DNA from: a virus | Reading direction: 5' to 3' (one strand) | Length of the DNA: 64,000 nt | Virus record (IMG/VR): IMGVR_UViG_3300026518_000011 | Coordinates: 9,929-73,928 of that record | Shown here: positions 1-64,000 of the stretch, in pieces | Numbering within the stretch: the first letter of the stretch is position 1 | Layout of the letters: the number at the start of each line of letters is the position of its first letter | Translations under genes and position numbers: made by a program | The notes under the pieces: generated by a model | What the model was told of the DNA's origin: nothing | What the model saw: the letters and a program-made list of their open reading frames with translations, nothing else | Database searches by the model: none

Positions 1-316
1 AGTGCACCCCATTGATATCCACTTTCCCATTATGAAATTTACTCACATACAGTCGATCCACCCCAAACGAAATGCGGCGCTCCTCTAGTATCTTGTTGGT
101 CTGCACAGAACGGGTTAGTGATGCCTCTACCTGTATGTCAGTAGTAGCCACACTTCGTTGATAGATATCCGATAGGGTGCTGAAGTTGGTTACTAGGACC
201 GCTAATATTCCGGCCCATGTAATAACGAAGGTGAACACAAACGCCTGCATCACCATTCGATGAAGAGGGGTACTTTTGGCGTAGTCCACAAACAGGGTGA
301 GCAATTTTATGAACAT
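1..316 (-). CDS. putative T4 gp t-like holin (single TM plus GAF-like domain), partial, runs off window
   Basis: Hand translation, not in ORF track: MFIKLLTLFVDYAKSTPLHRMVMQAFVFTFVITWAGILAVLVTNF...GVDRLYVSKFHNGKVDINGVH. One hydrophobic helix then a DRxYxxxFHNG motif; TAAATA box at 349-354 upstream. Confidence 0.5.
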   Translation of the reverse strand, partial: MFIKLLTLFVDYAKSTPLHRMVMQAFVFTFVITWAGILAVLVTNFSTLSDIYQRSVATTDIQVEASLTRSVQTNKILEERRISFGVDRLYVSKFHNGKVDINGVH

Positions 317-384
317 CAGCACAATACCTTACAATAATTCTATAATAGTATTTATGCCAATTTACACAACATCAGGTATATCAC

Positions 385-406
385 CCCACCGCATAACTGC
401 GGTGGG
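385..406 (-). terminator. hairpin, probable intrinsic terminator of the fibre operon
   Basis: cccaccgca-taac-tgcggtggg, 9-bp perfect stem just after the stop at 419. Confidence 0.55.
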
Positions 407-418
407 TATATTAATATT

Positions 419-1036
419 TTAAGTTGGCCACCCGAGGGTGTGATCGTATGTAATAATCAGATTTTGATCGGTCAGTGATGATATTTGACCAATGTGATAT
501 AATTTTGTCTGAAAACACGTGTTAACCCACGTAAGCATCGTGCCACCTAATGCAACCAGGTCAGCGGGTGTCATAACCACTGGGGTGTTGGCTGCATCAT
601 TCCATGTAAACCCCGTAGGTATTGGTAGCCCGTTGACAATAGCACTTGTCACGCCTGTGATGTTTTGTCTCGCCCCGTCATCACCATACCATTGATGATT
701 ATTCCATGCAAAGGTCCCAAGTAGGTAAGTATCGTGGAATTCTTTAATAATCATGACCTTATGAGCAATAACATCTGAAAGTATCAATGGATGTAATATG
801 ATAGTCTCATCTACCACGGTCCCATTGATCGTATATGTCTGACTGTCAATAGTATCATATCCTGCACGAATGACTGTAGTATCTGGAACCATCTGATACC
901 AGCCCAGATCAATGAGTTCAGTCGGGGTTAATGTGGTCATATCATACAGCATCCCATTCAGGGGATTTGTCCACGTAGTCGGTAGATCAACGGGACCCGA
1001 TATGATTTTGTTATCCGCTACACGAAAATATTGCAT
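419..1036 (-). CDS. tail fibre assembly/chaperone-like protein with C-terminal DUF4376
   Basis: F.WNNHQWYGDDGARQNITG...FTWNDAANTPVVMTPADLVALG...WP is typical of DUF4376; last gene of the fibre cluster. Confidence 0.7.
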   Translation of the reverse strand: MQYFRVADNKIISGPVDLPTTWTNPLNGMLYDMTTLTPTELIDLGWYQMVPDTTVIRAGYDTIDSQTYTINGTVVDETIILHPLILSDVIAHKVMIIKEFHDTYLLGTFAWNNHQWYGDDGARQNITGVTSAIVNGLPIPTGFTWNDAANTPVVMTPADLVALGGTMLTWVNTCFQTKLYHIGQISSLTDQNLIITYDHTLGWPT

Positions 1037-1038
1037 TA

Positions 1039-1623
1039 CTATGCCCTCTCTATCATCACATTACATGATCCAGCAATTGTTTTTTGGTCACGACGGGTCA
1101 ACTCTTTGGCCCGAATATCAACCGTGTCCCCCTTAGACACCTCTAACAGGTATTGGAGCGGCGTGGTGGTATTACCCGCTGAACGAAGTCTGTGATAACC
1201 AAACGCGCATGACCCCGCCAATTCCTTTCCATTTAGAAAGATTGCGTATTCTGAAATTTGTCGAGCATTGGATGTAATTCCCACAGAAATATTTGCCCGT
1301 ATGGAATACCACCCATCCCTATCAATCGTGATGCCACGAGTTTTGCTATCATATGAATATTCCAAATCCTCCCGAACAATGGTTGGGAATGGGATAGGCT
1401 CGTAAGTAGATGTGAGATACTGCACAGTGTTTCCGTTATGTCGGAATAGCTTTCCTGGGTATCCGCCCACAATTGCATATCGCTGCAACTCTGCCAATTG
1501 AATGGGGGATATAGTCATACCGTTGTCAACAATAAATTGTGTCAACTCACTGATACCTAATCGGGCCACCCCATCCAGTTTTTTGCGATCATGGTAATCT
1601 AGTTCTTCTTCTTTATCACTCAT
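1039..1623 (-). CDS. virion protein with C-terminal C1q/TNF-like (BclA-CTD-like) domain
   Basis: GITIDRDGWYSIRANIS...FLNG...VSKGDTVDIR; paralogous to the C-terminus of 3079-3930 (shared YHR and GDTV.IR). Confidence 0.6.
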   Translation of the reverse strand: MSDKEEELDYHDRKKLDGVARLGISELTQFIVDNGMTISPIQLAELQRYAIVGGYPGKLFRHNGNTVQYLTSTYEPIPFPTIVREDLEYSYDSKTRGITIDRDGWYSIRANISVGITSNARQISEYAIFLNGKELAGSCAFGYHRLRSAGNTTTPLQYLLEVSKGDTVDIRAKELTRRDQKTIAGSCNVMIERA

Positions 1624-2568
1624 TTAGTTCACATACACCGCTATAAATCTTTGGGTGCCTCCATTTTGTGGAATAATACCAGGCATAATATTTGGTTGTG
1701 CAGGATTCAGCGATCCAGCAACAGGAATGGTGGAGATGGGATTAGAAATGTTATCCCAATCTGCAGGTAATGCAGATGGAAGCAGATACGTGGTTACGGT
1801 CCCGCCTGCCCCACCATCACTGGTGTATATACTTTTGTAGGTACCTGCTCCAATGGTAACAGTCTGTGCATTATTGCCTGCGGTCCCCACGGTCCCGTTA
1901 TTCCCATATAGCCCCCACAGGGAAGTTGTTGATGCATAATACACCGATAGTTCAAATTGTGCATATTGTGCAGCAGACGCTTCATTCGTAGCAGTGGATG
2001 CTATACCAATCATCATATTAGCCGTAGGTCGGGAATAGACCCACTGAAGCGTTCTATTGGTGCCACGGACCCACTGCATTGATTCAAATTTTACCCATGA
2101 GGACCATGGTGCTAGTCCGGTGAAAAATAATCCGGCGGCATCACGGGTAGCAGTCATAGAAGCATGATGACGGATATTGCTACCAGCCGCATTACCAATA
2201 GTCAATACCGCACCACCCAGTCGTAGGTCCACCCAAGGAGTGGCGAAAATCTGTAATGCCCCAGTGGAAACCACAGTGCCACCCGCATTGGTAACTGTAA
2301 TGTCAAAAAATGCCTGAACCGCTCCTGACGTTATGTTTACAATCACCTGATTGACATTGACCACTGTCATAGAGTTCACAGTTGACCCCCCCACAATCAC
2401 TGTCATAGATGGAGTAAACAGACCGCCATTGATTGTAATATCAACAGTCGAATTCGGAGGAACTACCGTTGGGGATGAGGACGTGATATATGGTGGGGGA
2501 AACGACGACGGAATTTGTGGGAATTGGGCAGTCGTTGGGGTCAATTGGGAATATCCAGAAAATGCCAT
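1624..2568 (-). CDS. virion protein with IPT/TIG Ig-like domain and beta-rich C-terminal (lectin-like?) domain
   Basis: PYITSSSPTVVPPNSTVDITINGGLFT...DITVTNAGG is an IPT/TIG pattern; start moved to the ATG at 2568, next to the upstream stop. Confidence 0.6.
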   Translation of the reverse strand: MAFSGYSQLTPTTAQFPQIPSSFPPPYITSSSPTVVPPNSTVDITINGGLFTPSMTVIVGGSTVNSMTVVNVNQVIVNITSGAVQAFFDITVTNAGGTVVSTGALQIFATPWVDLRLGGAVLTIGNAAGSNIRHHASMTATRDAAGLFFTGLAPWSSWVKFESMQWVRGTNRTLQWVYSRPTANMMIGIASTATNEASAAQYAQFELSVYYASTTSLWGLYGNNGTVGTAGNNAQTVTIGAGTYKSIYTSDGGAGGTVTTYLLPSALPADWDNISNPISTIPVAGSLNPAQPNIMPGIIPQNGGTQRFIAVYVN

Positions 2569-2569
2569 G

Positions 2570-3079
2570 TTATATAGCCCTCCAATCGGTACCATCTGAC
2601 ATTACCGATAGTGTTGTTAAGGTATTACCTATGAGATTAACACTGGTATACCCATCAATAGTGCCCGTTGCAGTAGTTAAGAGCACATCATTAGCCGATG
2701 CTTGCTTAATCTTGATAATTTTACCGTCATGTCCTGCGGGCGTAGGAAGGGTTAGAGTCTGTGCAGCAATCCCTGTGAATACAACAACATCTGTCGTTGG
2801 TAAAATGGTTGCGGTGGTCGCAAGGGTCTCAATCATCGGAGAAGGGGTTTCTGGAATTTGGCCCAATGATTTAATGATCACCCCATCACGCTTGACCACC
2901 ACGTTACCTGCGGTCATTGCGGCCTGCAATGATGCAGCCGTCTGTAAATCTTCGATAGTCCAGAAATCGGACAATATATACCCGACTACTGGATGGGTAA
3001 ACACAACCGCGCTATTGGTGGTATCGATCAGTTCAGTAATGGTTGTGGTAACCACTGTATCTAACGTTATAGTAGCCAT
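2570..3079 (-). CDS. putative tail fibre-associated structural protein
   Basis: TLTLPTPAGHDGKIIKIK...TIDG...SDGTDW fibre module. Confidence 0.55.
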   Translation of the reverse strand: MATITLDTVVTTTITELIDTTNSAVVFTHPVVGYILSDFWTIEDLQTAASLQAAMTAGNVVVKRDGVIIKSLGQIPETPSPMIETLATTATILPTTDVVVFTGIAAQTLTLPTPAGHDGKIIKIKQASANDVLLTTATGTIDGYTSVNLIGNTLTTLSVMSDGTDWRAI

Positions 3080-3930
3080 TATGGACCCTTCCGCTCAAAT
3101 AATATACTTGATTCATTTGCAATCGTAGTCAAGCCAGTGCCTGCTATCCTCGTCGATCTAATCTCAACAGTATCGCCTACAGCCAGTTGTGCCAAGACGG
3201 TGCGCCCAGCAGTGTTTTCACCAACCGCAACTGTTCGATGGTATGAATAAGCTGCAGATGATGCATATGCACCACCATTGACAAACAACTGATGAAATCC
3301 ACCAGTCCGGCTATTATTACTACTATCAGCAGATACCGTATAGGTAATCGCGTATAACCCTGCTCGATTAACCGTGACCACTCCGGTGCCCCCAATGGTG
3401 AAATCAGCATTGACAAAACGGGCAGTGGATATGTTAATCACTTTAGCAGTAGCATTGAGAATCTGTGCCACCCCAGAATATGCCTCAAACACTGATGGGC
3501 TGGACCAAGAGGTGACTCCAACTCCATTAGTGGTAAGAACATCTCCATCCCCACCATCGGCCACAGGTAGTGTCCATATCTGATTGGCCGCTACCGCATC
3601 CGGTGCTTTAAGACCTACATAATTGGTCCCATTAGCGGCCAACTCAGTAAATCGGAGGTCTGTGGTCTCCCCCACACCGGTGCCAGATGGAAGAATTGCA
3701 ATCCCCCCAATCGCTCCAGCGCCCGTATGGGTTCCGGCGGTTAGATTAATACTTCCGCCTGTAGTGGCACCACTAGCAGCAATCAGATTGACGCTACCAC
3801 CACCTAACGTGGTTGATGATACTGCCCTAATAGATATATCCCGAACATTGGTTTTAGATATAGTGGGGCCTTTTTTGCCCACGAAGAACGAATTAAAACT
3901 GGTCCCTCGCAATTCATATACTGATGCCAT
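3079..3930 (-). CDS. tail fibre-like protein with C-terminal C1q-like domain
   Basis: Gly-rich shaft, YVGLKAP...WTLPVADG..GDVLTTNG.G.TSW module, C1q-like C-terminus. Confidence 0.65.
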   Translation of the reverse strand: MASVYELRGTSFNSFFVGKKGPTISKTNVRDISIRAVSSTTLGGGSVNLIAASGATTGGSINLTAGTHTGAGAIGGIAILPSGTGVGETTDLRFTELAANGTNYVGLKAPDAVAANQIWTLPVADGGDGDVLTTNGVGVTSWSSPSVFEAYSGVAQILNATAKVINISTARFVNADFTIGGTGVVTVNRAGLYAITYTVSADSSNNSRTGGFHQLFVNGGAYASSAAYSYHRTVAVGENTAGRTVLAQLAVGDTVEIRSTRIAGTGLTTIANESSILFERKGP

Positions 3931-4022
3931 GCGCTAATCCTGTCATTGGGTTTGTATGTCGATATTTAATATCGTCAGGAATGCAATAGTGAGGGGCCAC
4001 AGCCCCTCGCCGATATTTAGAT

Positions 4023-5471
4023 TTATGGCTGGATATACTGGACAATTACCGTTGCCGCGCCTGATGCTGGAGCATTCGCCGATGATACGGTAGCAATCAC
4101 CGGAGTAGCGGCGGCATATGTATGATGGACATCAGTGCTATATATAAAGGCCAATTCAGGGTCATTAGCCGTATCTACCATCAATTGAGACGATAGACCA
4201 GCATCACCAATGGCAATGGTTTCTGGCGAACTCCAAATCGTGGTAACATCGATTGATACTTTAATTACAATCCCACCAGCCGGAACAGACCCAATAGTCT
4301 GGACTGCACCACCGTTAAAGGTAACAGGACCAGAGACAGTAACCACTGACCCACTCGGGGGTAATGGTGCGCCCCAAATAGCATCGGTGCCATCTGACTG
4401 TAACACCTGACCAGCAGTACCTAATGGCAATGCGGCTAATGAGTTGGCCAGATTGGATACAAGGATATCACCGCGTGTGTATACCCCCAGTCCGGTGCCG
4501 CCATTCACTTCATTTAGGATGCCGGTGACCGAGTTAGTGCCATCAGCGAGATTGATCTGACCCCATACGGGCAGCCCAGCCGTAACCACCATGGCATTAC
4601 CGTTTGTCCCAATAGCCAACTCATTGACCTTATTATTGGTGTTATCAGCAACGATCATGGAACCATTGGCGAATGCAGTGATATTAGTATTCAGACCACC
4701 ATTTAGCTTTGGTAGCAGACCAGTAATGGAATTGACATTAGCAAGGTCTAATGCCCCCCACGTAGCCTCTGTTCCTACGACACCAGCAGAAATAAGCGTT
4801 TGCCCACCCGTTGCTGAGCTATTGACTATCAGGTTGTTAGTCCCGTTAACCGAAATTGTTGAGGCACCAACATTGCTATTCATAACAGTGCCAACCATGG
4901 ACAACCCAACACCTGCTGAAATCACACCAGCAGCAGAGAATTGAACCCAATTAATAGGACTGGTGCCAATCGTAATGACACCATCCGAGGTCACTACCCA
5001 TCCGGTATCAGCAAGGGATGTTCCCTCTTCTATGAATACGAATGACCCACCATTGAGTTCAGCACCAGTATCCGCATCTAGTGATCTGGTGGGTGTGCCA
5101 GCAGTAACATCATAGATACCGTTCTCACTTGCAGTAGCTTGGTTTTTGATCAGAATGCGATCACCAACGGCCAATACGATGCCATCGATTGTGGAACCAG
5201 CAGCAAATGAGGTGGCTAATGTCCCAGCAACCGTGGTTCCTACCCGAACTGAGTTTTTAGCATCCACACCGGATGCAAGGCTATCCACATAGATTTTGGA
5301 AGCCGCATCATTATTGTTGACCGGAGTCGTGGGGACCCGCATCTGGGCAAGGATTACCCCATCAGATGTTGATTCAAAATGATCCACATTCCATACGACC
5401 GACCCACCGACTTTTCCGTATTGTAACGAACTCCCCACACCGACGAGAGTATAATCTTTCCTATTTGCCAT
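4023..5471 (-). CDS. tail fibre protein
   Basis: DAASKIYVD and IDGIVLAVGDRILIKNQ...ENGIY...RSLDAD...FVFIEEG domain common in phage fibres; NGGTG repeats. Confidence 0.7.
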   Translation of the reverse strand: MANRKDYTLVGVGSSLQYGKVGGSVVWNVDHFESTSDGVILAQMRVPTTPVNNNDAASKIYVDSLASGVDAKNSVRVGTTVAGTLATSFAAGSTIDGIVLAVGDRILIKNQATASENGIYDVTAGTPTRSLDADTGAELNGGSFVFIEEGTSLADTGWVVTSDGVITIGTSPINWVQFSAAGVISAGVGLSMVGTVMNSNVGASTISVNGTNNLIVNSSATGGQTLISAGVVGTEATWGALDLANVNSITGLLPKLNGGLNTNITAFANGSMIVADNTNNKVNELAIGTNGNAMVVTAGLPVWGQINLADGTNSVTGILNEVNGGTGLGVYTRGDILVSNLANSLAALPLGTAGQVLQSDGTDAIWGAPLPPSGSVVTVSGPVTFNGGAVQTIGSVPAGGIVIKVSIDVTTIWSSPETIAIGDAGLSSQLMVDTANDPELAFIYSTDVHHTYAAATPVIATVSSANAPASGAATVIVQYIQP

Positions 5472-5486
5472 TGTTGCTCATCTCCA

Positions 5487-6680
5487 TTAAGGTATAATAT
5501 AATCCACGATCACTCGTGCAGCGCCCGCTGTAGGAGCGCCCGTAATTGTTGCAATAATTTGTGTTGCGGCAATATATGAAACATTGGCAACTGTCGTATA
5601 AGTATTTATCGCCAGTGGATCATTGGCTACATTAGTCATCAATCGATCAACCAATCCCGCATCGCCAATATCAATCAGGGTCCCTACGGAATAGGCGGAT
5701 GTGATCTCCAACGATATAGCTCTGACAAATGCACCCGCTGGGAGTATTGCACCGATGTTGTATGACCCAGCAGTCCCCAATAGGACATTTCGTTGTTGAT
5801 TCGCCACAGTAGCGGCCACTCCGCCCGCTGCCGCTACTACGTCAGATACTGTGGCTCGTTCAATCGATGTAGAACTTTGATTATACACCAATAGGCTATC
5901 AGTGCCAACCAATGGATCAGATAACCCACCCACCCCGATGATATCATGATCAACAGTAAGGGTATTACCACCATCGGTGATTGTTACGGCAGTGCCAGCA
6001 GTGAATACTCGGGCATTTGGGAGTCCTGCATCAGCAATGAGAGTTAGATATTGAGCAGCAGCAGGACTTGATGTGGTGCCTGACCCTGCCACATACCCAA
6101 CGGGCATCCATACCCCATTAGCTGGGGTTCCCAAATAGGCCAGTTGGGATAATGATTCCTGTGAATATATACCAAGGGTAACTGTTGCGGTGCCAACACT
6201 ATCAGTGACCGTGATGGCCCCACCAGTGGCATGAGAGATCACCAGAACGTCTGCCACGGCCTGTGCTACGATATTGGGGATACCTACCGCATTAATGTCA
6301 GTAGCGACCTGTGCTGGCGTATATGGGGCACTCAGGGTCACTGACTGGCCGTTGATCAGTAATACGTCCCCCGCTGTTGCCGTTCCATAGGGGTATCCAG
6401 CAATGGTATTACCTGCTGGTGCCACTGGGGCACTCAGTGGGAGTTTCATCCATAACCCTACAGAAACAGGCAATTGTCTATTCTGTAGGATGGTGCTAGG
6501 GACGTCAGTATTATCGATCAGTATTAGATCACCAGGTCTGCCATAATCCATCGGGGGCACTGTATTACCCCGCCCCACAGTTAAAGGGCCGAATTTTAAT
6601 GCGGACTTGGTAACTTTTAGGTTATCTGGTCTATGAATCTGTCCGTCATAACCATGACTCGTAAAAAATGGATTTGGCAT
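5487..6680 (-). CDS. virion structural/fibre protein with flagellin_IN-like module
   Basis: LLINGQSVTL...AQVATDIN; C-terminal domain paralogous to that of 4023-5471 (PAG..V..IS...IGDAG...LM..ANDP). Confidence 0.55.
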   Translation of the reverse strand: MPNPFFTSHGYDGQIHRPDNLKVTKSALKFGPLTVGRGNTVPPMDYGRPGDLILIDNTDVPSTILQNRQLPVSVGLWMKLPLSAPVAPAGNTIAGYPYGTATAGDVLLINGQSVTLSAPYTPAQVATDINAVGIPNIVAQAVADVLVISHATGGAITVTDSVGTATVTLGIYSQESLSQLAYLGTPANGVWMPVGYVAGSGTTSSPAAAQYLTLIADAGLPNARVFTAGTAVTITDGGNTLTVDHDIIGVGGLSDPLVGTDSLLVYNQSSTSIERATVSDVVAAAGGVAATVANQQRNVLLGTAGSYNIGAILPAGAFVRAISLEITSAYSVGTLIDIGDAGLVDRLMTNVANDPLAINTYTTVANVSYIAATQIIATITGAPTAGAARVIVDYIIP

Positions 6681-6735
6681 ACCGTTGATATTCTCCTACC
6701 AGTATTTAGATAGTTTCACTAGTAGGAGAGATTGA

Positions 6736-7536
6736 TCATTTGGTGGGTGGGGTATTAGTTAGTTTAGTCCATGTCATAGCCCCTACCACACCATCTGGGG
6801 TTAATCCCCGTTTGGTTTGGAATCTACGAACTGCATTAAATGTGCCATTACCGAAATCTCCATCAACGGTGATACGGGACCCCTGCTTCACCAATAAGTC
6901 CTGCAATTGCCTAACCGCAGCGCCACGATTACCTTTACGCAATACGATGGGGGTTCGTCGTCCCGTTGACCTACGATGGGTTTGTTCGGCAATATGTGCT
7001 TTAGCCCCATAATTTCCACGGATGATACGTGCGTATGCAGGTGCCTGACCGGTACCATTATACCGTTCGGCAAATGTTAACCAATCCTTAGCCCGCAGAT
7101 AGGTGTCCAGTTTCCATGTCTTCAACAGAGTCACAAACGCATCTAGGTGAGCATCACCAGTGTTGGCCATGGCAACGACCATTGATCTGGCCGAGTCATA
7201 TCCGGCATCTTTAGCATTGAACCCCATAATCTGCGGGCCACCAAACGATGTTGCTCGTAGTGCAGCATCAGGAGACTTTGCGAATGCTGCACGGAACATC
7301 GCCTCTCTACGACCAGATGCAATCTTTAGGCTATCCCGCCAGTTAGTTTTCGCGTTGGGCATTTTGTGTGGTTCAAACCGACGAATCACTGACCCATCAC
7401 GTAAGAAGAATCTGCCAGAAGATTCGGCCATAAACACCGCTTCTACTGCTGCTGCTTCACAATTCAAATATTTTGCTGCACGGTCATATGCGCCTGCACT
7501 CATTGGGGTGTGTTTCCCCAGCCATGGTAATGTCAT
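6736..7536 (-). CDS. endolysin: N-acetylmuramidase (DUF3380) plus peptidoglycan-binding domain
   Basis: AVFMAESSG, RFEPH, TSFGGPQIMGFN, W.TFAERYNG; C-terminal LRKGNRGAAVRQLQ...DGDFG...FQ..RGLTPDGVVG (PG_binding_1). Confidence 0.9.
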   Translation of the reverse strand: MTLPWLGKHTPMSAGAYDRAAKYLNCEAAAVEAVFMAESSGRFFLRDGSVIRRFEPHKMPNAKTNWRDSLKIASGRREAMFRAAFAKSPDAALRATSFGGPQIMGFNAKDAGYDSARSMVVAMANTGDAHLDAFVTLLKTWKLDTYLRAKDWLTFAERYNGTGQAPAYARIIRGNYGAKAHIAEQTHRRSTGRRTPIVLRKGNRGAAVRQLQDLLVKQGSRITVDGDFGNGTFNAVRRFQTKRGLTPDGVVGAMTWTKLTNTPPTK

Positions 7537-7621
7537 GAATTTTATCCCCTATATACGAACAAATAGAGGCCCAACCAAATTGGGCCTCTATCCGTATTTA
7601 TCCTATAACTGATTACTGCCC

Positions 7622-10111
7622 TTAGTTGACAACATTAGCCGATAGTTGTTTAATGGCCACCCAGTTGGCAGTAGCACCATTTTGTGTTGCACGTGGATTA
7701 GCCTCGTTGGTTCTATAGGTCACAGCCACCGTATCTGTTGCTGCCATGTTCAGTGGGCCAGTTGACAGGTTGAATGCGGACCCTAACTGCGCATTGGTGG
7801 AACTATATTTCTGGGTTGCTACCGCAACCGCATTAACCAATATTTGCACAGTATAGGAGGCCGAGTTGACAGAATTCGTGGCATCTACATTACACGTAAT
7901 CTCATAAACTCCCGCATGTGGGATAGTAAACCCGTTCGTGGTGGTGCTGGCAACAGCAGCATTGTCAAATTCTACCACATCATACACTAGTTGTGTAACA
8001 TTATTACCCGTAAGGGTTTGTGCAACAGAGTTTGACATCTTAGCCATGATTGCTGGAGTAACTACCGCATCTTCTGGTCTTACCACGGTTGACTCACTCA
8101 GTTGAGTGACCGCCATCCATGATGATGCACCAATGTCACCAATAGCCCCGCCTATCCGCTGTAATACTACTGCCATGTTGACCACAGGAGTTACGGTGAT
8201 TCTACCAAAGAATGGTGAGGTCTGAGGCCCAGGGTCATTATTAGACGCAGACGAGAAAATCTCCCCCAACGGGGAATTGGTGAGGATATCATAGAACTGA
8301 ACATCAATAACGCCTGTTGCCAACCCTGGGTGAACTATTACTGCCTCTAACTCATATGTATTACCGGCAGTCAGTCCGAGGATTGCACCACCTGCATCTA
8401 ATGATAGTCCGCTACCATTACCATGTAATGTTTCATTCCACACTACATGGCTACCAACCCCAATATTCGTAGTGGCGGTAGTGGATACCTGCAAACGGGA
8501 TAATGGTTTTGGGACTATCATCCCTGGGTTAACTACACTAGCCGTAGGAAGCTCTGTGACCGTCAAATACGTACCAGGTCCAGCGTCACCGAGCGGGGAT
8601 GCAACATCTACATATATACCAATATCCACATTTGCAGTAGGGGTATACACCGTGGTCATGGAAGCCATAGACGCATTATTAGTATTCGCGTTAGTGGATT
8701 CTAACGCGATCTGACTACCAATTTTAACCCCCGCACTGGTTTGTACATTCCACAACGAGTAACTACTTGCAGTCGTTAACAATCGCACACCCGCTTCGAT
8801 TTTATAGGTCTTTCCGGCCACCAATGTTACCAAACCCGTGGTTGTTAAACCCTCTGTGATATTTTGTGATCCAGACGTCGTTTCCATCACCAGCGGAACA
8901 CCTGCAGCTACGTTGACCACAGAAGTGCGTCTGCCACTCACGCTACCCAATGGGGTGGGGACTACGGTTCCTGCCATAACTGTTTCAGTGTCAGGCAACT
9001 GGATCACTTCTAAAGCAGCAAATGCCACATTACTAGCAATACTACAATACGCTGATAATGATAATACATCCCCAGCCACTAGCTCATAGGTGTTATTATC
9101 CACTAGCGAGATTGTACCGTTACCAACAGTGCTTTCGGCATATGAAATTGATGCTGAATTTTTAATGATGGAAGTTTGATGTATTACCGCATTATTTACA
9201 TTTTGGTATTGACTAGAAACTCTATAGGTACCGGTCCGCTTAATCGTTACATGACTTCCTGCGCTAACCATACCACCTATGTCATAATCTATTGTATCCA
9301 GAACAATCGGAGTCCATGTGCCTGCAGGAAGCGACTGTGCAGCGGTATGATGGGCACGGGTACGGTGTAAGGTGGTCTGTGACGAGGCCCCTAAGACCGT
9401 AAGGTCCCACTTCCCATTACCGGTATCTATGGCCAGAACCATTTCACCATCGGAGACCACCGTATAAGACCCATCAAGGATTCCATTCAACGATTCCCCC
9501 ACCTGCACCTTAAGAGTCACGTTATTGGTGGATACGGTCTCCCCCACAAAAATATATCGACGCTGCGTCCCTGTGGCCGTAGGGAGCGTAAAATTAAATG
9601 CCCCACCAGAGGCGTTTAGATTATAGATTCCCTCTCCCGCATCAGCATCAGCAGTAATAGACCCATGTTTGGTCAACCCACCAGATGCGGTCAGACCTGT
9701 ATCAGCGGAAGTTGTCCATACAACAGTAGGTGAAGTCTTAGTTTGGGTAAAATCGAGCACCCGCGTATCGCCTGCCACTAAAGTTATTGATGCAACCGGA
9801 GACCCATCCGCCCGCGTATACCCGCTGGATAGCACGAATGTTCTAGCCACGGTATCTAAGTTCGTCAGCCGAAGGGTCATATTTTTTGCACCCCCGACGT
9901 TTATAGGATTATTAACCGTGACATTCCCCGTAGAATTCCCATCTATCACCAAGGCAAACGATCTGTGCCCGTTAAATAAATCTACATTGAACGGATTGCC
10001 AGTAGTTGCAGCCGTAACTGGGATATTAATGTCATACCCAGCCGCTGTAATGTTACTACCAGCGGTTAATCCACGAGCAACGGTAACGTCACCCTTAATA
10101 TCATATGCCAT
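7622..10111 (-). CDS. fibre/receptor-binding protein with about four tandem C1q/TNF-like domains
   Basis: WTPIVLDTIDYD..TIKRTGTYRV..LVAGDVLSL; TLVAGKTYKIEA; LTAGNTYELEA; VYDVVEFDN..FTIPHAGVYEI; linkers of the form QLP.T.TV.PG.VVP.PL. Confidence 0.65.
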   Translation of the reverse strand: MAYDIKGDVTVARGLTAGSNITAAGYDINIPVTAATTGNPFNVDLFNGHRSFALVIDGNSTGNVTVNNPINVGGAKNMTLRLTNLDTVARTFVLSSGYTRADGSPVASITLVAGDTRVLDFTQTKTSPTVVWTTSADTGLTASGGLTKHGSITADADAGEGIYNLNASGGAFNFTLPTATGTQRRYIFVGETVSTNNVTLKVQVGESLNGILDGSYTVVSDGEMVLAIDTGNGKWDLTVLGASSQTTLHRTRAHHTAAQSLPAGTWTPIVLDTIDYDIGGMVSAGSHVTIKRTGTYRVSSQYQNVNNAVIHQTSIIKNSASISYAESTVGNGTISLVDNNTYELVAGDVLSLSAYCSIASNVAFAALEVIQLPDTETVMAGTVVPTPLGSVSGRRTSVVNVAAGVPLVMETTSGSQNITEGLTTTGLVTLVAGKTYKIEAGVRLLTTASSYSLWNVQTSAGVKIGSQIALESTNANTNNASMASMTTVYTPTANVDIGIYVDVASPLGDAGPGTYLTVTELPTASVVNPGMIVPKPLSRLQVSTTATTNIGVGSHVVWNETLHGNGSGLSLDAGGAILGLTAGNTYELEAVIVHPGLATGVIDVQFYDILTNSPLGEIFSSASNNDPGPQTSPFFGRITVTPVVNMAVVLQRIGGAIGDIGASSWMAVTQLSESTVVRPEDAVVTPAIMAKMSNSVAQTLTGNNVTQLVYDVVEFDNAAVASTTTNGFTIPHAGVYEITCNVDATNSVNSASYTVQILVNAVAVATQKYSSTNAQLGSAFNLSTGPLNMAATDTVAVTYRTNEANPRATQNGATANWVAIKQLSANVVN

Positions 10112-10168
10112 AATTCATTCTCCTTTCAAGAGAAAACAGGGGGATATTACTATCCCCCAACAAAGTTG

Positions 10169-12421
10169 TTAGCTAATTACGATTCGCCCAGCAAAACGAG
10201 CATCTGGGGTAGAGATGACTTGCATTTCAACATCTCCGTTAGCAAATATTGTAAGTTTATTCACGGTCACCAAGAAGTAATTTCCCAATCCATCACTCTG
10301 ATACGTTTGGACAATTGATGGGGACGTGATCCCATGAGCGGTGGCCAGTATTTTATTGGAATATACCCCGCCAGATACTGTCCCCCAATCTGTGGTAGCA
10401 TTAAATACTGTCACCGAAGGAGATTGTGGCGGTGTGGACCACCCCAGTTTGCCAGCACCATCGGTATCAATAAGAACTTGACCGGTGGCAGTGGGGCCAG
10501 CAGCGGGCAATGTAATCGTATAAGCCGATGTAACTGATGCTGGCGCAGTAAATCCTATAGCAATAGAATTAGCACCAATCAGTGATATTGCACCACCTGT
10601 AACACCATCACCATTACTGATACTAACATCATTGCCAACCCCGTTAGTGGTTAGGGAGATTCCTTTACCTGCTACTGTAATAGGCTGCGAGGTCCCACCA
10701 TCCAGTGTTATTGCGCCTGTTGACTTGATATCAAGTGCTTTGGCAACCGGACTCAATACACTAAAATCAAAACCATTCAATGATATGGTCCGAACAGAGG
10801 ACAATACCGCATTTGTAGTCTCGATCCAATTAACGGCAGGTGCCGGTTCCTGAATAAGAGTTACTACCCCAGAATTGTCTGAATAATATACGTGAGTGAT
10901 TGGGTCAGTGTTAATATTCGTACCAGTGTAATAGATAAAGGTGTCAGTATTATTTGGTCCATTAAACACTGCAATTTCCGCAGGGGTTGGATTACCGGCG
11001 GTGGCCGGAGCTACTGCTGAATCTTTGGCGAATGCCCGATCATTGCCAGCATTCAGTGGTTGCCATTTGTTACTAGTGCGGTCCGAATAATACGCACGGC
11101 CTAAAATGTTGTCAACCCCCCAACGAACCCCAGCAGGAACTGGGCCACTCAATGCGGTTGGACTCTCAATCACCTCATTCACTGGCGCTGTTGCATAATG
11201 TAGCCCATCAGTGCCAATAGTCAGACTATTGCCAATATCTGCTGATACCCCTTGTGCAGGGTGTTTGTGGTCTTCTCGTACTAAATTGCTACTTACACCC
11301 ACTGCACCAACACCATCGGTAGCTGCTGGTGAAATCGCACTGGCTAAGACGAAGTCCATACTTTCAAATTCAGCAATCTTTTTCCATGCAGTTCCGTCCC
11401 ATACATACATAGCAGCACCAGCGGTAACTGTAGCATCACCAGATGCATCTACCACATAAGCAATATCACCGATTAATTGTCCGGTTGCTGCTGCCATTGC
11501 TGCACTATTCGCAAATACATCTTGATTAGTTGCAATCGTATGAGGGGAGGTAAGCTCGGTGACTGTCCCAGAGACATCCACATGATATACATAGGTAGGA
11601 GCAGACGCGGGTAGATCATCGCCGGTGTAATACAAGATAGCGTCAGTATAAGGACCTGTCAGGGCAAATGCAGTGATTTCCCCCACCGTGGGCTGACCAG
11701 CGGTCGCTGGAGCAACGGTGGTATTATCCGCATGGACACGATTATTTGCAACCGACGCTAATGCTACCAATTTTCCATCAGCGCCAGATGTAATTATATT
11801 ACCAGCATCAGTGGAAATCAGATTGGTAGGGCCTGCCATATGCAAACCGTCGGTACCTACGGTCAAAAGTTGACCTGCATCCGCAGATACGCCTTGTGCA
11901 GGATGTTTGTGGTCTTGTCTCGAAACTTTAGGAGATACACCAATTGCGCCGGTGGCATTATTAGCCGCAGGGGATACCCCCGTAGCATACACCACCGATA
12001 TTCGGGAATCAATATCTAACTGCAACTCCACCAATGCAGCCTGAACATCCGTTGATGTAAGATTACCAACAGGTGTGACAGTAATTTCGGCACCTATATA
12101 ATCTCCAGCAACCGCTACCACATTGCCCGTACGGCCAAATACCGATGCTACTGCACCCCCACCCCCACCACCACCAGTGGCACCCCATGTGGTCCCACCA
12201 TAGGTCTCCAATTGAGAGGTAGTAGTATTCCAGATCAATAGTCCTGCAACAGGGGATGGAATAGCATCTCGCTGCGCGGTGGTCAATCGAGCAGTAAGAA
12301 AGCCACCGTTAGTATCTTCAATTTGAATAACCGCCGATGGTTCACCAGCGGTTCGGGCATTTACGGCATTGTTTCCCACCATAACTGGCTTTAGGCGGTA
12401 TTTACGATTCGGGTCAGACAT
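10169..12421 (-). CDS. tail fibre protein with internal duplications and HxH motifs
   Basis: GGFLTARLTTAQRDAI.SP.AGLLIWNT N-terminal module; two copies of DHKHPAQGVSAD...GTDGLH and of VAPATAG.PT..EI..F...YYTG. Confidence 0.7.
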   Translation of the reverse strand: MSDPNRKYRLKPVMVGNNAVNARTAGEPSAVIQIEDTNGGFLTARLTTAQRDAIPSPVAGLLIWNTTTSQLETYGGTTWGATGGGGGGGAVASVFGRTGNVVAVAGDYIGAEITVTPVGNLTSTDVQAALVELQLDIDSRISVVYATGVSPAANNATGAIGVSPKVSRQDHKHPAQGVSADAGQLLTVGTDGLHMAGPTNLISTDAGNIITSGADGKLVALASVANNRVHADNTTVAPATAGQPTVGEITAFALTGPYTDAILYYTGDDLPASAPTYVYHVDVSGTVTELTSPHTIATNQDVFANSAAMAAATGQLIGDIAYVVDASGDATVTAGAAMYVWDGTAWKKIAEFESMDFVLASAISPAATDGVGAVGVSSNLVREDHKHPAQGVSADIGNSLTIGTDGLHYATAPVNEVIESPTALSGPVPAGVRWGVDNILGRAYYSDRTSNKWQPLNAGNDRAFAKDSAVAPATAGNPTPAEIAVFNGPNNTDTFIYYTGTNINTDPITHVYYSDNSGVVTLIQEPAPAVNWIETTNAVLSSVRTISLNGFDFSVLSPVAKALDIKSTGAITLDGGTSQPITVAGKGISLTTNGVGNDVSISNGDGVTGGAISLIGANSIAIGFTAPASVTSAYTITLPAAGPTATGQVLIDTDGAGKLGWSTPPQSPSVTVFNATTDWGTVSGGVYSNKILATAHGITSPSIVQTYQSDGLGNYFLVTVNKLTIFANGDVEMQVISTPDARFAGRIVIS

Positions 12422-12483
12422 CTAAGGTTCTCCACAATAACATTTGGTATAATGGTATTTAGGAGAGACTGAGTTCCCACAAA

Positions 12484-13416
12484 TTATCCAATTTCGCGCA
12501 CCCATCCAACTGTTGCATTGACGTAGATATATCGGATCGAGAAATGATTTACGGTGATGACATCATCAACTGCTGCACCATAAAAATTATAACCGCTGGT
12601 AGTGGGTTGAAACGTTACATTATTGGCAATCACATTCCCACCAACGTCGATTATGTGAACCCGTGTCCCCGTAACCACAGATGGACCAGCGGGGGGGATG
12701 ACATTAATTGGAACCGTGGTGGTATCCACAAACTCAATCGTATCATATGGTGTAGCATATGAGGAGGTATGGACCAGAGGATTTACTGCGCCCCCACCCA
12801 CCCATGACAGATTACCTGCCCCATCAGTGGTTAAGGTGTTACCTGCCGCCCCATCCACAGCAGGTAGCGTGAATGTAACACTGGTGGTTACAGCATCAGG
12901 AGCTTTCAAACCAACATAGCCACTATTTATCCCATATAGTTGTATCTCATGAGTCTCATTAGGCGCTGCGGTGCCCGATGAGTAAAATCGAGTAATTAAT
13001 TGACTGGTGCCTATTTTTGAGATAGCAATCGCATTAATCCCGTCCACTCCCATTGATAACAGACCACTGGATGCTGAATAACTGGTAATCCCATTGACAG
13101 TCTGAACCTGCATCCTTGCTGAACCGGACGATGATCCTAGAAAGGTGGCAGAGTTTCCTGATGCCACATTTTTTGTCTGCATCAGGAGTACACCTATCGT
13201 TCCCACTCCGTGTAGACCGATGGATGAATTTATGGTAGGATTGATAAACTCCACACCAACCCCTGGTACCGTAAATCCGGCCAATCCCGACCCTGAAATT
13301 TTTATAGCACCCGTCTGTGCCACCGAGGTCACTGACAACCCATTGCCAGTGCTGATAATCATGTTATTAGTAACATCTGGCCCAGCAGCAATGATACGAT
13401 CATTTGTATTTGGCAT
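12484..13416 (-). CDS. tail fibre-like protein
   Basis: YVGLKAPDAV...FTLPAVDGAAGNTLTTDGAGNLSW module; start moved to MPNTND (13416), directly after the upstream stop. Confidence 0.6.
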   Translation of the reverse strand: MPNTNDRIIAAGPDVTNNMIISTGNGLSVTSVAQTGAIKISGSGLAGFTVPGVGVEFINPTINSSIGLHGVGTIGVLLMQTKNVASGNSATFLGSSSGSARMQVQTVNGITSYSASSGLLSMGVDGINAIAISKIGTSQLITRFYSSGTAAPNETHEIQLYGINSGYVGLKAPDAVTTSVTFTLPAVDGAAGNTLTTDGAGNLSWVGGGAVNPLVHTSSYATPYDTIEFVDTTTVPINVIPPAGPSVVTGTRVHIIDVGGNVIANNVTFQPTTSGYNFYGAAVDDVITVNHFSIRYIYVNATVGWVREIG

Positions 13417-13417
13417 A

Positions 13418-14863
13418 TTATATATTCCTTCCAGTTTCCAGCCAGAATGATCCATCCCACATGAGATTTAAGACTGAAGATTGGCCCAATACGATAGAGC
13501 CATTTAAGATAAGTAGTCCTGCACTATTATACTGAACCGTATTGGTATTGTTGCCGCCAATCACTGTCAATCGTTCCCCAACAGATGTCCCAAGCGTAAA
13601 TGGTATCGCAACGGTCGCCACCACCGGACCCCCTAACCCCTCCACGAATACGATATTCTCGTTAGCGACGGTCGGTAATATGATTGTAGTCAGTCCGTCA
13701 GTGGCCACTGGCACTGTGCGGCTTCCGACCACTGTGGGGGTATTGATAGTAGCCACCCATGATAGATTACCCGTCCCGTCGGTGGTTAGGGCGTCCCCCG
13801 TAGCCCCGTCCGCTGCTGGAAGGGTCCACACCTGATTGGAGGGCGCATTTATAGGACCCTTAAATCCTACATATCCGTTGTTGCCAGTTCCTGTCCCATC
13901 CTTAAACCGTAACTCCCCAGTAGTAGGTGCGATTGGATCGGCCCCAATAACCACCCACCCAAAATTGGCTGCACCCCCCGTTGATGATCTCCCCGGTTGT
14001 AATAGGACCAATCCGCCCACACCGGTGTTTGTTGTTCCGCCCTGCAACGTCGCAGGGCCACCATCCCCACTACCTAATGACCCACCGCCGCGTATCACGG
14101 ATGCACCACCTGTGCCAGATACACTACCACCCAGACCACCCGAAATAATCACTTGGCCACCAAACCCAGTTGTGCCGCCATCTCCAGCAGTTTGAATGAT
14201 TCTACCCCCCTGCGAGGTGTCAGTGTTTCCTGCATCAATAATGATATCCCCACCGCTACCAATAGCCCCAGCGGGTTTATCAGCAGTGCGTATAGTAATC
14301 TTACCAGCCTGCCCCGCTAATATACCAGAGCCACCAGCGGCAATCATAATATTGCCACCATTACCAGAATCGGCCCCACTACCACTAGTAATACTGATAG
14401 GAGTCCCTGCGGTGTTACCAGCAGCCAGTCCACTAGATGCAGTAATGTTGATACCACTAGTGGACCAACTCAATTGATTAGTAAGACCAGTATAGTTACC
14501 AGTATTGTCACCGATATCCAACGTTAGGGTATCATTGTCTGCCGTTTTTTCCACAGACAGCCTAGTGTCACTATCGGCATCTACCATGTCAGTGATATTG
14601 ACTGCACCACCACTACTGAGAGGAACCCATGTGATCCCGTCATAGTATTCAAACTGGGTGATATCCCAATTCCAGATCAACAACGCCGGTGTGGGTTGTT
14701 GAATCAAATCCCGCTGAACTGTGGTCATCCTAGCAGTCAAGAAACCACCATTCGTGTCATCGATGTGTATTGCAGCCGAGGGTTCCGGAACGGCACGTGT
14801 CTGGACCGGATTATTTGAAACCATAAATGGCTTCAAGCGGTGTTTACGATTATACGCAACCAT
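13418..14863 (-). CDS. glycine-rich tail fibre protein
   Basis: N-terminus paralogous to 10169-12421; repeated G.GG.I.I.AG; WTLPAADGATGDALTTDGTGNLSW. Confidence 0.7.
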   Translation of the reverse strand: MVAYNRKHRLKPFMVSNNPVQTRAVPEPSAAIHIDDTNGGFLTARMTTVQRDLIQQPTPALLIWNWDITQFEYYDGITWVPLSSGGAVNITDMVDADSDTRLSVEKTADNDTLTLDIGDNTGNYTGLTNQLSWSTSGINITASSGLAAGNTAGTPISITSGSGADSGNGGNIMIAAGGSGILAGQAGKITIRTADKPAGAIGSGGDIIIDAGNTDTSQGGRIIQTAGDGGTTGFGGQVIISGGLGGSVSGTGGASVIRGGGSLGSGDGGPATLQGGTTNTGVGGLVLLQPGRSSTGGAANFGWVVIGADPIAPTTGELRFKDGTGTGNNGYVGFKGPINAPSNQVWTLPAADGATGDALTTDGTGNLSWVATINTPTVVGSRTVPVATDGLTTIILPTVANENIVFVEGLGGPVVATVAIPFTLGTSVGERLTVIGGNNTNTVQYNSAGLLILNGSIVLGQSSVLNLMWDGSFWLETGRNI

Positions 14864-14894
14864 CTTATAACTTTCCCATCAATTACGTGGGTAT

Positions 14895-15605
14895 TTATGA
14901 CATCTTGGAGATTATCCATTCATTCAGTGATTCATCAGTTGCGGCCCTATCCGTATCATCTTGATCAGCACCAGTGGTCTCTTGGGCATTATCCGCTGCA
15001 TCAATAGCATCCTGTTGGGCTTTCTGATTTTGGGTAATACTGCGATGAATAAAATAATCAGTAATGACCTCTTCCGAATATGGGACTTTTCGCGTTGTGG
15101 TGGGAAATACAATGGAAAAATCTTCAATTTGCAAATTTGACAACAATGACACTTGCTCCATCATATCCTGTAGATCATCGAACTGAAATTTTTCTCGCTG
15201 CATTTCTACATATACGATAGAGGTATCTGGTATAGTATCAGAATCTCCATACGCGACATCTAACACCCCACGACATTTCATAACAAAATCCCTGAATGGA
15301 ATAACCGCAGAGGATACTCCCTTGATGAAAAACGCAAAGACGATGTTATTGGTCTCTGGATCGCCTGGCACATACTCATCGATACTCAACTGAGGTAATA
15401 GAATGTAGCGTAAATCGCCAGCCACCAGTCCTTCAGTTAGCATACGAAATAATTTTTGATCATCCGTGTCAGGCACGGACTCATAGATGTTTGTAAATGC
15501 AGACCCCATCTGATCGATATGAAAATCGGCATCCCACCGATTGTCAAACTTTATGGATGGCACATACTCACCAGTACCACCATTACGGATCACCCAATGC
15601 ATCAT
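14895..15605 (-). CDS. hypothetical phage protein, late, possibly head-associated
   Basis: 236-aa ORF in operon; several h-x-E(S/G) motifs. Confidence 0.55.
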   Translation of the reverse strand: MMHWVIRNGGTGEYVPSIKFDNRWDADFHIDQMGSAFTNIYESVPDTDDQKLFRMLTEGLVAGDLRYILLPQLSIDEYVPGDPETNNIVFAFFIKGVSSAVIPFRDFVMKCRGVLDVAYGDSDTIPDTSIVYVEMQREKFQFDDLQDMMEQVSLLSNLQIEDFSIVFPTTTRKVPYSEEVITDYFIHRSITQNQKAQQDAIDAADNAQETTGADQDDTDRAATDESLNEWIISKMS

Positions 15606-16084
15606 AGTGCCTCCAATGCCTGATCAGATAGCTCTTCAATCCGGTCTTTGTTTGTTTTTTCGATCTGGTCTAGGCTCTGTTTAAGGATCGTAAATGTTAC
15701 CAGTTTACCATTCTGATGGGTCTTCACCGTGACCTTACCCTGTCCAATAGCGTCGTTCACCCGCTTAGCCCCCCGTAGATCAGTATCGTTGGACACCAGT
15801 AGAGTCACGGTGATCCAGAATTTCTCAACCACGGGCTTACCTATGACTTGGGCAGTATCCCACCCTTTGAACAGATATATGTCATGTTGGTCTAGGAATT
15901 CTTCAAACATATACAAATAGTTCATCAAGGTGGTGTCACCTCCGAGGTTTGCCATTACTTCGTCACGATCTGATTCCATTAATAAAAACTCGGATAACGA
16001 ATCGTCATCTTCATTTAGCATAACCTCGATCATTTGGTTAAATGTATCAATATCACCAGTCATAGCGCATCCCTCATATTGCAT
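15602..16084 (-). CDS. hypothetical phage protein, late
   Basis: ORF directly below the TAAATA box at 16089-16094; the start may instead be the ATG at 16063. Confidence 0.55.
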   Translation of the reverse strand: MQYEGCAMTGDIDTFNQMIEVMLNEDDDSLSEFLLMESDRDEVMANLGGDTTLMNYLYMFEEFLDQHDIYLFKGWDTAQVIGKPVVEKFWITVTLLVSNDTDLRGAKRVNDAIGQGKVTVKTHQNGKLVTFTILKQSLDQIEKTNKDRIEELSDQALEAL

Positions 16085-16133
16085 ATGGTATTTAGGTATT
16101 ATTTAAAACATATCTAAGGGAAAATATTAATAC

Positions 16134-16162
16134 TTGACTATCTGGCCATCTATGGATACACT
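16134..16162 (+). promoter_or_regulatory. sigma70-like early promoter
   Basis: TTGACT-17 bp-TACACT upstream of a small plus-strand gene cluster. Confidence 0.6.
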
Positions 16163-16171
16163 ATCACATAT

Positions 16172-16492
16172 ATGACCCCAATCAGAGGAACCCCAATGAC
16201 AAGTATTCATCCATCAATGCTGGAAACCGTATCTAAGGAATTGGATACCCTACGAGTGGCGCAAACAGTATTATCCAATATTCGGTCTAGCAAGGGGTGG
16301 GGCGATTCCCAATCTATCACTGGTAGCATTGGCAACCCATCAGACACTATCCTGATTACCATAGATATATCTGATGCATTGACACGAAACGAGCGTGATA
16401 CTATTATCGGTATATTGGCGAATGGACAAGCACGGGTTGTTGATCGATTGACATCCCGCCTAGAGTCCGATTACGGGATTACCATAGGATAG
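16172..16492 (+). CDS. hypothetical early protein
   Basis: ORF below the sigma70-like promoter; alternative start at 16196 with AGAGG. Confidence 0.55.
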   Translation: MTPIRGTPMTSIHPSMLETVSKELDTLRVAQTVLSNIRSSKGWGDSQSITGSIGNPSDTILITIDISDALTRNERDTIIGILANGQARVVDRLTSRLESDYGITIG

Positions 16493-16552
16493 GGGTAATC
16501 CTTTTTCTCCTGCTATAAGGGTATTAGCAAAACCAAAGGGAGGAACCCAATC

Positions 16553-16723
16553 ATGGAATTTTCAAAGACAATCGTTGTTACTCGTAGCATCGAGATTGAA
16601 GTTCATCCTGATCTGATTGCTGATGATCTCTATCTGGTATATTCCCGTTGGAGTGATCGTAAAACTTTTCAGTGTAGGTTCATGACTAGTGATATGATCA
16701 AATATAGGGGGTCACCCCAATGA
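16553..16723 (+). CDS. small hypothetical protein (56 aa)
   Basis: Hand translation MEFSKTIVVTRS...GSPQ; GGAGG RBS; ATGA overlap with the next ORF. Confidence 0.5.
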   Translation: MEFSKTIVVTRSIEIEVHPDLIADDLYLVYSRWSDRKTFQCRFMTSDMIKYRGSPQ

Positions 16724-16908
16724 ATATTGCATTTAGCCAATACACTCTTAGTGCAATTAAAAATATCGGGACACCCAAATGCCCCGATAATATCAAAGAT
16801 TTTGCATATCAAATGTTTCTAACACATCCAGATATTAGCATAGAACGGATACGTTTCATATGGAATGCGATTCAAGAATGTGATATAAATTACGATGGCC
16901 CTACATGA
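16720..16908 (+). CDS. small hypothetical protein
   Basis: ATGA-coupled 62-aa ORF. Confidence 0.45.
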   Translation: MNIAFSQYTLSAIKNIGTPKCPDNIKDFAYQMFLTHPDISIERIRFIWNAIQECDINYDGPT

Positions 16909-16909
16909 A

Positions 16910-17617
16910 TCACACAACCATTCCATTATCTGGCCAGTGATTTAAAATTTTAGCCACCGTGGGGTGCCGAACTACATCTGCATTGGTGAAATGGGTGAAT
17001 GCGATTTCATCTATTTCACCAAGAATTGATTCGGCCACGTGGAAACATGATTTATTCCCTACATCACTTTGAATGGGATCACCAGTGATAACCATTTTGG
17101 ACCCATAACCCAATCGGGTCAATAGCATTAATAGATTATCTTTAGAGGCATTTTGCATTTCATCAGAAATGATAAACGAGTTGTTGAAGCTCCTGCCCCG
17201 CATATACGCCAATGGAACAATTTCGATTTTTCCCTCCACTAAATGTTGCTTAATCGTATTGGGGTTCCAGTAGGTTTTGAAGGCATCAAATATAGGCTGA
17301 AGATATGGGTCCATTTTTGCTGCAATGTCTCCGGGCAAAAATCCTAAGTCTTCCCCACCTGCGGTAACGGCTGGGCGGCAAATGACAATTTTATCTACCT
17401 CTTCATTGATTAATGCTTGCATGGCTAATAATGATGCTATGTAGGACTTTCCGGTCCCTGCGGCTCCCATACCGAATGAAATGTCATGGGATCGTATCGC
17501 TCGTATGTAATCCTTTTGTGTATCATTTCGAGCTTTGATTTTTAACTCAACACGTGTCCGTGGAACTGGTTCGAATACTTGTTGATCGCGTTTGGTCTTA
17601 CGGCGCTTTTTGGCCAT
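16910..17617 (-). CDS. phoH: PhoH family ATPase
   Basis: GAAGTGKS, RPAV, LGFLPGD, PLAYMRGRSF, DEMQN, GDPIQSD, VVRHP; GGAGG RBS before the ATG at 17617. Confidence 0.95.
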   Translation of the reverse strand: MAKKRRKTKRDQQVFEPVPRTRVELKIKARNDTQKDYIRAIRSHDISFGMGAAGTGKSYIASLLAMQALINEEVDKIVICRPAVTAGGEDLGFLPGDIAAKMDPYLQPIFDAFKTYWNPNTIKQHLVEGKIEIVPLAYMRGRSFNNSFIISDEMQNASKDNLLMLLTRLGYGSKMVITGDPIQSDVGNKSCFHVAESILGEIDEIAFTHFTNADVVRHPTVAKILNHWPDNGMVV

Positions 17618-17720
17618 AGATACCACCTCCTAAGTAGTTATGGAGCAGCCCGATGAGTCGCAGACTCCTCACAAGTATTTATGCTACCGAGTATAATAAT
17701 ACATCCAATATAATTAGTTC

Positions 17721-17749
17721 TTGACGAATCGGTAATGGCCAGCTATACA
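17721..17749 (+). promoter_or_regulatory. sigma70-like early promoter
   Basis: TTGACG-17 bp-TATACA. Confidence 0.5.
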
Positions 17750-17783
17750 TGATTTTAAGCAACCAACGGACAAGGATTTTACC

Positions 17784-17945
17784 ATGATGACACTGCGTGA
17801 TATTTTGGACATGATGACCACGAAAGAGATTTTTGAAAATTATGTATATCCGTATTTCAACGGTGGTGGGCCATTGTATAAGGCCGCACTTGAGGAAATC
17901 GAAAAACGATATAATGCGCTGGAACAAAACACACAAGGGGTATAA
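17784..17945 (+). CDS. small hypothetical protein (53 aa)
   Basis: Hand translation MMTLRDILDMM...NTQGV; AAGGA RBS; fills the gap before DUF932. Confidence 0.5.
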   Translation: MMTLRDILDMMTTKEIFENYVYPYFNGGGPLYKAALEEIEKRYNALEQNTQGV

Positions 17946-17946
17946 C

Positions 17947-19023
17947 ATGCTACAACACTCACCATTGATGGTATCCACCATGGCACAAACCAGCAACGAT
18001 AAACTACCCTGGGATGATGTGGGAACCCGTCTCAGTGATGGACGAAACCTCCCCCAGACACTACGGGAGGCCCATCTCGACTGGGACGTCATCAAGCGCC
18101 CCGCGTGGGTAGATATCGCATCATATGGCGATTCTGACGAAGCTGATGTGATGGCACCAAATGGTGCACCAATGCATCCGACTCGTGTCAAAGGTAACTA
18201 TGTAATGCTTCGGTCCGATACTATGGAACCAGTGAGTCCGTTTGTTGGCCCACGGTATAAACCTATTCAGAATTATGACGCCTTTAAGGTCTTTCAGGAT
18301 TTTTGTGAGGCAGGGAACATGACTATGGAAACTGCTGGGTCTCTGTCAGGTGGTGAACACATCTGGGGATTGGCAAAAATCAATGGGGAATACCAACTAT
18401 GTGACGGGGAGTTCATCAGCGGCTACTTTCTATTGATTCAGTCCCATATCTATGGTAGCTCCCTGAAGGCTATGTTTACCCCTGTGCGGTATCCTGGTGG
18501 ACACATGTTGGTTCAGTCAGTGAACCGTAGCGTTGTTGGTCAGAAAACCTATACTATGCCCCACTCCCGCCATTTTAATGAAAGTCGTGTTTCGGAGATT
18601 CATGAAGTCATGGGGGTAGCCGAGCGGGAGCTTGATCATTTCATCAAGGAGGCACGGACCATGACCCAACGGATGGTATCTGATGAAGCGGTGATCCGTT
18701 ACTTTATTGAGGAGTTTAATCCCACATTGCACACGAAGGTCCAAAACGGGGTAGTAGTGATTCCAGCGGGTATGAAAATTTCTGATCTGACCGATTGGGA
18801 ATGGTCCAACCGCAATATGAAGCGGGTGCCCCAATATATGGAATCATATGCTGGGGCCGACCTACCCACCTGTCAGGGAACGGCGTGGGGAGTAATGCAG
18901 GCAACTAACAATTTCTATGATCATGAAATTGGAGTAAACCCAGACACTCGATTGGTCAGTGCATGGATGGGACCAAATGCTAAAAAGAAATTAGCTGCCG
19001 CCGCTCGGGCACAACAAATGTAG
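17947..19023 (+). CDS. DUF932 family protein
   Basis: PW..VGT, AHLDWDV, VGPRYKPIQN.DAF, METAGSL.GG, FTPVR, GTAWG..A...YDH; true start at 17947 after AAGGGG. Confidence 0.85.
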   Translation: MLQHSPLMVSTMAQTSNDKLPWDDVGTRLSDGRNLPQTLREAHLDWDVIKRPAWVDIASYGDSDEADVMAPNGAPMHPTRVKGNYVMLRSDTMEPVSPFVGPRYKPIQNYDAFKVFQDFCEAGNMTMETAGSLSGGEHIWGLAKINGEYQLCDGEFISGYFLLIQSHIYGSSLKAMFTPVRYPGGHMLVQSVNRSVVGQKTYTMPHSRHFNESRVSEIHEVMGVAERELDHFIKEARTMTQRMVSDEAVIRYFIEEFNPTLHTKVQNGVVVIPAGMKISDLTDWEWSNRNMKRVPQYMESYAGADLPTCQGTAWGVMQATNNFYDHEIGVNPDTRLVSAWMGPNAKKKLAAAARAQQM

Positions 19024-19024
19024 C

Positions 19025-19053
19025 TTGACATTATGGATATCACCTATTATAAG
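19025..19053 (+). promoter_or_regulatory. sigma70-like early promoter
   Basis: TTGACA-17 bp-TATAAG. Confidence 0.6.
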
Positions 19054-19083
19054 TGGGTGATATCAACACTGATGGGGGTAATC

Positions 19084-19350
19084 ATGATTTTTGGAAGAAT
19101 TGCACAATTACGGAAGGATTTTCTGAATGTTAAATTTCATGGCACAACTCGTGATGAGTTTTTCCAAGTGCGGGATTTAGCATCATCTATTATTCGTGAC
19201 ATCCCCACAGAAGTAAGCCGTATTTATGAGAGTGCCCCACGCGTTCATGGTGCCCGTCAACATGGCCAATTGGATTTACTTGATCAATGGAAATCGTGCG
19301 CCTCCAATATTATGGACCAGTGTGAAAACGCTGCTATGAAAATCATCTAA
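19084..19350 (+). CDS. hypothetical early protein
   Basis: ORF with GGGGG RBS below the promoter; the longer 5' extension in the ORF track overlaps the promoter. Confidence 0.5.
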   Translation: MIFGRIAQLRKDFLNVKFHGTTRDEFFQVRDLASSIIRDIPTEVSRIYESAPRVHGARQHGQLDLLDQWKSCASNIMDQCENAAMKII

Positions 19351-19356
19351 CAAAAT

Positions 19357-19380
19357 AAGGGGGCCATAATAAGCCCCCTT
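19357..19380. terminator. bidirectional terminator hairpin
   Basis: aagggggc...gccccctt between convergent genes. Confidence 0.55.
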
Positions 19381-19403
19381 TGGTATAATTTTGTGTTTAT
19401 GAA

Positions 19404-19637
19404 TTATTGCCTAAATTTATATGTAGCAATGCCAGAACGTTCTAGCATTGCTACGGTATCTGGGTCAGTGTACGGGTCAAATATGGACTCTTGACTACCC
19501 AACTGATCAATGGCTTCAACAATTTCTGCACCACTGTTAAATCGCAATGAGTTCCGTTCTGCCTCTGTGATATTACTCCTAGAGGCCGTAACGATAAACG
19601 CCTTAATATCGTATAACAGATCAACAGCTTCTGACAT
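19404..19637 (-). CDS. small hypothetical protein
   Basis: Coupled to the upstream gene; C-terminal MLERSGI resembles the IKRLSGM motif of its neighbour. Confidence 0.5.
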   Translation of the reverse strand: MSEAVDLLYDIKAFIVTASRSNITEAERNSLRFNSGAEIVEAIDQLGSQESIFDPYTDPDTVAMLERSGIATYKFRQ

Positions 19638-20635
19638 TAAAATACACGCCGAGGTTTGTCAAGCATGCCAGACAGACGTTTGATTTCCTGCATTTCAATC
19701 TCATCTTCGGTCATACCATCCGTGAACAACGCCTGCTTGGCATTACCAACATGGGGGATTGTTCCCATCCACGCCTCAGTAAGATCATCCTCAGCAGGGA
19801 CCGCTTTGGGCTTCCTATACTTCGGACGGGGGCCACCACCTTGCTTAGCACGACTTTTATCTGCCATGGCATTACGGCGCTTCTGACGACCTTTTTGTCG
19901 GGTTTCTTCTGAACCTTCATCCACTGGTGCTTCCATGTCATCACCCTCAGGTGCATCAAATTCATCATCCATGGGTTCGTCATCAAAATCACCACCATCG
20001 GATGCACCCATCATGTCTTTCAGGGTTGCCATCACATCAGGAATATCTGCCACATCCAACGTTCGGTCATCAGCCGCAGTGTCCGAGATGGCTTGAGCAA
20101 TCGTTTCAAACTGCTCCTCGCCAAGATTTGCTGCAGCCACCCCCGTGAGGAGTTTAACCAAAAAATCTTGGGTTACTGCAATTTCACCAGCAGCCATATC
20201 ATGCTCCATACAATCTCGATCAAGGGACTCAGCCTCATCAAATGTAAAACCTTCGTTCATTTCATCATCACTTTCATCTTTTTTCGATTTCTTATCCCAT
20301 GGCGTGTCATCCCCGCCAGCGGGCTTCGGCTTTGTAGATTTAGGGGCGGGTTTAGATTTACCAACAGATTTGCCGCCACCGACTGAGGCTTTTCTGGATG
20401 GTTCATCCATGGATACTACCGAGGGGGTCTTAGGGGCATCAGCGGGACCACCAGTTTCCATGTGGGGATCAGTTGAAGCCCCGTGATCACCACCAATACC
20501 ACTGAGTGGAGAATCCGAGTCACTCTTAAATCCGTCAGTGTTTGTTAAAATCGTGTCACGGGGGGCTGGGGCCAGCCCATTGTCGGATTCAAGCAATGCT
20601 AGGTGATCTGCACCGGTCATAATGTTTCTTGACAT
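19637..20635 (-). CDS. acidic low-complexity prohead core/scaffold-like protein
   Basis: D/E-rich, LLES/MNEG/LTEA motifs, C-terminal EIKRLSG, late promoter at 20672. Confidence 0.5.
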   Translation of the reverse strand: MSRNIMTGADHLALLESDNGLAPAPRDTILTNTDGFKSDSDSPLSGIGGDHGASTDPHMETGGPADAPKTPSVVSMDEPSRKASVGGGKSVGKSKPAPKSTKPKPAGGDDTPWDKKSKKDESDDEMNEGFTFDEAESLDRDCMEHDMAAGEIAVTQDFLVKLLTGVAAANLGEEQFETIAQAISDTAADDRTLDVADIPDVMATLKDMMGASDGGDFDDEPMDDEFDAPEGDDMEAPVDEGSEETRQKGRQKRRNAMADKSRAKQGGGPRPKYRKPKAVPAEDDLTEAWMGTIPHVGNAKQALFTDGMTEDEIEMQEIKRLSGMLDKPRRVF

Positions 20636-20708
20636 ATTAGTTCCCTCAAGCCAAATGGGTAATTATATCCGTATTTAGGGAACTACTAGATATTATCCAT
20701 TAAAACAC

Positions 20709-20746
20709 AATACGGCCAGCGATTTTGAAAAATCGCTGGCCGTATT
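20709..20746 (-). terminator. strong hairpin terminator
   Basis: aatacggccagcgatttt-ga-aaaatcgctggccgtatt, 18-bp inverted repeat. Confidence 0.7.
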
Positions 20747-20763
20747 TCAACTTCTATAACGGA

Positions 20764-21522
20764 TCACACAGGGGGATTGTGGGTCATACTAATGGTAAAT
20801 CCGTCCCCAGCATCTACATCAATGCTTACATTTCCATGAGGAATAATTGCCACGACATTCTGGAAAGCATCATTCACTGCGGTTAGCAGCCCCATGCCTT
20901 CGATATTGGTGGTATCCACTACCATAGCCTGATCACGGGTCTGTGGAAAGGGTGTTTCCCCGAACCCACCCGATGCGGAGGCGTGGGGGACCTCATTCAT
21001 CTCTATTTGTTCAAACGGAACCCCATCAATGACGTCCATCTCTGATCCCGCCATGGTCTGCACATCTTCTACCACGGGAGTGATGTCCCCTACCATCGTA
21101 TCAGTGACCGTCTCTGGTGATGATTTATTCTTTGCCACTTTGAATACATTATTCTTCTTCCGAGAACGGTGAGCCATATAATGTTTGGCATCCTTCAGTG
21201 ACATGAAGATTGAATCAGGAAGTTTGGCCAGTTCTCCGGTTTCATCTTGTTCCCGTGCTAGATAATTAACCACTTTCACCGCAGTCTTTCCGTCAATTCC
21301 CATATCACATAGCTTCACATATTTTTTGCGCTCAGACATTGTGGGCACCGGAATATTCAACAACGATGCGGTCATGAACATATCATCCACAGGGATATAT
21401 GCTTGTGGATTGTCCAACACTGCCAACACATTTGCATGAGCCTTAATTCGACTCATCAGCATATATCGACATTCTTTGATCATTGTAGTTTTGCGGGGGG
21501 TTTTTGTCTTCGTTTTTGCCAT
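20764..21522 (-). CDS. hypothetical protein
   Basis: Start MAKTKT with AGAGGA RBS; TTGCAG-17-TATACT promoter at 21581-21553. Confidence 0.55.
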   Translation of the reverse strand: MAKTKTKTPRKTTMIKECRYMLMSRIKAHANVLAVLDNPQAYIPVDDMFMTASLLNIPVPTMSERKKYVKLCDMGIDGKTAVKVVNYLAREQDETGELAKLPDSIFMSLKDAKHYMAHRSRKKNNVFKVAKNKSSPETVTDTMVGDITPVVEDVQTMAGSEMDVIDGVPFEQIEMNEVPHASASGGFGETPFPQTRDQAMVVDTTNIEGMGLLTAVNDAFQNVVAIIPHGNVSIDVDAGDGFTISMTHNPPV

Positions 21523-21595
21523 GATAGGTCCTCTAACTGTTCTAATACCCATAGTATAATGACCCACACGGTAAACTGCAAGTGCTTGCGGAATA

Positions 21596-22519
21596 TTATT
21601 GTTCAGATTCCATTTCGTGCAATTTAATCAAACACGCACAGAGGGTAATATCGGGCAACCCAGCCTGTGAATGGCGATGCAAGTATTCGGCAATAATTAG
21701 TATAGCTTCATCCTCTAACTCCCCAAATACCTCGGATTGTTCATACAATACACGATATGCCCGTTCATACTCATCTGGTCGCATGGCAGCTACCAATGAC
21801 CGTGCTGCAGCCACGTCAAACTGATTGACCACTTCCATCATCTGCAGTTCCCATGGAGCCTTATGAGCTTCGTCGGTTGGCTCCACTAATACCCCATCAA
21901 CTACAGACCACTGTAGGTCACTAATTGCGTGTCTTAGGTTTGGATAATTTACACGAACAATCTCCAATAGGCGGTTAATGGATTCATCCGATGATGCGTC
22001 TACCTCTTCTTGGTCAAGTATATCCAACAATCGTTCTGTAAAATCGGTATCATCCAATCCATCAACTACAATCTCCCACAATCGGCCTTTTAGGGGATCA
22101 ATCATTTTTTCTGGACGATTGCAGGTAAAAATAAAACGAACATCATCGACATATCGATCTACTACATTTCGCAGCGCCTCTTGGGCATCCACAGATAATC
22201 GGTCAGACTCATCCATTACAATTAGTTTGAGGTCGTTCCACCCACCAGCTTCACAAAATCCCACGATCTCATCACGTATTGAATCTACACCAGACCGAAG
22301 ACTTGCAGGTATGAACTTGATATCCGCCCTATCTTTCAACATAGCCCTGATAATACGGGTCATGGAGGTCTTTCCGGTCCCAGTAGGTCCAGACAGTAAC
22401 AATGATGGGTATGCTAATGGATCAACAATCCATGCATCTAATTTATCTTTGGTTTCGGCACTAGACCAAACGAATTGGTCTAAATCCGTGGGACTATATT
22501 TTTCATACCATAGCTGCAT
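21596..22519 (-). CDS. sliding clamp loader AAA+ subunit (T4 gp44/RFC-like)
   Basis: LWYEKYSP, LLSGPTGTGKTS, GVDSIR, IVMDESDRLS.DAQEALR, RFIFTCN. Confidence 0.92.
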   Translation of the reverse strand: MQLWYEKYSPTDLDQFVWSSAETKDKLDAWIVDPLAYPSLLLSGPTGTGKTSMTRIIRAMLKDRADIKFIPASLRSGVDSIRDEIVGFCEAGGWNDLKLIVMDESDRLSVDAQEALRNVVDRYVDDVRFIFTCNRPEKMIDPLKGRLWEIVVDGLDDTDFTERLLDILDQEEVDASSDESINRLLEIVRVNYPNLRHAISDLQWSVVDGVLVEPTDEAHKAPWELQMMEVVNQFDVAAARSLVAAMRPDEYERAYRVLYEQSEVFGELEDEAILIIAEYLHRHSQAGLPDITLCACLIKLHEMESEQ

Positions 22520-22944
22520 CAGTAATAATCCCCTATTATTTGATCTATTGCAATCGTGCAGGGTTCAATATGAACCCTAACGCCTATATGGGTAGTGTTG
22601 TAACTGGATGGATTAGCCCAATGACTGACTCTTGGGGTCGCTCTAATATTACCAGAAAACCTACTACGATATTTCTCAGGTATTGATGAGTCTATCATTT
22701 TAGGTAATATATCATCTAACTTATTTTGCAATGCCTTCGTTAGTGATACCAAAACATGACTACTTGATGATCCATTAGCGCATCCATCTGATCTTCCCCG
22801 CTGATACTCAGCATTCAACTGTTTTTCACACCGCTGTTCAATTTCCCATTCCATGGTGGTTTCTTGAAGTTTGATCCACGATTCTAATTTACTAATCGTG
22901 GATTCCAATTGTTTAATGCGATCATTGTCAGAGGTCACGGGCAT
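22519..22944 (-). CDS. hypothetical coiled-coil protein
   Basis: Start MPVTSD chosen to avoid a long overlap with GroES. Confidence 0.45.
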   Translation of the reverse strand: MPVTSDNDRIKQLESTISKLESWIKLQETTMEWEIEQRCEKQLNAEYQRGRSDGCANGSSSSHVLVSLTKALQNKLDDILPKMIDSSIPEKYRSRFSGNIRATPRVSHWANPSSYNTTHIGVRVHIEPCTIAIDQIIGDYY

Positions 22945-23359
22945 GCCATGTTTCCCAATCCGGATATAGTCGTGCGATCTGCTGCTGTTCAAATTCAGTA
23001 GGTTCGTTGGACTCAACCCCAAGAATATCTTCAAAAGGAATAGACCAAACCTTGCCAACTTTTTTCCCATTAATCATTGCAGACATCCCACGGGTCCACT
23101 TCAATTGGTCTAGTAGCACCTTACTCCCCAGAGGAAGCGTCTCAGACCGCTCCAGTTGATCAGAGATGGCCAACACGATGGCCCAGCGAGGTCTTACCCC
23201 CTGATGCTTGACATGGATGTTACGGTCCTTGTCAGCGGATGAGTCATCGAGTAGATAGAATTTTTTCCCACCAAGCATTCTGGTAGTATCCCCGTCGTCG
23301 TAGATGCCAACTAGAACGCGTGTATGAAGCGGCTTGATGCCGACTAGACTTTTTGCCAT
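22928..23359 (-). CDS. groES: GroES/Cpn10-like co-chaperonin
   Basis: IKPLHTRVLV, GVRPRWAIVLA, GSKVL, KWTRG, EDILGV. Confidence 0.75.
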   Translation of the reverse strand: MAKSLVGIKPLHTRVLVGIYDDGDTTRMLGGKKFYLLDDSSADKDRNIHVKHQGVRPRWAIVLAISDQLERSETLPLGSKVLLDQLKWTRGMSAMINGKKVGKVWSIPFEDILGVESNEPTEFEQQQIARLYPDWETWHARDL

Positions 23360-23416
23360 TATTTATCTCCAATGTTACTGAATGGCAGATAATTAATCCC
23401 ACCCGCGTTTACAAGA

Positions 23417-25180
23417 TCAGACGTCGTTTTTCGTCAACAAATATCCATAATATGATTTTCCACGGGTTCGAGCAACATAATCGAGATTCACCTCCTGTTC
23501 ATATTGCCACGTGTTGGGTTTAACATATGGTGGATATAGGCAGCTTGGGTCATACATGAACGCCCGTTCCGCCTCCAACCCCTTGGCCTTATGGATGGTA
23601 GAGCATACTACAGCACTTTCGATATTATCATCCGAAAATAGAGATTCTATATCCTTGATAATCGATGTCACTTTCCCGTCTGTATTAGCAGTGATGAATA
23701 CACGAATGGATTTGGCCCGATCCTTGACCCGCTGCATAGCATCCTCATTATCAGGATCATCCCGATAGATCATAGCGACCTGATCGGTTTCCCATTCGTC
23801 CAACTTTTTTACCAAAGTAATCACCCGAACCCCATCACAGGTCATTTTAGGCATTTTCTTCCCTGGTTTTTTGGGATTGGGGACCCAGTGTTTTTCTGCA
23901 ACACAATCATCGATGATCCTAATTAGGCCATCACCGATATTCCGACCCTTTACGAATACTGATACCCGTTGGTTAATCAGACCATATGCGAATTCAATCA
24001 ATGGGGCATTATTCCGGCATAGCACCAAATCCTGTGGTTTAAAGGTCTGGGCATCCCAATCGGTTAATCGTGCTACTTCGCCCTCTATTGCAGTAGCAGC
24101 CCACTCGATCACTGGCACCAATTCCTGTGCATGGCGGACCAACGCCTTTGAGCATCGATAAGTGATTGACAGCGGTAATTTCTTCACCCCGAATAGTGTT
24201 GAAAACTTCTCAAATGCATTAGTGTCACTGCCCCGAAAACCATATAGTGATTGGTTTTTGTCGCCTACCCCACACACGATACCATTTGGCCGCAACACCA
24301 TTTTGATCAATTCTAGGTCTACCGCATTCACATCTTGCACCTCATCGATGAACACTATGTCCTGTGTGGGCTTAGTCAAACTATTACCGTTAGGGCGTTT
24401 GCACACCGTGAGCCATTTCTGGTCATCAAAATCAATGGTATTGGTGTCATAGATATTCGAGTCACTAAATGAGATAGCCAATACGTCCCGAACCTTCTGA
24501 TATACTGTAGGCCGGATCACCGGATCGATCATCCATCCATGGTGGACACAAATCTGGGTCAATGTGTGGTCTGTAGCCGATAACCCATTCACACCAACCC
24601 CATCAGACACCCCAACCGGAATTACCCCCATGGATTTGCACATATTGACCAACTGTTTGACATCTTTCCCGTATTGGTCCTGTTGTTGAAAATTTAACTC
24701 TTTGCGAATGATCGATTGGGTTCGATAATTACTGAGACCAATCTTACCAACCCCTATCCCTTTAAGATATGGCATCAATAGTTTGAACCCCAATCCGTTC
24801 AAGGTTTTGGATTCCACATGGTGGGGGAGCCGTTCTTTCAGTTCATCAACAATGGACTTATTAAATGCCAAAAATATAGAATTTAATGATCGGGGGATCA
24901 GATTGGCCGCAGCTACCGCAGTGGACGTTTTCCCGCTACCCGCTACTGCACTAATGGCAACACTGACGGTTGGTTTACCAGTCTGGTAGTTGACGATCTG
25001 CTCGTTTAAATGGGAGAAGATGTTACACTGCAATGGGCTGGCATTGGTCATACCGGTTTTTATCTTAATGACATCATCACCATACTCAGGAGTTTCTGGA
25101 ACAGCTAGATCAGCGAACTCCTCAGGCTCCTCTGCCATTGATTTGATGCGGTCTCGTAGGCGGTCTCGTTTTGTTGCCAT
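23417..25180 (-). CDS. UvrD/Rep-like SF1 helicase
   Basis: AVAGSGKTS, LAFNK, IDFDDQ, IDEVQD, VGDKNQSLYGFRG, LSITYRC, STIHKAKGLE, YVARTRGK; the ORF-track TTG start is the -35 of TTGACA-17-TACATT. Confidence 0.92.
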   Translation of the reverse strand: MATKRDRLRDRIKSMAEEPEEFADLAVPETPEYGDDVIKIKTGMTNASPLQCNIFSHLNEQIVNYQTGKPTVSVAISAVAGSGKTSTAVAAANLIPRSLNSIFLAFNKSIVDELKERLPHHVESKTLNGLGFKLLMPYLKGIGVGKIGLSNYRTQSIIRKELNFQQQDQYGKDVKQLVNMCKSMGVIPVGVSDGVGVNGLSATDHTLTQICVHHGWMIDPVIRPTVYQKVRDVLAISFSDSNIYDTNTIDFDDQKWLTVCKRPNGNSLTKPTQDIVFIDEVQDVNAVDLELIKMVLRPNGIVCGVGDKNQSLYGFRGSDTNAFEKFSTLFGVKKLPLSITYRCSKALVRHAQELVPVIEWAATAIEGEVARLTDWDAQTFKPQDLVLCRNNAPLIEFAYGLINQRVSVFVKGRNIGDGLIRIIDDCVAEKHWVPNPKKPGKKMPKMTCDGVRVITLVKKLDEWETDQVAMIYRDDPDNEDAMQRVKDRAKSIRVFITANTDGKVTSIIKDIESLFSDDNIESAVVCSTIHKAKGLEAERAFMYDPSCLYPPYVKPNTWQYEQEVNLDYVARTRGKSYYGYLLTKNDV

Positions 25181-25243
25181 CGGTGGTTTACCCCCTTGAT
25201 TTGATTCAGTTACGAATGTAATATCAAGGGGTGATGCTGTCAA

Positions 25244-25642
25244 TTACTTTTTGGGCTTTTTAAGTTTACCCAATAGATTACCGAGTTCGGCATCTGCCGC
25301 TGTATTACTCGCGGACTGTCCCTTTGATGCGGGTTTCTTCGCAGCTTTAACCTTTACCCCCGTAATATCATTTAGGGTGGTCGCTGTACCATTTTCGGTG
25401 AACGACGACTTCATCGCGGTATCACCAACAGTGACAGGATGTGTATCCATCACTGGTGGGACTGTGGTGCCCCCCGTTGGCACAAATCCACGAACACTTG
25501 GGGTTGTATTGACTGTGGGATTATACCCAGCATTTGCCCGTGTGGATTTTTCCTGCTTGCCAATGGGCTGCGCACCCCTAGAGATTAAGTCATCCATATT
25601 GAGAATTGCTCCACGAGCTGTAGTTACCATTCCATTCGCCAT
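25244..25642 (-). CDS. hypothetical late protein
   Basis: TARGAILNMDDL N-terminus; TAAATA at 25671. Confidence 0.55.
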   Translation of the reverse strand: MANGMVTTARGAILNMDDLISRGAQPIGKQEKSTRANAGYNPTVNTTPSVRGFVPTGGTTVPPVMDTHPVTVGDTAMKSSFTENGTATTLNDITGVKVKAAKKPASKGQSASNTAADAELGNLLGKLKKPKK

Positions 25643-25681
25643 TGTTGATCCCTCTGATAGCTGATATTAATATTTAGGATG

Positions 25682-25975
25682 TTACCCGTTGAGTATCCTA
25701 CGATATGCCTCACGGTCACACAAAAACCTCTGATACCCGCCGATCACTTGTTCGGTAATTGAATCCTGCTCAACCATCATGACGACCATAGATTTGGGAA
25801 TTAACATTTCGTCACATTCAGCACTAGGCCACCAATCACCACCAATGGTATGGTCATTAACTACCAATCGAGGCATAGTCACTACGAATGAATAATTACC
25901 TGATGAAGTCTCATCCATTCGAATAAATTTAGCGATTACCGTTTCACCCGTTGATAGTTTATATAAGTGAATCAT
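25682..25975 (-). CDS. Sm/LSm-like fold protein
   Basis: LYKLSTGETVIAK...PR...W.P...IPKSMVV. Confidence 0.5.
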   Translation of the reverse strand: MIHLYKLSTGETVIAKFIRMDETSSGNYSFVVTMPRLVVNDHTIGGDWWPSAECDEMLIPKSMVVMMVEQDSITEQVIGGYQRFLCDREAYRRILNG

Positions 25976-26511
25976 TTGTAGAATTCCTCCATGGGTATGT
26001 CATATTTTACCGGATCAACCTTATTGGCCCCAATCAGGAACATCACCAGACTAGCACACGAAGACCCCCGCCCAAGACCCCAAACTATATTGTTGTCCCT
26101 CAACGAATCGGTGATATAAATCAAACACCGAATGAATGGTTCCATACTAGTTTCAGCCACCCGAATCATTTCCATGTCTAATCGGACTTCGTATTCATCC
26201 GGTAATCCCATTGAGGAAAGTGCAGCATAACAATAATCAACCACAACAATATTTTTATAATCCTCAGGAATATTCCAATCATACGATTTTAGTGATGGTC
26301 CCATCACGTTATCGTCTTTGATCCACTGTTTTGCACTATCTCCGGTCCCGTGGATCATATGGTAACGAGTAATGTCATCATGCTGGGCAAACATTAACTC
26401 CGAAAAGTCTAAGCCATTGAGGGCCATATTCACTAAGAGTTTATGTTTAACCGCAACCGACCCCGTATCAGTGATATACCGATCATCAAGTTCTAACAGT
26501 GAGCTACTCAT
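25972..26511 (-). CDS. stand-alone fragment of DNA polymerase III alpha (DnaE) palm N-part
   Basis: YEVRLDMEM...IVWGLGRGSSCASLVMFLIG..VDPVKYDIPMEEF matches DnaE GxGRGS; ends before the catalytic PDID motif. Confidence 0.85.
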   Translation of the reverse strand: MSSSLLELDDRYITDTGSVAVKHKLLVNMALNGLDFSELMFAQHDDITRYHMIHGTGDSAKQWIKDDNVMGPSLKSYDWNIPEDYKNIVVVDYCYAALSSMGLPDEYEVRLDMEMIRVAETSMEPFIRCLIYITDSLRDNNIVWGLGRGSSCASLVMFLIGANKVDPVKYDIPMEEFYK

Positions 26512-26578
26512 ATATGTTACCCCAAACGAGTGTAATTAGATAAATACGTTATAAGTCATACTGACTATATAAGATATC

Positions 26579-27868
26579 ATGAGGGAATTCCAAGTGTCCA
26601 AACTCAGCATTCAACTTGTCCAAGAACATCTTCTGACCGAATCAGAGGAAATGAAACCAAGTTACGATACCATGTCCGCCCCGAATGGTAAATCCCGCAC
26701 AATCGACAAACCTAAAAATTTATCAATTACACGGACAGCTATCAAGCAGATTGAGGTTCCCACCAGTCATAAAGGCAAAAATCCTAGGAAGACTGCGGGA
26801 AAGGTAAAGGGTGGGATTCCTACAGCAAAGACCGCTGAGGAACTTTACAACCAACTATCAGTTCCTAAAATGAGTGCTGCAAAAAATCAAAAGAGTCCGG
26901 CATCACCAAAAGTGGTTAGTCGGAAAACAAATCAGACATCAAAGCAAACCGTAGTGAAAAATCCAATTAAACGCACCGATGGCGGAAAGTCCGGTAATGC
27001 AGGTATCCCCGCTGCGGACTATGCTGACGTATATACCAAAAAGATGCCCCACGGGGGATCAACACTTGGGACCACTGGCGGTAAAAAGGTTCCAGAAGTG
27101 AATGCCCCAAAGGCTGCTAATCTCAGAGGGACCACCAATGGTCGCATAGCTCCGGCCAAAATCAGGTCCCAGAAAGCGAATCAGTCGGTCCCACAGGTCA
27201 CTTATGGCAAAGGTTTCGTATCATCCCCATCGGATGCCCCTGCGAAGATCAAAGTGGCAAAACACGTCAAGGGGCATAACGTAATGGAATCGGTTAAGAT
27301 CATGATCAACGGAACACCAAAGGCTACCTTTGGTGTTATCCATAAGGATGTGGCCGCGAAACTAGTGGAGAGTTACAAAAAGTTTGGATATGATGTAGAA
27401 CTACATCGGGCAGACTCCTCTGAATGGAAACAAGATCGTGCATTACTAAAGAAAATCTATGAATCCATGGATGCCTACTACAACGGTGCCCCTCGTACCG
27501 CCCAGAAGCTCCGTAAAGCCGCTATGGACCGATTCTTCGCAGTATCCCAATCAGACTACAATACCATGTATGAAAGCCGTCAACAATTCTCCAGAACGCT
27601 TAAAGCAGCTTTCAGCCGTATCATGGAACAGGCTGATCTAAAATATCGCAGATCGCTCAATGTTGTCGAAGGGCTGGCCCGTGTAGAAGCAGGTGACAGC
27701 GTAATAGATTTAGATATGATTACACAAGCCCGTGACACTAATATGGCATTACGGAATTTCCGCAATGAGATTGTTGAAGAATACGGGTTTAATGCAAAAA
27801 TGAAACATGTGTTCATTAATGGCCGAAAATACCACGCCGATGATATCCAAGAGTGGTGCAGCAAATAA
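26579..27868 (+). CDS. Lys-rich late protein, probable prohead core/internal head protein
   Basis: ATAAATAC at 26540-26547; LTES, VMES, LVES, IYES, MYES motifs. Confidence 0.55.
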   Translation: MREFQVSKLSIQLVQEHLLTESEEMKPSYDTMSAPNGKSRTIDKPKNLSITRTAIKQIEVPTSHKGKNPRKTAGKVKGGIPTAKTAEELYNQLSVPKMSAAKNQKSPASPKVVSRKTNQTSKQTVVKNPIKRTDGGKSGNAGIPAADYADVYTKKMPHGGSTLGTTGGKKVPEVNAPKAANLRGTTNGRIAPAKIRSQKANQSVPQVTYGKGFVSSPSDAPAKIKVAKHVKGHNVMESVKIMINGTPKATFGVIHKDVAAKLVESYKKFGYDVELHRADSSEWKQDRALLKKIYESMDAYYNGAPRTAQKLRKAAMDRFFAVSQSDYNTMYESRQQFSRTLKAAFSRIMEQADLKYRRSLNVVEGLARVEAGDSVIDLDMITQARDTNMALRNFRNEIVEEYGFNAKMKHVFINGRKYHADDIQEWCSK

Positions 27869-27869
27869 C

Positions 27870-27897
27870 AACATGGGGACCAATTGGTCCCCATGTT
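27870..27897. terminator. bidirectional terminator (perfect 28-bp palindrome)
   Basis: aacatggggaccaa|ttggtccccatgtt between convergent genes. Confidence 0.7.
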
Positions 27898-27901
27898 TTC
27901 T

Positions 27902-28261
27902 TTAACTTGATCCGTTGAAACCTGACAAGTCCAACCCCTGAAGTGTTGATGCAGCCATAATACTGCCGGTTTTTTGGGTATATTTCTCAATCATATCAGA
28001 TGATGGGGCAAGCGCCATGATCACATGTGCGGCATCGATCCATACCTCATCATCACATTTGTGTAGGGGATAACCATACTCCAATACTGAGATTTCAAAT
28101 CCATTGGGTGTTGGCACAGGCACAAACATACGAGGTTTGTTACATTTCACCCGCAGAGTGCTGACATCGACCTCAATGATGCGGGTCATAAAATCCTTAC
28201 CATTGACCAAATCCAACGTTACGATGTCGCCTACGTGTTTTCTGAGTGTTTCCAGTTGCAT
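27902..28261 (-). CDS. Sm/LSm-like fold protein
   Basis: GDIVTLDLVNGKDFMTRIIEVD...KP...EVWID..HVI...Y.Q.TGSI. Confidence 0.55.
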   Translation of the reverse strand: MQLETLRKHVGDIVTLDLVNGKDFMTRIIEVDVSTLRVKCNKPRMFVPVPTPNGFEISVLEYGYPLHKCDDEVWIDAAHVIMALAPSSDMIEKYTQKTGSIMAASTLQGLDLSGFNGSS

Positions 28262-28283
28262 AATAATCCTTTCTGAAATAATA

Positions 28284-28315
28284 ATAATGGCCTATGAATT
28301 ACCATAGGCCATTAT
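28284..28315 (-). terminator. hairpin
   Basis: ataatggcctatg...cataggccattat inverted repeat. Confidence 0.55.
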
Positions 28316-28337
28316 GGGTGTCAATGAACAAAAAGTA

Positions 28338-29003
28338 TTATTCAGGACGATCTGCTTCAACCACAACTACTGATGGTTCTGCAGAACCATCAGTAGTTGC
28401 CGCAGATTTCTTCTTAGTACCACGCCTCCGTGGCGCTCGTTTAGGTGCAGGTTTTTTGGCAGGTGCATCCATGGCAGTCAACTTCTCAAGGATAGCCTGC
28501 TGAGTAGCAGCAAGGGCGGTCAGGGCATCTACCATGGCAGTATCTGCTGGCACAGATGCCGGTGCGGGAATAGCAGCGGGGGTCACAGTGTCGGGGGCCA
28601 CAGGGTCAGGGGCGATGGTTTTAGGCTCAATACTTTCCCCATACCCACTGAACAGTGCTTTTTGAGATGGATCGTAGAAGTTGATTTCCTTCATCGTAAG
28701 TTTACGTACCTGTGACGAACGACCAGTCACGCCCTGCCGAATCAAATGGGTTTGCCAATCCACACCACTAGGGTGATGGGTGGTTTCCAATATTGATTTC
28801 CCACTCGTCCCTAGCAGGTAGTCTTGTCCTTGAGCAGCATCACTCAATGCGATCTGTTTCAATGACTGTGATTCACTCGCAGGCATGGCTGAGGGGAATG
28901 CCACCAGCACCTCATTACTGGTTGCTCGATGACCCAACAGGATCACCTCTTCCCCACTTGGACTAATCGTTGCAAAGTGGCGGGATTTTGTCTCATTACT
29001 CAT
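28338..29003 (-). CDS. hypothetical protein with Pro/Ala linker and basic tail
   Basis: Start MSNETK; C-terminal APAKKPAPKRAPRRRG. Confidence 0.55.
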   Translation of the reverse strand: MSNETKSRHFATISPSGEEVILLGHRATSNEVLVAFPSAMPASESQSLKQIALSDAAQGQDYLLGTSGKSILETTHHPSGVDWQTHLIRQGVTGRSSQVRKLTMKEINFYDPSQKALFSGYGESIEPKTIAPDPVAPDTVTPAAIPAPASVPADTAMVDALTALAATQQAILEKLTAMDAPAKKPAPKRAPRRRGTKKKSAATTDGSAEPSVVVVEADRPE

Positions 29004-29274
29004 TGGCAGGAACCTCAACATCATTAGCGGCTTGAGCAGCAGCTTGAGCAGCGGCTTGTTGCTGTCGTAGTTTCATCACTTCATCATCGAAGTTCTTACC
29101 CGTGGCTTTTTCAATCGCGCCTACCAGTGAGCTTCGGCATTTACCTACAACCTCAAACTCATTAGGCTGGATAACACCAGATGCAGCAGACTTTTCCATC
29201 AGTTGTAGGGCGATCCACGCATCCTGTACGGTCATTCCATCCAATGATGTGGCCTGTTCTTTCTCGTCAAACAT
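28996..29274 (-). CDS. hypothetical protein
   Basis: GAGGA RBS; TAAATA at 29343. Confidence 0.55.
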   Translation of the reverse strand: MFDEKEQATSLDGMTVQDAWIALQLMEKSAASGVIQPNEFEVVGKCRSSLVGAIEKATGKNFDDEVMKLRQQQAAAQAAAQAANDVEVPANE

Positions 29275-29426
29275 ATATAATCCTCGCAGTTTGTTAAACG
29301 TATATCACAACAATCAATAGGTTGATCATTTTGATGCACGAGTATTTAGGCAACTGCGCATTTAATTTGGTTATATTTGACGAGATTTCATATTTATGGC
29401 GCAAGTTTTTTACATAATAAATATTT

Positions 29427-29735
29427 TTACAATGGTTCAATAACTGCTCGTAGTGGATATTCATTATCGCGTGATAATGCTGCCACATATGAGATTTTGG
29501 TTTCAGCCACTTCCAGTGTGTAAACCCCCGCCACGGCCTTACCAGAGTGGTGGACTTGGCGGGTTAGCACAATAGCCTCTTCTACGGATTTATGGAACAC
29601 CTCAACGAATAACGTGGTGACATAATCCATGGGGGTAAAGTCGTCATTCAATATGACCACCACCCATTTTCGTGGTGCCTTATCCCGAGGCTCTAGTTCG
29701 GGCGGTCGATCTACTACTTCAATCGGATTTACCAT
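29427..29735 (-). CDS. clpS: ClpS N-degron adaptor
   Basis: VVILNDDFTPMDYV..LF..VF...VHHSGKAVAGVYTLEVAETK...YPLR. Confidence 0.95.
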   Translation of the reverse strand: MVNPIEVVDRPPELEPRDKAPRKWVVVILNDDFTPMDYVTTLFVEVFHKSVEEAIVLTRQVHHSGKAVAGVYTLEVAETKISYVAALSRDNEYPLRAVIEPL

Positions 29736-29736
29736 A

Positions 29737-30972
29737 TTACCGGATCAGCTTTGACACAGCCGGTGAATTTTTTGCATTATTCAGACGATTATCCAGATCG
29801 GCCCGTAGTGATGGATAGAATTCATCTACTCTCCGCTCGTAGAACTTCCCACCCATTTGACAGCATGTATCGCCAACATATGTGTAATCGAATACGGTAC
29901 GCTGCATTTGGGTGTCAATGTGAGCAGTGATAAACCCAAGGTTCCATCTACGTCCATCTGTATAACTGGCATTGCGCTTATGCATACCACCAGTTTGGTG
30001 CCATTCAAAGCTCCCAAAAATAGGATTCATGTAGGTGGTCACATTGTGGGCATGGTGGTGCCCGTGGAACCCAGCACATGTCACACTGACCTGTTTGGGC
30101 GGATGATGACGAACCCATAGACTATTCCAGTATAGCCGTTCAGACTCCAGAACTTCTTTTTTCAACTGTGCATCCGTAAACGCGAACAAATCGCCCTTGG
30201 CGATATAGTTGATATCGTATCGATCCAAACATAGGAGTTCACGAATCCCCATGTCATGGAATTCGCTGGCCAACAGGGTGGCTAATCCGGCATTATTTTC
30301 CACAGTATGACGGGCGATTCGGGCCTCATGATTTCCTTCAATAAAATCAAATTGGCAATTAGGCCCAACGACTTCTCGCATCTCCCCCATCATATCGTGG
30401 GCTTTATGCATACGCCCGATCATATCCCACTCACGGGGATCATCAAAATGTTTAGAAAATTCGGGGGCATCAAATAGATCACCATTGATAACCAACACAT
30501 CCGGTTTGACCGCATGCAATTTTTCGATAAACATCCGATAGGCAAACGGGTCACATTCAACATCGTGTAAATCCGACACGCCCATGACAACCTTATACCG
30601 TTCCCCATTTTCAGGACGTGTGTATATATCACCCCACGACAATCTTTCCTCAGACGCAGTGCGTAGATGGTCTACACGCGCATGTTTGCTACCCGCATTG
30701 ATCAACTTACGAGCAGCAGCCGTAGTAGCGAACCCACACAATTCCTTAAACGCCCCCCAGTTCATGGGGAGTTTTTCCCACGGGTCGGTGATTCCGATTT
30801 CATTTTGCAGCTTAGCCCGCAGATAATTGCGGCTCATCGTATCGCCAGGATATTTTGCATCCAACTCTTTGGCATATGCTACAAGTTCATCAGTGGTTGG
30901 TAACGATGGGTCTTTGAACCAAACACTGTGCGGATTAGTGGGGGTCTTCTTAGGGTTCACCATGTTAGTCAA
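29737..30972 (-). CDS. calcineurin-like metallophosphoesterase with N-terminal extension
   Basis: SDLH, NGDLFD, EGNHE, H, HGHHH motifs. Confidence 0.85.
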   Translation of the reverse strand: MTNMVNPKKTPTNPHSVWFKDPSLPTTDELVAYAKELDAKYPGDTMSRNYLRAKLQNEIGITDPWEKLPMNWGAFKELCGFATTAAARKLINAGSKHARVDHLRTASEERLSWGDIYTRPENGERYKVVMGVSDLHDVECDPFAYRMFIEKLHAVKPDVLVINGDLFDAPEFSKHFDDPREWDMIGRMHKAHDMMGEMREVVGPNCQFDFIEGNHEARIARHTVENNAGLATLLASEFHDMGIRELLCLDRYDINYIAKGDLFAFTDAQLKKEVLESERLYWNSLWVRHHPPKQVSVTCAGFHGHHHAHNVTTYMNPIFGSFEWHQTGGMHKRNASYTDGRRWNLGFITAHIDTQMQRTVFDYTYVGDTCCQMGGKFYERRVDEFYPSLRADLDNRLNNAKNSPAVSKLIR

Positions 30973-31041
30973 TTCCTTATACTATATATCCAATATAATG
31001 CATCATCTAGCGGTTACAACCCCCTATGACCACTATATCTA

Positions 31042-31443
31042 TTAATCAATGTTTTCCATCGGGATATCCCATGAATAATCCGATGGTTTTGCTGAATTGA
31101 TTGCAGGCTTAGCAAATGGTTCATCGGGTTTAGTTGGCTCTTCGACGCGCTTACTCAAGATCATAGCAGCACGTTGTTCCACCTGTTGGATGTAATGGAC
31201 CAATGTTTTTGTTTGCTTCGACCCAATAGTAGCATGTTTCTGATAATTATCAAAAAGCTCCTGTCTCAGTTCCTGCAACTCGTTATACGTGCATTCATTG
31301 ATAATTTTCTTTTTACCCATGATAGCTTGTTGTTCCGCCCGCAATTCTATCCCCTCGTCAATAGAATGTGATGCCAGTAGAGATTGATTAATCTCTACTA
31401 ATCTATTCCGGTCGCCACGGGATAAAAATGTTGGAGACAGCAT
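31042..31443 (-). CDS. hypothetical protein
   Basis: Coupled ORF in operon. Confidence 0.5.
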   Translation of the reverse strand: MLSPTFLSRGDRNRLVEINQSLLASHSIDEGIELRAEQQAIMGKKKIINECTYNELQELRQELFDNYQKHATIGSKQTKTLVHYIQQVEQRAAMILSKRVEEPTKPDEPFAKPAINSAKPSDYSWDIPMENID

Positions 31444-31739
31444 TATGTGTTATCACCCATATTCTCAACAAACAGACGATAATCATTGCAATAAAAATTG
31501 GCCATGGTATCCAATGTTACATGCTGTCCCACATAATTGGCATAGGTGCGGGCTTGCTCAATCGCATATGCCATAGCGGGTCCAGTATCGGTGAACCCAT
31601 TGCGCTCGTCCTCTCGTTGAGCATCATTGATACTAGAACTTGCGTCCAAAAACATAACACGGCCATCGAAGGTTTTATCAATCCGCAGTAGGTGCAGAAC
31701 GCGCCCTCTATCGGTTTCGGTCACATATGTAGCAGCCAT
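31443..31739 (-). CDS. hypothetical protein
   Basis: AAGGA RBS, coupled ORF. Confidence 0.5.
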   Translation of the reverse strand: MAATYVTETDRGRVLHLLRIDKTFDGRVMFLDASSSINDAQREDERNGFTDTGPAMAYAIEQARTYANYVGQHVTLDTMANFYCNDYRLFVENMGDNT

Positions 31740-31752
31740 CAAAGTGTTCCTT

Positions 31753-32472
31753 TTAGGTTAGGGAAATTGTAATACCACCGACCATTTTATAGTCCGCATT
31801 ATTGATACTAATGACATATCGGTGTGTTGCGGCAGTATCAATCGTCGTATATTGATCAGATGTGTATTTCGTTATTACTACAATGATCGGATGATCAGCA
31901 GTAATATAATAAGCATCGATGTTCCATGTAGAGTCCAATGCATATAGGTTTTGTGCAGCCACCAACGCCACCGCCCGAGGGTCGTGGTGATATCGACCAC
32001 CTACAATAGAAGCACGAACCGCTATTCGTTGTGTAGAATCAAGGTAGGCACCATTAGTCACATTACCAGAAACCGCCCCAATTGAAACAAACTCTAACGG
32101 AAGTGGTCTCAGTTGGTTCTGCACAAACGCCGTCAACCCGCTCTTCATTTGGGCCATAACATCAGCATCCGATAGACCAGCCGATAAATTCGCCACACAT
32201 TCCACATTCAAATTGACTGACACACTCGCTGACAACCGATACATATGAGAGGATTGGTCAGCGATAATCCCACTCACTGCGGTATCTGGAGTAGCTCCAT
32301 TTGCGGGTTGACCTTCACCTGTTGATGGTTGACCCGAATTCGCCACCCATCCCCCAGCATCAGATAGATATTTATCAACCAATACCACAGAACTATCATA
32401 GGTCTGCGATGGTAGTTTAGACATCAATAGGGTGGCAGTAGTAAGTTTCCAACCATTAAGGGTCAAGGCCAT
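31753..32472 (-). CDS. hypothetical structural protein
   Basis: 239-aa ORF in a late operon. Confidence 0.5.
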   Translation of the reverse strand: MALTLNGWKLTTATLLMSKLPSQTYDSSVVLVDKYLSDAGGWVANSGQPSTGEGQPANGATPDTAVSGIIADQSSHMYRLSASVSVNLNVECVANLSAGLSDADVMAQMKSGLTAFVQNQLRPLPLEFVSIGAVSGNVTNGAYLDSTQRIAVRASIVGGRYHHDPRAVALVAAQNLYALDSTWNIDAYYITADHPIIVVITKYTSDQYTTIDTAATHRYVISINNADYKMVGGITISLT

Positions 32473-32960
32473 CAGATGCTCCTACCAATTCCGTCAAAAA
32501 TCACATCAGCCCGAGGGTCATCAGATTTGTTTAACGCCCTGAGGCATTTGGTCAGCGATTGCTTAGTATTGAACTGAACCAATGTGGAATTACCAACCTC
32601 TGAGTATACAAAGTCATTTGACTCAAGAAAACTTTTAAACGGCATGGGAAGCGTGATTGAGTATGGGTATTCCACACTCTCGGTGATCGATTTCATCGTG
32701 GGGCGCTTATACCCTTCCATGGTATTTCCCACAACACCCTGAGACGCCACAGATTGCCCGCCTATAGAGGTCTTCTTCTTTACCGTCACCACCTCCGTAT
32801 CCTTGGGAGGTTGCCCTCCAGTGGCCGTAGAAATGGCCTGCCCCGCACTAGCTGCACTCACCGTAGTGGTGGTGTCAGATGTTGTAGAACCAAGGGCTGT
32901 ATCTTTTACATCTACTTCGTAATCCGTCTCTTTAATTTTTTTACGTCTTTTCGCCATCAT
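32472..32960 (-). CDS. hypothetical head-associated protein
   Basis: GAGGA RBS; IKET/TMEG/ITES/FLES motifs. Confidence 0.5.
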   Translation of the reverse strand: MMAKRRKKIKETDYEVDVKDTALGSTTSDTTTTVSAASAGQAISTATGGQPPKDTEVVTVKKKTSIGGQSVASQGVVGNTMEGYKRPTMKSITESVEYPYSITLPMPFKSFLESNDFVYSEVGNSTLVQFNTKQSLTKCLRALNKSDDPRADVIFDGIGRSI

Positions 32961-32967
32961 ATGGTCC

Positions 32968-33315
32968 TCAATGTAAAGTAACAAATCTAGCATCATGGGT
33001 ATCAATACCTACACGTGCCATTGGGGTATTATTGTCATCATTCAGATAATACAAAAACCCTTTGGTATCATCTGGATCAACCTCAATAACCGTGGCATCA
33101 GGTATTTGGGATTCCAATAATTGATTCACTACCTGTTGGGTATATCCCATTGCGATTGGAAATGATGTAAACGCCTGTGACACTAATGTCTCCCCAGCTT
33201 GAATAGTTCCATCATATATAGGATGTTCGTGATTGTATTCAACCACTATGGTAAAGAATATACCATCTGGTGGGTGATCCCCGTATATGATGCCACGATT
33301 AATCGCATCGTCCAT
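32968..33315 (-). CDS. hypothetical protein
   Basis: AAGGA RBS. Confidence 0.5.
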   Translation of the reverse strand: MDDAINRGIIYGDHPPDGIFFTIVVEYNHEHPIYDGTIQAGETLVSQAFTSFPIAMGYTQQVVNQLLESQIPDATVIEVDPDDTKGFLYYLNDDNNTPMARVGIDTHDARFVTLH

Positions 33316-33324
33316 ATTTAATCC

Positions 33325-33711
33325 TTATTCGGAAAGCATTTCGTTAACCAGTGACTCCATCATAGATGTGGTCACTGCGGTTCTTGCTCTGGTCTGCGGC
33401 CCAGACGTTTTGGTAGGGGCCTGTATAATAGCAGTCCGTTTTGCCACAGGTCGCTGAAATCCATCATTTGGGTTCCACGAAAAAATGGGTGCTGCCCGTT
33501 TTCGTGGATTTACCGTAAATGTTTCTTTCTGATTATTTCGACTAATGGTGCCAACAAAATTGGGACCAACCCGATCCACACTAATCAGATATGGATAACC
33601 GGATTGATCTCGATCGATTTGCCCATCATGGTTAAGATCATCAAGTAGTGATTTAACCCGTGGATGGAGATCAAACACAACCGTTGCATATATACTTGGA
33701 TATTCAGCCAT
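33325..33711 (-). CDS. hypothetical late protein
   Basis: CTAAATAC at 33737-33744; C-terminal MMESLVNE. Confidence 0.5.
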   Translation of the reverse strand: MAEYPSIYATVVFDLHPRVKSLLDDLNHDGQIDRDQSGYPYLISVDRVGPNFVGTISRNNQKETFTVNPRKRAAPIFSWNPNDGFQRPVAKRTAIIQAPTKTSGPQTRARTAVTTSMMESLVNEMLSE

Positions 33712-33775
33712 TTCAACTACCCCTTATGATTCCTCAGTATTTAGGGAACCACAAGGGGTCATCCTTAGTGAACAA

Positions 33776-36700
33776 TCATGAACATTTACTTGATCCACAC
33801 TGTGTGCATTTCGAACACCCCTCAGAAAATACTATTTCTGTAGATTCGCAAATCTCACACACTGCACCATCGATCACTTCACCATCCTTAACGTATGAGG
33901 ACAGGAACTTTTTCACTTGAAACAGAAATGACCCTACGATGATATCATCAAGTTTATCTAATTCAAATACGATATTCTTAATCAACACCCCGTGCCGAAG
34001 ATTCAATGACACCACCCGAGCGATCTTAGATGAGTTACTGTCAGATGCAATCTTGCTCACAGTATTGTTGATATGAGTATCAGGGATGCCTTTATCCCTC
34101 GCCAACTCAAGCAGGGCATCAATTGCACTAGACGTCTGCACCGTTTTTTCGACCGCATTCGTATGCACGAACAATGCCAATGGTTCAGTTTGGTCATGAT
34201 TGTGTAATACCGTAAGATACCACTTACGCCCTTCTGCCCGCAACACTTTCATGGTGGCAGGAGAAGAGTCTGGCAGTTTAACATCATCCATGATGATTTC
34301 CTCATCACTACCAGCTTCAGATGGTGCCTCCGACAGAACCGACGTCATAGTCCCACTACGATAGGTTGTAATCCCCTTGATATACTTTTCCTTATACGCA
34401 TCGAGATAAACATCCTCGAATTGATCAAAAGGAAAATCATGTGGAAGATTCACAGTGTTATGAGACACCAAGCCATCAATGAGATACGTGTGGGTGTTTT
34501 CCACCTCAATATCATAGACCTCGTGTGGACCAATGGCTGATACACTGACAACTTTGACACCATACAAAGTATCATCATATGGAATATCATGTTTATCTAA
34601 GAAATTACTTCTAACAAAATTATCGCGCTTCATACTATTGCGCATTGATCTCCTATCAGTGATTTCCTGTATACCATGACCAAAATTCGCCAAAATTTCA
34701 TCCACCCGAGATTGGTCAATGTATCTCGGCCACACCCCATCTTTACATACTACCCTCTTATGGGCCTCCAGCGGAACAAATGGATGATTGCCATATACTG
34801 CACATGAGTATGCAGTATCGCTTAATACCCCCGTAGCTACATGCTTTTGGCCTTTATAGTAAGGTAATCCCATGCCTGCGACCATTGTAGCTAACCCGTC
34901 TGCAATATTCTGCGAATACCCTTCATACAAAACTAGTTTCGTTGGAGGATTAAGATACCCATCTAGTGTAATGCCGTTGATATATGCCCGTTGTATATGA
35001 TGGGGAGATGCCAAAATTTGTGGGGGGATAATTTTTCCCACACACCCCTTCCCGAAATTTTCATTCAAATATTTTACCAACGGGCGAGAATGAATAACGT
35101 GGGTTATCACCCCAGTTCGTTCATCTACACTATGCGCAGGTTTGACACCAAACAGAGACTCCATTAATGAATCTGCAATTATACCTACAGACTCGTCCTT
35201 CTCTACAATACCAAAAGAATTCACGTTAGTAAAACCGTCTGCTGCAAACATTCCTAAAAAGGTAGCATACGACTCCGTCATCACGGTGGGAACAGTCACC
35301 TTATTATATGTATGGTATGCAGAAAAATCCAATGATGGCATTGATATCATTGTTGCTTCATCTACGGATATAGCAGCGGCCTTAAATAGCACATAGCTGC
35401 CGACAGCCAATTCAGTGGGTTTCATGAACCCATGATCGGTTTTCAGTTTGTGATTTTCAGAGCATTTGATAGTTTGGCCATTGCTCATCGTAATTTCATA
35501 ACACTCAGCAACGCCCCCATAATAATGTGAAGTTACCTTTTGATGATCCCCATTTTCATCACATACGTAATACTCACGATTCGGGTCAATGAACGTGTCA
35601 GGTGCCTCAAAGCCATCAGAAAAATCCTCAATTGGAATAGCTCCGTGGTTTGTATTAATCATTGTTCCAGCAACCACACACTTGCTTAGTGATGAATCTA
35701 TCCACTTAGCAAACCCTTTCAGATCACTTACATGATCATCAGGTGTCAGAGACATCGCCGTAACAGCCCAGGTTGCGTCAGCATCCCATTCTCCACGATC
35801 CATTAACCACTTTACTCCATAATCGATGCACGGCACCTCTTTAGTCAATCCTCGGTTTCCGTCAATCTTATACACCACGCCCTCATGCTCACCACGAAGA
35901 ATATCCTCATCACCCTCTTTGGCCCATTTGAACAACTCAGTTTCATGCATCTCACCCTGCCAAAATTTAGGGGTACGCGACATTATAGAATCCGGCGTTT
36001 CATTTACAATAACGGTGCGGATATAGGATTGTGCAAAGATTGGTTCAATACCTCCTGACACCACATTAGAAAAAATAGAGGTATTCCCTGTAGGCTGGCA
36101 TGACATCAATGCGGAATTGCGGATACCAACCCTGCGCAACTTATCCATATATTCATCAGATAGACCAATCATTTTAATATACTGGGTATTCGCATGTTTC
36201 TCAGGATCACACCCAATAAACATACCTTTTTCCTCGGCCAGATCAATTGATGCTTCATGACAAGTGTGGGCATAAGTCTTCATGATGAGTTCACGAAGTT
36301 CTGCTGCCTCATCAGATGCAAATTTGATTTTCATCATGTAGAGCATCGATGCCCATCCCATGATGCCACACCCAATACGGCGCTTCTCTCTCACATATTG
36401 TTCATACTCCGGCAATGGCAGTCTTGTATATGAATTTACATTATCCAAAAACCGAACCAACGTACGAACCATGGTAGTGAATTTATCATAGTTGAATGTT
36501 CGATCTTCGTTTACGAATTGTGTTAAATTAATCGATCCTAAATCACAAGACCCACCAGGTGGTAGTAGTTGTTCACCGCAGTTATGAATCATCACCCCAT
36601 TTGAATCAAATGCGTTAATACCAGGAACTTGACAGTCATATACGTCCATTACCCCGAGGTGTTCCATACCTTCGAATGTTGCTATTTTCTGTTTGCTATA

Positions 36701-39064
36701 TGGCCCACGGGTATATTGTTCTAAGATCGCAACAGCCTTATTCTGTTTTTCGTAATCCTCAAATCCAATGGTATTCACAAAGGTTGGAATATTGTCAGCC
36801 GATACAATTAATTCGTATTGTGCTTTGCACGGGTAATGCTTTTGTCCACCCTTACCGTCTGGTAATAGTTTATCTGCTGCATCCCGCCGTAAATATAACT
36901 TACTGAACACCCCGACCCGTATCATCATTCGCTGAACTTCTTCTAGCATTGGTTTATCTGATTGAGACAATCGTATAGAGAAGCCCTTATCAGCATTTCC
37001 CTGCACTGAGCCATCAGCGTCAAATAAACCAGAAATAAACCCTTTATGGAATTCTGAGGAAGTTTGAACGATAGTCGGTGTTATTTCTTTTGTGACGATA
37101 CCAAATTTATGCAATAATTCTTGAACCATTTTATTGGTCATACGATACTCACCGCGACCTTTAATATGAATCCATTCCCCGCCGACAATCTTAGACACTT
37201 TTTCCATTATTGCATCAGCACCATCATTGGAAAAATTGGTTTGGTCATCTCCGTGCCAAACACATATATGACCTTTACCCGCTGAGATATACCCATCACC
37301 AAAAAGAAGTCCTAGGATGTAGCCCTCATCCTTAGAGCCAATCCCATCCCATTTGGCATCACTGTGATCATGTATTACAACTCTGTCATTTTTTTGCATA
37401 TCTTTCATTGGAACCCATTCGATAGACTTCTTACCAATGGGCATGGTGGCAATAAGATGATCTGCGGTTGCATCCACAGAGAACCCCTCTTTGGTGATCA
37501 TGCGGTATACATCTTTGGTGCCAGTTTTGAAAAACCCTGCATCTGTTGTATCATAGGGGGTGCCGTCTACCAGCAAGGTAGTGGGTTTGCCGATAAGTTC
37601 AGCAACGAGCTTGGGACCATTGATGGTTTGAATGCATGAATAGTCTGGAACGCATGGATTACTCGCCGTTAATGTATTTCCATAATTATATGAGTAGTAT
37701 TCATTGGCTCGATCCAGAAACATGATACCAGGTTCTGCACGATTATAGGTGGATTTCATCATCAAATCCCATAACCATAGCACTGATACGGTGTTGTGAA
37801 CCACAACCGGATACCCCAATGATTTCCACTCCTTTAGATCACCCTTCCATGTGGTATCGTATTCTGGATGTGTTGTATCGGGGAATACCAAATCCCACTT
37901 TAGATCCTCACCAGTGGCTTTAGCCTTAATTACCAATTCCATAAATTCATCCGTGGCATTTACGGACATATTGAATTTAGTCAATCGTCCCGGAGTTTGC
38001 TTAGCTTGGATGAATTCAATAATGTCAGGATGGTGCACATCAAGGATGCTCATCATCGCACCCTTTCTGATTTTCTTTTTAGCCCTCGTAGTAGATGCTT
38101 TAACTCCACTACCAGATGTTACAATTTTGGAAGATACATCAAATAGCTCCATAAACGCTATCGATCCAGGAGAATCTACCCCCACCCCTTCAATAAAGGT
38201 GCCGCGCGGGCGCAGCGCAGAGAAATTGTGCCCCCAGCCGCCTTCACTTTTCAAGGTCTGTGCCTGATCAGTCAGTGTTTCATAAATCCCAGCAATCGAA
38301 TCTGGTGAATTCTCGATATGGGGTGAGACAAAACAATTATGGACTACAATATTATTAATAACGTAACTCTCGTCCTCATCAACCGAGATATTATAAACAA
38401 TTCCGTTAAAAAATTCTACAGATTTGGTAATATCTCCATCATACATACATTTTTTGACATCCAAATACATTACACCATTATCATGATGTATACCATCAAC
38501 ATCATCTCCAATGGTATTGTGCCCGAATACCAATTTAGTATTATCTTCAGAATTTACCCAAGAACCATCTGGTTGATAAAATGGATGTTCTTGGGTCACT
38601 GTAATATCTACAGGCAAATGCGGTGACGAGTATCTATCGATATCGCAAGACACGTCTCGTTGCATTGTGTTAACCACCGATTTGTAGCTACCAGTATGGG
38701 TCAACACCAGATCACCAACCCTGATGTCTTCGATGGGGACCAGTCCCTTATTCGTGGTTACTAGATTACCAGCAGGAAAACAATTTATTAAAGTTGTGCC
38801 CTCGAATTCAGTTCCCGCATTGGTATAAATACGCCCCCCTGTGGTAGCAGTAAAATTGGTCAGCATATTATAGAATCGATCATGCCAGAGGTCTTTTACC
38901 GATTCATCCTCAACCGAGGCGATTGCGCCAGCTACTCGATGAAAGGTATCATTGATATCATTATCGGTATGATATTTATATGTAGATTCCCACACCTCCT
39001 CAGCAAATGGATTAGTAAATTGTGTTTTCGGCATATTTGTGAAGGTGGGGGTGCTGTCAGCCAT
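33776..39064 (-). CDS. nrdJ: class II (adenosylcobalamin-dependent) ribonucleotide reductase with three inteins; about 847-aa extein
   Basis: Spliced motifs TLIN|CFV, ASNP|CGEQ, CDLGSINL, QPTGNTS..SGGIEP, SLSK|TVNLP, KGITTYR; C-terminal Zn ribbon C..C...EGCSKC..CG.SKC. Confidence 0.92.
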   Translation of the reverse strand: MADSTPTFTNMPKTQFTNPFAEEVWESTYKYHTDNDINDTFHRVAGAIASVEDESVKDLWHDRFYNMLTNFTATTGGRIYTNAGTEFEGTTLINCFPAGNLVTTNKGLVPIEDIRVGDLVLTHTGSYKSVVNTMQRDVSCDIDRYSSPHLPVDITVTQEHPFYQPDGSWVNSEDNTKLVFGHNTIGDDVDGIHHDNGVMYLDVKKCMYDGDITKSVEFFNGIVYNISVDEDESYVINNIVVHNCFVSPHIENSPDSIAGIYETLTDQAQTLKSEGGWGHNFSALRPRGTFIEGVGVDSPGSIAFMELFDVSSKIVTSGSGVKASTTRAKKKIRKGAMMSILDVHHPDIIEFIQAKQTPGRLTKFNMSVNATDEFMELVIKAKATGEDLKWDLVFPDTTHPEYDTTWKGDLKEWKSLGYPVVVHNTVSVLWLWDLMMKSTYNRAEPGIMFLDRANEYYSYNYGNTLTASNPCVPDYSCIQTINGPKLVAELIGKPTTLLVDGTPYDTTDAGFFKTGTKDVYRMITKEGFSVDATADHLIATMPIGKKSIEWVPMKDMQKNDRVVIHDHSDAKWDGIGSKDEGYILGLLFGDGYISAGKGHICVWHGDDQTNFSNDGADAIMEKVSKIVGGEWIHIKGRGEYRMTNKMVQELLHKFGIVTKEITPTIVQTSSEFHKGFISGLFDADGSVQGNADKGFSIRLSQSDKPMLEEVQRMMIRVGVFSKLYLRRDAADKLLPDGKGGQKHYPCKAQYELIVSADNIPTFVNTIGFEDYEKQNKAVAILEQYTRGPYSKQKIATFEGMEHLGVMDVYDCQVPGINAFDSNGVMIHNCGEQLLPPGGSCDLGSINLTQFVNEDRTFNYDKFTTMVRTLVRFLDNVNSYTRLPLPEYEQYVREKRRIGCGIMGWASMLYMMKIKFASDEAAELRELIMKTYAHTCHEASIDLAEEKGMFIGCDPEKHANTQYIKMIGLSDEYMDKLRRVGIRNSALMSCQPTGNTSIFSNVVSGGIEPIFAQSYIRTVIVNETPDSIMSRTPKFWQGEMHETELFKWAKEGDEDILRGEHEGVVYKIDGNRGLTKEVPCIDYGVKWLMDRGEWDADATWAVTAMSLTPDDHVSDLKGFAKWIDSSLSKCVVAGTMINTNHGAIPIEDFSDGFEAPDTFIDPNREYYVCDENGDHQKVTSHYYGGVAECYEITMSNGQTIKCSENHKLKTDHGFMKPTELAVGSYVLFKAAAISVDEATMISMPSLDFSAYHTYNKVTVPTVMTESYATFLGMFAADGFTNVNSFGIVEKDESVGIIADSLMESLFGVKPAHSVDERTGVITHVIHSRPLVKYLNENFGKGCVGKIIPPQILASPHHIQRAYINGITLDGYLNPPTKLVLYEGYSQNIADGLATMVAGMGLPYYKGQKHVATGVLSDTAYSCAVYGNHPFVPLEAHKRVVCKDGVWPRYIDQSRVDEILANFGHGIQEITDRRSMRNSMKRDNFVRSNFLDKHDIPYDDTLYGVKVVSVSAIGPHEVYDIEVENTHTYLIDGLVSHNTVNLPHDFPFDQFEDVYLDAYKEKYIKGITTYRSGTMTSVLSEAPSEAGSDEEIIMDDVKLPDSSPATMKVLRAEGRKWYLTVLHNHDQTEPLALFVHTNAVEKTVQTSSAIDALLELARDKGIPDTHINNTVSKIASDSNSSKIARVVSLNLRHGVLIKNIVFELDKLDDIIVGSFLFQVKKFLSSYVKDGEVIDGAVCEICESTEIVFSEGCSKCTQCGSSKCS
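34457..35680 (-). mobile_element. intein 3 with LAGLIDADG homing endonuclease (408 aa)
   Basis: CVVAG...CSENH...LGMFAADG...INGITLDG...VYDIEV...VSHN followed by T. Confidence 0.92.
36581..37654 (-). mobile_element. intein 2 with LAGLIDADG homing endonuclease (358 aa)
   Basis: CVPDY...ATADH...LGLLFGDG...ISGLFDADG...VYD...MIHN followed by C. Confidence 0.92.
38336..38782 (-). mobile_element. intein 1, mini-intein (149 aa, no homing endonuclease)
   Basis: CFPAG...VTQEHPF...VYNISV...VVHN followed by C; no LAGLIDADG motifs. Confidence 0.9.
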
Positions 39065-39229
39065 AGGATATCCTAGATTATGAATAAGTTATTGCGTAAT
39101 AGATAGCCACTAAAAGTTGGTCTTCAAGTGGTCGGTAGGACTATTTATGGTCATATTGTAATTTTTATAATGTTCTTGATTCGTCCATATTATGTGGTGG
39201 ATTTTAGACAACCCACCACATATAGTTCA

Positions 39230-40033
39230 TTATGCATCTACAATAGTTTTGATGGCATCGGTCTGATCTGGTGTCAACTCTGGCACGATCAGAGACACTA
39301 CAAGGTATGCATCCCCATTTGATCCATACCGCTGGGGCAACCCCTTATTCGGGAGTCTGATGGTTTGGCCTGATCCGATACCATTGGGCAATGCTACTTT
39401 GACTTTACTCCCTGTTGGGAGATCAACATCCACCTTATTACCAAATAGTGAATCAAATGCATCCACCTCGATATGCATGTAAATGTCAGCACCATTTATC
39501 TGATACCCACTATCTTCGGCGTTTTCTGGATATATGCGGAGAATTAGGTTATCAATACCATCAAATCCGTGATCTTCCTTAGGGATGATAATCTGCCCAC
39601 CCACGGGTGTATTTGGGGGCACGTCGATTTTTACAATTTCCGTAGACATCATGAATCCCATGAATCCCATACGGGTGTTCTGCACCTGCGGGACCTGAAT
39701 GGGAACATTCATGGACCCGCCGTTGATCAATACGTCAATTGGGACCCCAACATTACCTGTGATATTCTGTGACTGGGGCGGTCTAGCAGGACCTCTGTGA
39801 CCAAATGGGTTATACCCACCAAATCCCTGTGGTTGTGGATTATCATATGCCGCTTTTTTGTCCGGTTCCTTTAAGGTGTCGTAGGCTTCATTTACTGCCT
39901 TAATCGCGTCTTCTGCGTTTTCTGTGTCCGCATTAATATCCGGGTGTAATTGCTTAACTTTACTGCGATATGCTTTTTTGATTTCAGCAGCAGTGGCGGT
40001 GCGATCAACACCAAGAGTTTCGTAATAATCCAC
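39230..40033 (-). CDS. dnaJ: DnaJ/CbpA-like J-domain co-chaperone
   Basis: DYYETLGV, IKKAYR, HPD, NEAYDTL, C-terminal domain without Zn fingers; TTGACA-17-TAGATC promoter upstream. Confidence 0.92.
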   Translation of the reverse strand: MDYYETLGVDRTATAAEIKKAYRSKVKQLHPDINADTENAEDAIKAVNEAYDTLKEPDKKAAYDNPQPQGFGGYNPFGHRGPARPPQSQNITGNVGVPIDVLINGGSMNVPIQVPQVQNTRMGFMGFMMSTEIVKIDVPPNTPVGGQIIIPKEDHGFDGIDNLILRIYPENAEDSGYQINGADIYMHIEVDAFDSLFGNKVDVDLPTGSKVKVALPNGIGSGQTIRLPNKGLPQRYGSNGDAYLVVSLIVPELTPDQTDAIKTIVDA

Positions 40034-40093
40034 AATACGATTCCTTATTTTTTGATTCAGTCATGGTTGATCTACGTGATATATCAATCGGTG

Positions 40094-41365
40094 TCAAGCC
40101 GATGAGTGACTATCCACATATGCACGGACGGTAGGAGTGGGGGTTTTGATCTCACCAATGGCTTCCCCATTTTGGGAAACTGCTGCTAATTGAACCTGCT
40201 CCGATGGGTTATCTATAAATTTAATGGCTTCCCCATTTTGGGAAACTGCTGCTAATTTAACCTTTTCGGATGGGGTCTTAATATATTTAATAGCATTTCC
40301 ATTTTGGGAAACTGCGGCTAATTGAACCTTTTCGGATGGGGTCTTAATATCGTAAATAGCATATCCATATTGGGAAACTGCGGCTAATTGAACCTTTTCG
40401 GATGGATTTCTGATATAGGCAAGGGGCGCTCCATTTTGGGAAACGGCGGCTAATTGAACCTGCTCTGATGGATTATCAATAAACTGGATGACATACCCAT
40501 TTTGGGAAACTGCTGCTAATTTAACCTTTTCGGATGGGGTCTTAATATATTTAATGGCTTCCCCATTTTGGGAAACTGCGGCTAAATAGAATGCCTCAGA
40601 TGGATTTGGTATAAATTGAATTAGCTCAATAAACCCACCCATAATCCATTTCTCAAAAGGTAATTTAGTGGATGTCCACTTCGCGGCTTCAAATTCTTGA
40701 TAATCATCCTGAGTGATTTTTTCATCTTGATCATTCAGAAATTGTGAAGATTCAACATGCAGTTGTAATTTCGTCCCATTATGAATAATAACGTATAATG
40801 GGCCTGTTTTAGAATAATGATCAAAATAATTTTCACTATCAGTAGCAGCCGTGCACCATCTGGTCCCCCTACCCCAAAAAATTGATGCTTCCTCAGTTTC
40901 AGGAATCACAATCATCCCGTCTTGTCCCTGATAGACCATTTTAGATTGATTTAATATCTCTTGTTTATATGCTCGTTGTTGAGCTTTGCCACTTATTGGT
41001 TCATCGGCATCTTTAAATTCATCTACAAGTTGCTCTAATTGTGATAACGATTTGATCTGTCCAAGATCTTTGATCGATAATTTAGATTTGAATTTATTGA
41101 ATAGATTCAATGCCATTTGTAATCTACTGAAGTCTTCGTATCGACGAATTCCACCTTTTAGATATGTTCTGATGATCCATAAAGTGTATGACTGATTACG
41201 AGATGGATCAACATTAATAGCGTGATTTATGAACCCCTTAATAGTGGTTTCATCAGGATCATTTTGAAACGATGGGTCATCAGATAGGCGATCATGCAGG
41301 CGGTTTCCCAATTGTAGATACGTTTTATCTACATCTACTGCTTCTATCAAATCTAATAATCTCAT
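40094..41365 (-). CDS. N-terminal WC-motif (PcfJ-like?) domain plus seven 22-aa helical repeats (DUF4116-like)
   Basis: MRLLDLIEA N-terminus; YTLWI, EEAS..WGRGTRWCTAA..NYFDHY..GPLY; repeats PSEKVQLAAVSQNG.AI.YI.(T/N). Confidence 0.7.
   Translation of the reverse strand: MRLLDLIEAVDVDKTYLQLGNRLHDRLSDDPSFQNDPDETTIKGFINHAINVDPSRNQSYTLWIIRTYLKGGIRRYEDFSRLQMALNLFNKFKSKLSIKDLGQIKSLSQLEQLVDEFKDADEPISGKAQQRAYKQEILNQSKMVYQGQDGMIVIPETEEASIFWGRGTRWCTAATDSENYFDHYSKTGPLYVIIHNGTKLQLHVESSQFLNDQDEKITQDDYQEFEAAKWTSTKLPFEKWIMGGFIELIQFIPNPSEAFYLAAVSQNGEAIKYIKTPSEKVKLAAVSQNGYVIQFIDNPSEQVQLAAVSQNGAPLAYIRNPSEKVQLAAVSQYGYAIYDIKTPSEKVQLAAVSQNGNAIKYIKTPSEKVKLAAVSQNGEAIKFIDNPSEQVQLAAVSQNGEAIGEIKTPTPTVRAYVDSHSSA
40142..40603 (-). 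repeat. 7 x 66-bp coding tandem repeat
   Basis: ttgggaaac(t/g)gc(t/g)gctaa recurs every 66 bp. Confidence 0.9.
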
Positions 41366-42082
41366 CTACTCTTCCCTATTGACCATACCCTGAGGGGAAT
41401 GAACGCTTTGGGGGCGGATGGACCCTGCCCCTCGCTTCATAATATTCCCACCAATGCTCTGAAATCCGTAACGCCCTAATAGATATACGATTTCTTCGGT
41501 CATATCAACTATCTGTATTGACAAATTTGCGGAGTTGTGGTCTGCTTCTGCTACTATCTGACTCAACATCGCTGATAATATCTGTCCACGATAGTTTTGA
41601 TCAGCATCAGTATCGTACTCTAGGTTGTTAATAACCCCATCGATGACTTTAGCAAATCCAATGGAGTTATCACGGTCATCTACTATCTCATATTCGTTAG
41701 ATAGGGTGCCAGCAAATGGTCTGCGGATGGTCTCCACCACTTTACGAGGATTTATCCTAGGTGGCTTCCCACGGGCACTGAGAGCCTTCACAGAGGCGAT
41801 CACCTGCTTCTTGGGGGGCCTACGGGACAATTTGATTTCTCGGTCCTCTACAGGACCATTCTGGAGGGGCATATCATCCTCTGGGCCGAAGTGATCCAAT
41901 GGTGCGAATGATGCAGACTCCTCAACATCAGCCTCTTTAGCCAATACTTTTTTATCCCGTCTAGCACCAATTCCTTGTGGTTCATCATAGGACTCCCACC
42001 CACCAACATACTTTTTAGGATCATCTGTGCCAGATGATTTCATTGTGGTGGGTGCAGCCGATTTTAGTTCATGCAGTTTCAT
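41366..42082 (-). CDS. late protein with MKLHEL tag and C-terminal GNAT-like domain
   Basis: YEIVD...IGFAKV...INNL...YRGQ.LS.ML...EAD...L...YGF follows the GNAT pattern; ATG at 42082 lies 5 nt after TAAATA. Confidence 0.55.
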   Translation of the reverse strand: MKLHELKSAAPTTMKSSGTDDPKKYVGGWESYDEPQGIGARRDKKVLAKEADVEESASFAPLDHFGPEDDMPLQNGPVEDREIKLSRRPPKKQVIASVKALSARGKPPRINPRKVVETIRRPFAGTLSNEYEIVDDRDNSIGFAKVIDGVINNLEYDTDADQNYRGQILSAMLSQIVAEADHNSANLSIQIVDMTEEIVYLLGRYGFQSIGGNIMKRGAGSIRPQSVHSPQGMVNREE

Positions 42083-42098
42083 GCTAATATTTAGCACA

Positions 42099-42272
42099 TT
42101 ACTTCACTGTGATTACACTCTCCAAGTCAGTAATGGCAGACGCAATCCACTTTCGTTGATCAACCTTCTGTGGATCACTACCACCTTTTGACTCGATTTC
42201 TTTAATCAGGTCATCCAACAGTTTCCAGTCGGCCTTGTATTCGTCAATAAGTGATTGCACTGTAATGGACAT
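42099..42272 (-). CDS. small hypothetical protein (57 aa)
   Basis: Hand translation MSITVQSLIDEYKADW...VITVK; AGGAG RBS within the end of the topoisomerase gene. Confidence 0.5.
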   Translation of the reverse strand: MSITVQSLIDEYKADWKLLDDLIKEIESKGGSDPQKVDQRKWIASAITDLESVITVK

Positions 42273-42275
42273 AAA

Positions 42276-43625
42276 TTATATCTCCTTTAGATATACTGAT
42301 TTCAATCGTTTAGGACTCTTAACGATCTTGCTATATTTAGTCAATGCAGATAATGCAGTTTTTAATTTTTGCTCTGCACCAACCTTGCCCTCTTTGGTAA
42401 ACCTATACACTGGCAGATTAACAATCTTGTCAACAACACTCTTATCTAAGGATAATGATTTTGCCAATATTGACTGCTCTACTCTATGGGTTAAATCTTT
42501 ACGTGTTTCAATATCATTGATAGATTCGGCAACTGGTGGACTATCCCCCACTGGATCAAAGCATGATAGAAAACATCGTTCATAATCGACTACTACATTC
42601 TCCTGTTGAATCATCCATTCATATCGCTGCACATACAAGGACAGTCGCCAATTAACAAAATCCGTAATCAAATCTTGTGCACTGTGATATTTGATCACAT
42701 GATCACCAGATGGACCCAATACTGTCAGATTTTCCGTTTCGCTAGTTATGATTTTGAACAGCACCAATAGCTTATCCCGTGTCATCCCCTCTAAATCCTT
42801 ACGAGCGAATTTAACCATAATGTCAATACCGTCCGTACTATTATCAACAAACGATTTTATACCACCAGTTTGCTCCAATTCAATTAATCTGGCTACCACT
42901 GTAGACAATGACATACTTGGGGGAATTTCGGTGATCCTAACAGTAGTAGTGTTGACGATGTCTACAATACCACGGATATAGTAACGATTAGGCTTGGAAT
43001 GATCGGGTATGATTTCGCAACCGTTCATGGTATAATACGGCAATACCCTTGATGTAACCTCTCCGTCGGTCAATACCTCGGATACTGCGGTTCTCAAGTC
43101 ATCGATATTCCGTGGCAAGATATTGGTGGCAAACCCAACTGCAATACCTCGGATGCCGTTCAATAGCACCAATGGCAATCTAGGCAGGAAGTTACGAGGC
43201 ATTTGTTTTGATCCATCATAGTTATCACACATTGGACAGATATCGATATCAATATATAATTCCTGCTCTGCGAGTTTCGATCTTCGAATTTCCGTATAAC
43301 GGGGTGCACCAATACCATCCACCGGAGACGTCCGTGTACCAAACGCTCCCTCACCCTGTAATAGTGGATAATTGTTCAGATATGGTGCGGCCAATCGAGA
43401 TAATGCGTCCCCCGCCGATGCGTCACCGTGTACATATAGCCCCGAACTCATCATATGTCCCACTACCCCAGCGGTTTTAACCGGCTTGACCTGATCCTTC
43501 ATCAACCATAGGGCTATCCGTTGTGACTGCTTTAGGCCATCGGTGATGGAGGGTATTGCTCTACTCTCCATCACATATGTTGAATATTCGTGTGATATGT
43601 TTAGGATATATTCACTTGTGGTCAT
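42276..43625 (-). CDS. DNA topoisomerase II, GyrA/ParC-like subunit (T4 gp52-like)
   Basis: RAIPSITDGLKQSQR, YVHGDAS, GAFG, GAPRY (catalytic Tyr), LLNG..GIAVGFATNI. Confidence 0.93.
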   Translation of the reverse strand: MTTSEYILNISHEYSTYVMESRAIPSITDGLKQSQRIALWLMKDQVKPVKTAGVVGHMMSSGLYVHGDASAGDALSRLAAPYLNNYPLLQGEGAFGTRTSPVDGIGAPRYTEIRRSKLAEQELYIDIDICPMCDNYDGSKQMPRNFLPRLPLVLLNGIRGIAVGFATNILPRNIDDLRTAVSEVLTDGEVTSRVLPYYTMNGCEIIPDHSKPNRYYIRGIVDIVNTTTVRITEIPPSMSLSTVVARLIELEQTGGIKSFVDNSTDGIDIMVKFARKDLEGMTRDKLLVLFKIITSETENLTVLGPSGDHVIKYHSAQDLITDFVNWRLSLYVQRYEWMIQQENVVVDYERCFLSCFDPVGDSPPVAESINDIETRKDLTHRVEQSILAKSLSLDKSVVDKIVNLPVYRFTKEGKVGAEQKLKTALSALTKYSKIVKSPKRLKSVYLKEI

Positions 43626-44254
43626 GCGTCAGCCAATGATGCTAGGATTTCATCTTCCACATCAGGGAAATGTTTACCAACGAATTGGATAACCTCCATG
43701 ACCGAAAATGCCGCACCATCACCACGATACGCCCCCACCGGACTATCTGAATATCCCGGAAATAAAGGGATATAGCCGTTTTTCCCAATCTTAGCACCGC
43801 TTGGTGTTGGAAAGAATACTCGCCGGATCGTAGTCTCGCCCATTACTTCGGATTCTGCCTGCTCTAGTGCACACCGGGTATATAACACCACAGCCCGTTG
43901 TTTAACCTCTAAGAGTGCTTCTGGGTCTTCAACACCCCGCTTTACCCCATACTTGGCTTTGCGTTCCCGTAGGGGCTGTATGGACTGCAACCAGTCCAGC
44001 AGAGTCATATCCCCGAGTTGGGTATAATCGAGGTTAATTCCCGAGGGCAGTTCCCCATGATTGTTATAAGCGGCCAGTTGGATTTCAAATGGGATGTCCG
44101 GCCCGCCCAGGTAGGCTTTGCTCAATCGGATATACTCATCCATGTCTGATTGGGACAGTGCGGCTTTATGGTCAACCGTGGACATACCCACATCAGCAGT
44201 GGGTGGAGTATCGGTGTCAGGGTATGTGATAACAGGGGATGCGGTAGTAGCCAT
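43622..44254 (-). CDS. hypothetical protein between the topoisomerase subunits
   Basis: AGGA RBS; ATGA overlap with the gp52-like gene. Confidence 0.55.
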   Translation of the reverse strand: MATTASPVITYPDTDTPPTADVGMSTVDHKAALSQSDMDEYIRLSKAYLGGPDIPFEIQLAAYNNHGELPSGINLDYTQLGDMTLLDWLQSIQPLRERKAKYGVKRGVEDPEALLEVKQRAVVLYTRCALEQAESEVMGETTIRRVFFPTPSGAKIGKNGYIPLFPGYSDSPVGAYRGDGAAFSVMEVIQFVGKHFPDVEDEILASLADA

Positions 44255-44287
44255 ATTATTGGTCCTATAGGGTTGAATTATTTATGA

Positions 44288-46189
44288 TTATGATAGCCAC
44301 TTTTGCCTATCTTTTGATCGAGTTGGATTAAAAATCAAATCTATGGACTCCGATAATTTACCATCATCCAGTAGTGGAACCAACTTCGGAGCAACCAACA
44401 GGGTTTTCCAATCTGCCTGTGTCAATCTGGCCAAGCCCTTAGCACGAATGATTTGCCAACCTTTCCAGTCAGATGGGTCAAAATTCGCGTAATCCGAATC
44501 ATATACATATTGTCGGTCTTTACCTTTAACTAATATCACCAATGGGGTATCGAAATCGAAAATGAACGGATTGTTGCTATCCATAAAGAGTTCGGGCCAA
44601 TGGGTATGAAAGAATGCAACCAACTGGGATGTGATATTTTTACCATCATGATCAGCATCAGTAGTTATATAAATCTTCCCATACCTAAGATGCATCCGAT
44701 TTGCGGGTTCCCCGAGTTTCAAACCAATCGCAGTCATAATATTGGTTAATGACTCGCTGGCCAGAATGGCTTTTGGGGTAGCCCCGTGGGTGTTCATGAC
44801 TTTCCCACGTAATGGAAGCCCACCATGAATCGTGGCATCCCTTGCGGATACGATGCCCGACAACGCCGACTCTCCCTCAGTGATATACAGGATACACTTC
44901 TGCCGATTTTTTCCCGTAGCGTCTCTAAGAGTTGGAATCTTGGTTTTTGATAATTTCTTTTGGTCCTGTTTCAGTTGCCTACTATTCGTTGCCTGTGTCC
45001 GGCGACTGCAACGATCTATTACGTCAGCCACCCATTTAGGATTCTTTCTAATAAACCCCTTCACATCGGATTCAAAAAAACCGGATTTGATTTCAGATTT
45101 AATCTCCGACACCAATCGGGTCTTAGACTGAGAATCGAAATGTGGATCATCCATCACGGTGATATTATACAGCAATACCCCATGAGTGACATCTTTACGT
45201 GTCAATATTGGAGGACCATTAGGTTTGATCTTCAATGCTGCCTTTGCCGTTGTGTCCAAATGCTTAATCAATCCGGTGTAAAACAGATTACGAAATTCGT
45301 CTACATGGGGACCGCCTAGGAATGTTGGAATATTGTTGACCAAACTATGAATGTGCTCGTCATCTACCACTCCAGTAACTGCATAAAATTTGGCATGGAC
45401 CCGATCAGTCTGAGTCTCTAACATTACCGGAATGTGACCAACTGTATTAGGTGGGAACATGGTTGATATCACTGGGTCACGACCTTCATTTAATCGCAAC
45501 TTGCTGCCGTTGAACCACACAGAAACATCGGGATTGGCTATAGCAATGTCCCACACCCGTGACTCAATGAACTCCAACGGAAGTTCCATAATAGGCCATA
45601 CCTTTCGGGATGGCACGAATACCACTTGGGTCCCGGTGAATCCATCAGTGCACGGTTCAGTAATAGGACCATTAGTTTTATGGATATCAACCTTTCGATA
45701 AACCCCTTCGGTCCACGATTGACTAAAATGGGTGTTATCCCGCCATATCTGTAGATCAAACCGCTCAGACGCAAAATTGACAATGGCTGCACCTAACCCA
45801 TTAACCCCTGCAACCGTTCCACGTTCATCAAAATTCCGACCACTTCTGGGATTACTCATCATATATGATGCAGCAGGCCCCTTACCGACTGATGGAATCT
45901 CGTGGATAGGTATCCCACGACCATTATCTTTAACCTCAACCCGTAATGTATCAGGGTCGTATGAAATCCAAATCGTATCGCCATGACCGTGCGCAGAAAT
46001 TTCATCCATTGAATTATCAATGATCTCTCTCACTGCGGTGTATAGGCTCGGGACCCATGTGAGTTCTTTAATCTCAACAACGGACCCATTAAAACACATC
46101 ACATTTTGTGTATGTGGCTCACGTGATCCCAAATACATCTCCAGTCGAAGTCTAGCGTGATTATAGTCCGACAAAGTGCGTTCAGTCAT
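44288..46189 (-). CDS. DNA topoisomerase II, GyrB/ParE-like subunit (T4 gp39+gp60 unsplit)
   Basis: EIIDNSMDE, DNGRGIP, SGRNFD, GVNGLG, TEGESA, PLRGK, TDADHDG, KGLA. Confidence 0.93.
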   Translation of the reverse strand: MTERTLSDYNHARLRLEMYLGSREPHTQNVMCFNGSVVEIKELTWVPSLYTAVREIIDNSMDEISAHGHGDTIWISYDPDTLRVEVKDNGRGIPIHEIPSVGKGPAASYMMSNPRSGRNFDERGTVAGVNGLGAAIVNFASERFDLQIWRDNTHFSQSWTEGVYRKVDIHKTNGPITEPCTDGFTGTQVVFVPSRKVWPIMELPLEFIESRVWDIAIANPDVSVWFNGSKLRLNEGRDPVISTMFPPNTVGHIPVMLETQTDRVHAKFYAVTGVVDDEHIHSLVNNIPTFLGGPHVDEFRNLFYTGLIKHLDTTAKAALKIKPNGPPILTRKDVTHGVLLYNITVMDDPHFDSQSKTRLVSEIKSEIKSGFFESDVKGFIRKNPKWVADVIDRCSRRTQATNSRQLKQDQKKLSKTKIPTLRDATGKNRQKCILYITEGESALSGIVSARDATIHGGLPLRGKVMNTHGATPKAILASESLTNIMTAIGLKLGEPANRMHLRYGKIYITTDADHDGKNITSQLVAFFHTHWPELFMDSNNPFIFDFDTPLVILVKGKDRQYVYDSDYANFDPSDWKGWQIIRAKGLARLTQADWKTLLVAPKLVPLLDDGKLSESIDLIFNPTRSKDRQKWLS

Positions 46190-46203
46190 TCGTAACCCCC
46201 ATA

Positions 46204-47247
46204 TCAGGCATAACTGCGTGATAGCATATTAGTAAATCGATCAGCCTGTTTGATTAGTTTCATCAACCGATATTTGCTACAGAATTTAGCAAAATGTGCC
46301 CCCACCATTCTGGCCCGCTTTTTCTCTATAGCGGTCATGATGGCCTCGTCCATAATGTCAATCACATATTGCGGTTGGTCGGTTAGATCAATCAGATGCT
46401 TATTAAACTCATACTGATCCCTAACTGAGTGTTTCTCCCCATCTTTGCCCCAAGTAGAATTGATGAAATTATTATACTCCTCCACCGATCCTTCGAATGC
46501 TTTGCGCATTTTAGTTGTGTAGACCCGTGGGTATGCTGATCGAATGTTATCACTGGTATCCCCACGGATACATTTCTCAAACAATTCCCATTTGGGATCA
46601 AATGTCATAATGACATCATTTTTATCCAACTTAGGGTACCATGGTTGGTCATGAATGACCACCTCATCAACCCCCTTAATGGATCGCTTATCTTGGTGGA
46701 ATACCCCATCAATAGTGTATAAGATATGAGCCATGGGGTTGTATAAATCCACCCCATCACGGACCAGTTGCTTAAAATCCCCATCCGCAGAAATAATTAC
46801 ATGGCTATCATCGTCATGTAGCTGAACCCAGCGGGCAATAAAATCATCTGCCTCCACCTGATCGGCATTCAACACTGTCACGTTAGTGTATCCGTATAAA
46901 AACTCCTGCAACCGATCAATAAGATCAATAACCAATTCGTGATCATGCTCTTCTGCAGGAGTTTTTACTTCACTACGGCGATGGCCTTTATATTCAGGAT
47001 ATATTGCTCGTCTCCATGATTTGGCATCAAACATAATAACGCAATGATCGGATTGGAATTTCGTGAAAGCGTTCAAAATCCCCTGCATCACATTGGTGAG
47101 TATCAACCCAATGCGATCAGCATCTGGATTAGCCACGGGGTTATCCCCAAATGGATCATGATAGGTAGAATTCATCTTCGTCGGACTAGCGACTGAATGT
47201 TTAGACCTATGGACCATATTGGATATATCAACTAAGCAATGTTTCAT
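46204..47247 (-). CDS. rnh: RNase H / 5'-3' flap exonuclease (T4 rnh-like)
   Basis: LVDISN, FD..SWRR..YPEYKG.R, EADD.IA, ISADGDF.QL, GDTSDNI. Confidence 0.88.
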   Translation of the reverse strand: MKHCLVDISNMVHRSKHSVASPTKMNSTYHDPFGDNPVANPDADRIGLILTNVMQGILNAFTKFQSDHCVIMFDAKSWRRAIYPEYKGHRRSEVKTPAEEHDHELVIDLIDRLQEFLYGYTNVTVLNADQVEADDFIARWVQLHDDDSHVIISADGDFKQLVRDGVDLYNPMAHILYTIDGVFHQDKRSIKGVDEVVIHDQPWYPKLDKNDVIMTFDPKWELFEKCIRGDTSDNIRSAYPRVYTTKMRKAFEGSVEEYNNFINSTWGKDGEKHSVRDQYEFNKHLIDLTDQPQYVIDIMDEAIMTAIEKKRARMVGAHFAKFCSKYRLMKLIKQADRFTNMLSRSYA

Positions 47248-47285
47248 TACCAATATGTAGTATACCAATTGTCAATAACAAGGCA

Positions 47286-47846
47286 TCATGACCGCTTATG
47301 TTTGAATTTTTGTCCAGGTTTCACTTTGGATTGCGGCTGCTTCCTCACCTTAGGCTTCCCACCTTTAGTGGCAGGATTGGATTTCACTGCCGCCTTCTTA
47401 TATTTCATGACCTCATTTACAAACGATTGCATTTCATATGCAGCAATAATTGTAGGGTCACTAGGGTTAGTCCTACGAGCCAATGTCTGTTGATCGATCT
47501 TAATTTGAATTTGATTAGCTAAGTTAGATAGGGCCTGCATATCCATATCCATGATCACTGCCGGATTGGTAATTGCAGACGGATTGTCATGCACATAGTT
47601 CTGGATATAGTTGTGCCCCTGCAACCTGCTCATCAGATCGCTGTCTACGGGCTTGTCAGGACCACCAGTGGCATCCGGTCCCCCCATGCCCATATCAGCA
47701 TCAGGGACATTCTCAGGCCCCTCAGATGACCCACGTTGTGCTGCAATGTCATCAGGGTCAAGGCTCCCATCGTTTTTGATGTCCTTGGAGGTTTTTTCCA
47801 ATTCACGATCAATAGGATTTTGTGGGTTCAGTTCATATAGTTTCAT
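47286..47846 (-). CDS. late protein with MKLYEL tag and basic C-terminus
   Basis: ATG lies 5 nt after TAAATA (47852-47857). Confidence 0.6.
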   Translation of the reverse strand: MKLYELNPQNPIDRELEKTSKDIKNDGSLDPDDIAAQRGSSEGPENVPDADMGMGGPDATGGPDKPVDSDLMSRLQGHNYIQNYVHDNPSAITNPAVIMDMDMQALSNLANQIQIKIDQQTLARRTNPSDPTIIAAYEMQSFVNEVMKYKKAAVKSNPATKGGKPKVRKQPQSKVKPGQKFKHKRS

Positions 47847-47850
47847 ATTC

Positions 47851-47858
47851 GTATTTAG
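47851..47858 (-). promoter_or_regulatory. T4-like late promoter CTAAATAC (representative of about 23 copies)
   Basis: TAAATA starts at 349, 3963, 4014, 6703, 7595, 12456, 14892, 16089, 17676, 20672, 25671, 26541(+), 29343, 33738, 39142, 42088, 47852, 50633, 52042, 52842, 53155, 59050, 59072(+), 59597(+); each listed copy is upstream of and oriented with a gene. Confidence 0.75.
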
Positions 47859-48604
47859 CCAATCATTGTCAACATTGCTTCAAGAGAATCAAGTTTGGAC
47901 AAATCATCTGCGTAAAAATTGATGAGGATTTCTGCCCATTTCAATTTATACTCATACATCATAGCTTCATCCATTACCACGATATGTGATTGGGCGGGTT
48001 TGTTGTATTCTTTATTGGGGCGTATTGAGAAAAAGTTGACCCCTATATCACACTTAATGCCGTACTGGTTTTCTACGGCTAGTGAATATGCGGCCATTTG
48101 GAGCCGATAATTCTCTAATTGGTCAGGTGGTTTTATATATTTGGCGGTCTTGTAATCCATGATAGCAGGTTTTCCAGCATATACCCCAACAAGATCAGTC
48201 CGCCCGGCATATAGGTCCATGAAATGGAGAGGCATCTCAACCGCCCATACCTCTTGTAATTTCTGCCACCCGAACATTCGAATGACCTTTGCCATTGATT
48301 TACCAATAGCCTCTAGTTCCGATCCATCATAGGGAAAATCTCGTTTTAACAGATGCGCCTCTAGCATGTCATGCATATACGTGCCAATAGTGGTGGCTTC
48401 GAGACTTATCCTATCGGCCTCTTCCTCACCAACCCGTTCTCTCCATTCATCCAGTTCTGGGTGTGGGAGGGTTCCAAGAATCGTGGTTACGCTCATAGCC
48501 GGACCAGCAGGGGTATGATACACTCGCTGACCCGTTGTTGCATCGGTGTCTGCCTCGATTTCGTCCCATTTAATGGTATCGAGTTTTAATTTATATCTAG
48601 CCAT
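47855..48604 (-). CDS. PD-(D/E)XK exonuclease (Cas4/MGME1-like phage exonuclease)
   Basis: YHTP.G..SVTTIL, WRERVG, GT.MH, E, YAGRTDL, IMDYKT, QMAAY. Confidence 0.85.
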   Translation of the reverse strand: MARYKLKLDTIKWDEIEADTDATTGQRVYHTPAGPAMSVTTILGTLPHPELDEWRERVGEEEADRISLEATTIGTYMHDMLEAHLLKRDFPYDGSELEAIGKSMAKVIRMFGWQKLQEVWAVEMPLHFMDLYAGRTDLVGVYAGKPAIMDYKTAKYIKPPDQLENYRLQMAAYSLAVENQYGIKCDIGVNFFSIRPNKEYNKPAQSHIVVMDEAMMYEYKLKWAEILINFYADDLSKLDSLEAMLTMIG

Positions 48605-48634
48605 CCATCCTATATAAGTCGATGTTAGCCTTGA

Positions 48635-49009
48635 TCAACCACCAATCACTTCCAAATTTGGAAACTGTTCCCGCAAATCATTCCGATAACGACTATTGGC
48701 GTAATATTCACCATGCTGATCGCGCACAACCCAACGACCGGACATTGGCACCATGTATTCATATTTGCTGTCGATCTGCACCTCGCCTTCTTCACGACGG
48801 GCATGAAAGGTAATACCCGTCAGTTCGAACAGATTACGAATAACCTGTGAACAATTTTCACCATGCGCGTTGATGTCACCGTTGATCTCGGGATCAGTGC
48901 GACCACAGCCAGTGCAACATCGGTATGGATTGTCTCCACCCATTGGTCGTGTTTCATATCCAGTCCACAGTTTATCATGTGCGATTGTATGTGAGGGGAA
49001 GGTAGCCAT
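48635..49009 (-). CDS. small Cys/His (Zn-binding?) early protein
   Basis: CCTGC...H.ENC; own TTGACA-17-TATACC promoter at 49074-49046. Confidence 0.5.
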   Translation of the reverse strand: MATFPSHTIAHDKLWTGYETRPMGGDNPYRCCTGCGRTDPEINGDINAHGENCSQVIRNLFELTGITFHARREEGEVQIDSKYEYMVPMSGRWVVRDQHGEYYANSRYRNDLREQFPNLEVIGG

Positions 49010-49092
49010 GGTTGATATCTCACTATATTATGCTTCGTTAACTCCGGTATAGTGAAATACTGGTGGTTTGTCAAGAATTAAATTGTGGGTAG

Positions 49093-49138
49093 ATAAAACT
49101 AAAGCCCCAGCATTTTTCTACTGAGGCTTTAGTTTTAT
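49093..49138 (-). terminator. terminator of the late operon
   Basis: ataaaactaaagccccag...ctgaggctttagttttat, long inverted repeat. Confidence 0.7.
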
Positions 49139-49158
49139 ATCAACATATTACGGCGTGA

Positions 49159-49515
49159 TTACCACTGGAGTTTCCATTCAAAGAAGTTAGTCACACCCAC
49201 CCGCTTACGCGTAATACTATATCCGAGTTGGCTAAAATAACTAATTACTATATTCATCGCCTCCCGATACAATTTGTCTGCGGCAGTATCATTGTTAAAC
49301 GGGTCATTAAATGCATTAAAATATGCAGTAGACGTGGTCATGGGAGTAGATGAGATAAGCACCTCTAACCCTCCTCCAGACGCAGCGGTGTCAACCAATT
49401 GCTGTAGCTGATTGACCTCCAGCAGGATAGTGTTACCACCCGATGCTTGACCAAGTGCTATCTGTCTGGCTTTACTAGCCCCGTAGAACCCATCTTTCAT
49501 ATTAGTGAATTGCAC
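49159..49515 (-). CDS. hypothetical structural protein
   Basis: Late operon; C-terminal F..LGYSI.R....FEW...W. Confidence 0.55.
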   Translation of the reverse strand: MQFTNMKDGFYGASKARQIALGQASGGNTILLEVNQLQQLVDTAASGGGLEVLISSTPMTTSTAYFNAFNDPFNNDTAADKLYREAMNIVISYFSQLGYSITRKRVGVTNFFEWKLQW

Positions 49516-49517
49516 GA

Positions 49518-50606
49518 TTAGAGTTCCTTCATTGGGCGCTCTTCATCATCCCCACCGATGGATACATCATCCATCGGGTCATCACCCATTGCGTCCATCG
49601 GGGATTTCATATCATCCCCGCCCATGGACATGGATGGCCCACCACCAGTAATATCGTTAGTAGCATTTGACAATGCGGCTTTAAGGTCTGTTAGCGCGGT
49701 GACTGCGGAATTCAGGGGTTCTCCCAGTGCCTGTTGGAGTGGCTCAATAACACCCTCATCGCCCGCAACTTTGGCTTGAGCCATAACTTCAATACCACTA
49801 CTGGACAATTTGGCCAGATTGGAAATCATACTATCGACTTGACCGGACATTTCCTGAGCAGCAGAAACCATTTCAAATTGGTCCATACTACCCTCATCAA
49901 ATTCTCGCAGGATTTTAGTAAATTGGCGCTGCATACCTTGGATATGATTCATTTTTGTATCCTCACGACTTTCGATCATTAATTTGAGTTTTTCTGGGGC
50001 GTCCATTTCCCACGCCCATGGCCCCTCCCACCGATCATCACAGTAGGATTCAATGCGGCTGAGTGCTCCATCAGAAGACTCAGTGATATGTTGGAATGAA
50101 ATTTCATTCAGTGCATCACTACGACCATCTGCCATACCGATGTAAATATTACGGAAATCATCTTCCGTCCCATACCGGAGAACCTGTGAGGCTTTCATTA
50201 CTGGGGCAGATTCCATAAACGGCAACCATCCAGTAAATTTTGCCCCCATGAAGATGGCCTTTTTACCTTCCACCAAAGACCCATACCGGGTTACGTCAGT
50301 GTAATAGGTTGAACCCACGACCAATCGCTCTTTGTCCATCTTATCTTTTTTTTCATTCATTACGGTGCGAATGGCTTCAAGAATCAAAGACTCTTTGACA
50401 AATTGCTCATCACTCAGCCATGACCCATATCGGCCAGTTTTCATCAGATCAATGGACTCCTGCCGGTTACGCGCATGAGCGGATAATCTATTGGTAGTCA
50501 TTGAGGCATATTGAGACAGATCGATTGAGCTATCGATATATGATAGATCAATCTGCAATTTATCCAGAATATGCTGGTTTGTTTCTTTTAAGTATGTCAG
50601 CGCCAT
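49518..50606 (-). CDS. prohead core/scaffold-like protein
   Basis: LKET, VKES, FMES, ITES, MIES, LREF motifs; acidic tail ending GGDDEERPMKE; late promoter. Confidence 0.55.
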   Translation of the reverse strand: MALTYLKETNQHILDKLQIDLSYIDSSIDLSQYASMTTNRLSAHARNRQESIDLMKTGRYGSWLSDEQFVKESLILEAIRTVMNEKKDKMDKERLVVGSTYYTDVTRYGSLVEGKKAIFMGAKFTGWLPFMESAPVMKASQVLRYGTEDDFRNIYIGMADGRSDALNEISFQHITESSDGALSRIESYCDDRWEGPWAWEMDAPEKLKLMIESREDTKMNHIQGMQRQFTKILREFDEGSMDQFEMVSAAQEMSGQVDSMISNLAKLSSSGIEVMAQAKVAGDEGVIEPLQQALGEPLNSAVTALTDLKAALSNATNDITGGGPSMSMGGDDMKSPMDAMGDDPMDDVSIGGDDEERPMKEL

Positions 50607-50635
50607 GCGTGTGGTCTCCGAAGGTTCATGGGTAT

Positions 50636-51421
50636 TTAGTCCAAACCGAGTTTGGCATTGACCTCTGATAGTTTAGCCTCACATATCGATACCTTATTGG
50701 CATTTCCCGCCCGTTTGGCCCATGTTTTTTCTTGCATCAATTTAACGTGGCGATCATAAAGACGGTCAATCATTCCGACTCGCGGATCATCAGGGTTTTG
50801 TGTGGCGGTGATCACTTTTGCAATTTTCTCTGCAACCGATGCGATGCGATATCTTTTTCCGGTGGTCATACCGGACAGTGAATCCTCCACAACAAATACA
50901 GGAACTCGTTTTCCATTACGCAATGTTGCTGATTTTTTAACAACCCCCCACCCATCTTGAACCATGGGTTGGTATGCGGCTTGCTCCATCATCATAGTAT
51001 CCGCATTAGGATTCATATATGCGTCATTAATCATATTGGCCGCACCCTGCTGGACCACATGACCCATAGCATGTTGCATCCGCATCAGGGATTTTGCGGA
51101 TTCTACTGCAACAGGGTCTTTATCAGCAAGCCCAATCGAACATAGATCGTTTAAATCTAATCCACCCATTTCTTCAATCGCCTGCGACAATTGTAGTGAT
51201 CGTCGGTTCTCTTGTGCTTCACGTAGTCGCACATCCTCAGGCGCAGCGCCGATTCCACCACCATATTTTCGCCCTTCATTCATCACCCCATCATTGATAT
51301 TACGGGTCTGTAGGCCCGTTTCGGAAATATCTCGCTGGGATTTATCCAATGTGGTAGATTGTGCAGTTCTAATCGCCTGTGCTGCTGACTGTTCCAGTAG
51401 TGCATCATAATCGTCTGACAT
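50636..51421 (-). CDS. head-associated hypothetical protein
   Basis: LLEQ, MNEG, LREA, AVES, MMEQ motifs. Confidence 0.55.
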   Translation of the reverse strand: MSDDYDALLEQSAAQAIRTAQSTTLDKSQRDISETGLQTRNINDGVMNEGRKYGGGIGAAPEDVRLREAQENRRSLQLSQAIEEMGGLDLNDLCSIGLADKDPVAVESAKSLMRMQHAMGHVVQQGAANMINDAYMNPNADTMMMEQAAYQPMVQDGWGVVKKSATLRNGKRVPVFVVEDSLSGMTTGKRYRIASVAEKIAKVITATQNPDDPRVGMIDRLYDRHVKLMQEKTWAKRAGNANKVSICEAKLSEVNAKLGLD

Positions 51422-51424
51422 AGT

Positions 51425-52021
51425 CTACATTCCTCTTGCTTTTTTCAACCGTTGATTCGCCTTGCGCACTTTTCGGGATACAATATTGGTTAATCTAGTT
51501 TTGCTTTTGGCCTTAGCCGTTTTTCCCTTAGTGGCTCGTTTAGATATAGCCATCTTCATCCGCTTTTCAACACTTGGATATTGTAAGCATTGATTAGGGT
51601 CCGAAACTTTTCGGCCATTCTTGGCACCACCCAGACATTTATACTTACGGGTGATTTTATTTGTCTTGGGATTACGGGAATAAATTGAAATAGCTGCCTC
51701 AGTAAATTTGGAGCGGTACGATACTAACAAGTTGAGATCGGTATTGGTGCTGTCCATCACCTTCACCTCTTCTGCAATCTGTTTCATCCAATTCAATATC
51801 ATGCGTTTGATAATCGGTATACCCATAGTTTCACTACTGGCGTTTTCGAACCCAGAAAATCGAATATGAAAATACCCATCTTGTTCTACTATATTCTTTA
51901 ATCTAATAGCATTAGGACTAGTCATGGTAGGGGATTGGGTTTGCATAGCAGAAACTTTATCTGGATCATTAACCATTCGCTTCCACGCTTTTGCAATCGT
52001 TTGAAAATTCAATTCATCCAT
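51425..52021 (-). CDS. late protein with very basic Cys-containing C-terminal domain
   Basis: FTEA then RKYKCLGG.K.GRKVSDP.QC...; TAAATA at 52042. Confidence 0.55.
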   Translation of the reverse strand: MDELNFQTIAKAWKRMVNDPDKVSAMQTQSPTMTSPNAIRLKNIVEQDGYFHIRFSGFENASSETMGIPIIKRMILNWMKQIAEEVKVMDSTNTDLNLLVSYRSKFTEAAISIYSRNPKTNKITRKYKCLGGAKNGRKVSDPNQCLQYPSVEKRMKMAISKRATKGKTAKAKSKTRLTNIVSRKVRKANQRLKKARGM

Positions 52022-52056
52022 ATCAATAATACCTCAATGAGTATTTACCTAAAACA

Positions 52057-52081
52057 ATGGGCGGGGTATTACCCCGCCCAT
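52057..52081 (-). terminator. intrinsic terminator
   Basis: atgggcggggta/taccccgcccat stem followed by TGTTTT on the minus strand. Confidence 0.75.
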
Positions 52082-52108
52082 AGAACCATTTACCAACTAT
52101 GTGTTGAA

Positions 52109-52747
52109 TTACTGACCGATGTAGGTAACACTCAGGCCGGATACGCCAACCCCGACGCCACCCCCGGCATTATCAAGGGCTGGAGCACCAGCGGTTGTTT
52201 GGCCATCAGGGAGCACGATTGCACCACCCGTGGATAGATCACCGAATGGACCAGTAACACCTGCATCATAGGTCACTGTAGACAACGAGTCAACCAATGC
52301 TTGTAGACCGGGTTTGGTTTTAACTGTAGTCATACCACCCACCCCAACGGTATCAGTGATATTGGTGGCCAGATGTTTGACCAGCGTGGTATTGGCAGGC
52401 CATGCATTATTGAAGAATTCGCCTGTAGAGTCTTGCTCATATGTGACGATAATTGCAGGCGCAAAGTTTGCAGTAGCACCAGCAGTGGCAAAACTGTCTG
52501 CGGCCAATTCTACACCAACTGGAATAGCATAAGCAGACAGGGCACGGACTACGCGATCAGTGCGGAGTTGGGCAAGCTCCTGATTGGCAGTTGGTGTGCC
52601 AGTCAGTTGACCATATTGTGGATATTGGCCGGAACGACCTTTGAACATCCCGAACAGAGCCGCATTGGCATCACCGGCATTGGTTGGCTCAATCCGAAAC
52701 CGAACAGTTCGGTTAGTATTTGCGGCATTTACATTGTATGTTGACAT
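52109..52747 (-). CDS. probable abundant virion protein
   Basis: Monocistronic late unit (promoter 52842, GGGAG RBS, terminator); Gly/Ala/Thr-rich. Confidence 0.55.
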   Translation of the reverse strand: MSTYNVNAANTNRTVRFRIEPTNAGDANAALFGMFKGRSGQYPQYGQLTGTPTANQELAQLRTDRVVRALSAYAIPVGVELAADSFATAGATANFAPAIIVTYEQDSTGEFFNNAWPANTTLVKHLATNITDTVGVGGMTTVKTKPGLQALVDSLSTVTYDAGVTGPFGDLSTGGAIVLPDGQTTAGAPALDNAGGGVGVGVSGLSVTYIGQ

Positions 52748-52908
52748 TAGTTGTCTCCCATTGGATAGGTATAATATTAAAATAGTGCCACTGCCATTAT
52801 ATCACACAAAGTATGGTCGAACTACACGGCGGCATCATTATTATTTAGCATGATTATGACAAAACGGGGGCCAAAATGGATAAGTGGGATAATATTTACC
52901 CCACTAGG

Positions 52909-53148
52909 TCATTTATCACGTTCAGTGTATTTGCGGTATATCCGTTTGAATTTTGAAAAATCATCATCCTTAATCGCACGAAACCACGCTTTCATCATTA
53001 AATCGAAGGATTTATCATCATCTCCCACTTCTTGGCGTAATAATTGTAGAAATCGGACCCCCACATTCAATGAGCTTTCGGCACGGGATTCAAGACCATT
53101 GCCAGAATAACGGGTGATTTCATCAAAGAGTGATTTTCTATTATCCAT
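52909..53148 (-). CDS. small hypothetical late protein
   Basis: ATG 6 nt after TAAATA (53155-53160). Confidence 0.6.
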   Translation of the reverse strand: MDNRKSLFDEITRYSGNGLESRAESSLNVGVRFLQLLRQEVGDDDKSFDLMMKAWFRAIKDDDFSKFKRIYRKYTERDK

Positions 53149-53164
53149 AATGGGTATTTAACTC

Positions 53165-53197
53165 ATACTATACCGGATTACAACCATCGGGACTTGC
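53165..53197. repeat. left direct repeat (att-like)
   Basis: Copy of the 3' end (KSRWL-stop) of gene 55381-55692. Confidence 0.9.
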
Positions 53198-53318
53198 CAC
53201 GTGCAAGAAATCCTTGGCCGCTATCCCACCGTGCAGCTCTGCTTGTTTCAGGTAGTCGCGAAACGCCCCCAAGGGACGCCTCTTGGTATTCCTTAATCTC
53301 AAAATTGACCGCAGCCAT
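53178..53318 (-). pseudogene. type III restriction (Res) subunit N-terminal remnant, frameshifted and truncated
   Basis: ATG 1 nt after the Mod stop: MAAVNFEIKEYQEASLG; removing one G from a G5 run gives AFRDYLKQAELHG, resembling Res N-termini (LK.YQ..AL..L..YL). Confidence 0.65.
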
Positions 53319-53319
53319 A

Positions 53320-55086
53320 TTATGCCCCCTCAATTTGATAGGGTATTTGCTTGAAGGTAACGCCAGCCTCTGCCAGTCGTTCCTTGTCCACGGTGCATCC
53401 TTCGCCATAGACAATCCAGCCGCCCTCAAACCCATCGGGGGGCGCTGGCAGTGCCGCCATTGTATCAGGCGTCAACACATTGCCAGACGCTTCCCGAGCA
53501 AAGCCGGGTTCAGCGGGGGAGAAAAGTAAATAGACCGCTTTGTCCTGATAGTGCCCCAAATAAGGGGAGTCCCCCAAGGCATTGGACGGGATTGGCACAC
53601 CGCATTCGGCAAAGAACACATGGGCGGCCAAGTCGGGGAAAGTCACACCGCCGTCGATATCACCAAATTCGTTGAAGAGTGGCACGCCAAGGCGGCAATA
53701 GCGGAAACCGCCGCCAAGCCCATCCACGGGTTTGGCAGGCTCGCCGCCTTTGTTATAGCCATGGATCACACGTTTTAGCCGTTCGGCAGTGATATCAGGG
53801 GCAATCTGTTCATCCATTTCCACAAGAATGAATTTGCGGTTGCCGCCATCTTGTTTGTTGAGGTCAAGAACAGCGTGGCCTGTGGTGCCAGAGCCGGCGA
53901 AGGAATCTAGGATTAGGTCGTTAGGACTCGTCGCAACTTGAATGAGGTAAGAGATCAATTGTTTTGGCTTGGGATACGTGAACGATAGCCCCATGTCTTC
54001 GATTTCAGATCGCATCTTTTCTGTGGTGCTGAACCCGCGAAGCACTGAAAGAATGTTTCGAGTGGTTTTTGGCTTGTCTTTTCGGTAATAAATCACTCCG
54101 CCAGAAGACAAATAAAATGTCATTGTAGAACCGTCGGATTCCTTAATCGGTAAACAGCCGTTGTCTATAAATGCTTTCAACTTTTTAACATTTGCCCATC
54201 CTGAATAGACGCGGCATCGAGCAGTTAACGCGCCATCTCTGGCTACCATCTTGTCAAAGCGAAGTGGAAAACTAATCCCAGGAAAACGACGTTTTAGAGG
54301 ATTGCTTGACATACCCTCAACCATCGCTTCGATCAGCCCGTCCGGCACCAAGGACACGTCCAAATACAATTCAGCTGATTGAACTGGGAACCCAACTGGT
54401 AACACAACTTCACTAGGTGGGTTTGCCTTCCCGTTTTTAGTTATCGAATTCTCAGCGAACCCAGCCCATACATTGCTTTCTTCGCGAGTATTTGGGTCGA
54501 TTACATATCCAAACTCGGCATCAACTGGATTTTTCGCATAGCACAACACATACTCGTGGTTCACTTTGACAGCGTGCTGGTTACCCGTATGCCCATCGGT
54601 ATTCCAAATAAAATTGGTGACAAAACCGCGACGTCCAAAAATTTCATCCAGAATCGAACGAAGCGATTGTGACTCATTGTCGTCATGGCTTATTAAAATC
54701 AGGCCATCTTCACGGAGGAATTCTCGCAGCAATCGCAGGCGAGGATACATCATGCACAACCATTTGTCATGACGTGACAAATCTTCCCCTTCTTTCATTA
54801 CCTCTTTGTCTAACCATGCTCTTATTTCTGGTGAATTGACGTTGTCATTATATGACCAGTTTTCGTTACCAGTGTTATAGGGTGGGTCGATATAGATGCA
54901 TTTCACCTTGCCCGCGTAATAGGGCAACAGGGCTTTCAGCGCCTCAAGGTTGTCGCCCTGCACCAGCAGATTGCCCGCATCGGCGTCCCCTGTAGACAGG
55001 TCGCCATCACAATGCACCAACCGATACGGCACTTCGCGGTGATGATTAACGACGGCTTTCTTACCGATCCAGTCTAACGTGGGCAT
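53320..55086 (-). CDS. mod: type III R-M Mod subunit, beta-class N6-adenine DNA methyltransferase
   Basis: MPTLDWIGK, NLLVQGDNLEAL, YIDPPYNTG, WLCMMYPRL, YPKP..LI, ILDSFAGSGTTGHA, GGGFRY, FKQIPY. Confidence 0.93.
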   Translation of the reverse strand: MPTLDWIGKKAVVNHHREVPYRLVHCDGDLSTGDADAGNLLVQGDNLEALKALLPYYAGKVKCIYIDPPYNTGNENWSYNDNVNSPEIRAWLDKEVMKEGEDLSRHDKWLCMMYPRLRLLREFLREDGLILISHDDNESQSLRSILDEIFGRRGFVTNFIWNTDGHTGNQHAVKVNHEYVLCYAKNPVDAEFGYVIDPNTREESNVWAGFAENSITKNGKANPPSEVVLPVGFPVQSAELYLDVSLVPDGLIEAMVEGMSSNPLKRRFPGISFPLRFDKMVARDGALTARCRVYSGWANVKKLKAFIDNGCLPIKESDGSTMTFYLSSGGVIYYRKDKPKTTRNILSVLRGFSTTEKMRSEIEDMGLSFTYPKPKQLISYLIQVATSPNDLILDSFAGSGTTGHAVLDLNKQDGGNRKFILVEMDEQIAPDITAERLKRVIHGYNKGGEPAKPVDGLGGGFRYCRLGVPLFNEFGDIDGGVTFPDLAAHVFFAECGVPIPSNALGDSPYLGHYQDKAVYLLFSPAEPGFAREASGNVLTPDTMAALPAPPDGFEGGWIVYGEGCTVDKERLAEAGVTFKQIPYQIEGA

Positions 55087-55271
55087 GAGCGCAAATCACC
55101 TTCTTCAATATGAAACCACTTGAAATCCCTACGCCCGTTCCAAATGTCAAACCTTTCTAGTGCAGATATTTCTCGATCTAAAGACTTTTCAGAAAGCTGG
55201 CATGCATATTTTCGATACTCCAGAAAACGGCGTTTCAGGCGTTCATTTTTCTCATTCGGGCGCTTGCTCAT
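55074..55271 (-). pseudogene. tyrosine integrase N-terminal remnant (about 57 codons)
   Basis: NEKNERLKRRFLEY.K....SEKS.D....AL.RF.......DFK.FHIE resembles N-termini of alphaproteobacterial integrases; no catalytic domain; GGAG RBS. Confidence 0.65.
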
Positions 55272-55367
55272 TTTGATCTCCTATCATGCAAGATATTGGG
55301 GAATTGTTGCGACTACTTGGGTTGGTGCCCCAAGCGGAAAAACAAGGGGGTTATGTCCGCCATTATA

Positions 55368-55400
55368 ATACTATACTGGATTACAACCATCGGGACTTGC
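55368..55400. repeat. right direct repeat (att-like)
   Basis: Overlaps the last codons and stop of 55381-55692. Confidence 0.9.
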
Positions 55401-55692
55401 GCCCAAATCGATACTCTTTACCATCCCGACGTTTTACCATGAAGAGGCTTTTGATATGCTCAGGGAATGTGGCAAACGCCTCTTCATCAAACATCATGTC
55501 CAAATCCAACAAAAATTGGACCAATGTCCTCATGGAATTTGATTCGTCTGGCAATGGCAGCATTTCATTCCGATCAGTGACAAACACCCGACGTAGTATC
55601 TCTACTAATACTGTATTCAACTGATCTTGAGTCATATGTTCGGTTGGTACGAATTTCATACCCTTTGTGAACATTTTGTGATTACTACTCAT
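55381..55692 (-). CDS. hypothetical protein; its 3' end is the insertion target
   Basis: ATGA overlap with the helicase; ends RFGRKSRWL. Confidence 0.65.
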   Translation of the reverse strand: MSSNHKMFTKGMKFVPTEHMTQDQLNTVLVEILRRVFVTDRNEMLPLPDESNSMRTLVQFLLDLDMMFDEEAFATFPEHIKSLFMVKRRDGKEYRFGRKSRWL

Positions 55693-57269
55693 CGTGTTTT
55701 TCCTCTCGATAATTTTTCACGTATTTTATTTGACATTTCTGCACTTTTTTTACCCGCTGCCGATTGTCTATCAGCACGTGCCTTAAACAATGGATCATTA
55801 GATTTTGATTTATTGCCCTTGGGTTTATCATCATCCCCGCCATCAGGACTATTAGCTTCAACAAACAGGTCACGCATATCTTCAGGGGTTGACATCCGCA
55901 TGGTCTTGCCATTCCATCTAATTGGAACACGAGTTCCTTGGCCACCACCCCGCCCTTTCTCAATATACCCCCAGCACATGTCATCCTGCATATCCTCACG
56001 AGACCGTTTGAGAATAAGCAAATTATCACTAGTGTTGACTTTTCCTACACCCCCAGCTACCCCGGACTGTCTTGGGTCTTTCTCGTCCTTTGCTCCCTTA
56101 ACCTGCTGTGCTGCACCCCAGATGGTCTTAGGGGTGCGCTTATCATGGGCATAGTCATATATCTCCACTGACACGGCCTGATCCTTCAGGTGGATGTTAT
56201 CGGGACGAATACCCGGTGTTGCAGGAGACATCAAGTCAGGATAATCTAACATTAGATGAGCAAATTCCAATCCGGTGGATGCCTCTAACTCATTCATGTA
56301 TGCCCGCACATCAGCAATAGTAGAGCCATTCATGGGCATACGCTTGACATGAATCTGCCCCTCTTTACGGGAATTTCGTTTTATCTGAGATACCACCGCA
56401 TCAATATTACGATAGATGCCATTAATATCGGTATTAGTCATCATTGCCGCAAAACGCTTCTCAATCATAAATTCAGGCAACTCTAGCGTGATATACACCA
56501 CATTAAATCCTTGGCGGGCATAATTCACTGCCAAATTTTGGAGACAAATAGACTTCCCCTGTCCAGATGCCGCTGACACAATATTGTAACTCGGGCACGT
56601 CACTCCACCAAATAATGCTTCATCCAAAAATGTAAATCCAGTAGGCAAGGCATCAGAATCTTCGGCAATCTGTAAGAGCTTAACCACATCAGCGTGGACC
56701 TCATATCCCAAATCCTGCATCACACTGATCTGAGAGATTCTCTCCATCTCCGAAGTCAAGTGTAGCATCGTGGCACGATCTCTATTACTGTCTAATAGCT
56801 CTGCTGATGATAGAAAAAAATCCTCTGTGGCCCTAAACCTACAGAATTCCTCAAATCTATTTGATATCTCATCAACAATAATCGGGTCCATGGCGTCTTC
56901 GGGAACGTCTAAGTGCAGACCGGTGTCCGCCATGACCAATAGTCTATTAGGTAATTGTTGATTCTTTTGTTCGAATTCCGTGACCATCTTGACCACGGGC
57001 TGCATAGTCTTTGAAAAATATTCAGGTTTGAGAATTGGGGCACACCGGACCCATAATTGGTGATTATTGCACAGATATGACATTAACATATGTTCGGTAG
57101 AGTCAACGGACCCGCTTGTGGACATACCCGTTTCAAAATCTACAGGCCCATATTCTAGGTCATCAGGCTCAACCCCCACCGATTCAGACTCGGGTAAAGA
57201 CATCGATATTTCACTGATATCAATCTCTTCATCTTCAAATTCATCCCAGTATACATCCTGTGCAGTCAT
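55689..57269 (-). CDS. replicative DNA helicase (DnaB/T4 gp41-like)
   Basis: PTGF..LD..L.GG, AASGQGKS, VYITLEL, LDYPDLM, AAQ; adjacent to the primase. Confidence 0.9.
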   Translation of the reverse strand: MTAQDVYWDEFEDEEIDISEISMSLPESESVGVEPDDLEYGPVDFETGMSTSGSVDSTEHMLMSYLCNNHQLWVRCAPILKPEYFSKTMQPVVKMVTEFEQKNQQLPNRLLVMADTGLHLDVPEDAMDPIIVDEISNRFEEFCRFRATEDFFLSSAELLDSNRDRATMLHLTSEMERISQISVMQDLGYEVHADVVKLLQIAEDSDALPTGFTFLDEALFGGVTCPSYNIVSAASGQGKSICLQNLAVNYARQGFNVVYITLELPEFMIEKRFAAMMTNTDINGIYRNIDAVVSQIKRNSRKEGQIHVKRMPMNGSTIADVRAYMNELEASTGLEFAHLMLDYPDLMSPATPGIRPDNIHLKDQAVSVEIYDYAHDKRTPKTIWGAAQQVKGAKDEKDPRQSGVAGGVGKVNTSDNLLILKRSREDMQDDMCWGYIEKGRGGGQGTRVPIRWNGKTMRMSTPEDMRDLFVEANSPDGGDDDKPKGNKSKSNDPLFKARADRQSAAGKKSAEMSNKIREKLSRGKTR

Positions 57270-58267
57270 TATGCGGACATCCTTGCACGGATTTTAGCAC
57301 GGCTATAATTGTTTGTCATAGATTCAGTAATAGCCTCGATTGTATTGAGTAATCCGATTCGGTGAATAGCCTCACCTGGGTCCTTATATTCCCAATCTGG
57401 TGCAGCTATCAACCAATTATTATCCTCAGCAGCGGTTATATAGGCACTAGCTTCGCCCGTGTGAAGGTCTGGAATCAAAACAGGTTGTCTATGCGTAGTA
57501 TTTAATAGATTTATTTGTCGTTTAGTAAGTCTATTATCCCTAGTAGCAATTCCTTGCATCAGGATTGCATCCAGTGGGGATTCCATCACATACAGATATT
57601 TTTGGTCATTTGCATTCATCAGATATTGATTGAACATGTAATCACTAGGAGATCGCTGGATGAATCGGCCATCACCAGACGCCACATCGATATGCCTACC
57701 AAGGTATCCAACTATCTGGTCATCATAATGAATATAGGGAATCAATAAATGTTCGGGATGTTTAGGTGACCACATAAACGGGAAATCAGATTCTAAAAAC
57801 AATGGGCTTCGTTCCCACAGATACGCCATTACTTCCTCTGCTGCACGACTGGATTCGGATGCATCGTCCAGTAGCATAACTCCCTTTGGGAGCTTAGTGT
57901 CAGGAAATTTAGTCACGATGGTTAATTTTGGCTTAACCACGGTATTGCCATCAGCATCAACCGTAGATTCCCGCCGCTTCATCATATCCTTAACCGGTAT
58001 GTCACGGATATCTCCGCCGAACATCTCAAACAGGTCCCTGACCCGCCCAACCAACCCATTGCCTTCTTCCCACCCAGTCGATTGGGAGTTATAAGGGCAT
58101 CCACCGTTGAAGCAGGAATATCGAAACCCCCCCGTAGGGGTAGGTGCAAACCCCCCACGCTTTCTTTTGTCTCCACATGCTGGGCAATCCACATTAATAA
58201 ACCCCCTCGCCATATAGTGGGGGCGAGAGAGTATTAGGGACTGGAAGTGTTCAAATATCTGACTCAT
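57269..58267 (-). CDS. DNA primase (T4 gp61-like)
   Basis: CPAC.D..KRGG...YSCFNGGC Zn finger; IPY...IVGYLGR; Toprim VMESPLDA, IPD, YKD. Confidence 0.85.
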   Translation of the reverse strand: MSQIFEHFQSLILSRPHYMARGFINVDCPACGDKRKRGGFAPTPTGGFRYSCFNGGCPYNSQSTGWEEGNGLVGRVRDLFEMFGGDIRDIPVKDMMKRRESTVDADGNTVVKPKLTIVTKFPDTKLPKGVMLLDDASESSRAAEEVMAYLWERSPLFLESDFPFMWSPKHPEHLLIPYIHYDDQIVGYLGRHIDVASGDGRFIQRSPSDYMFNQYLMNANDQKYLYVMESPLDAILMQGIATRDNRLTKRQINLLNTTHRQPVLIPDLHTGEASAYITAAEDNNWLIAAPDWEYKDPGEAIHRIGLLNTIEAITESMTNNYSRAKIRARMSA

Positions 58268-58374
58268 TCCCTAACATATGGCAATGATCAGCAAATTAGT
58301 CAATCCGCAATATGGATAATGTGGATTGTGAACTACCCAGTTGCATTAGCTACTGGGTTTTATTGGGCGCATAA

Positions 58375-59016
58375 TCATAAAGTGGTTATGTTAGCGGATC
58401 GCATGAAATGCTCTAATGCATCCAATTGTGCGAGATTGGCCGAGCGCTCTACCGGACCAACGACTGTTCCGGCAACCATTCCCATTTTTGACAAAACTGT
58501 TGGTCCCGCCCCTGCAGCAATCGTAAAACTCTTACCTTCATTGCCTGCAGTATTCCGAAACCCAATACCACCACTTTGGGTGACATAGGATTCAACCGAG
58601 ATAGCAGTAATCAACTGACCATTAATATCTGCAACAACCGCGCCCATACTGACATATGGGGCTGCAGCCATAACTACTGCATCAGTCCCATTAGCATCGG
58701 TAATACTGATGGTATCCCCATTAGCAACAGCAGCATTAAAATGATCAATATTCCCCATAACATTTGCCCGCAGGTCGCCCCGCAGGTGACCAGTGGGTGC
58801 TGCTGCCAACATACGAGCCATGGTATACTGAAATACGCGTGATTGCTCATCGGTAGTCATTTCTGCCATAAATGCTCGCATAGACTCGATCAGAGTGAGT
58901 AAACTTTGCTCAAAGGGGGAATTGCGCCGGACTGGATCAATTGCCAGATATTCTGGTTCATTGATAACATTGGTTGCATATAGTGGTAATACATTTGCAG
59001 TGAATTGGATAGCCAT
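58375..59016 (-). CDS. late structural protein with flagellin_IN-like module
   Basis: Start MAIQF; GDTISI...AVVADIN...L.KMGM.AGT; divergent TAAATA pair. Confidence 0.55.
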   Translation of the reverse strand: MAIQFTANVLPLYATNVINEPEYLAIDPVRRNSPFEQSLLTLIESMRAFMAEMTTDEQSRVFQYTMARMLAAAPTGHLRGDLRANVMGNIDHFNAAVANGDTISITDANGTDAVVMAAAPYVSMGAVVADINGQLITAISVESYVTQSGGIGFRNTAGNEGKSFTIAAGAGPTVLSKMGMVAGTVVGPVERSANLAQLDALEHFMRSANITTL

Positions 59017-59049
59017 GGATAAAGTTCCCTTAAATATTTGGTTCAACTA

Positions 59050-59077
59050 TATTTAGGGAAAGCGGTTGTACTAAATA
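59050..59077. promoter_or_regulatory. back-to-back late promoters
   Basis: TAAATA on minus (59050-59055) and on plus (59072-59077) between divergent genes. Confidence 0.65.
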
Positions 59078-59101
59078 TGGTTGATATAGGAGTTTGCGCC
59101 A

Positions 59102-59599
59102 ATGACTACAAATTATAATACACAATATAACATACCCGTGGTGCAAGTCCAAGCACCTGGTAGACAAAATCGTCTAACGGATGGTGATTTCAGAATCACC
59201 CCTAGCATGACTGAGCCAGTGGAATTCTCGTTCGGTAACCAAGATGGGGTTCCATTAAAACTGGTGGGATTTCGACTGCAATTCGTAGTATGGGAGCACA
59301 GCCCAACCTCCCACCAATCTATCACCATCGGTCAGTCAAACGTCATCATCAATAAACTGATTAGGATAGATGACCCATATTCGGGCAAGGCAAACCTATT
59401 ACTGACCGAACAGGACACCACCACGATTGGTAATCACAGCATTGGGCAAAATATATATTGGTCACTATTCATGATCAATGATGATGAGCAGGTATTTCCG
59501 CTACAGGTGAGTCAATCGGGTGGTAGATATGGCAGCATCAATGTTGACCGCACGGGACACTTGCCCATTGCAGAGCTTATTAGGCACCCAACACTCTAA
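59102..59599 (+). CDS. structural protein (baseplate/BppU-like Ig fold?)
   Basis: VEFSF.NQDG.P.KL.G...F......I.DPYSG...L.L...D; late promoter. Confidence 0.5.
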   Translation: MTTNYNTQYNIPVVQVQAPGRQNRLTDGDFRITPSMTEPVEFSFGNQDGVPLKLVGFRLQFVVWEHSPTSHQSITIGQSNVIINKLIRIDDPYSGKANLLLTEQDTTTIGNHSIGQNIYWSLFMINDDEQVFPLQVSQSGGRYGSINVDRTGHLPIAELIRHPTL

Positions 59600-59624
59600 A
59601 TACGGATAACGAGGAAATAATACC

Positions 59625-60248
59625 ATGGTAGCTCTAGCATATGAGGATTTAGGCGGCATTAGTAGTGTTGCAGACAATCCCAAAGTTCCGGCATCAATTC
59701 GAAGCCGCGATCGTAATGACAAGCAGCGGTTTGCATTCCAATGTGACCCCGCCCGCCCTTTTACCGGAATCATCCATGTGCAGGCTGCAGTAGGCAATCC
59801 CAGTAAATCAACAACTGACACTATCTGGTTTGATATTGCAGAAATGATTATCGATGAGGAGGGCGGTAGCTGGTCGTATGAGGCAATTGGTGAGTTTTCC
59901 TCAGTCAGAGTAGTGTGCAAAGCGGGAAATTACTGGTCAGCGGCACATGGATCATCAGCAGCAACGGTAGCAGCGAACGGCAATTTTACAATCAATGGTA
60001 TTAACATCGCAGTGACTGCTGGAGATGATGCAGCAACAGTCGCTGGTATCATCAATGCCAATGCAGGTATCATCCTAGATGGAACCATTAAAGCGGATGT
60101 GATCAGTCCCACCAGTCTGAGGATATACAAGACCGATGGTGCGGACCTATTACTGGTTGATACTACTAATACCCCGCTGGCCGATTTGGGCATTTCCGCA
60201 GGAACATTCCGTGGTGGGGTAATCACCAAAATTCAGATGCTAAGGTAA
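59625..60248 (+). CDS. structural protein with flagellin_IN-like module
   Basis: FTGIIHVQA...WFDI...GEFSSVR; FTINGINIAVTAGDDAATVAGIIN...LADLGISAGT. Confidence 0.55.
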   Translation: MVALAYEDLGGISSVADNPKVPASIRSRDRNDKQRFAFQCDPARPFTGIIHVQAAVGNPSKSTTDTIWFDIAEMIIDEEGGSWSYEAIGEFSSVRVVCKAGNYWSAAHGSSAATVAANGNFTINGINIAVTAGDDAATVAGIINANAGIILDGTIKADVISPTSLRIYKTDGADLLLVDTTNTPLADLGISAGTFRGGVITKIQMLR

Positions 60249-60254
60249 TCATAC

Positions 60255-62639
60255 ATGTCAGTCACAATCAATTCAGGCGTGAGTGGAACCGCCAGCTTCG
60301 AAACTAGTCTAACCAAGGCACCACTGGTATATAATGACCCGAATGGGTCATCCACCGCTGGGTCTGGAACCATCCCCATTAGTCAAGTAATTGGTCTATC
60401 TGCCACGCTGGATGGTAAATTAAATGACTCATTAGGCCCAATCGGAATTACCAACGTATTCACTAGTGGAACCGATTTAAACTTACTGGCCGGAACAGCA
60501 GCATACGGTCTTACACAAACCGATTTGCAAAAACTGGCGGACCTCAATGCTTCCACCAGTGAACTGAATTATTCAATCGGTGTTACCTCACCAATTCAAA
60601 CCCAAATCGATAATGCATACTCAGCAACCGATTTTACCGCTGCTGATCAAATGATCATATCAGCAGGCGCGGGACTTGGTGTCATAGACACTATAGCTAA
60701 TGTGTTAAACGGAACCACAGGGGTTGGATACGATTTTTCGTCCCTCAAAGCGCCAACAAGTAATTTAGATTTCAACGGGATGGGCGGAATCAACCTACTT
60801 GATCCCACTAACCCACAAGATGCAGCCACCAAAACATATGTAGACTCGGCGGTCCTCGGTGGAGGCTCATTCCTACCCCTGTCAGGCGGGACTATGACCG
60901 GCACAATTGATGTTGATGGTAACTCCATTCAGCTAGACCCCACGGGCGGAACCACGATATCCGCTGCTGTTGATAATACGGTGATATTGGATGTGTCTGG
61001 CACCACCTACACATGGACTGTCACCGGTATTAATATGGGCAGCAAAGCGATTTTCAGTCTATTAGACCCAATCAATCCACAAGATGCTGTCACCAAGAAT
61101 TATTCCGATACTACATATCTCCCACTGACTGGTGGGACAATGACTGGTAGTATCACCATGGGGGGAAACAATATTATCACATCCCCAGATGGGAATACCT
61201 CATGGGATTTCAGTGTTAATGACCAAATAACATTGACACTGGGGACAGGCACACCTGTGGTTTTCGGCAGTAATATTGATACCGGCGGACTGGATGTGGC
61301 CAATCTACCCACGGTGCCTACAACCGCATTGTCTGCAATTACCTCAACATATTCTGATGGACATTATGTCAAATTGGATGGCACCAATACCATGACCGGT
61401 AATATCAATTTGGGAGGAAACAATGTTTCGAACATTACCAATCCCACCGTCGGCACCGAAGTTGGTAATCGCAATTATAATGACGCCAGATACCTACAGA
61501 TCACGAATAACCTCTCAGACCTAACAAGCACATCCGTTGCTAGGACTAATCTCGGGCTGGCAACCATTGCCTCTACGGGAAGTTATGCAGACCTTATCGG
61601 TGCACCATCCACGGTTTCAGTAATGAATGATCTGTCTGACGTATCTACAGGAACCCCAACCATTGCTGAAAATGGATACGTGGTAACGTGGAATAATGCA
61701 GGAAGTGCATATAACCTATTACCAGCCCCCGTAAGCAGCCTGTATGGGCGCACAGGAGCCGTTGTAGCAGTCACGGGTGACTATACCGCCGCTCAGGTAT
61801 CCTTTGCCCCTACTGGCCATATCGCAGCAACTGATGCACAATTGGCAATACAGGAATTGGATACCGAAAAGCTGGCAGTAGATGGGTCCCAACCCATGAC
61901 TGGTAATCTAAACCTCAATGGCAATTCGATTACCAATGCTGCCCTACCCATGACAGTTGGCACACATGGATTTACCACAGGGAGTTATCAATCCACCTCC
62001 GGTGGGAACTCATTTTTGATCCGCACCAGCAGCGTCGCCAACGCTTCAACACCAACCTACTCCTTTGTATCACAACCTACCTCCGGTATATGGATGAATG
62101 GTAGCGATCTCACAATATCCATTGGTGGATCAACGGAACTGGCAGTATCATCCACACGAATTAGTGCGATGAACAAACCGATTAAAGATGTGGCCAACCC
62201 TACTGCGGTAGGGGATGCGGTCAACCTAGGTTATGTTAACTCATTAGGAATGCAGAGAGTGCTTGGATCAACCGTGGGGATTGATCTAGTTGGTGGAGCC
62301 GTGGGGTCTACCACAGCCGTGTACACCTTACCCGTGGGGAAACAACACATCATCACTCAGATCATTCTAGTAGCATCATCGTATAACCCAGGGGCGCTCC
62401 CTGTAGACCCAGTTGTGTCCGTCGGTGTCACAGGCGGTACATATGATGATATTGTTGCAGGGACAACACTCAGTTGGGGGCTGTCTGGTGCAGCAGATCA
62501 AGCCGTGTATCTTAATCCAAAACAAGGCGCTACAACCCCAAATGCTACCAATACGGTGACCCTCCAATTAGACACCCCCGCTGGGGGGACATTCGGGGCA
62601 TTAGTGGTCGATGTTTATGTTATGGGGGTTGAACTATAA
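60255..62639 (+). CDS. tail fibre protein
   Basis: Repeated LLDP.NPQDA.TK.Y, LPL.GGTMTG.I, NNLSDL...ARTNLGL, VSSLYGRTGAV modules. Confidence 0.75.
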   Translation: MSVTINSGVSGTASFETSLTKAPLVYNDPNGSSTAGSGTIPISQVIGLSATLDGKLNDSLGPIGITNVFTSGTDLNLLAGTAAYGLTQTDLQKLADLNASTSELNYSIGVTSPIQTQIDNAYSATDFTAADQMIISAGAGLGVIDTIANVLNGTTGVGYDFSSLKAPTSNLDFNGMGGINLLDPTNPQDAATKTYVDSAVLGGGSFLPLSGGTMTGTIDVDGNSIQLDPTGGTTISAAVDNTVILDVSGTTYTWTVTGINMGSKAIFSLLDPINPQDAVTKNYSDTTYLPLTGGTMTGSITMGGNNIITSPDGNTSWDFSVNDQITLTLGTGTPVVFGSNIDTGGLDVANLPTVPTTALSAITSTYSDGHYVKLDGTNTMTGNINLGGNNVSNITNPTVGTEVGNRNYNDARYLQITNNLSDLTSTSVARTNLGLATIASTGSYADLIGAPSTVSVMNDLSDVSTGTPTIAENGYVVTWNNAGSAYNLLPAPVSSLYGRTGAVVAVTGDYTAAQVSFAPTGHIAATDAQLAIQELDTEKLAVDGSQPMTGNLNLNGNSITNAALPMTVGTHGFTTGSYQSTSGGNSFLIRTSSVANASTPTYSFVSQPTSGIWMNGSDLTISIGGSTELAVSSTRISAMNKPIKDVANPTAVGDAVNLGYVNSLGMQRVLGSTVGIDLVGGAVGSTTAVYTLPVGKQHIITQIILVASSYNPGALPVDPVVSVGVTGGTYDDIVAGTTLSWGLSGAADQAVYLNPKQGATTPNATNTVTLQLDTPAGGTFGALVVDVYVMGVEL

Positions 62640-63049
62640 TGGATGCAGTTTTGATGAAACAAATTGAAGAAACCCGTGACAAACACGAGTTTCTTACCTT
62701 TCTGATCATCAAGGACCCCAAGGGCGATACACCCACATGGAGGTGTGGGGTGGTCCAACACTGTAATAATCGATTTATCACCTTTTATGACTTTAATAAG
62801 ATTCGTAACGAAGGTTCCCGTAAAACGTTTTTGGAATATGCTGATCGATGGTGGTGGGAATCTGGTATGTCACTACCAGTAGATTACTATATTGGCAAGG
62901 ATTTCGATATTTTCCAAGACGCACTGGTTACTATACCACGAAAGACGCTAGAACGTGACCCAATCGGCCCAACCTATTCGTTAGCAGACCATTATCTCAA
63001 ACGGGTGAAGAAGCGCAAAATCGATCTCGTCACTCGCAAGCATATATAA
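62639..63049 (+). CDS. hypothetical protein (WWWES motif)
   Basis: FLT...CGVVQ...TFYDF...FL..A..WWWES..SLP. Confidence 0.6.
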   Translation: MDAVLMKQIEETRDKHEFLTFLIIKDPKGDTPTWRCGVVQHCNNRFITFYDFNKIRNEGSRKTFLEYADRWWWESGMSLPVDYYIGKDFDIFQDALVTIPRKTLERDPIGPTYSLADHYLKRVKKRKIDLVTRKHI

Positions 63050-63054
63050 CTGAT

Positions 63055-63621
63055 ATGAAACTACACGAACTTGTCAAACATCCATTAACGGATTTCCGAA
63101 CCTTTATGGGCGGAGATGATGCTCCATATAATCGTGACGACATTGAGGTATATTTTTATCGCCACGGATTTACTTCAATGGGGAGCGGATCATTCGCTAC
63201 GGTAATGGAGCACCCAAAACTTCGGTATGTGATCAAGGTATTCGATTACAAAGATCAAGGGTATCCGGCCTTTCTAAAATTCATAGAACAATATCCTGAA
63301 TCCAAATACCTACCCAAATTCATTGGGAAGCCCATGAAGGTGCTGGATTCGGTATATGCGATTCGGGTGGAAAAATTATCCAAAAATATCCCTCCTTGGT
63401 TCCAAGACATTTTTAGTTCACTTCGTGGTGTAATGCGGAGTCCACGATATGAACAGGGTATTATCAACGCAGAAGAGGAACACCCCAAAGAATTAGTAGA
63501 ACTAGTACAAGCATTATCACTATATGCGGAGCAACACCGATTGGCAGATGATCTACGATGGGGTAATATTATGATGCGTGGGGATGTCCCCGTTATCACC
63601 GACCCTTATGTCAAATTGTGA
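63055..63621 (+). CDS. Ser/Thr protein kinase, T7 gp0.7 kinase-like, with MKLHEL tag
   Basis: MGSGSFATV (Gly loop), HP...VIKV (Lys), YLPKF, DLRWGNIMMRGDVPVITDP, close to T7 kinase DMHSGNIM..GDVPYITDP as recalled. Confidence 0.8.
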   Translation: MKLHELVKHPLTDFRTFMGGDDAPYNRDDIEVYFYRHGFTSMGSGSFATVMEHPKLRYVIKVFDYKDQGYPAFLKFIEQYPESKYLPKFIGKPMKVLDSVYAIRVEKLSKNIPPWFQDIFSSLRGVMRSPRYEQGIINAEEEHPKELVELVQALSLYAEQHRLADDLRWGNIMMRGDVPVITDPYVKL

Positions 63622-63851
63622 TCATCGGATACACCCAGTTCTGCTTCAATCGCCTGAATGATCAACTCATTCATAGTGATTCCACTTTGATCAGCAGCTT
63701 TTTGTATCGTAGCTAATTCGTCCTCGGTTAGATCAATCATCACATCAACATACCCATCAGCACGGACTCCTTCTAACAGATTGCCATCATCATCTAGTTT
63801 ATAGCTGACATATGGGGTCCCCGTATCATCTAAGTATTTCGTTTCACTCAT
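63606..63851 (-). CDS. small protein with RHH/CopG-like C-terminus
   Basis: IDLTEDELATIQKAADQSGITMNELIIQAIE; AGGAG RBS. Confidence 0.55.
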   Translation of the reverse strand: MSETKYLDDTGTPYVSYKLDDDGNLLEGVRADGYVDVMIDLTEDELATIQKAADQSGITMNELIIQAIEAELGVSDDHNLT

Positions 63852-64000
63852 GACCAAACTCCTTCATTTCTACACCAATACCATTTCCCCAGTCAGCATC
63901 CACAATGTCAAAATCGCAATACGAAAGCCTCCCAGATATATCATCAATATATTTTGAGCTACCTGTGTCCAAAAATACTACCTTCCCACCATTCGGGATA
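63844..64000 (-). CDS. C-terminus of a probable PPP-family metallophosphatase (partial)
   Basis: Hand translation ...PNGGKVVFLDTGSSK....SGRLSY...; (I/L)DTG...GRL(S/T) is the C-terminal PPP motif. Confidence 0.45.
   Translation of the reverse strand, partial: IPNGGKVVFLDTGSSKYIDDISGRLSYCDFDIVDADWGNGIGVEMKEFGHE

What the first reader, a model, noticed from the sequence alone, without database searches (positions are those of the whole stretch)
40094..63621. Candidate capsid-packaged effector set: four unrelated late proteins share an N-terminal M(K/R)Lx(E/D)L tag
Seen: MKLHELKS (42082), MKLYELNP (47846), MKLHELVK (63055) and MRLLDLIEA (41365) start four otherwise unrelated proteins spread over 23 kb. 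All four lie in TAAATA-driven units: two directly under the box, two downstream in an operon. Their bodies are a GNAT-like fold, a basic low-complexity protein, a T7-like protein kinase, and a WC-domain plus variable-repeat protein. Established: T4 internal proteins carry a short N-terminal capsid-targeting sequence that the gp21 protease removes at (L/I)xE, and they are injected with the DNA (for example IPI*). Inference: this phage uses a portable address tag to load host-modifying enzymes (phosphorylation, acetylation, protein binding) into the head, so they act before any phage transcription. Late expression is otherwise odd for host-takeover enzymes.
Basis: partly seen in the sequence, partly recalled or inferred. 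Interest (0 to 1): 0.82.

Follow-up and report, generated by a model that had tools for sequence, protein, structure and literature searches.

The report
Virion-packaging tag on jumbo-phage enzymes
Four unrelated proteins of this giant-phage fragment, including a kinase and an acetyltransferase-like protein, start with the same short peptide; in a cultured relative every annotated protein with that peptide is in the published virion proteome, so it is most likely a tag that loads them into the virus particle.

Summary
Four genes start M[KR]Lx[ED]L (41365-, 42082-, 47846-, 63055+). About 0.02 such starts are expected among 89 ORFs.

The window is 64 kb of a 74-kb fragment (CheckV completeness 19%) of a T4-superfamily jumbo phage. 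It is syntenic with two ~370-kb IMG/VR phages and more distantly related to Agrobacterium phage Atu_ph07.

- **Lineage-wide tag:** the two IMG/VR relatives have 12-16 and 10-12 tagged ORFs (about 0.2 expected). Orthologues of three of the four window genes keep the tag.
- **Protein-level signal:** the codons vary freely while the residues stay the same.
- **Cleavage-like motif:** tags with Glu at position 5 read L-x-E at 3-5. Tags with Asp at 5 usually have Glu at 8 (L-x-E at 6-8). L/I-x-E is the T4 prohead-protease site, and the relatives encode that protease.
- **Proteome test:** in Atu_ph07 all 5 annotated tagged proteins are among the 131 of 714 proteins in the published virion proteome (P=2e-4). 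One is encoded directly after the portal gene.

Fold searches support a protein kinase and a GNAT domain as cargo.

Packaging, cleavage and injection remain unmeasured for this phage. The concept is known from the T4 capsid-targeting sequence, so this is a new variant. Earlier agents of this scan reported similar tags in other jumbo-phage genomes.

The parts
41339..41365 (-). Tag of P0001: MRLLDLIEA, the Asp5/Glu8 form with L-I-E at residues 6-8.
   Evidence: Translation. The same extended form M[KR]LxDL[FLIM]E recurs in G1 and Atu_ph07.
40094..41338 (-). Body of P0001 (423 aa in all): an N-terminal domain with a GTRWC motif, then seven DUF4116-type 22-aa repeats.
   Evidence: Pfam DUF4116 at E=2.6e-14 and phrog_17056 at E=6.5e-50. 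66-bp unit in 6.5 copies at 40157-40585. The G2 homologue (621 aa) lacks the tag.
42065..42082 (-). Tag of P0002: MKLHEL, the Glu5 form with L-H-E at residues 3-5.
   Evidence: Ten of 18 database homologues start M[KR]LxEL. The G2 orthologue starts MKITEL.
41366..42064 (-). Body of P0002 (238 aa in all): a conserved but predicted-disordered N-terminal half and a C-terminal GNAT-like domain.
   Evidence: AlphaFold model with pLDDT about 90 over residues 125-220. Nearly all listed Foldseek PDB matches are GNAT acetyltransferases, best E=4.6e-5. Longer homologues carry PF00583/PF13508.
42088..42094 (-). CTAAATA box exactly 5 nt upstream of the ATG at 42082. Probably a late promoter giving a leaderless or near-leaderless mRNA.
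   Evidence: In G0, 16 of 19 CTAAATA copies lie within 80 nt upstream of an ORF start on the same strand.
47829..47846 (-). Tag of P0003: MKLYEL.
   Evidence: The first six residues fit M[KR]Lx[ED]L in all nine family members down to 41% identity. Orthologues start MKLFEL in G1 and MKLYEI in G2.
47286..47828 (-). Body of P0003 (186 aa in all): conserved N-terminal block, acidic linker, helical middle and basic C-terminal tail. It lies between two exonuclease genes. Candidate internal, DNA-binding virion protein.
   Evidence: Alignment A1. Neighbours hit phrog_298 and phrog_107 exonucleases. Synteny is kept in G1 and G2.
47852..47858 (-). CTAAATA box exactly 5 nt upstream of the ATG at 47846.
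   Evidence: The same CTAAATA-N5-ATG layout occurs in orthologues L001 (79% identity), L002 (45%) and G1 at 171144, with different spacer bases.
63055..63072 (+). Tag of P0004: MKLHEL.
   Evidence: Orthologues start MKLHEL or MKLYEL (P0005, P0006), MKLNEL (G1) and MKLFEL (G2). One 58%-identical homologue (P0007) lacks the first 17 residues.
63073..63621 (+). Body of P0004 (188 aa in all): a minimal protein-kinase-like domain.
   Evidence: phrog_15752 at E=1.5e-11. Gly45, Lys61, Asp166, Asn171 and Asp183 are invariant across six orthologues. Model pLDDT 83 and pTM 0.79; the listed PDB matches are protein kinases apart from one aminoglycoside phosphotransferase.
59071..59077 (+). CTAAATA box at the head of the + strand gene row 59102-63621, which ends with the kinase gene. 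A second box lies at 59596-59602.
   Evidence: The ORF map shows gaps of 25, 6, -1 and 5 nt between the five genes. The operon is inferred from this layout.

Best explanation
M-[KR]-L-x-[DE]-L-(hydrophobic)-(E) is a protein-level N-terminal address tag used by this lineage of T4-superfamily jumbo phages: G0, the IMG/VR phages G1 and G2, Atu_ph07, and probably Phosso and Vibrio phage 2.275.O.

Proposed mechanism:
1. The tag forms a short amphipathic helix.
2. The helix docks the newly made protein onto the assembling prohead core, as the T4 capsid-targeting sequence does, so that unrelated proteins are built into the particle.
3. Almost every tag contains one L/I-x-E, at residues 3-5 or at 6-8, so the T4-type prohead protease (Peptidase_S77) probably clips the tag after that Glu.
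4. In this window the cargo would be a minimal protein kinase, a GNAT-domain protein, a DUF4116-repeat protein and a small protein with a basic tail.
5. These proteins would then travel with the DNA.

What is shown:
- The tag is real, lineage-wide and selected at the amino-acid level.
- Tagged proteins of the cultured relative are in its virions.
- The relatives encode the protease and the T4-type head module.

What is inferred:
- Location inside the head.
- Cleavage of the tag.
- Packaging in this particular phage.
- Ejection into the host and any early action there.
For: 1. **Enrichment at N-termini.**
   - G0: 4 of 89 N-termini against 1 of 624 internal Met.
   - G1: 12 of 514 against 3 of 2951 (P=3e-8).
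   - G2: 10 of 462 against 1 of 2359 (P=1e-7).
2. **G1 and G2 are true relatives.** 56 and 48 of the 89 G0 ORFs have hits in them, in synteny, at mean 49% and 38% identity.
3. **Amino-acid-level selection.** Arg is coded by AGA, CGA, CGG, CGC and AGG. Leu is coded by all six codons. Leu fills 30 of 36 cases at position 3 and at position 6.
4. **Tag kept in orthologues.**
   - Kinase: MKLHEL, MKLNEL, MKLFEL.
   - P0003: MKLYEL, MKLFEL, MKLYEI.
   - P0002: MKLHEL, MKITEL.
5. **Either/or Glu rule.** Glu8 occurs in 12 of 20 Asp5 tags but in 1 of 16 Glu5 tags (Fisher P=0.0013). 28 of 36 tags have [LIVMF]xE within the first 9 residues.
6. **Head module in relatives.** G1 and G2 encode portal, Peptidase_S77, scaffold and Gp23. 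Their major capsid proteins and that of Atu_ph07 contain L-M-E followed by N-A where the T4 propeptide ends.
7. **Virion proteome of Atu_ph07.** gp43, gp199, gp548, gp561 and gp672 are all the annotated CDSs that start with the motif. All five are in Table S5 of PMC6102473, which lists 131 of 714 proteins (hypergeometric P=2e-4). The Phe3 variant gp46 is also listed, giving 6 of 6 (P=3.5e-5).
8. **Link to the head.** gp199 (77 aa) is encoded directly after the portal gene, where T4 has the core proteins gp67 and gp68. Its homologues in Vibrio phage 2.275.O (MKLVELFEA) and CBB (MLDEIFEA) carry the same kind of N-terminus.
9. **Cargo types.** ART-PolyVal in three copies (E=1e-73), a second ART-PolyVal, a PARP-like protein, GNATs, kinases and an HExxH protein. 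Iyer et al. proposed such domains as parts of injected polyvalent proteins (cited in PMC7824862).
10. **Precedent.** T-even internal proteins share only an N-terminal packaging signal (PMC12373910; PMC3012670; PMC9958956).
Against: - No virion data exist for G0, G1 or G2.
- G0 lacks the head genes and the protease because it is a fragment with 19% estimated completeness.
- The Atu_ph07 particles were only PEG-purified, and the list contains probable contaminants such as ribonucleotide reductase, a RecA-like protein and an SSB. gp199 rests on a single peptide.
- The proteome does not say where in the particle a protein sits, and gives no N-terminal peptides, so cleavage is untested.
- The five Atu_ph07 proteins have no Pfam domain and are not homologues of the G0 cargo. 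The link to G0 is the tag alone.
- Eight of 36 tags have no L/I-x-E. These include MKLSDLRRP, MKLKDLLPD and MKLIDLMRH.
- The Rak2-like phage CBB shows no enrichment (10 hits against 15 in the control).
- Tagged genes are scattered among replication genes, not clustered at the head module.
- Only 5 of 26 tagged ORFs in G0-G2 have CTAAATA within 80 nt upstream.
- The G2 homologue of P0001 and one kinase homologue (P0007) lack the tag.
Confidence: 0.65

Rival explanations
1. The tag is a virion-assembly motif but does not mark ejected head cargo. It would anchor proteins to some other part of the particle, such as the outer capsid, the whiskers or hairs, or the tail. The tagged proteins would then be structural or surface-displayed, not delivered into the cell.
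For: - The Atu_ph07 proteome shows presence in particles but not location.
- Atu_ph07 has complex whisker-like appendages, and 102 of its 131 virion proteins have no assigned function.
- gp43 and gp46 lie in the CDS 31-76 cluster, which includes a tail-fibre-like protein, gp31.
Against: - gp199 and its homologues are encoded between the portal and prohead-protease genes.
- The Glu5/Glu8 rule fits a Glu-specific internal head protease.
- Cytoplasm-acting enzyme folds (kinase, GNAT, ADP-ribosyltransferase) make little sense on the outside of a particle.
Confidence: 0.15
2. The shared start is a nucleotide or translation signal. Two of the genes would be leaderless mRNAs starting at the ATG, and ATGAAACT..GAACT would be an initial-transcribed or downstream-box element. 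The peptide would then be a by-product.
For: - CTAAATA-N5-ATG precedes 42082 and 47846 and is conserved in three orthologues of the 47846 gene.
- The three MKL genes of G0 share ATGAAACT and GAACT.
Against: - Across 36 tagged ORFs the codons differ widely while the residues are kept.
- Most tagged genes have no CTAAATA-N5.
- CTAAATA-N5-ATG also precedes untagged genes: three in G1 and two in G2.
- 41365 has a different DNA sequence, a purine-rich stretch just upstream and a start abutting the preceding stop codon.
Confidence: 0.04
3. The tag is recognised by a chaperone or an unfoldase-protease (host or phage ClpX/ClpA, DnaJ/DnaK). It would act as an N-terminal degron or folding signal that times the activity of potentially harmful enzymes, with no role in packaging.
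For: - Met-basic-hydrophobic N-termini resemble one class of ClpX N-terminal recognition motif (my own knowledge, not tested here).
- Atu_ph07 encodes ClpX, ClpB, ClpP and a Clp adaptor.
- A DnaJ-like gene lies next to P0001 at 39230-40033.
- PMC7824862 speculates that phage Clp ATPases could translocate proteins into heads.
Against: - G1 is 93% complete and has 12-16 tagged ORFs, yet has no ClpP and no AAA_2 match.
- A degron does not explain why 5 of 5 tagged proteins are found in virions.
- A degron does not explain the either/or L-x-E rule.
Confidence: 0.07
4. The resemblance is chance or ordinary N-terminal composition, since Met-Lys-Leu starts are common in bacteria.
For: - Lys at position 2 and Leu are frequent in general.
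- The motif was defined after the sequences had been seen.
Against: - 0.01-0.02 cases are expected in G0. In this phage position 2 is mostly Ser or Ala, and Lys occurs in 7 of 89 ORFs.
- Enrichment was found independently in G1, G2 and Atu_ph07 using the regular expression already fixed on G0.
Confidence: 0.01

Closest known systems
Capsid-targeting sequence (CTS) of phage T4: the N-terminal propeptides of internal proteins IPI-III, Alt and gp24, removed by prohead protease gp21
   Same: - A short N-terminal peptide shared by otherwise unrelated proteins.
- It starts Met-Lys/Arg, is amphipathic and acidic, and contains L/I-x-E.
- The lineage has a T4-type head module with Peptidase_S77.
- Tagged proteins are found in virions of a relative.
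- The cargo includes host-modifying enzymes, as Alt is in T4.
   Different: - The consensus is different, M[KR]Lx[DE]L(F/L)E, and it comes in two registers for the Glu.
- The presumed propeptide is shorter, 5 or 8 residues against 10-20.
- There are more tagged genes per genome, 10-16.
- They are scattered through the genome rather than gathered in an ip locus.
- The cargo is dominated by enzymes (kinase, GNAT, ART-PolyVal, HExxH) rather than small restriction inhibitors.
- Targeting, cleavage and injection have not been tested.
Propeptide-processed ejection and inner-body proteins of phiKZ-like giant phages (phiKZ gp175, SPN3US gp245; PMC5694885)
   Same: - A giant phage in which many head-internal proteins are processed after Glu by a gp21-related protease.
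- Some of those proteins are ejected into the host.
   Different: - Those propeptides are mostly longer than 100 residues, and the motif is A/S/G-x-E.
- They share no common N-terminal tag.
- The lineage is different, with no T4-like replication module.
Polyvalent proteins of phages and conjugative elements (Iyer et al. 2017, cited in PMC7824862)
   Same: - The same effector domain types, ART-PolyVal and GNAT, proposed to be delivered with the DNA.
- G1 has a 1160-aa tagged protein with three ART-PolyVal domains.
   Different: - Polyvalent proteins are single giant multidomain chains, typically linked to MuF or portal-associated domains.
- Here most effectors are separate small proteins, each with its own tag.

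Membership tests
T4-type capsid-targeting sequence (CTS) cargo | A short N-terminal peptide shared by proteins that are otherwise unrelated | tested here: met
   4 ORFs in G0, 12-16 in G1, 10-12 in G2 and 5-8 in Atu_ph07, with different bodies.
T4-type capsid-targeting sequence (CTS) cargo | Sequence similarity to the T4 CTS itself | not tested
From memory, the T4 tag shares the Met-Lys start and the acidic amphipathic character, but not the consensus. This is a resemblance, not homology.
T4-type capsid-targeting sequence (CTS) cargo | The peptide ends in the protease site L/I-x-E | tested here: met
   28 of 36 tags have [LIVMF]xE in the first 9 residues. Glu8 is coupled to Asp5 (12 of 20 against 1 of 16, P=0.0013). 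Eight tags have no such site.
T4-type capsid-targeting sequence (CTS) cargo | The genome encodes a gp21-type prohead protease (Peptidase_S77) with scaffold and Gp23 capsid protein | tested here: inconclusive
   Met in G1, G2 and Atu_ph07. Absent from G0, but G0 is a fragment with 19% estimated completeness that lacks the whole head module.
T4-type capsid-targeting sequence (CTS) cargo | Tagged proteins are present in purified virions | tested here: inconclusive
   Met in the relative Atu_ph07 with published ESI-MS/MS data: 5 of 5 tagged proteins against a background of 131 of 714 (P=2e-4). No virion data exist for G0, G1 or G2.
T4-type capsid-targeting sequence (CTS) cargo | The tag is sufficient and necessary for packaging, and the protease removes it | not testable with these tools
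   This needs reporter fusions, tag deletions and N-terminal proteomics.
T4-type capsid-targeting sequence (CTS) cargo | The cargo is injected with the DNA | not testable with these tools
   This needs infection experiments.
Protein kinase-like fold (P0004) | Bilobal kinase fold with a Gly-rich loop, the VxK lysine, a catalytic D-x4-N and a metal-binding Asp | tested here: met
   Model pLDDT 83. The listed Foldseek PDB matches are protein kinases apart from one aminoglycoside phosphotransferase, best E=1.9e-4. Gly45, Lys61, Asp166, Asn171 and Asp183 are invariant. The 188-aa domain is smaller than classical kinases. Activity was not tested.
GNAT acetyltransferase fold (P0002) | GNAT core sheet and helices with an acetyl-CoA-binding motif | tested here: inconclusive
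   The C-terminal ~100 aa match GNAT structures, best E=4.6e-5, with TM-scores of 0.4-0.5 on the target. Pfam finds nothing in P0002 itself. The model covers only part of a full GNAT domain.

The most novel reading that the evidence does not exclude
In the Atu_ph07-like branch of the T4-superfamily jumbo phages, the packaged protein cargo can be read from sequence. Any ORF starting M[KR]Lx[DE]L, with one L-x-E at residues 3-5 or 6-8, would be loaded into the prohead core, trimmed by the prohead protease and delivered with the DNA. That would mean each phage injects 10-16 separate enzymes, including a minimal protein kinase, GNATs, ADP-ribosyltransferases and metallopeptidase-like proteins. This would be a far larger and more enzymatic injected arsenal than the T4 set of Alt plus the internal proteins, and a natural portable tag for loading foreign proteins into jumbo-phage heads.
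Probability: 0.45. Interest if true: 0.72.

Novelty: new variant of a known kind. Interest (0 to 1): 0.6.

Why it matters
- **Predictable cargo.** If the tag works as proposed, the set of proteins a jumbo phage carries into the cell could be predicted from its genome alone, including for uncultured phages.
- **First-minute biology.** The predicted set is rich in host-modifying enzymes (kinase, acetyltransferase, ADP-ribosyltransferases). These would act in the first minutes of infection, where counter-defence is decided.
- **A testable rule.** The signal is a simple 8-residue peptide in a cultured phage-host pair, Atu_ph07 on Agrobacterium. It is also a candidate tool for loading foreign proteins into large capsids.
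- **Missed genes.** The tag flags at least two ORFs that the Atu_ph07 annotation lacks.

Tried and rejected
- **Close relatives.**
  - A megablast of 8 kb against the phage collection found nothing.
  - tblastn of P0002 and P0003 against phages found nothing. P0004 hit only the untagged kinases of Rhizobium phage RHph_I1_18.
  - IMG/VR scans with P0003, P0004, alignment A1 and the topoisomerase found no relatives. Only alignment A3 found G1 and G2.
  - The metagenome scan gave two short contigs. These were useful only for the conserved CTAAATA-N5-ATG.
- The longer contigs behind the database homologues (110 kb, 94 kb, 51 kb) could not be read.
- **T4 late promoter.** TATAAATA gave 2 hits against 4.4 expected. 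The recurring box is CTAAATA instead.
- **Nucleotide-level explanation.** Rejected on codon diversity.
- **Leaderless layout as cause of the tag.** Rejected, because the N5 spacing also precedes untagged genes.
- **Rak2-like phage CBB.** No enrichment of the motif, so the tag is not general to all Rak2-like phages.
- **Atu_ph07 cargo.** Pfam found no domain in its tagged proteins.
- **Portal-adjacent small protein.** No homologue found in G0, G1 or G2 by tblastn.
- **Kinase.** A PDB sequence search gave nothing, and only the fold search worked.
- **Phage-encoded Clp as tag reader.** Absent from G1.
- **XacN1 virion proteome.** It is shown only in a figure and was not used.

Full report
**What the window is.** The window is bases 9929-73928 of a 73,928-bp virus record with no terminal repeat. 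CheckV estimates the record at 19% complete.
- It encodes a split topoisomerase II, a DnaB-like helicase, a primase, exonucleases, a 1762-aa ribonucleotide reductase and tail-fibre-like proteins.
- The large topoisomerase subunit is 44% identical to those of Sinorhizobium phage Phosso and Agrobacterium phage Atu_ph07.
- The record is therefore a fragment of a T4-superfamily jumbo phage. No head gene lies on it.

**The observation.**
- In all six frames of the record, the relaxed motif M[KR][LIVM]x[ED][LIVM] occurs five times. Four of these are the first ATG of a long ORF.
- Position 2 of this phage's proteins is mostly Ser or Ala. The expected number of such starts in 89 ORFs is 0.01-0.02.
- The motif is at 4 of 89 N-terminal Met against 1 of 624 internal Met.

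- A profile of the P0002 family found two IMG/VR phages: G1 (375,937 bp, 93% complete) and G2 (360,469 bp, 91% complete).
- I fetched both in full.
- 56 of the 89 G0 ORFs have hits in G1 and 48 in G2, in the same gene order, at mean 49% and 38% identity. They are true relatives.

**The tag is lineage-wide and acts at the protein level.** I applied the regular expression already fixed on G0.
- G1 has 12 tagged ORFs by my gene calls, and 14-16 by the six-frame scan. G2 has 10 and 11-12.
- Against internal Met the enrichment gives P=3e-8 for G1 and P=1e-7 for G2.
- Orthologues keep the tag:
  - the kinase starts MKLHEL in G0, MKLNEL in G1 and MKLFEL in G2;
  - P0003 starts MKLYEL, MKLFEL and MKLYEI;
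  - P0002 starts MKLHEL in G0 and MKITEL in G2.
- All nine database homologues of P0003 fit M[KR]Lx[ED]L, down to 41% identity. Ten of 18 P0002 homologues start M[KR]LxEL.
- Across 36 pooled tags, Arg uses five codons and Leu uses six, yet Leu fills 30 of 36 cases at positions 3 and 6.
- A promoter, initial-transcribed or downstream-box signal therefore cannot explain the conservation.

**Anatomy of the tag.** The consensus is M-[KR]-L-x-[DE]-L-(F/L/I/M/V)-(E).
- Of 20 tags with Asp at position 5, 12 have Glu at position 8. Of 16 tags with Glu at 5, only one does (P=0.0013).
- So nearly every tag carries one L-x-E, at residues 3-5 or at 6-8. 28 of 36 tags have [LIVMF]xE in the first nine residues.
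- The T4 protease and the related giant-phage proteases cut after Glu. The 10-20-residue T4 propeptides of gp24 and the internal proteins are its capsid-targeting sequences (PMC5694885; PMC9958956).
- G1, G2 and Atu_ph07 encode portal, Peptidase_S77, scaffold and Gp23 in the T4 order.
- Their capsid proteins read L-M-E followed by N-A near residue 50, where a propeptide would be expected to end.

**An empirical test in a cultured relative.** A loose nucleotide version of the motif is enriched in some isolates and not others.

| Phage | Hits | Control |
|---|---|---|
| Atu_ph07 | 31 | 8 |
| Phosso | 21 | 11 |
| Vibrio phage 2.275.O | 15 | 6 |
| CBB (Rak2-like) | 10 | 15 |

- Atu_ph07 has a published virion ESI-MS/MS list of 131 of its 714 proteins (PMC6102473).
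- I fetched the whole annotation. The paper's gp number equals the row number of the CDS table. I checked this with gp70, gp132, gp141, gp180, gp198, gp215, gp288, gp327, gp329, gp472 and gp691.
- The annotated CDSs that begin with the motif, and their entries in the virion list, are:

| Protein | N-terminus | Unique peptides | Coverage |
|---|---|---|---|
| gp43 | MRLIDLLES | 2 | 24% |
| gp199 | MKLTELFNP | 1 | 27% |
| gp548 | MRLSEILEE | 3 | 40% |
| gp561 | MRLIDLLED | 7 | 52% |
| gp672 | MRLIDLLEH | 3 | 23% |

- All five are in the list (for the starts). The hypergeometric probability is 2e-4.
- With the Phe3 variant gp46 (MKFIDI), which is also listed, the result is 6 of 6 (P=3.5e-5).
- Two further tagged ORFs are not annotated (22449-22868 + and 315248-315526 -, the latter starting MRLFDLFEK), so they could not have been detected.
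- One possible alternative start (483591, MKIGEM) was not detected. Counting it as a miss still gives P about 1e-3.

**Link to the head.** gp199 is a 77-aa protein encoded directly after the portal gene.
- Its homologue in Vibrio phage 2.275.O starts MKLVELFEA, and the one in CBB starts MLDEIFEA.
- From my own knowledge, T4 has the prohead-core proteins gp67 and gp68 in that position.
- No homologue of the small protein was found in G1 or G2.

**Cargo.**
- P0004 folds as a minimal protein kinase: pLDDT 83, with the listed PDB matches being protein kinases apart from one aminoglycoside phosphotransferase. The Gly-loop, Lys61, Asp166, Asn171 and Asp183 are invariant.
- P0002 has a disordered but conserved N-terminal half and a GNAT-like C-terminal domain.
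- P0001 has DUF4116 repeats encoded by a 66-bp array.
- P0003 is a conserved small protein with a basic tail, lying between two exonuclease genes.
- In G1 the tag sits on a 1160-aa protein with three ART-PolyVal domains (E=1e-73), on a second ART-PolyVal protein, on a PARP-like protein and on an HExxH protein. In G2 it sits on a GNAT protein and on two neighbouring genes that share 15 of their first 16 residues but differ afterwards.
- These are the domain types proposed for injected polyvalent proteins (PMC7824862).

**Expression.** CTAAATA behaves as a promoter box.
- 16 of its 19 copies in G0 lie within 80 nt upstream of an ORF start on the same strand.
- The spacing has two modes: exactly 5 nt, and 18-36 nt.
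- 42082 and 47846 have the 5-nt spacing. For 47846 it is kept in three orthologues with different spacer bases.
- If transcription starts where it does at T4 late promoters, these mRNAs would begin at the ATG. This step is inferred.
- The same layout precedes untagged genes, so it is a separate feature from the tag.
- Late timing of 41365 and 63055 rests on operon-like layout only.

**Rivals.**
- Chance is excluded by the replication in three further genomes.
- A nucleotide or translation signal is excluded by the codon diversity.
- A Clp or chaperone degron does not explain the presence in virions, and G1 has no ClpP or AAA_2 ATPase.
- The remaining serious rival is a virion-assembly motif that places proteins somewhere other than inside the head. 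The proteome cannot tell the two apart. The portal-adjacent family, the Glu rule and the cytoplasm-type enzymes favour the head interior.

**Limits.**
- Nothing was measured for this phage.
- The Atu_ph07 preparation was PEG-purified and contains probable contaminants.
- The Atu_ph07 tagged proteins are not homologues of the G0 cargo.
- Eight of 36 tags have no L-x-E site.
- Some homologues lack the tag.

**Comparison and novelty.**
- That T-even internal proteins share only an N-terminal packaging signal is established (PMC12373910; PMC3012670).
- New here are a different consensus with two Glu registers, a distant jumbo lineage, ten or more tagged genes per genome scattered through it, and mostly enzymatic cargo.
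- I found no description of this motif in the Atu_ph07 paper or in the paper on the related Sinorhizobium phage AP-J-162.
- Earlier agents of this scan reported comparable tags in other jumbo-phage genomes, two of them with the same kind of proteome check. I saw those notes after my own test.

Noticed in passing
window 42083-42094 and 47847-47858 (- strand); L001:184-199; L002:404-419; G001:C1:171132-171146: CTAAATA lies exactly 5 nt before the ATG, with no Shine-Dalgarno sequence. The layout is conserved in orthologues down to 45% identity while the spacer bases differ. This suggests leaderless late mRNAs. G1 has five such genes and G2 two, and most of them are untagged.
   Followed up: partly
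MF403008.1 (Atu_ph07) 22449-22868 (+) and 315248-315526 (-): Two unannotated ORFs of 139 and 92 aa start with the tag (MRIIDLEY, MRLFDLFEK). They are probably real genes missed by the annotation, and so were absent from the published mass-spectrometry search database.
   Followed up: partly
G002:C1:313344-314201 and 314198-315058 (+): Two adjacent genes share 15 of their first 16 residues (MKL[IL]DLMRHTRIDEAP) but then diverge completely. The second has an HRIGH motif. This looks like recent transfer of the tag between neighbouring genes.
   Followed up: no
window 33776-39064 (-): A 1762-aa ribonucleotide reductase large subunit, about twice the usual length. It has inner stretches that hit endonuclease and terminase PHROGs, so it probably contains inteins.
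   Followed up: no
window 39230-40033 (-): A DnaJ-like J-domain protein is encoded directly downstream of the tagged DUF4116 gene. Atu_ph07 also encodes DnaJ beside a Clp ATPase.
   Followed up: no
G001:C1:15495-22886 (+): Three tagged or tag-like genes lie in a row: a 1160-aa protein with three ART-PolyVal domains (MRLFDLFEA), a ~250-aa ORF (MKITDL), and a 1054-aa protein starting MKLQYLTEA. The last is a variant that the regular expression misses. G2 has a further variant, MKLVQLFEQ, at 311081. The counts given are therefore conservative.
   Followed up: partly
window 53320-55086 (-): A 588-aa ORF lies in the stretch that an earlier first-reader note called a type III methyltransferase. I did not examine it.
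   Followed up: no
G000:C1:1-200 (outside the window): The record begins with sequence that looks like tRNA genes. I did not run a tRNA scan.
   Followed up: no

Follow-up and report, generated by a model that had tools for sequence, protein, structure and literature searches.

A 2.2-kb segment in the genome of a jumbo phage is evidently a true insertion of foreign, bacterial DNA. It carries an intact type III DNA methyltransferase gene (mod), accompanied by the 5′ remnants of an integrase gene and of a restriction-subunit gene (res). The locus shows clearly how phages gain orphan anti-restriction methylases, but as a case it is ordinary. Its history was probably an illegitimate capture of a host fragment, with duplication of a 33-nt target, followed by a decay that left an orphan anti-restriction methylase.

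The insert and its empty site

The window, that is, the whole 64-kb stretch of DNA analysed, contains a 33-nt direct repeat at 53165–53197 and 55368–55400. The two copies are identical at 32 of 33 positions and bracket 2.2 kb. They are the only copies of the 33-mer in the window (0 in 100 shuffles), and no other pair was found among dispersed repeats of at least 22 nt in the 64 kb. The right copy consists of the 3′ end of phage gene A (20 nt, about the last six codons and the stop) and 13 nt of spacer, and the left copy duplicates the end of gene A and is non-functional. Gene A itself (55381–55692, minus strand; 103 amino acids) is the last gene of the primase-helicase operon and is intact, with its 3′ end inside the right repeat. 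These coordinates bear out the first-pass annotation, which had described a 33-bp repeat with one mismatch that duplicates the end and stop codon of this gene and leaves the gene whole. Beyond the left repeat lie a 16-nt spacer with a TAAATA late-promoter-like motif and then phage gene B, together 52909–53164 on the minus strand. Gene B (52909–53148; 79 amino acids) weakly matches a virion protein family and is followed by a terminator-like hairpin at 52883–52905; a scan for promoters and terminators gave counts that did not exceed those of shuffled sequence.

The same locus without the insert is found in L202, a distant phage relative of 376 kb (93% complete) that was reached by the gene B search only. 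In L202, a gene A homologue (46% identity) lies directly upstream of a gene B homologue with a spacer of 12 nt, and the order primase, helicase, gene A, gene B and the next four genes is kept at 42–71% amino acid identity. No Mod and no PF00589 tyrosine recombinase was found in L202. Since this syntenic genome has the flanking genes 12 nt apart without Mod or integrase, we read the 2.2-kb segment as a genuine insertion; the expectation that the two flanking genes would be adjacent in related phages was thus confirmed. The bacterial derivation proposed at the outset is supported by this empty site, by the alphaproteobacterial relatives of Mod and by the Roseovarius-family matches of the integrase. 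As a 93%-complete genome lacks a tyrosine recombinase, the lineage looks lytic, as had been presumed. The phage nature of the record itself is shown by its synteny with the 376-kb phage and by PHROG replication genes.

Two further gene A homologues are 93% and 77% identical. The latter is encoded on a 32,347-bp contig, and no Mod from such a contig is among the best 120 Mod matches, which hints only weakly at another phage without the insert. Among GenBank phages, megablast found no match to the region, scans of viral and metagenome contigs with helicase and gene A gave no close relative, and a scan with the helicase profile returned just the source record.

The methyltransferase and the two truncated genes

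Mod (53320–55086, minus strand) is intact at 588 amino acids. It matches PF01555 (N6_N4_Mtase) with a score of 123.1 bits, compared with a curated cut-off of 26.7. The DPPY motif (IV) at residues 67–70 precedes the FAGSG motif (I) at residues 396–400, with the recognition-domain region between them, and the protein is a predicted beta-class N6-adenine type III DNA methyltransferase. Solved type III Mods are matched with E-values of 9e-50 (6K0W) and 3e-44 (EcoP15I Mod, 4ZCF). The length of 588 residues and the catalytic motifs are kept in three variants, 88–99% identical; the 88% variant is encoded on a 4,079-bp contig. Between variants, the middle part of the protein is the most variable, and substitutions are thinnest around the catalytic motifs. 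Because Mod is full length, has kept its catalytic motifs in the 88% and 99% variants and matches solved Mods, it is likely functional.

The named relatives of Mod among the best 120 matches are all alphaproteobacterial, and alphaproteobacterial Mods are 54–61% identical to the phage protein. Some further Mod matches reach roughly 70% identity. The highest G+C content of any 300-nt window in the 64 kb lies in the C-terminal part of Mod (0.583, compared with a mean of 0.451 and a standard deviation of 0.041). At third codon positions, G+C is 0.40 in the integrase stub, 0.55–0.58 in the conserved parts of Mod and 0.45–0.83 in the bacterial relatives; as a clock for the acquisition, these values are not decisive.

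The stub ORF (55074–55271, minus strand) comprises 65 codons and ends 12 nt inside the Mod gene. Its codons 1–57 (55101–55271) are homologous to tRNA-Ser-type tyrosine integrases and align to full-length tyrosine recombinases, in agreement with the initial description of an integrase N-terminus cut off after about 57 codons and joined to the Mod ribosome-binding site. The last eight codons are new sequence that runs across the ribosome-binding site and start of Mod. The deletion junction (55087–55100, minus strand) leads from integrase codon 57 to a point just upstream of the Mod start; it is placed where nucleotide homology to plasmid pSC52_1 ends, after codon 57. Deriving the deletion point from conserved Mod leaders was rejected, and the exact base of the deletion is not fixed, because the relatives share no conserved sequence ahead of Mod. 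The 65-residue ORF is also present in two other assemblies, with two to three substitutions.

Upstream of the stub lie 96 nt of bacterial non-coding DNA (55272–55367, minus strand) that represent the 5′ region of the integrase gene. Nucleotide homology to pSC52_1, whose integrase is 79% identical to the stub, spans all 96 nt and ends exactly at the repeat. An alignment of 11 sequences shows in this region a motif of about 45 nt that is kept upstream of all relatives, together with an AGGAG ribosome-binding site. The region begins at the last codon and stop of an excisionase-like helix-turn-helix (HTH) gene, which in the close relatives L224 and L226 has its stop at −96 to −94 relative to the integrase. 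For this reason, no remnant of the excisionase-like gene is detectable within the 96 nt.

The res gene starts with an ATG at 53318–53316, 1 nt past the Mod stop. Its remnant (53222–53318, minus strand) consists of 17 codons with homology to Res N-termini, one additional G within a G5 run (plus-strand C-run 53266–53270) and 15 codons that match in the shifted frame. A 12-sequence profile of Res N-termini scores 41.5 bits over 32 codons when it reads through the shift and 24.2 bits over 19 codons in the ATG frame. The profile alignment stops at codon 32, 24 nt (53198–53221, minus strand) before the left repeat, which begins 121 nt after the ATG. The earlier reading, in which res begins, shifts by +1 in a G5 run and is lost by about 120 bp, is therefore substantiated by a profile that crosses the shift. 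As far as sequence alignment goes, Res is shown to be cut to about 40 codons and to carry the +1 frameshift, and the integrase and Res pieces are evidently real homologous stubs. With about 32 homologous and frameshifted Res codons left, the locus does not hold a complete type III restriction-modification system; the sole ResIII match in the 74-kb record is below the cut-off and in an unrelated 608-aa frame.

Mod is thus found in a phage without a cognate nuclease, Res being destroyed. Judging from its family, Mod alone would methylate the phage DNA at one asymmetric site, and this methylation would shield the DNA from those host restriction systems that recognise the same site. Orphan methyltransferases are used against restriction by phages and other mobile elements (PMC12707154). 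Transcription would probably reach Mod by read-through from the replication operon, from the bacterial 5′ region kept with the integrase stub, or from both; read-through from gene A is probable since no terminator-like site lies between the two genes. The overlap of the Mod start with the end of the stub ORF suggests translational coupling, which would explain why the stub persists.

Bacterial relatives and the origin of the repeat

Of 201 genomes in the family to which G001 (Roseovarius) belongs, 23 have full-length integrases with 65–83% identity to the stub. In each of them, the gene is flanked by an excisionase-like gene on one side and by a convergent tRNA-Ser gene on the other. The stub is therefore the remnant of a true integration module. 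The attachment site (tRNA-Ser) of these relatives lies about 110 nt 3′ of the integrase gene, whereas in the phage 96 nt separate the 5′ end of the stub from the repeat, whose relative orientation is reversed. No clear second attachment-site copies of the tRNA-Ser elements were seen within the 9–17 kb fetched. A Mod-Res pair was found within 8 kb of a close integrase at 0 of 9 loci. Four islands (L015, L039, L045 and L097) do have an integrase relative directly upstream of Mod-Res, and in these it is a separate integrase of the P4 type, at a tRNA gene, that defines the island edge.

The search for a parent element that had been suggested at the outset was successful in part: relatives of Mod and of the stub exist in bacterial genomes, but the 33-mer as their attachment core does not occur in a sample of 401 alphaproteobacterial genomes, even with up to three mismatches. 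The 33-mer is likewise absent from the samples of viral contigs searched. At best, it agrees with the variable-arm/T-arm region of a tRNA-Ser at 19 of 23 positions when one gap is allowed (P 0.002 from shuffles; P 0.06–0.19 for other tRNA-Ser types). At the right end, the repeat abuts the stop of the HTH gene; at the left end, no attachment-site arm is visible, because the cut Res gene leaves at most 24 nt before the repeat.

One end of the insert at the HTH gene stop and the other inside res would fit a fragment, which we favour over a whole element. In the history that we consider probable, a lytic jumbo phage with T4-like replication genes would have taken up contiguous host DNA of Rhodobacteraceae type, running from the excisionase-like gene stop through a tRNA-Ser-type integrase and a type III mod to the first codons of res. 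The landing site would have been the 29-nt spacer between the primase-helicase operon and the first late gene. We infer that the DNA most likely entered by illegitimate, non-site-specific recombination: the target would have been joined at two points separated by 33 nt, and these 33 nt would thereby have been duplicated. A later internal deletion fused integrase codon 57 to the ribosome-binding region of mod. The adjacency of integrase and Mod-Res in the donor is assumed; it is modelled on the four more distant islands. As counterpoints, a 33-nt duplication is long for illegitimate recombination, and the tRNA-Ser likeness of the 33-mer keeps a site-specific route alive.

The first-pass annotation had instead taken the repeat as the attachment core of the stub's own integrase. 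A complete integrase-Mod-Res element would then have integrated site-specifically at the 3′ end of gene A, and deletions would have trimmed it to Mod. Tyrosine-integrase islands typically have repeats of such size at gene 3′ ends, and the repeat preserves gene A. The stub also comes from a true integrase family that is paired with an excisionase-like gene and adjoins a tRNA gene, and the 33-mer has a weak likeness to the T-arm region of tRNA-Ser. However, conservative recombination makes no duplication, so that this model needs a prior identity of 32 of 33 nt to a gene that has been found in this phage group only, in an element whose 33-mer was not seen in the viral contigs and 401 genomes searched. 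The attachment site of the family is 3′ and convergent, not 5′ and in the opposite relative orientation, and three deletions are needed, one ending exactly at the right repeat and another no more than 24 nt from the left one. We consider this course of events unlikely, and the idea that the repeat is the attachment core of this integrase is not supported. From the original proposal that deletions turned an integrated island into an orphan methylase, the retention of Mod beside integrase and Res stubs stands, and the attachment core lacks support. A variant in which the 33-mer is a pseudo-attachment site that mimics the tRNA-Ser T-arm, and in which a non-canonical site-specific event, driven by a tRNA-Ser integrase or by an element that carries it, brought in defence-island DNA, is rather doubtful as well. 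It includes the idea that the spacer region may be a hotspot at which lineages take up different DNA-modification genes, the type III Mod in this phage and a Mom-domain fusion protein in L202. If it were true, integrative islands could parasitise lytic phage genomes.

The repeat could also reflect movement of the cassette between related phages, by a Campbell-type single crossover with a 2.2-kb circle or a donor phage that has one 33-mer. It would then be the homology that was used, and the cassette could be lost or passed on through it. A single crossover through short homology leaves flanking repeats of this kind, and T4-type phages are efficient at recombining through short homologies and at shuffling cassettes. 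In keeping with spread, Mod is less diverged than gene A (1.2% compared with 4.9%) between the record and its variant on an independent 10,223-bp ENA contig. Nevertheless, such a transfer merely moves the origin of the first copy elsewhere, the window contains no third 33-mer and no other such cassette, and no circle or alternative location was seen, which makes it improbable. The ENA contig also bears on an assembly chimera of phage and bacterial reads, to which one might attribute the difference in G+C between the insert and its surroundings in a metagenome assembly. It carries helicase, gene A, the stub, Mod and the next phage gene, and a 2,604-bp NCBI contig carries gene A and the stub; the proteins of both contigs differ from those of the record by a few residues. 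Because an independent 10.2-kb assembly has the identical arrangement, and since a mis-join does not yield truncated genes together with a 33-bp duplication, we regard a chimera as extremely improbable and set this objection aside. Finally, Mod might not serve anti-restriction and might be an inactive relic that is being lost, or an epigenetic regulator of phage or host expression. Its decaying neighbours point to a region under relaxed selection, but the mod frame and motifs are intact down to the 88% variant while the integrase and res genes are stubs and res is frameshifted. Type III-like Mods also stand alone in other lytic phages, and orphan methylases are a known counter-defence of such phages (PMC12707154), so that there is little probability of either role.

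Comparison with known systems

In having no restriction partner, the phage Mod resembles the orphan methyltransferases of lytic phages (rV5-like Escherichia phages, Campylobacter phages and T4 Dam), whose role is presumed to be self-protection. The type III-like Mods of rV5-like and Campylobacter phages are only about 31% identical to it. In contrast to those loci, the present one keeps the 5′ ends of integrase and res and the target duplication, and these surviving relics make it possible to trace the bacterial source and the sequence of events.

EcoP15I and EcoP1I have a Mod of the same family and motif order and a res gene that begins right after the mod stop. In the present locus, by contrast, Res is destroyed, and it is a lytic jumbo phage rather than a plasmid prophage that carries the genes; EcoP1I is carried whole by phage P1.

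The four alphaproteobacterial islands, which are tRNA-linked, contain a P4-type integrase, an excisionase-like HTH gene, a second tyrosine recombinase, Mod, sometimes RhuM, and Res. They share the recombinase-Mod-Res order and the Mod and Res families with the phage insert. Their recombinase, however, is 33–39% identical to the stub, and they are whole islands bounded by tRNA repeats from the P4-type integrase, whereas the phage insert is the inner piece only. The tRNA-Ser elements (L224–L232 and pSC52_1) are close in the integrase N-terminus (65–83% identity) and match the 96-nt 5′ region at the nucleotide level, but they have no adjoining Mod-Res (nine loci), their integrase is full length or separately broken, and their attachment site is 3′ of the gene.

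Phage orphan methylases are assumed to derive from restriction-modification systems, and intermediate stages are rarely visible. If captured as we propose, one locus and one empty-site relative together show the source, which we read as an alphaproteobacterial type III operon beside a tRNA-Ser integrase, the landing site, the target duplication and the later decay, in which the integrase was deleted, res was frameshifted and cut, and mod was kept. The locus is no new kind of system but a useful teaching case, and it offers a concrete lead on which hosts (Rhodobacteraceae-like) this uncultured jumbo phage, about 380 kb in size, infects.

Organisation of the insert

The 2.2-kb insert lies between gene A (55381–55692), the last gene of the primase-helicase operon, and gene B (52909–53148 region), the next phage gene, and every gene around it is carried on the minus strand. 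It is bracketed by a 33-nt direct repeat (53165–53197 and 55368–55400) with one base differing between the copies. These are the only two copies in the 64-kb window (none in 100 shuffles), and no other dispersed repeat of at least 22 nt is found in the 64 kb. The right copy consists of the last six codons and stop of gene A and 13 nt beyond, and gene A (minus strand) remains intact despite the insertion, as the first-pass annotation had described.

Read in gene direction, the DNA between the copies comprises 96 nt of non-coding sequence, a 65-codon ORF that is an integrase N-terminal remnant (the stub; 55074–55271, minus strand), a 588-aa ORF with a PF01555 methyltransferase domain (Mod; 53320–55086, minus strand) and a Res-like frame on the same strand, whose ATG lies 1 nt past the Mod stop. 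Against a profile built from 12 Res N-termini, this ATG frame scores 24.2 bits over 19 codons; skipping one G of the G5 run at 53266–53270 yields 41.5 bits over 32 codons, bearing out the +1 frameshift and subsequent loss that had been read there. Res homology stops at about 53222, within 24 nt of the repeat edge that faces it (53197). All the features that the first-pass annotation had observed are thus confirmed.

An empty-site relative of the phage

The window derives from a 74-kb IMG/VR record rated 19% complete, whose proteins are also found on a 110-kb contig. The nearest helicase match is the 490-kb Agrobacterium phage Atu_ph07 (31%). A scan with gene B led to L202, which belongs to a 376-kb phage contig with a completeness rating of 93% and has the same gene order as the window (primase, helicase, gene A, gene B and the next four genes) at 42–71% amino acid identity. 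Since only 12 nt separate the gene A stop from the gene B start in L202, and its 376-kb genome contains neither a relative of the phage Mod nor a tyrosine recombinase domain, the 2.2 kb represents an insertion particular to the lineage of the window. The adjacency of genes A and B expected of a related phage is thus present, and the presumption of a lytic phage is also supported: this jumbo-phage lineage shows no lysogeny module. In both phages, the gene B ATG is preceded at only 6–7 nt by a short motif, TAAATA in the window (53149–53164) and CAAATA in L202 (5989–6000), leaving no room for a ribosome-binding site between them.

An assembly artefact is ruled out by an independent 10,223-bp ENA contig, on which helicase, gene A, stub, Mod and the next phage gene occur together, and in part by a 2,604-bp NCBI contig with gene A and the stub; the proteins of both differ from those of the window by a few residues.

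In L202, a 578-aa ORF (6234–7970, minus strand) with DUF723, treble-clef zinc finger, REase_MTES_1575 and Mom-family domains separates gene B from the next gene that the two phages share, an interval of only 160 nt in the window. Around one and the same site, within ~300 nt, the two lineages therefore have different genes for DNA modification. Elsewhere in the window, a second stretch of unusually high G+C (13551–14250; 0.56–0.57 versus a mean of 0.45) sits inside a 481-aa ORF (13418–14863), which may be another foreign gene.

Origin of the integrase remnant and of the repeat

The initial matches of the stub were weak, being recombinases at 33–39%. These adjoin Mod-Res on the upstream side in four alphaproteobacterial islands (L015, L039, L045 and L097), where an excisionase-like HTH gene is followed by the recombinase. 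The block lies inside the island, and a separate P4-type integrase near one island end adjoins a tRNA gene in three of the four; in two, the tRNA 3′ end recurs as a short repeat on the far side of Res. In L045 (Hyphomonas johnsonii), the final 245 nt of the recombinase gene linked to Mod occur twice (6508–6752 and 7570–7814, 72% identity), with the duplicate just upstream of mod and a 141-aa ORF between the copies, a possible sign that cassettes are exchanged at this gene's 3′ end. The tRNA-Leu island L039 (Phyllobacterium MAG) carries a RhuM-family gene between mod and res (9776–10822).

With the integrase of plasmid pSC52_1 (L203, Rhodobacteraceae strain), the stub shares 79% identity, and relatives at 65–83% occur in 23 of 201 genomes from the family of the Roseovarius genome G001. 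The nucleotide alignment with pSC52_1 spans the stub to codon 57, in agreement with the truncation point already noted, as well as the whole 96 nt upstream, and breaks off precisely at the boundary between the insert and the right repeat. None of the bacterial loci and genomes searched yielded the donor locus.

Among the ten loci of close integrase relatives (L203 and L224–L232), eight have a convergent tRNA-Ser gene ~110 nt past the integrase stop, and the homology that they have in common extends from about −100 to +1242, the far end of the tRNA. Housekeeping genes lie beyond the tRNA in L224 and L226 (SPOR protein, D-Ala-D-Ala carboxypeptidase, thymidylate kinase, pol III delta′ and TatD). 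Five of the ten loci have an excisionase-like gene ahead of the integrase; in L224 and L226 it ends at −96 to −94. The family is a classic tRNA-targeting integration module, with att 3′ of the integrase. Right after the excisionase-like stop (about −96 to −55 from the integrase ATG), a non-coding motif of ~45 nt is kept in all copies of the family (L224, L225, L226, L229–L232 and L203) and retained in the phage (55320–55367); it may be a promoter or operator. In L225 (8339–12812), the integrase is interrupted by ~3.4 kb at about codon 297, and that of pSC52_1 (L203:9001–10040) is split into ORFs of 133 and 204 aa.

The first-pass annotation took the duplicated end of gene A for an att core at which the stub's integrase had inserted the element site-specifically. 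We consider this unlikely. The phage repeat abuts the 5′ side of the stub, whereas att in the relatives is 3′ of the integrase; the foreign DNA opens with the final codon and the stop of the excisionase-like gene, and at the left end the cut Res gene approaches the repeat with no visible att arm. To our knowledge, conservative site-specific recombination cannot generate a duplication, so the element must already have carried 32 of the 33 nt of gene A. However, gene A is known only from the phage group of the window, and no match to the 33-mer came up in viral contigs or, with up to three mismatches allowed, in 401 alphaproteobacterial genomes, where the att core had been expected alongside relatives of the stub. 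Three deletions would also be needed, of which one would have to stop precisely at the right repeat and a second ≤24 nt from the left. A variant of this reading starts from tRNA-Ser, which integrases of the stub's family naturally target. Read in the sense of gene A, the 33-mer (55368–55400) is similar to the variable-arm and T-arm part of tRNA-Ser: in comparisons with the genes of L231 (9463–9552), L229, L203 and L224, the best match agrees at 19/23 positions with a single gap (shuffle P 0.002), and P is 0.06–0.19 for other tRNA-Ser types. Relative to the stub, however, its orientation is opposite to that of tRNA-Ser relative to the integrase in bacteria. The likeness is probably coincidence, and a pseudo-attachment site seems quite improbable.

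We propose instead that the phage, while its DNA was replicating, took up a piece of the host's DNA by illegitimate joining, the two junctions falling 33 nt apart. The captured piece would have comprised the end of an excisionase-like gene, the integrase, probably its tRNA-Ser, mod and the start of res. Such a target-duplicating event would have been viable because gene A survived it whole, as did the late-promoter-like TAAATA motif ahead of gene B. A later internal deletion would have removed the DNA from integrase codon 58 to just before the mod start, and Res, whether cut from the outset at the junction or shortened later, would have gained its +1 frameshift. Microhomology of 2 nt would be involved at the right junction if the donor matched the close relatives immediately ahead of the TTA codon.

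Retention and predicted role of Mod

Mod is intact, as previously annotated, with DPPY followed by FAGSG; among type III Mods of solved structure, it matches 6K0W and EcoP15I. Its closest relatives are alphaproteobacterial (54–61%; Sulfitobacter, Rhizobium, Thioclava and others), and one group of metagenome proteins is ~70% identical. A Res gene is present in 108 of 117 related Mod loci, beginning directly after the Mod stop in the closest loci read in detail. While the flanking int and res are reduced to stubs, Mod keeps its 588-aa length and motifs in variants 99% and 88% identical, with the fewest substitutions around the catalytic motifs.

Type III Mod enzymes such as EcoP1I and EcoP15I methylate without Res. 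Judging from its family, the phage Mod would act as an orphan anti-restriction methyltransferase; mobile elements, phages included, use orphan methyltransferases against restriction (PMC12707154). Lone type III-like Mods in lytic phages are already known from GenBank, as in rV5-like and Campylobacter phages (~31% identity to the phage Mod), and phage P1 carries a whole type III system, whereas Res is a stub here. The novelty lies solely in the traces of capture and decay that survive here, together with an empty-site relative.

We found no terminator-like site between gene A and Mod; one is present after gene B. The stub has a good ribosome-binding site and its end lies 12 nt inside Mod, an arrangement that suggests translational coupling; such coupling would account for the retention of this 65-aa ORF in three assemblies.
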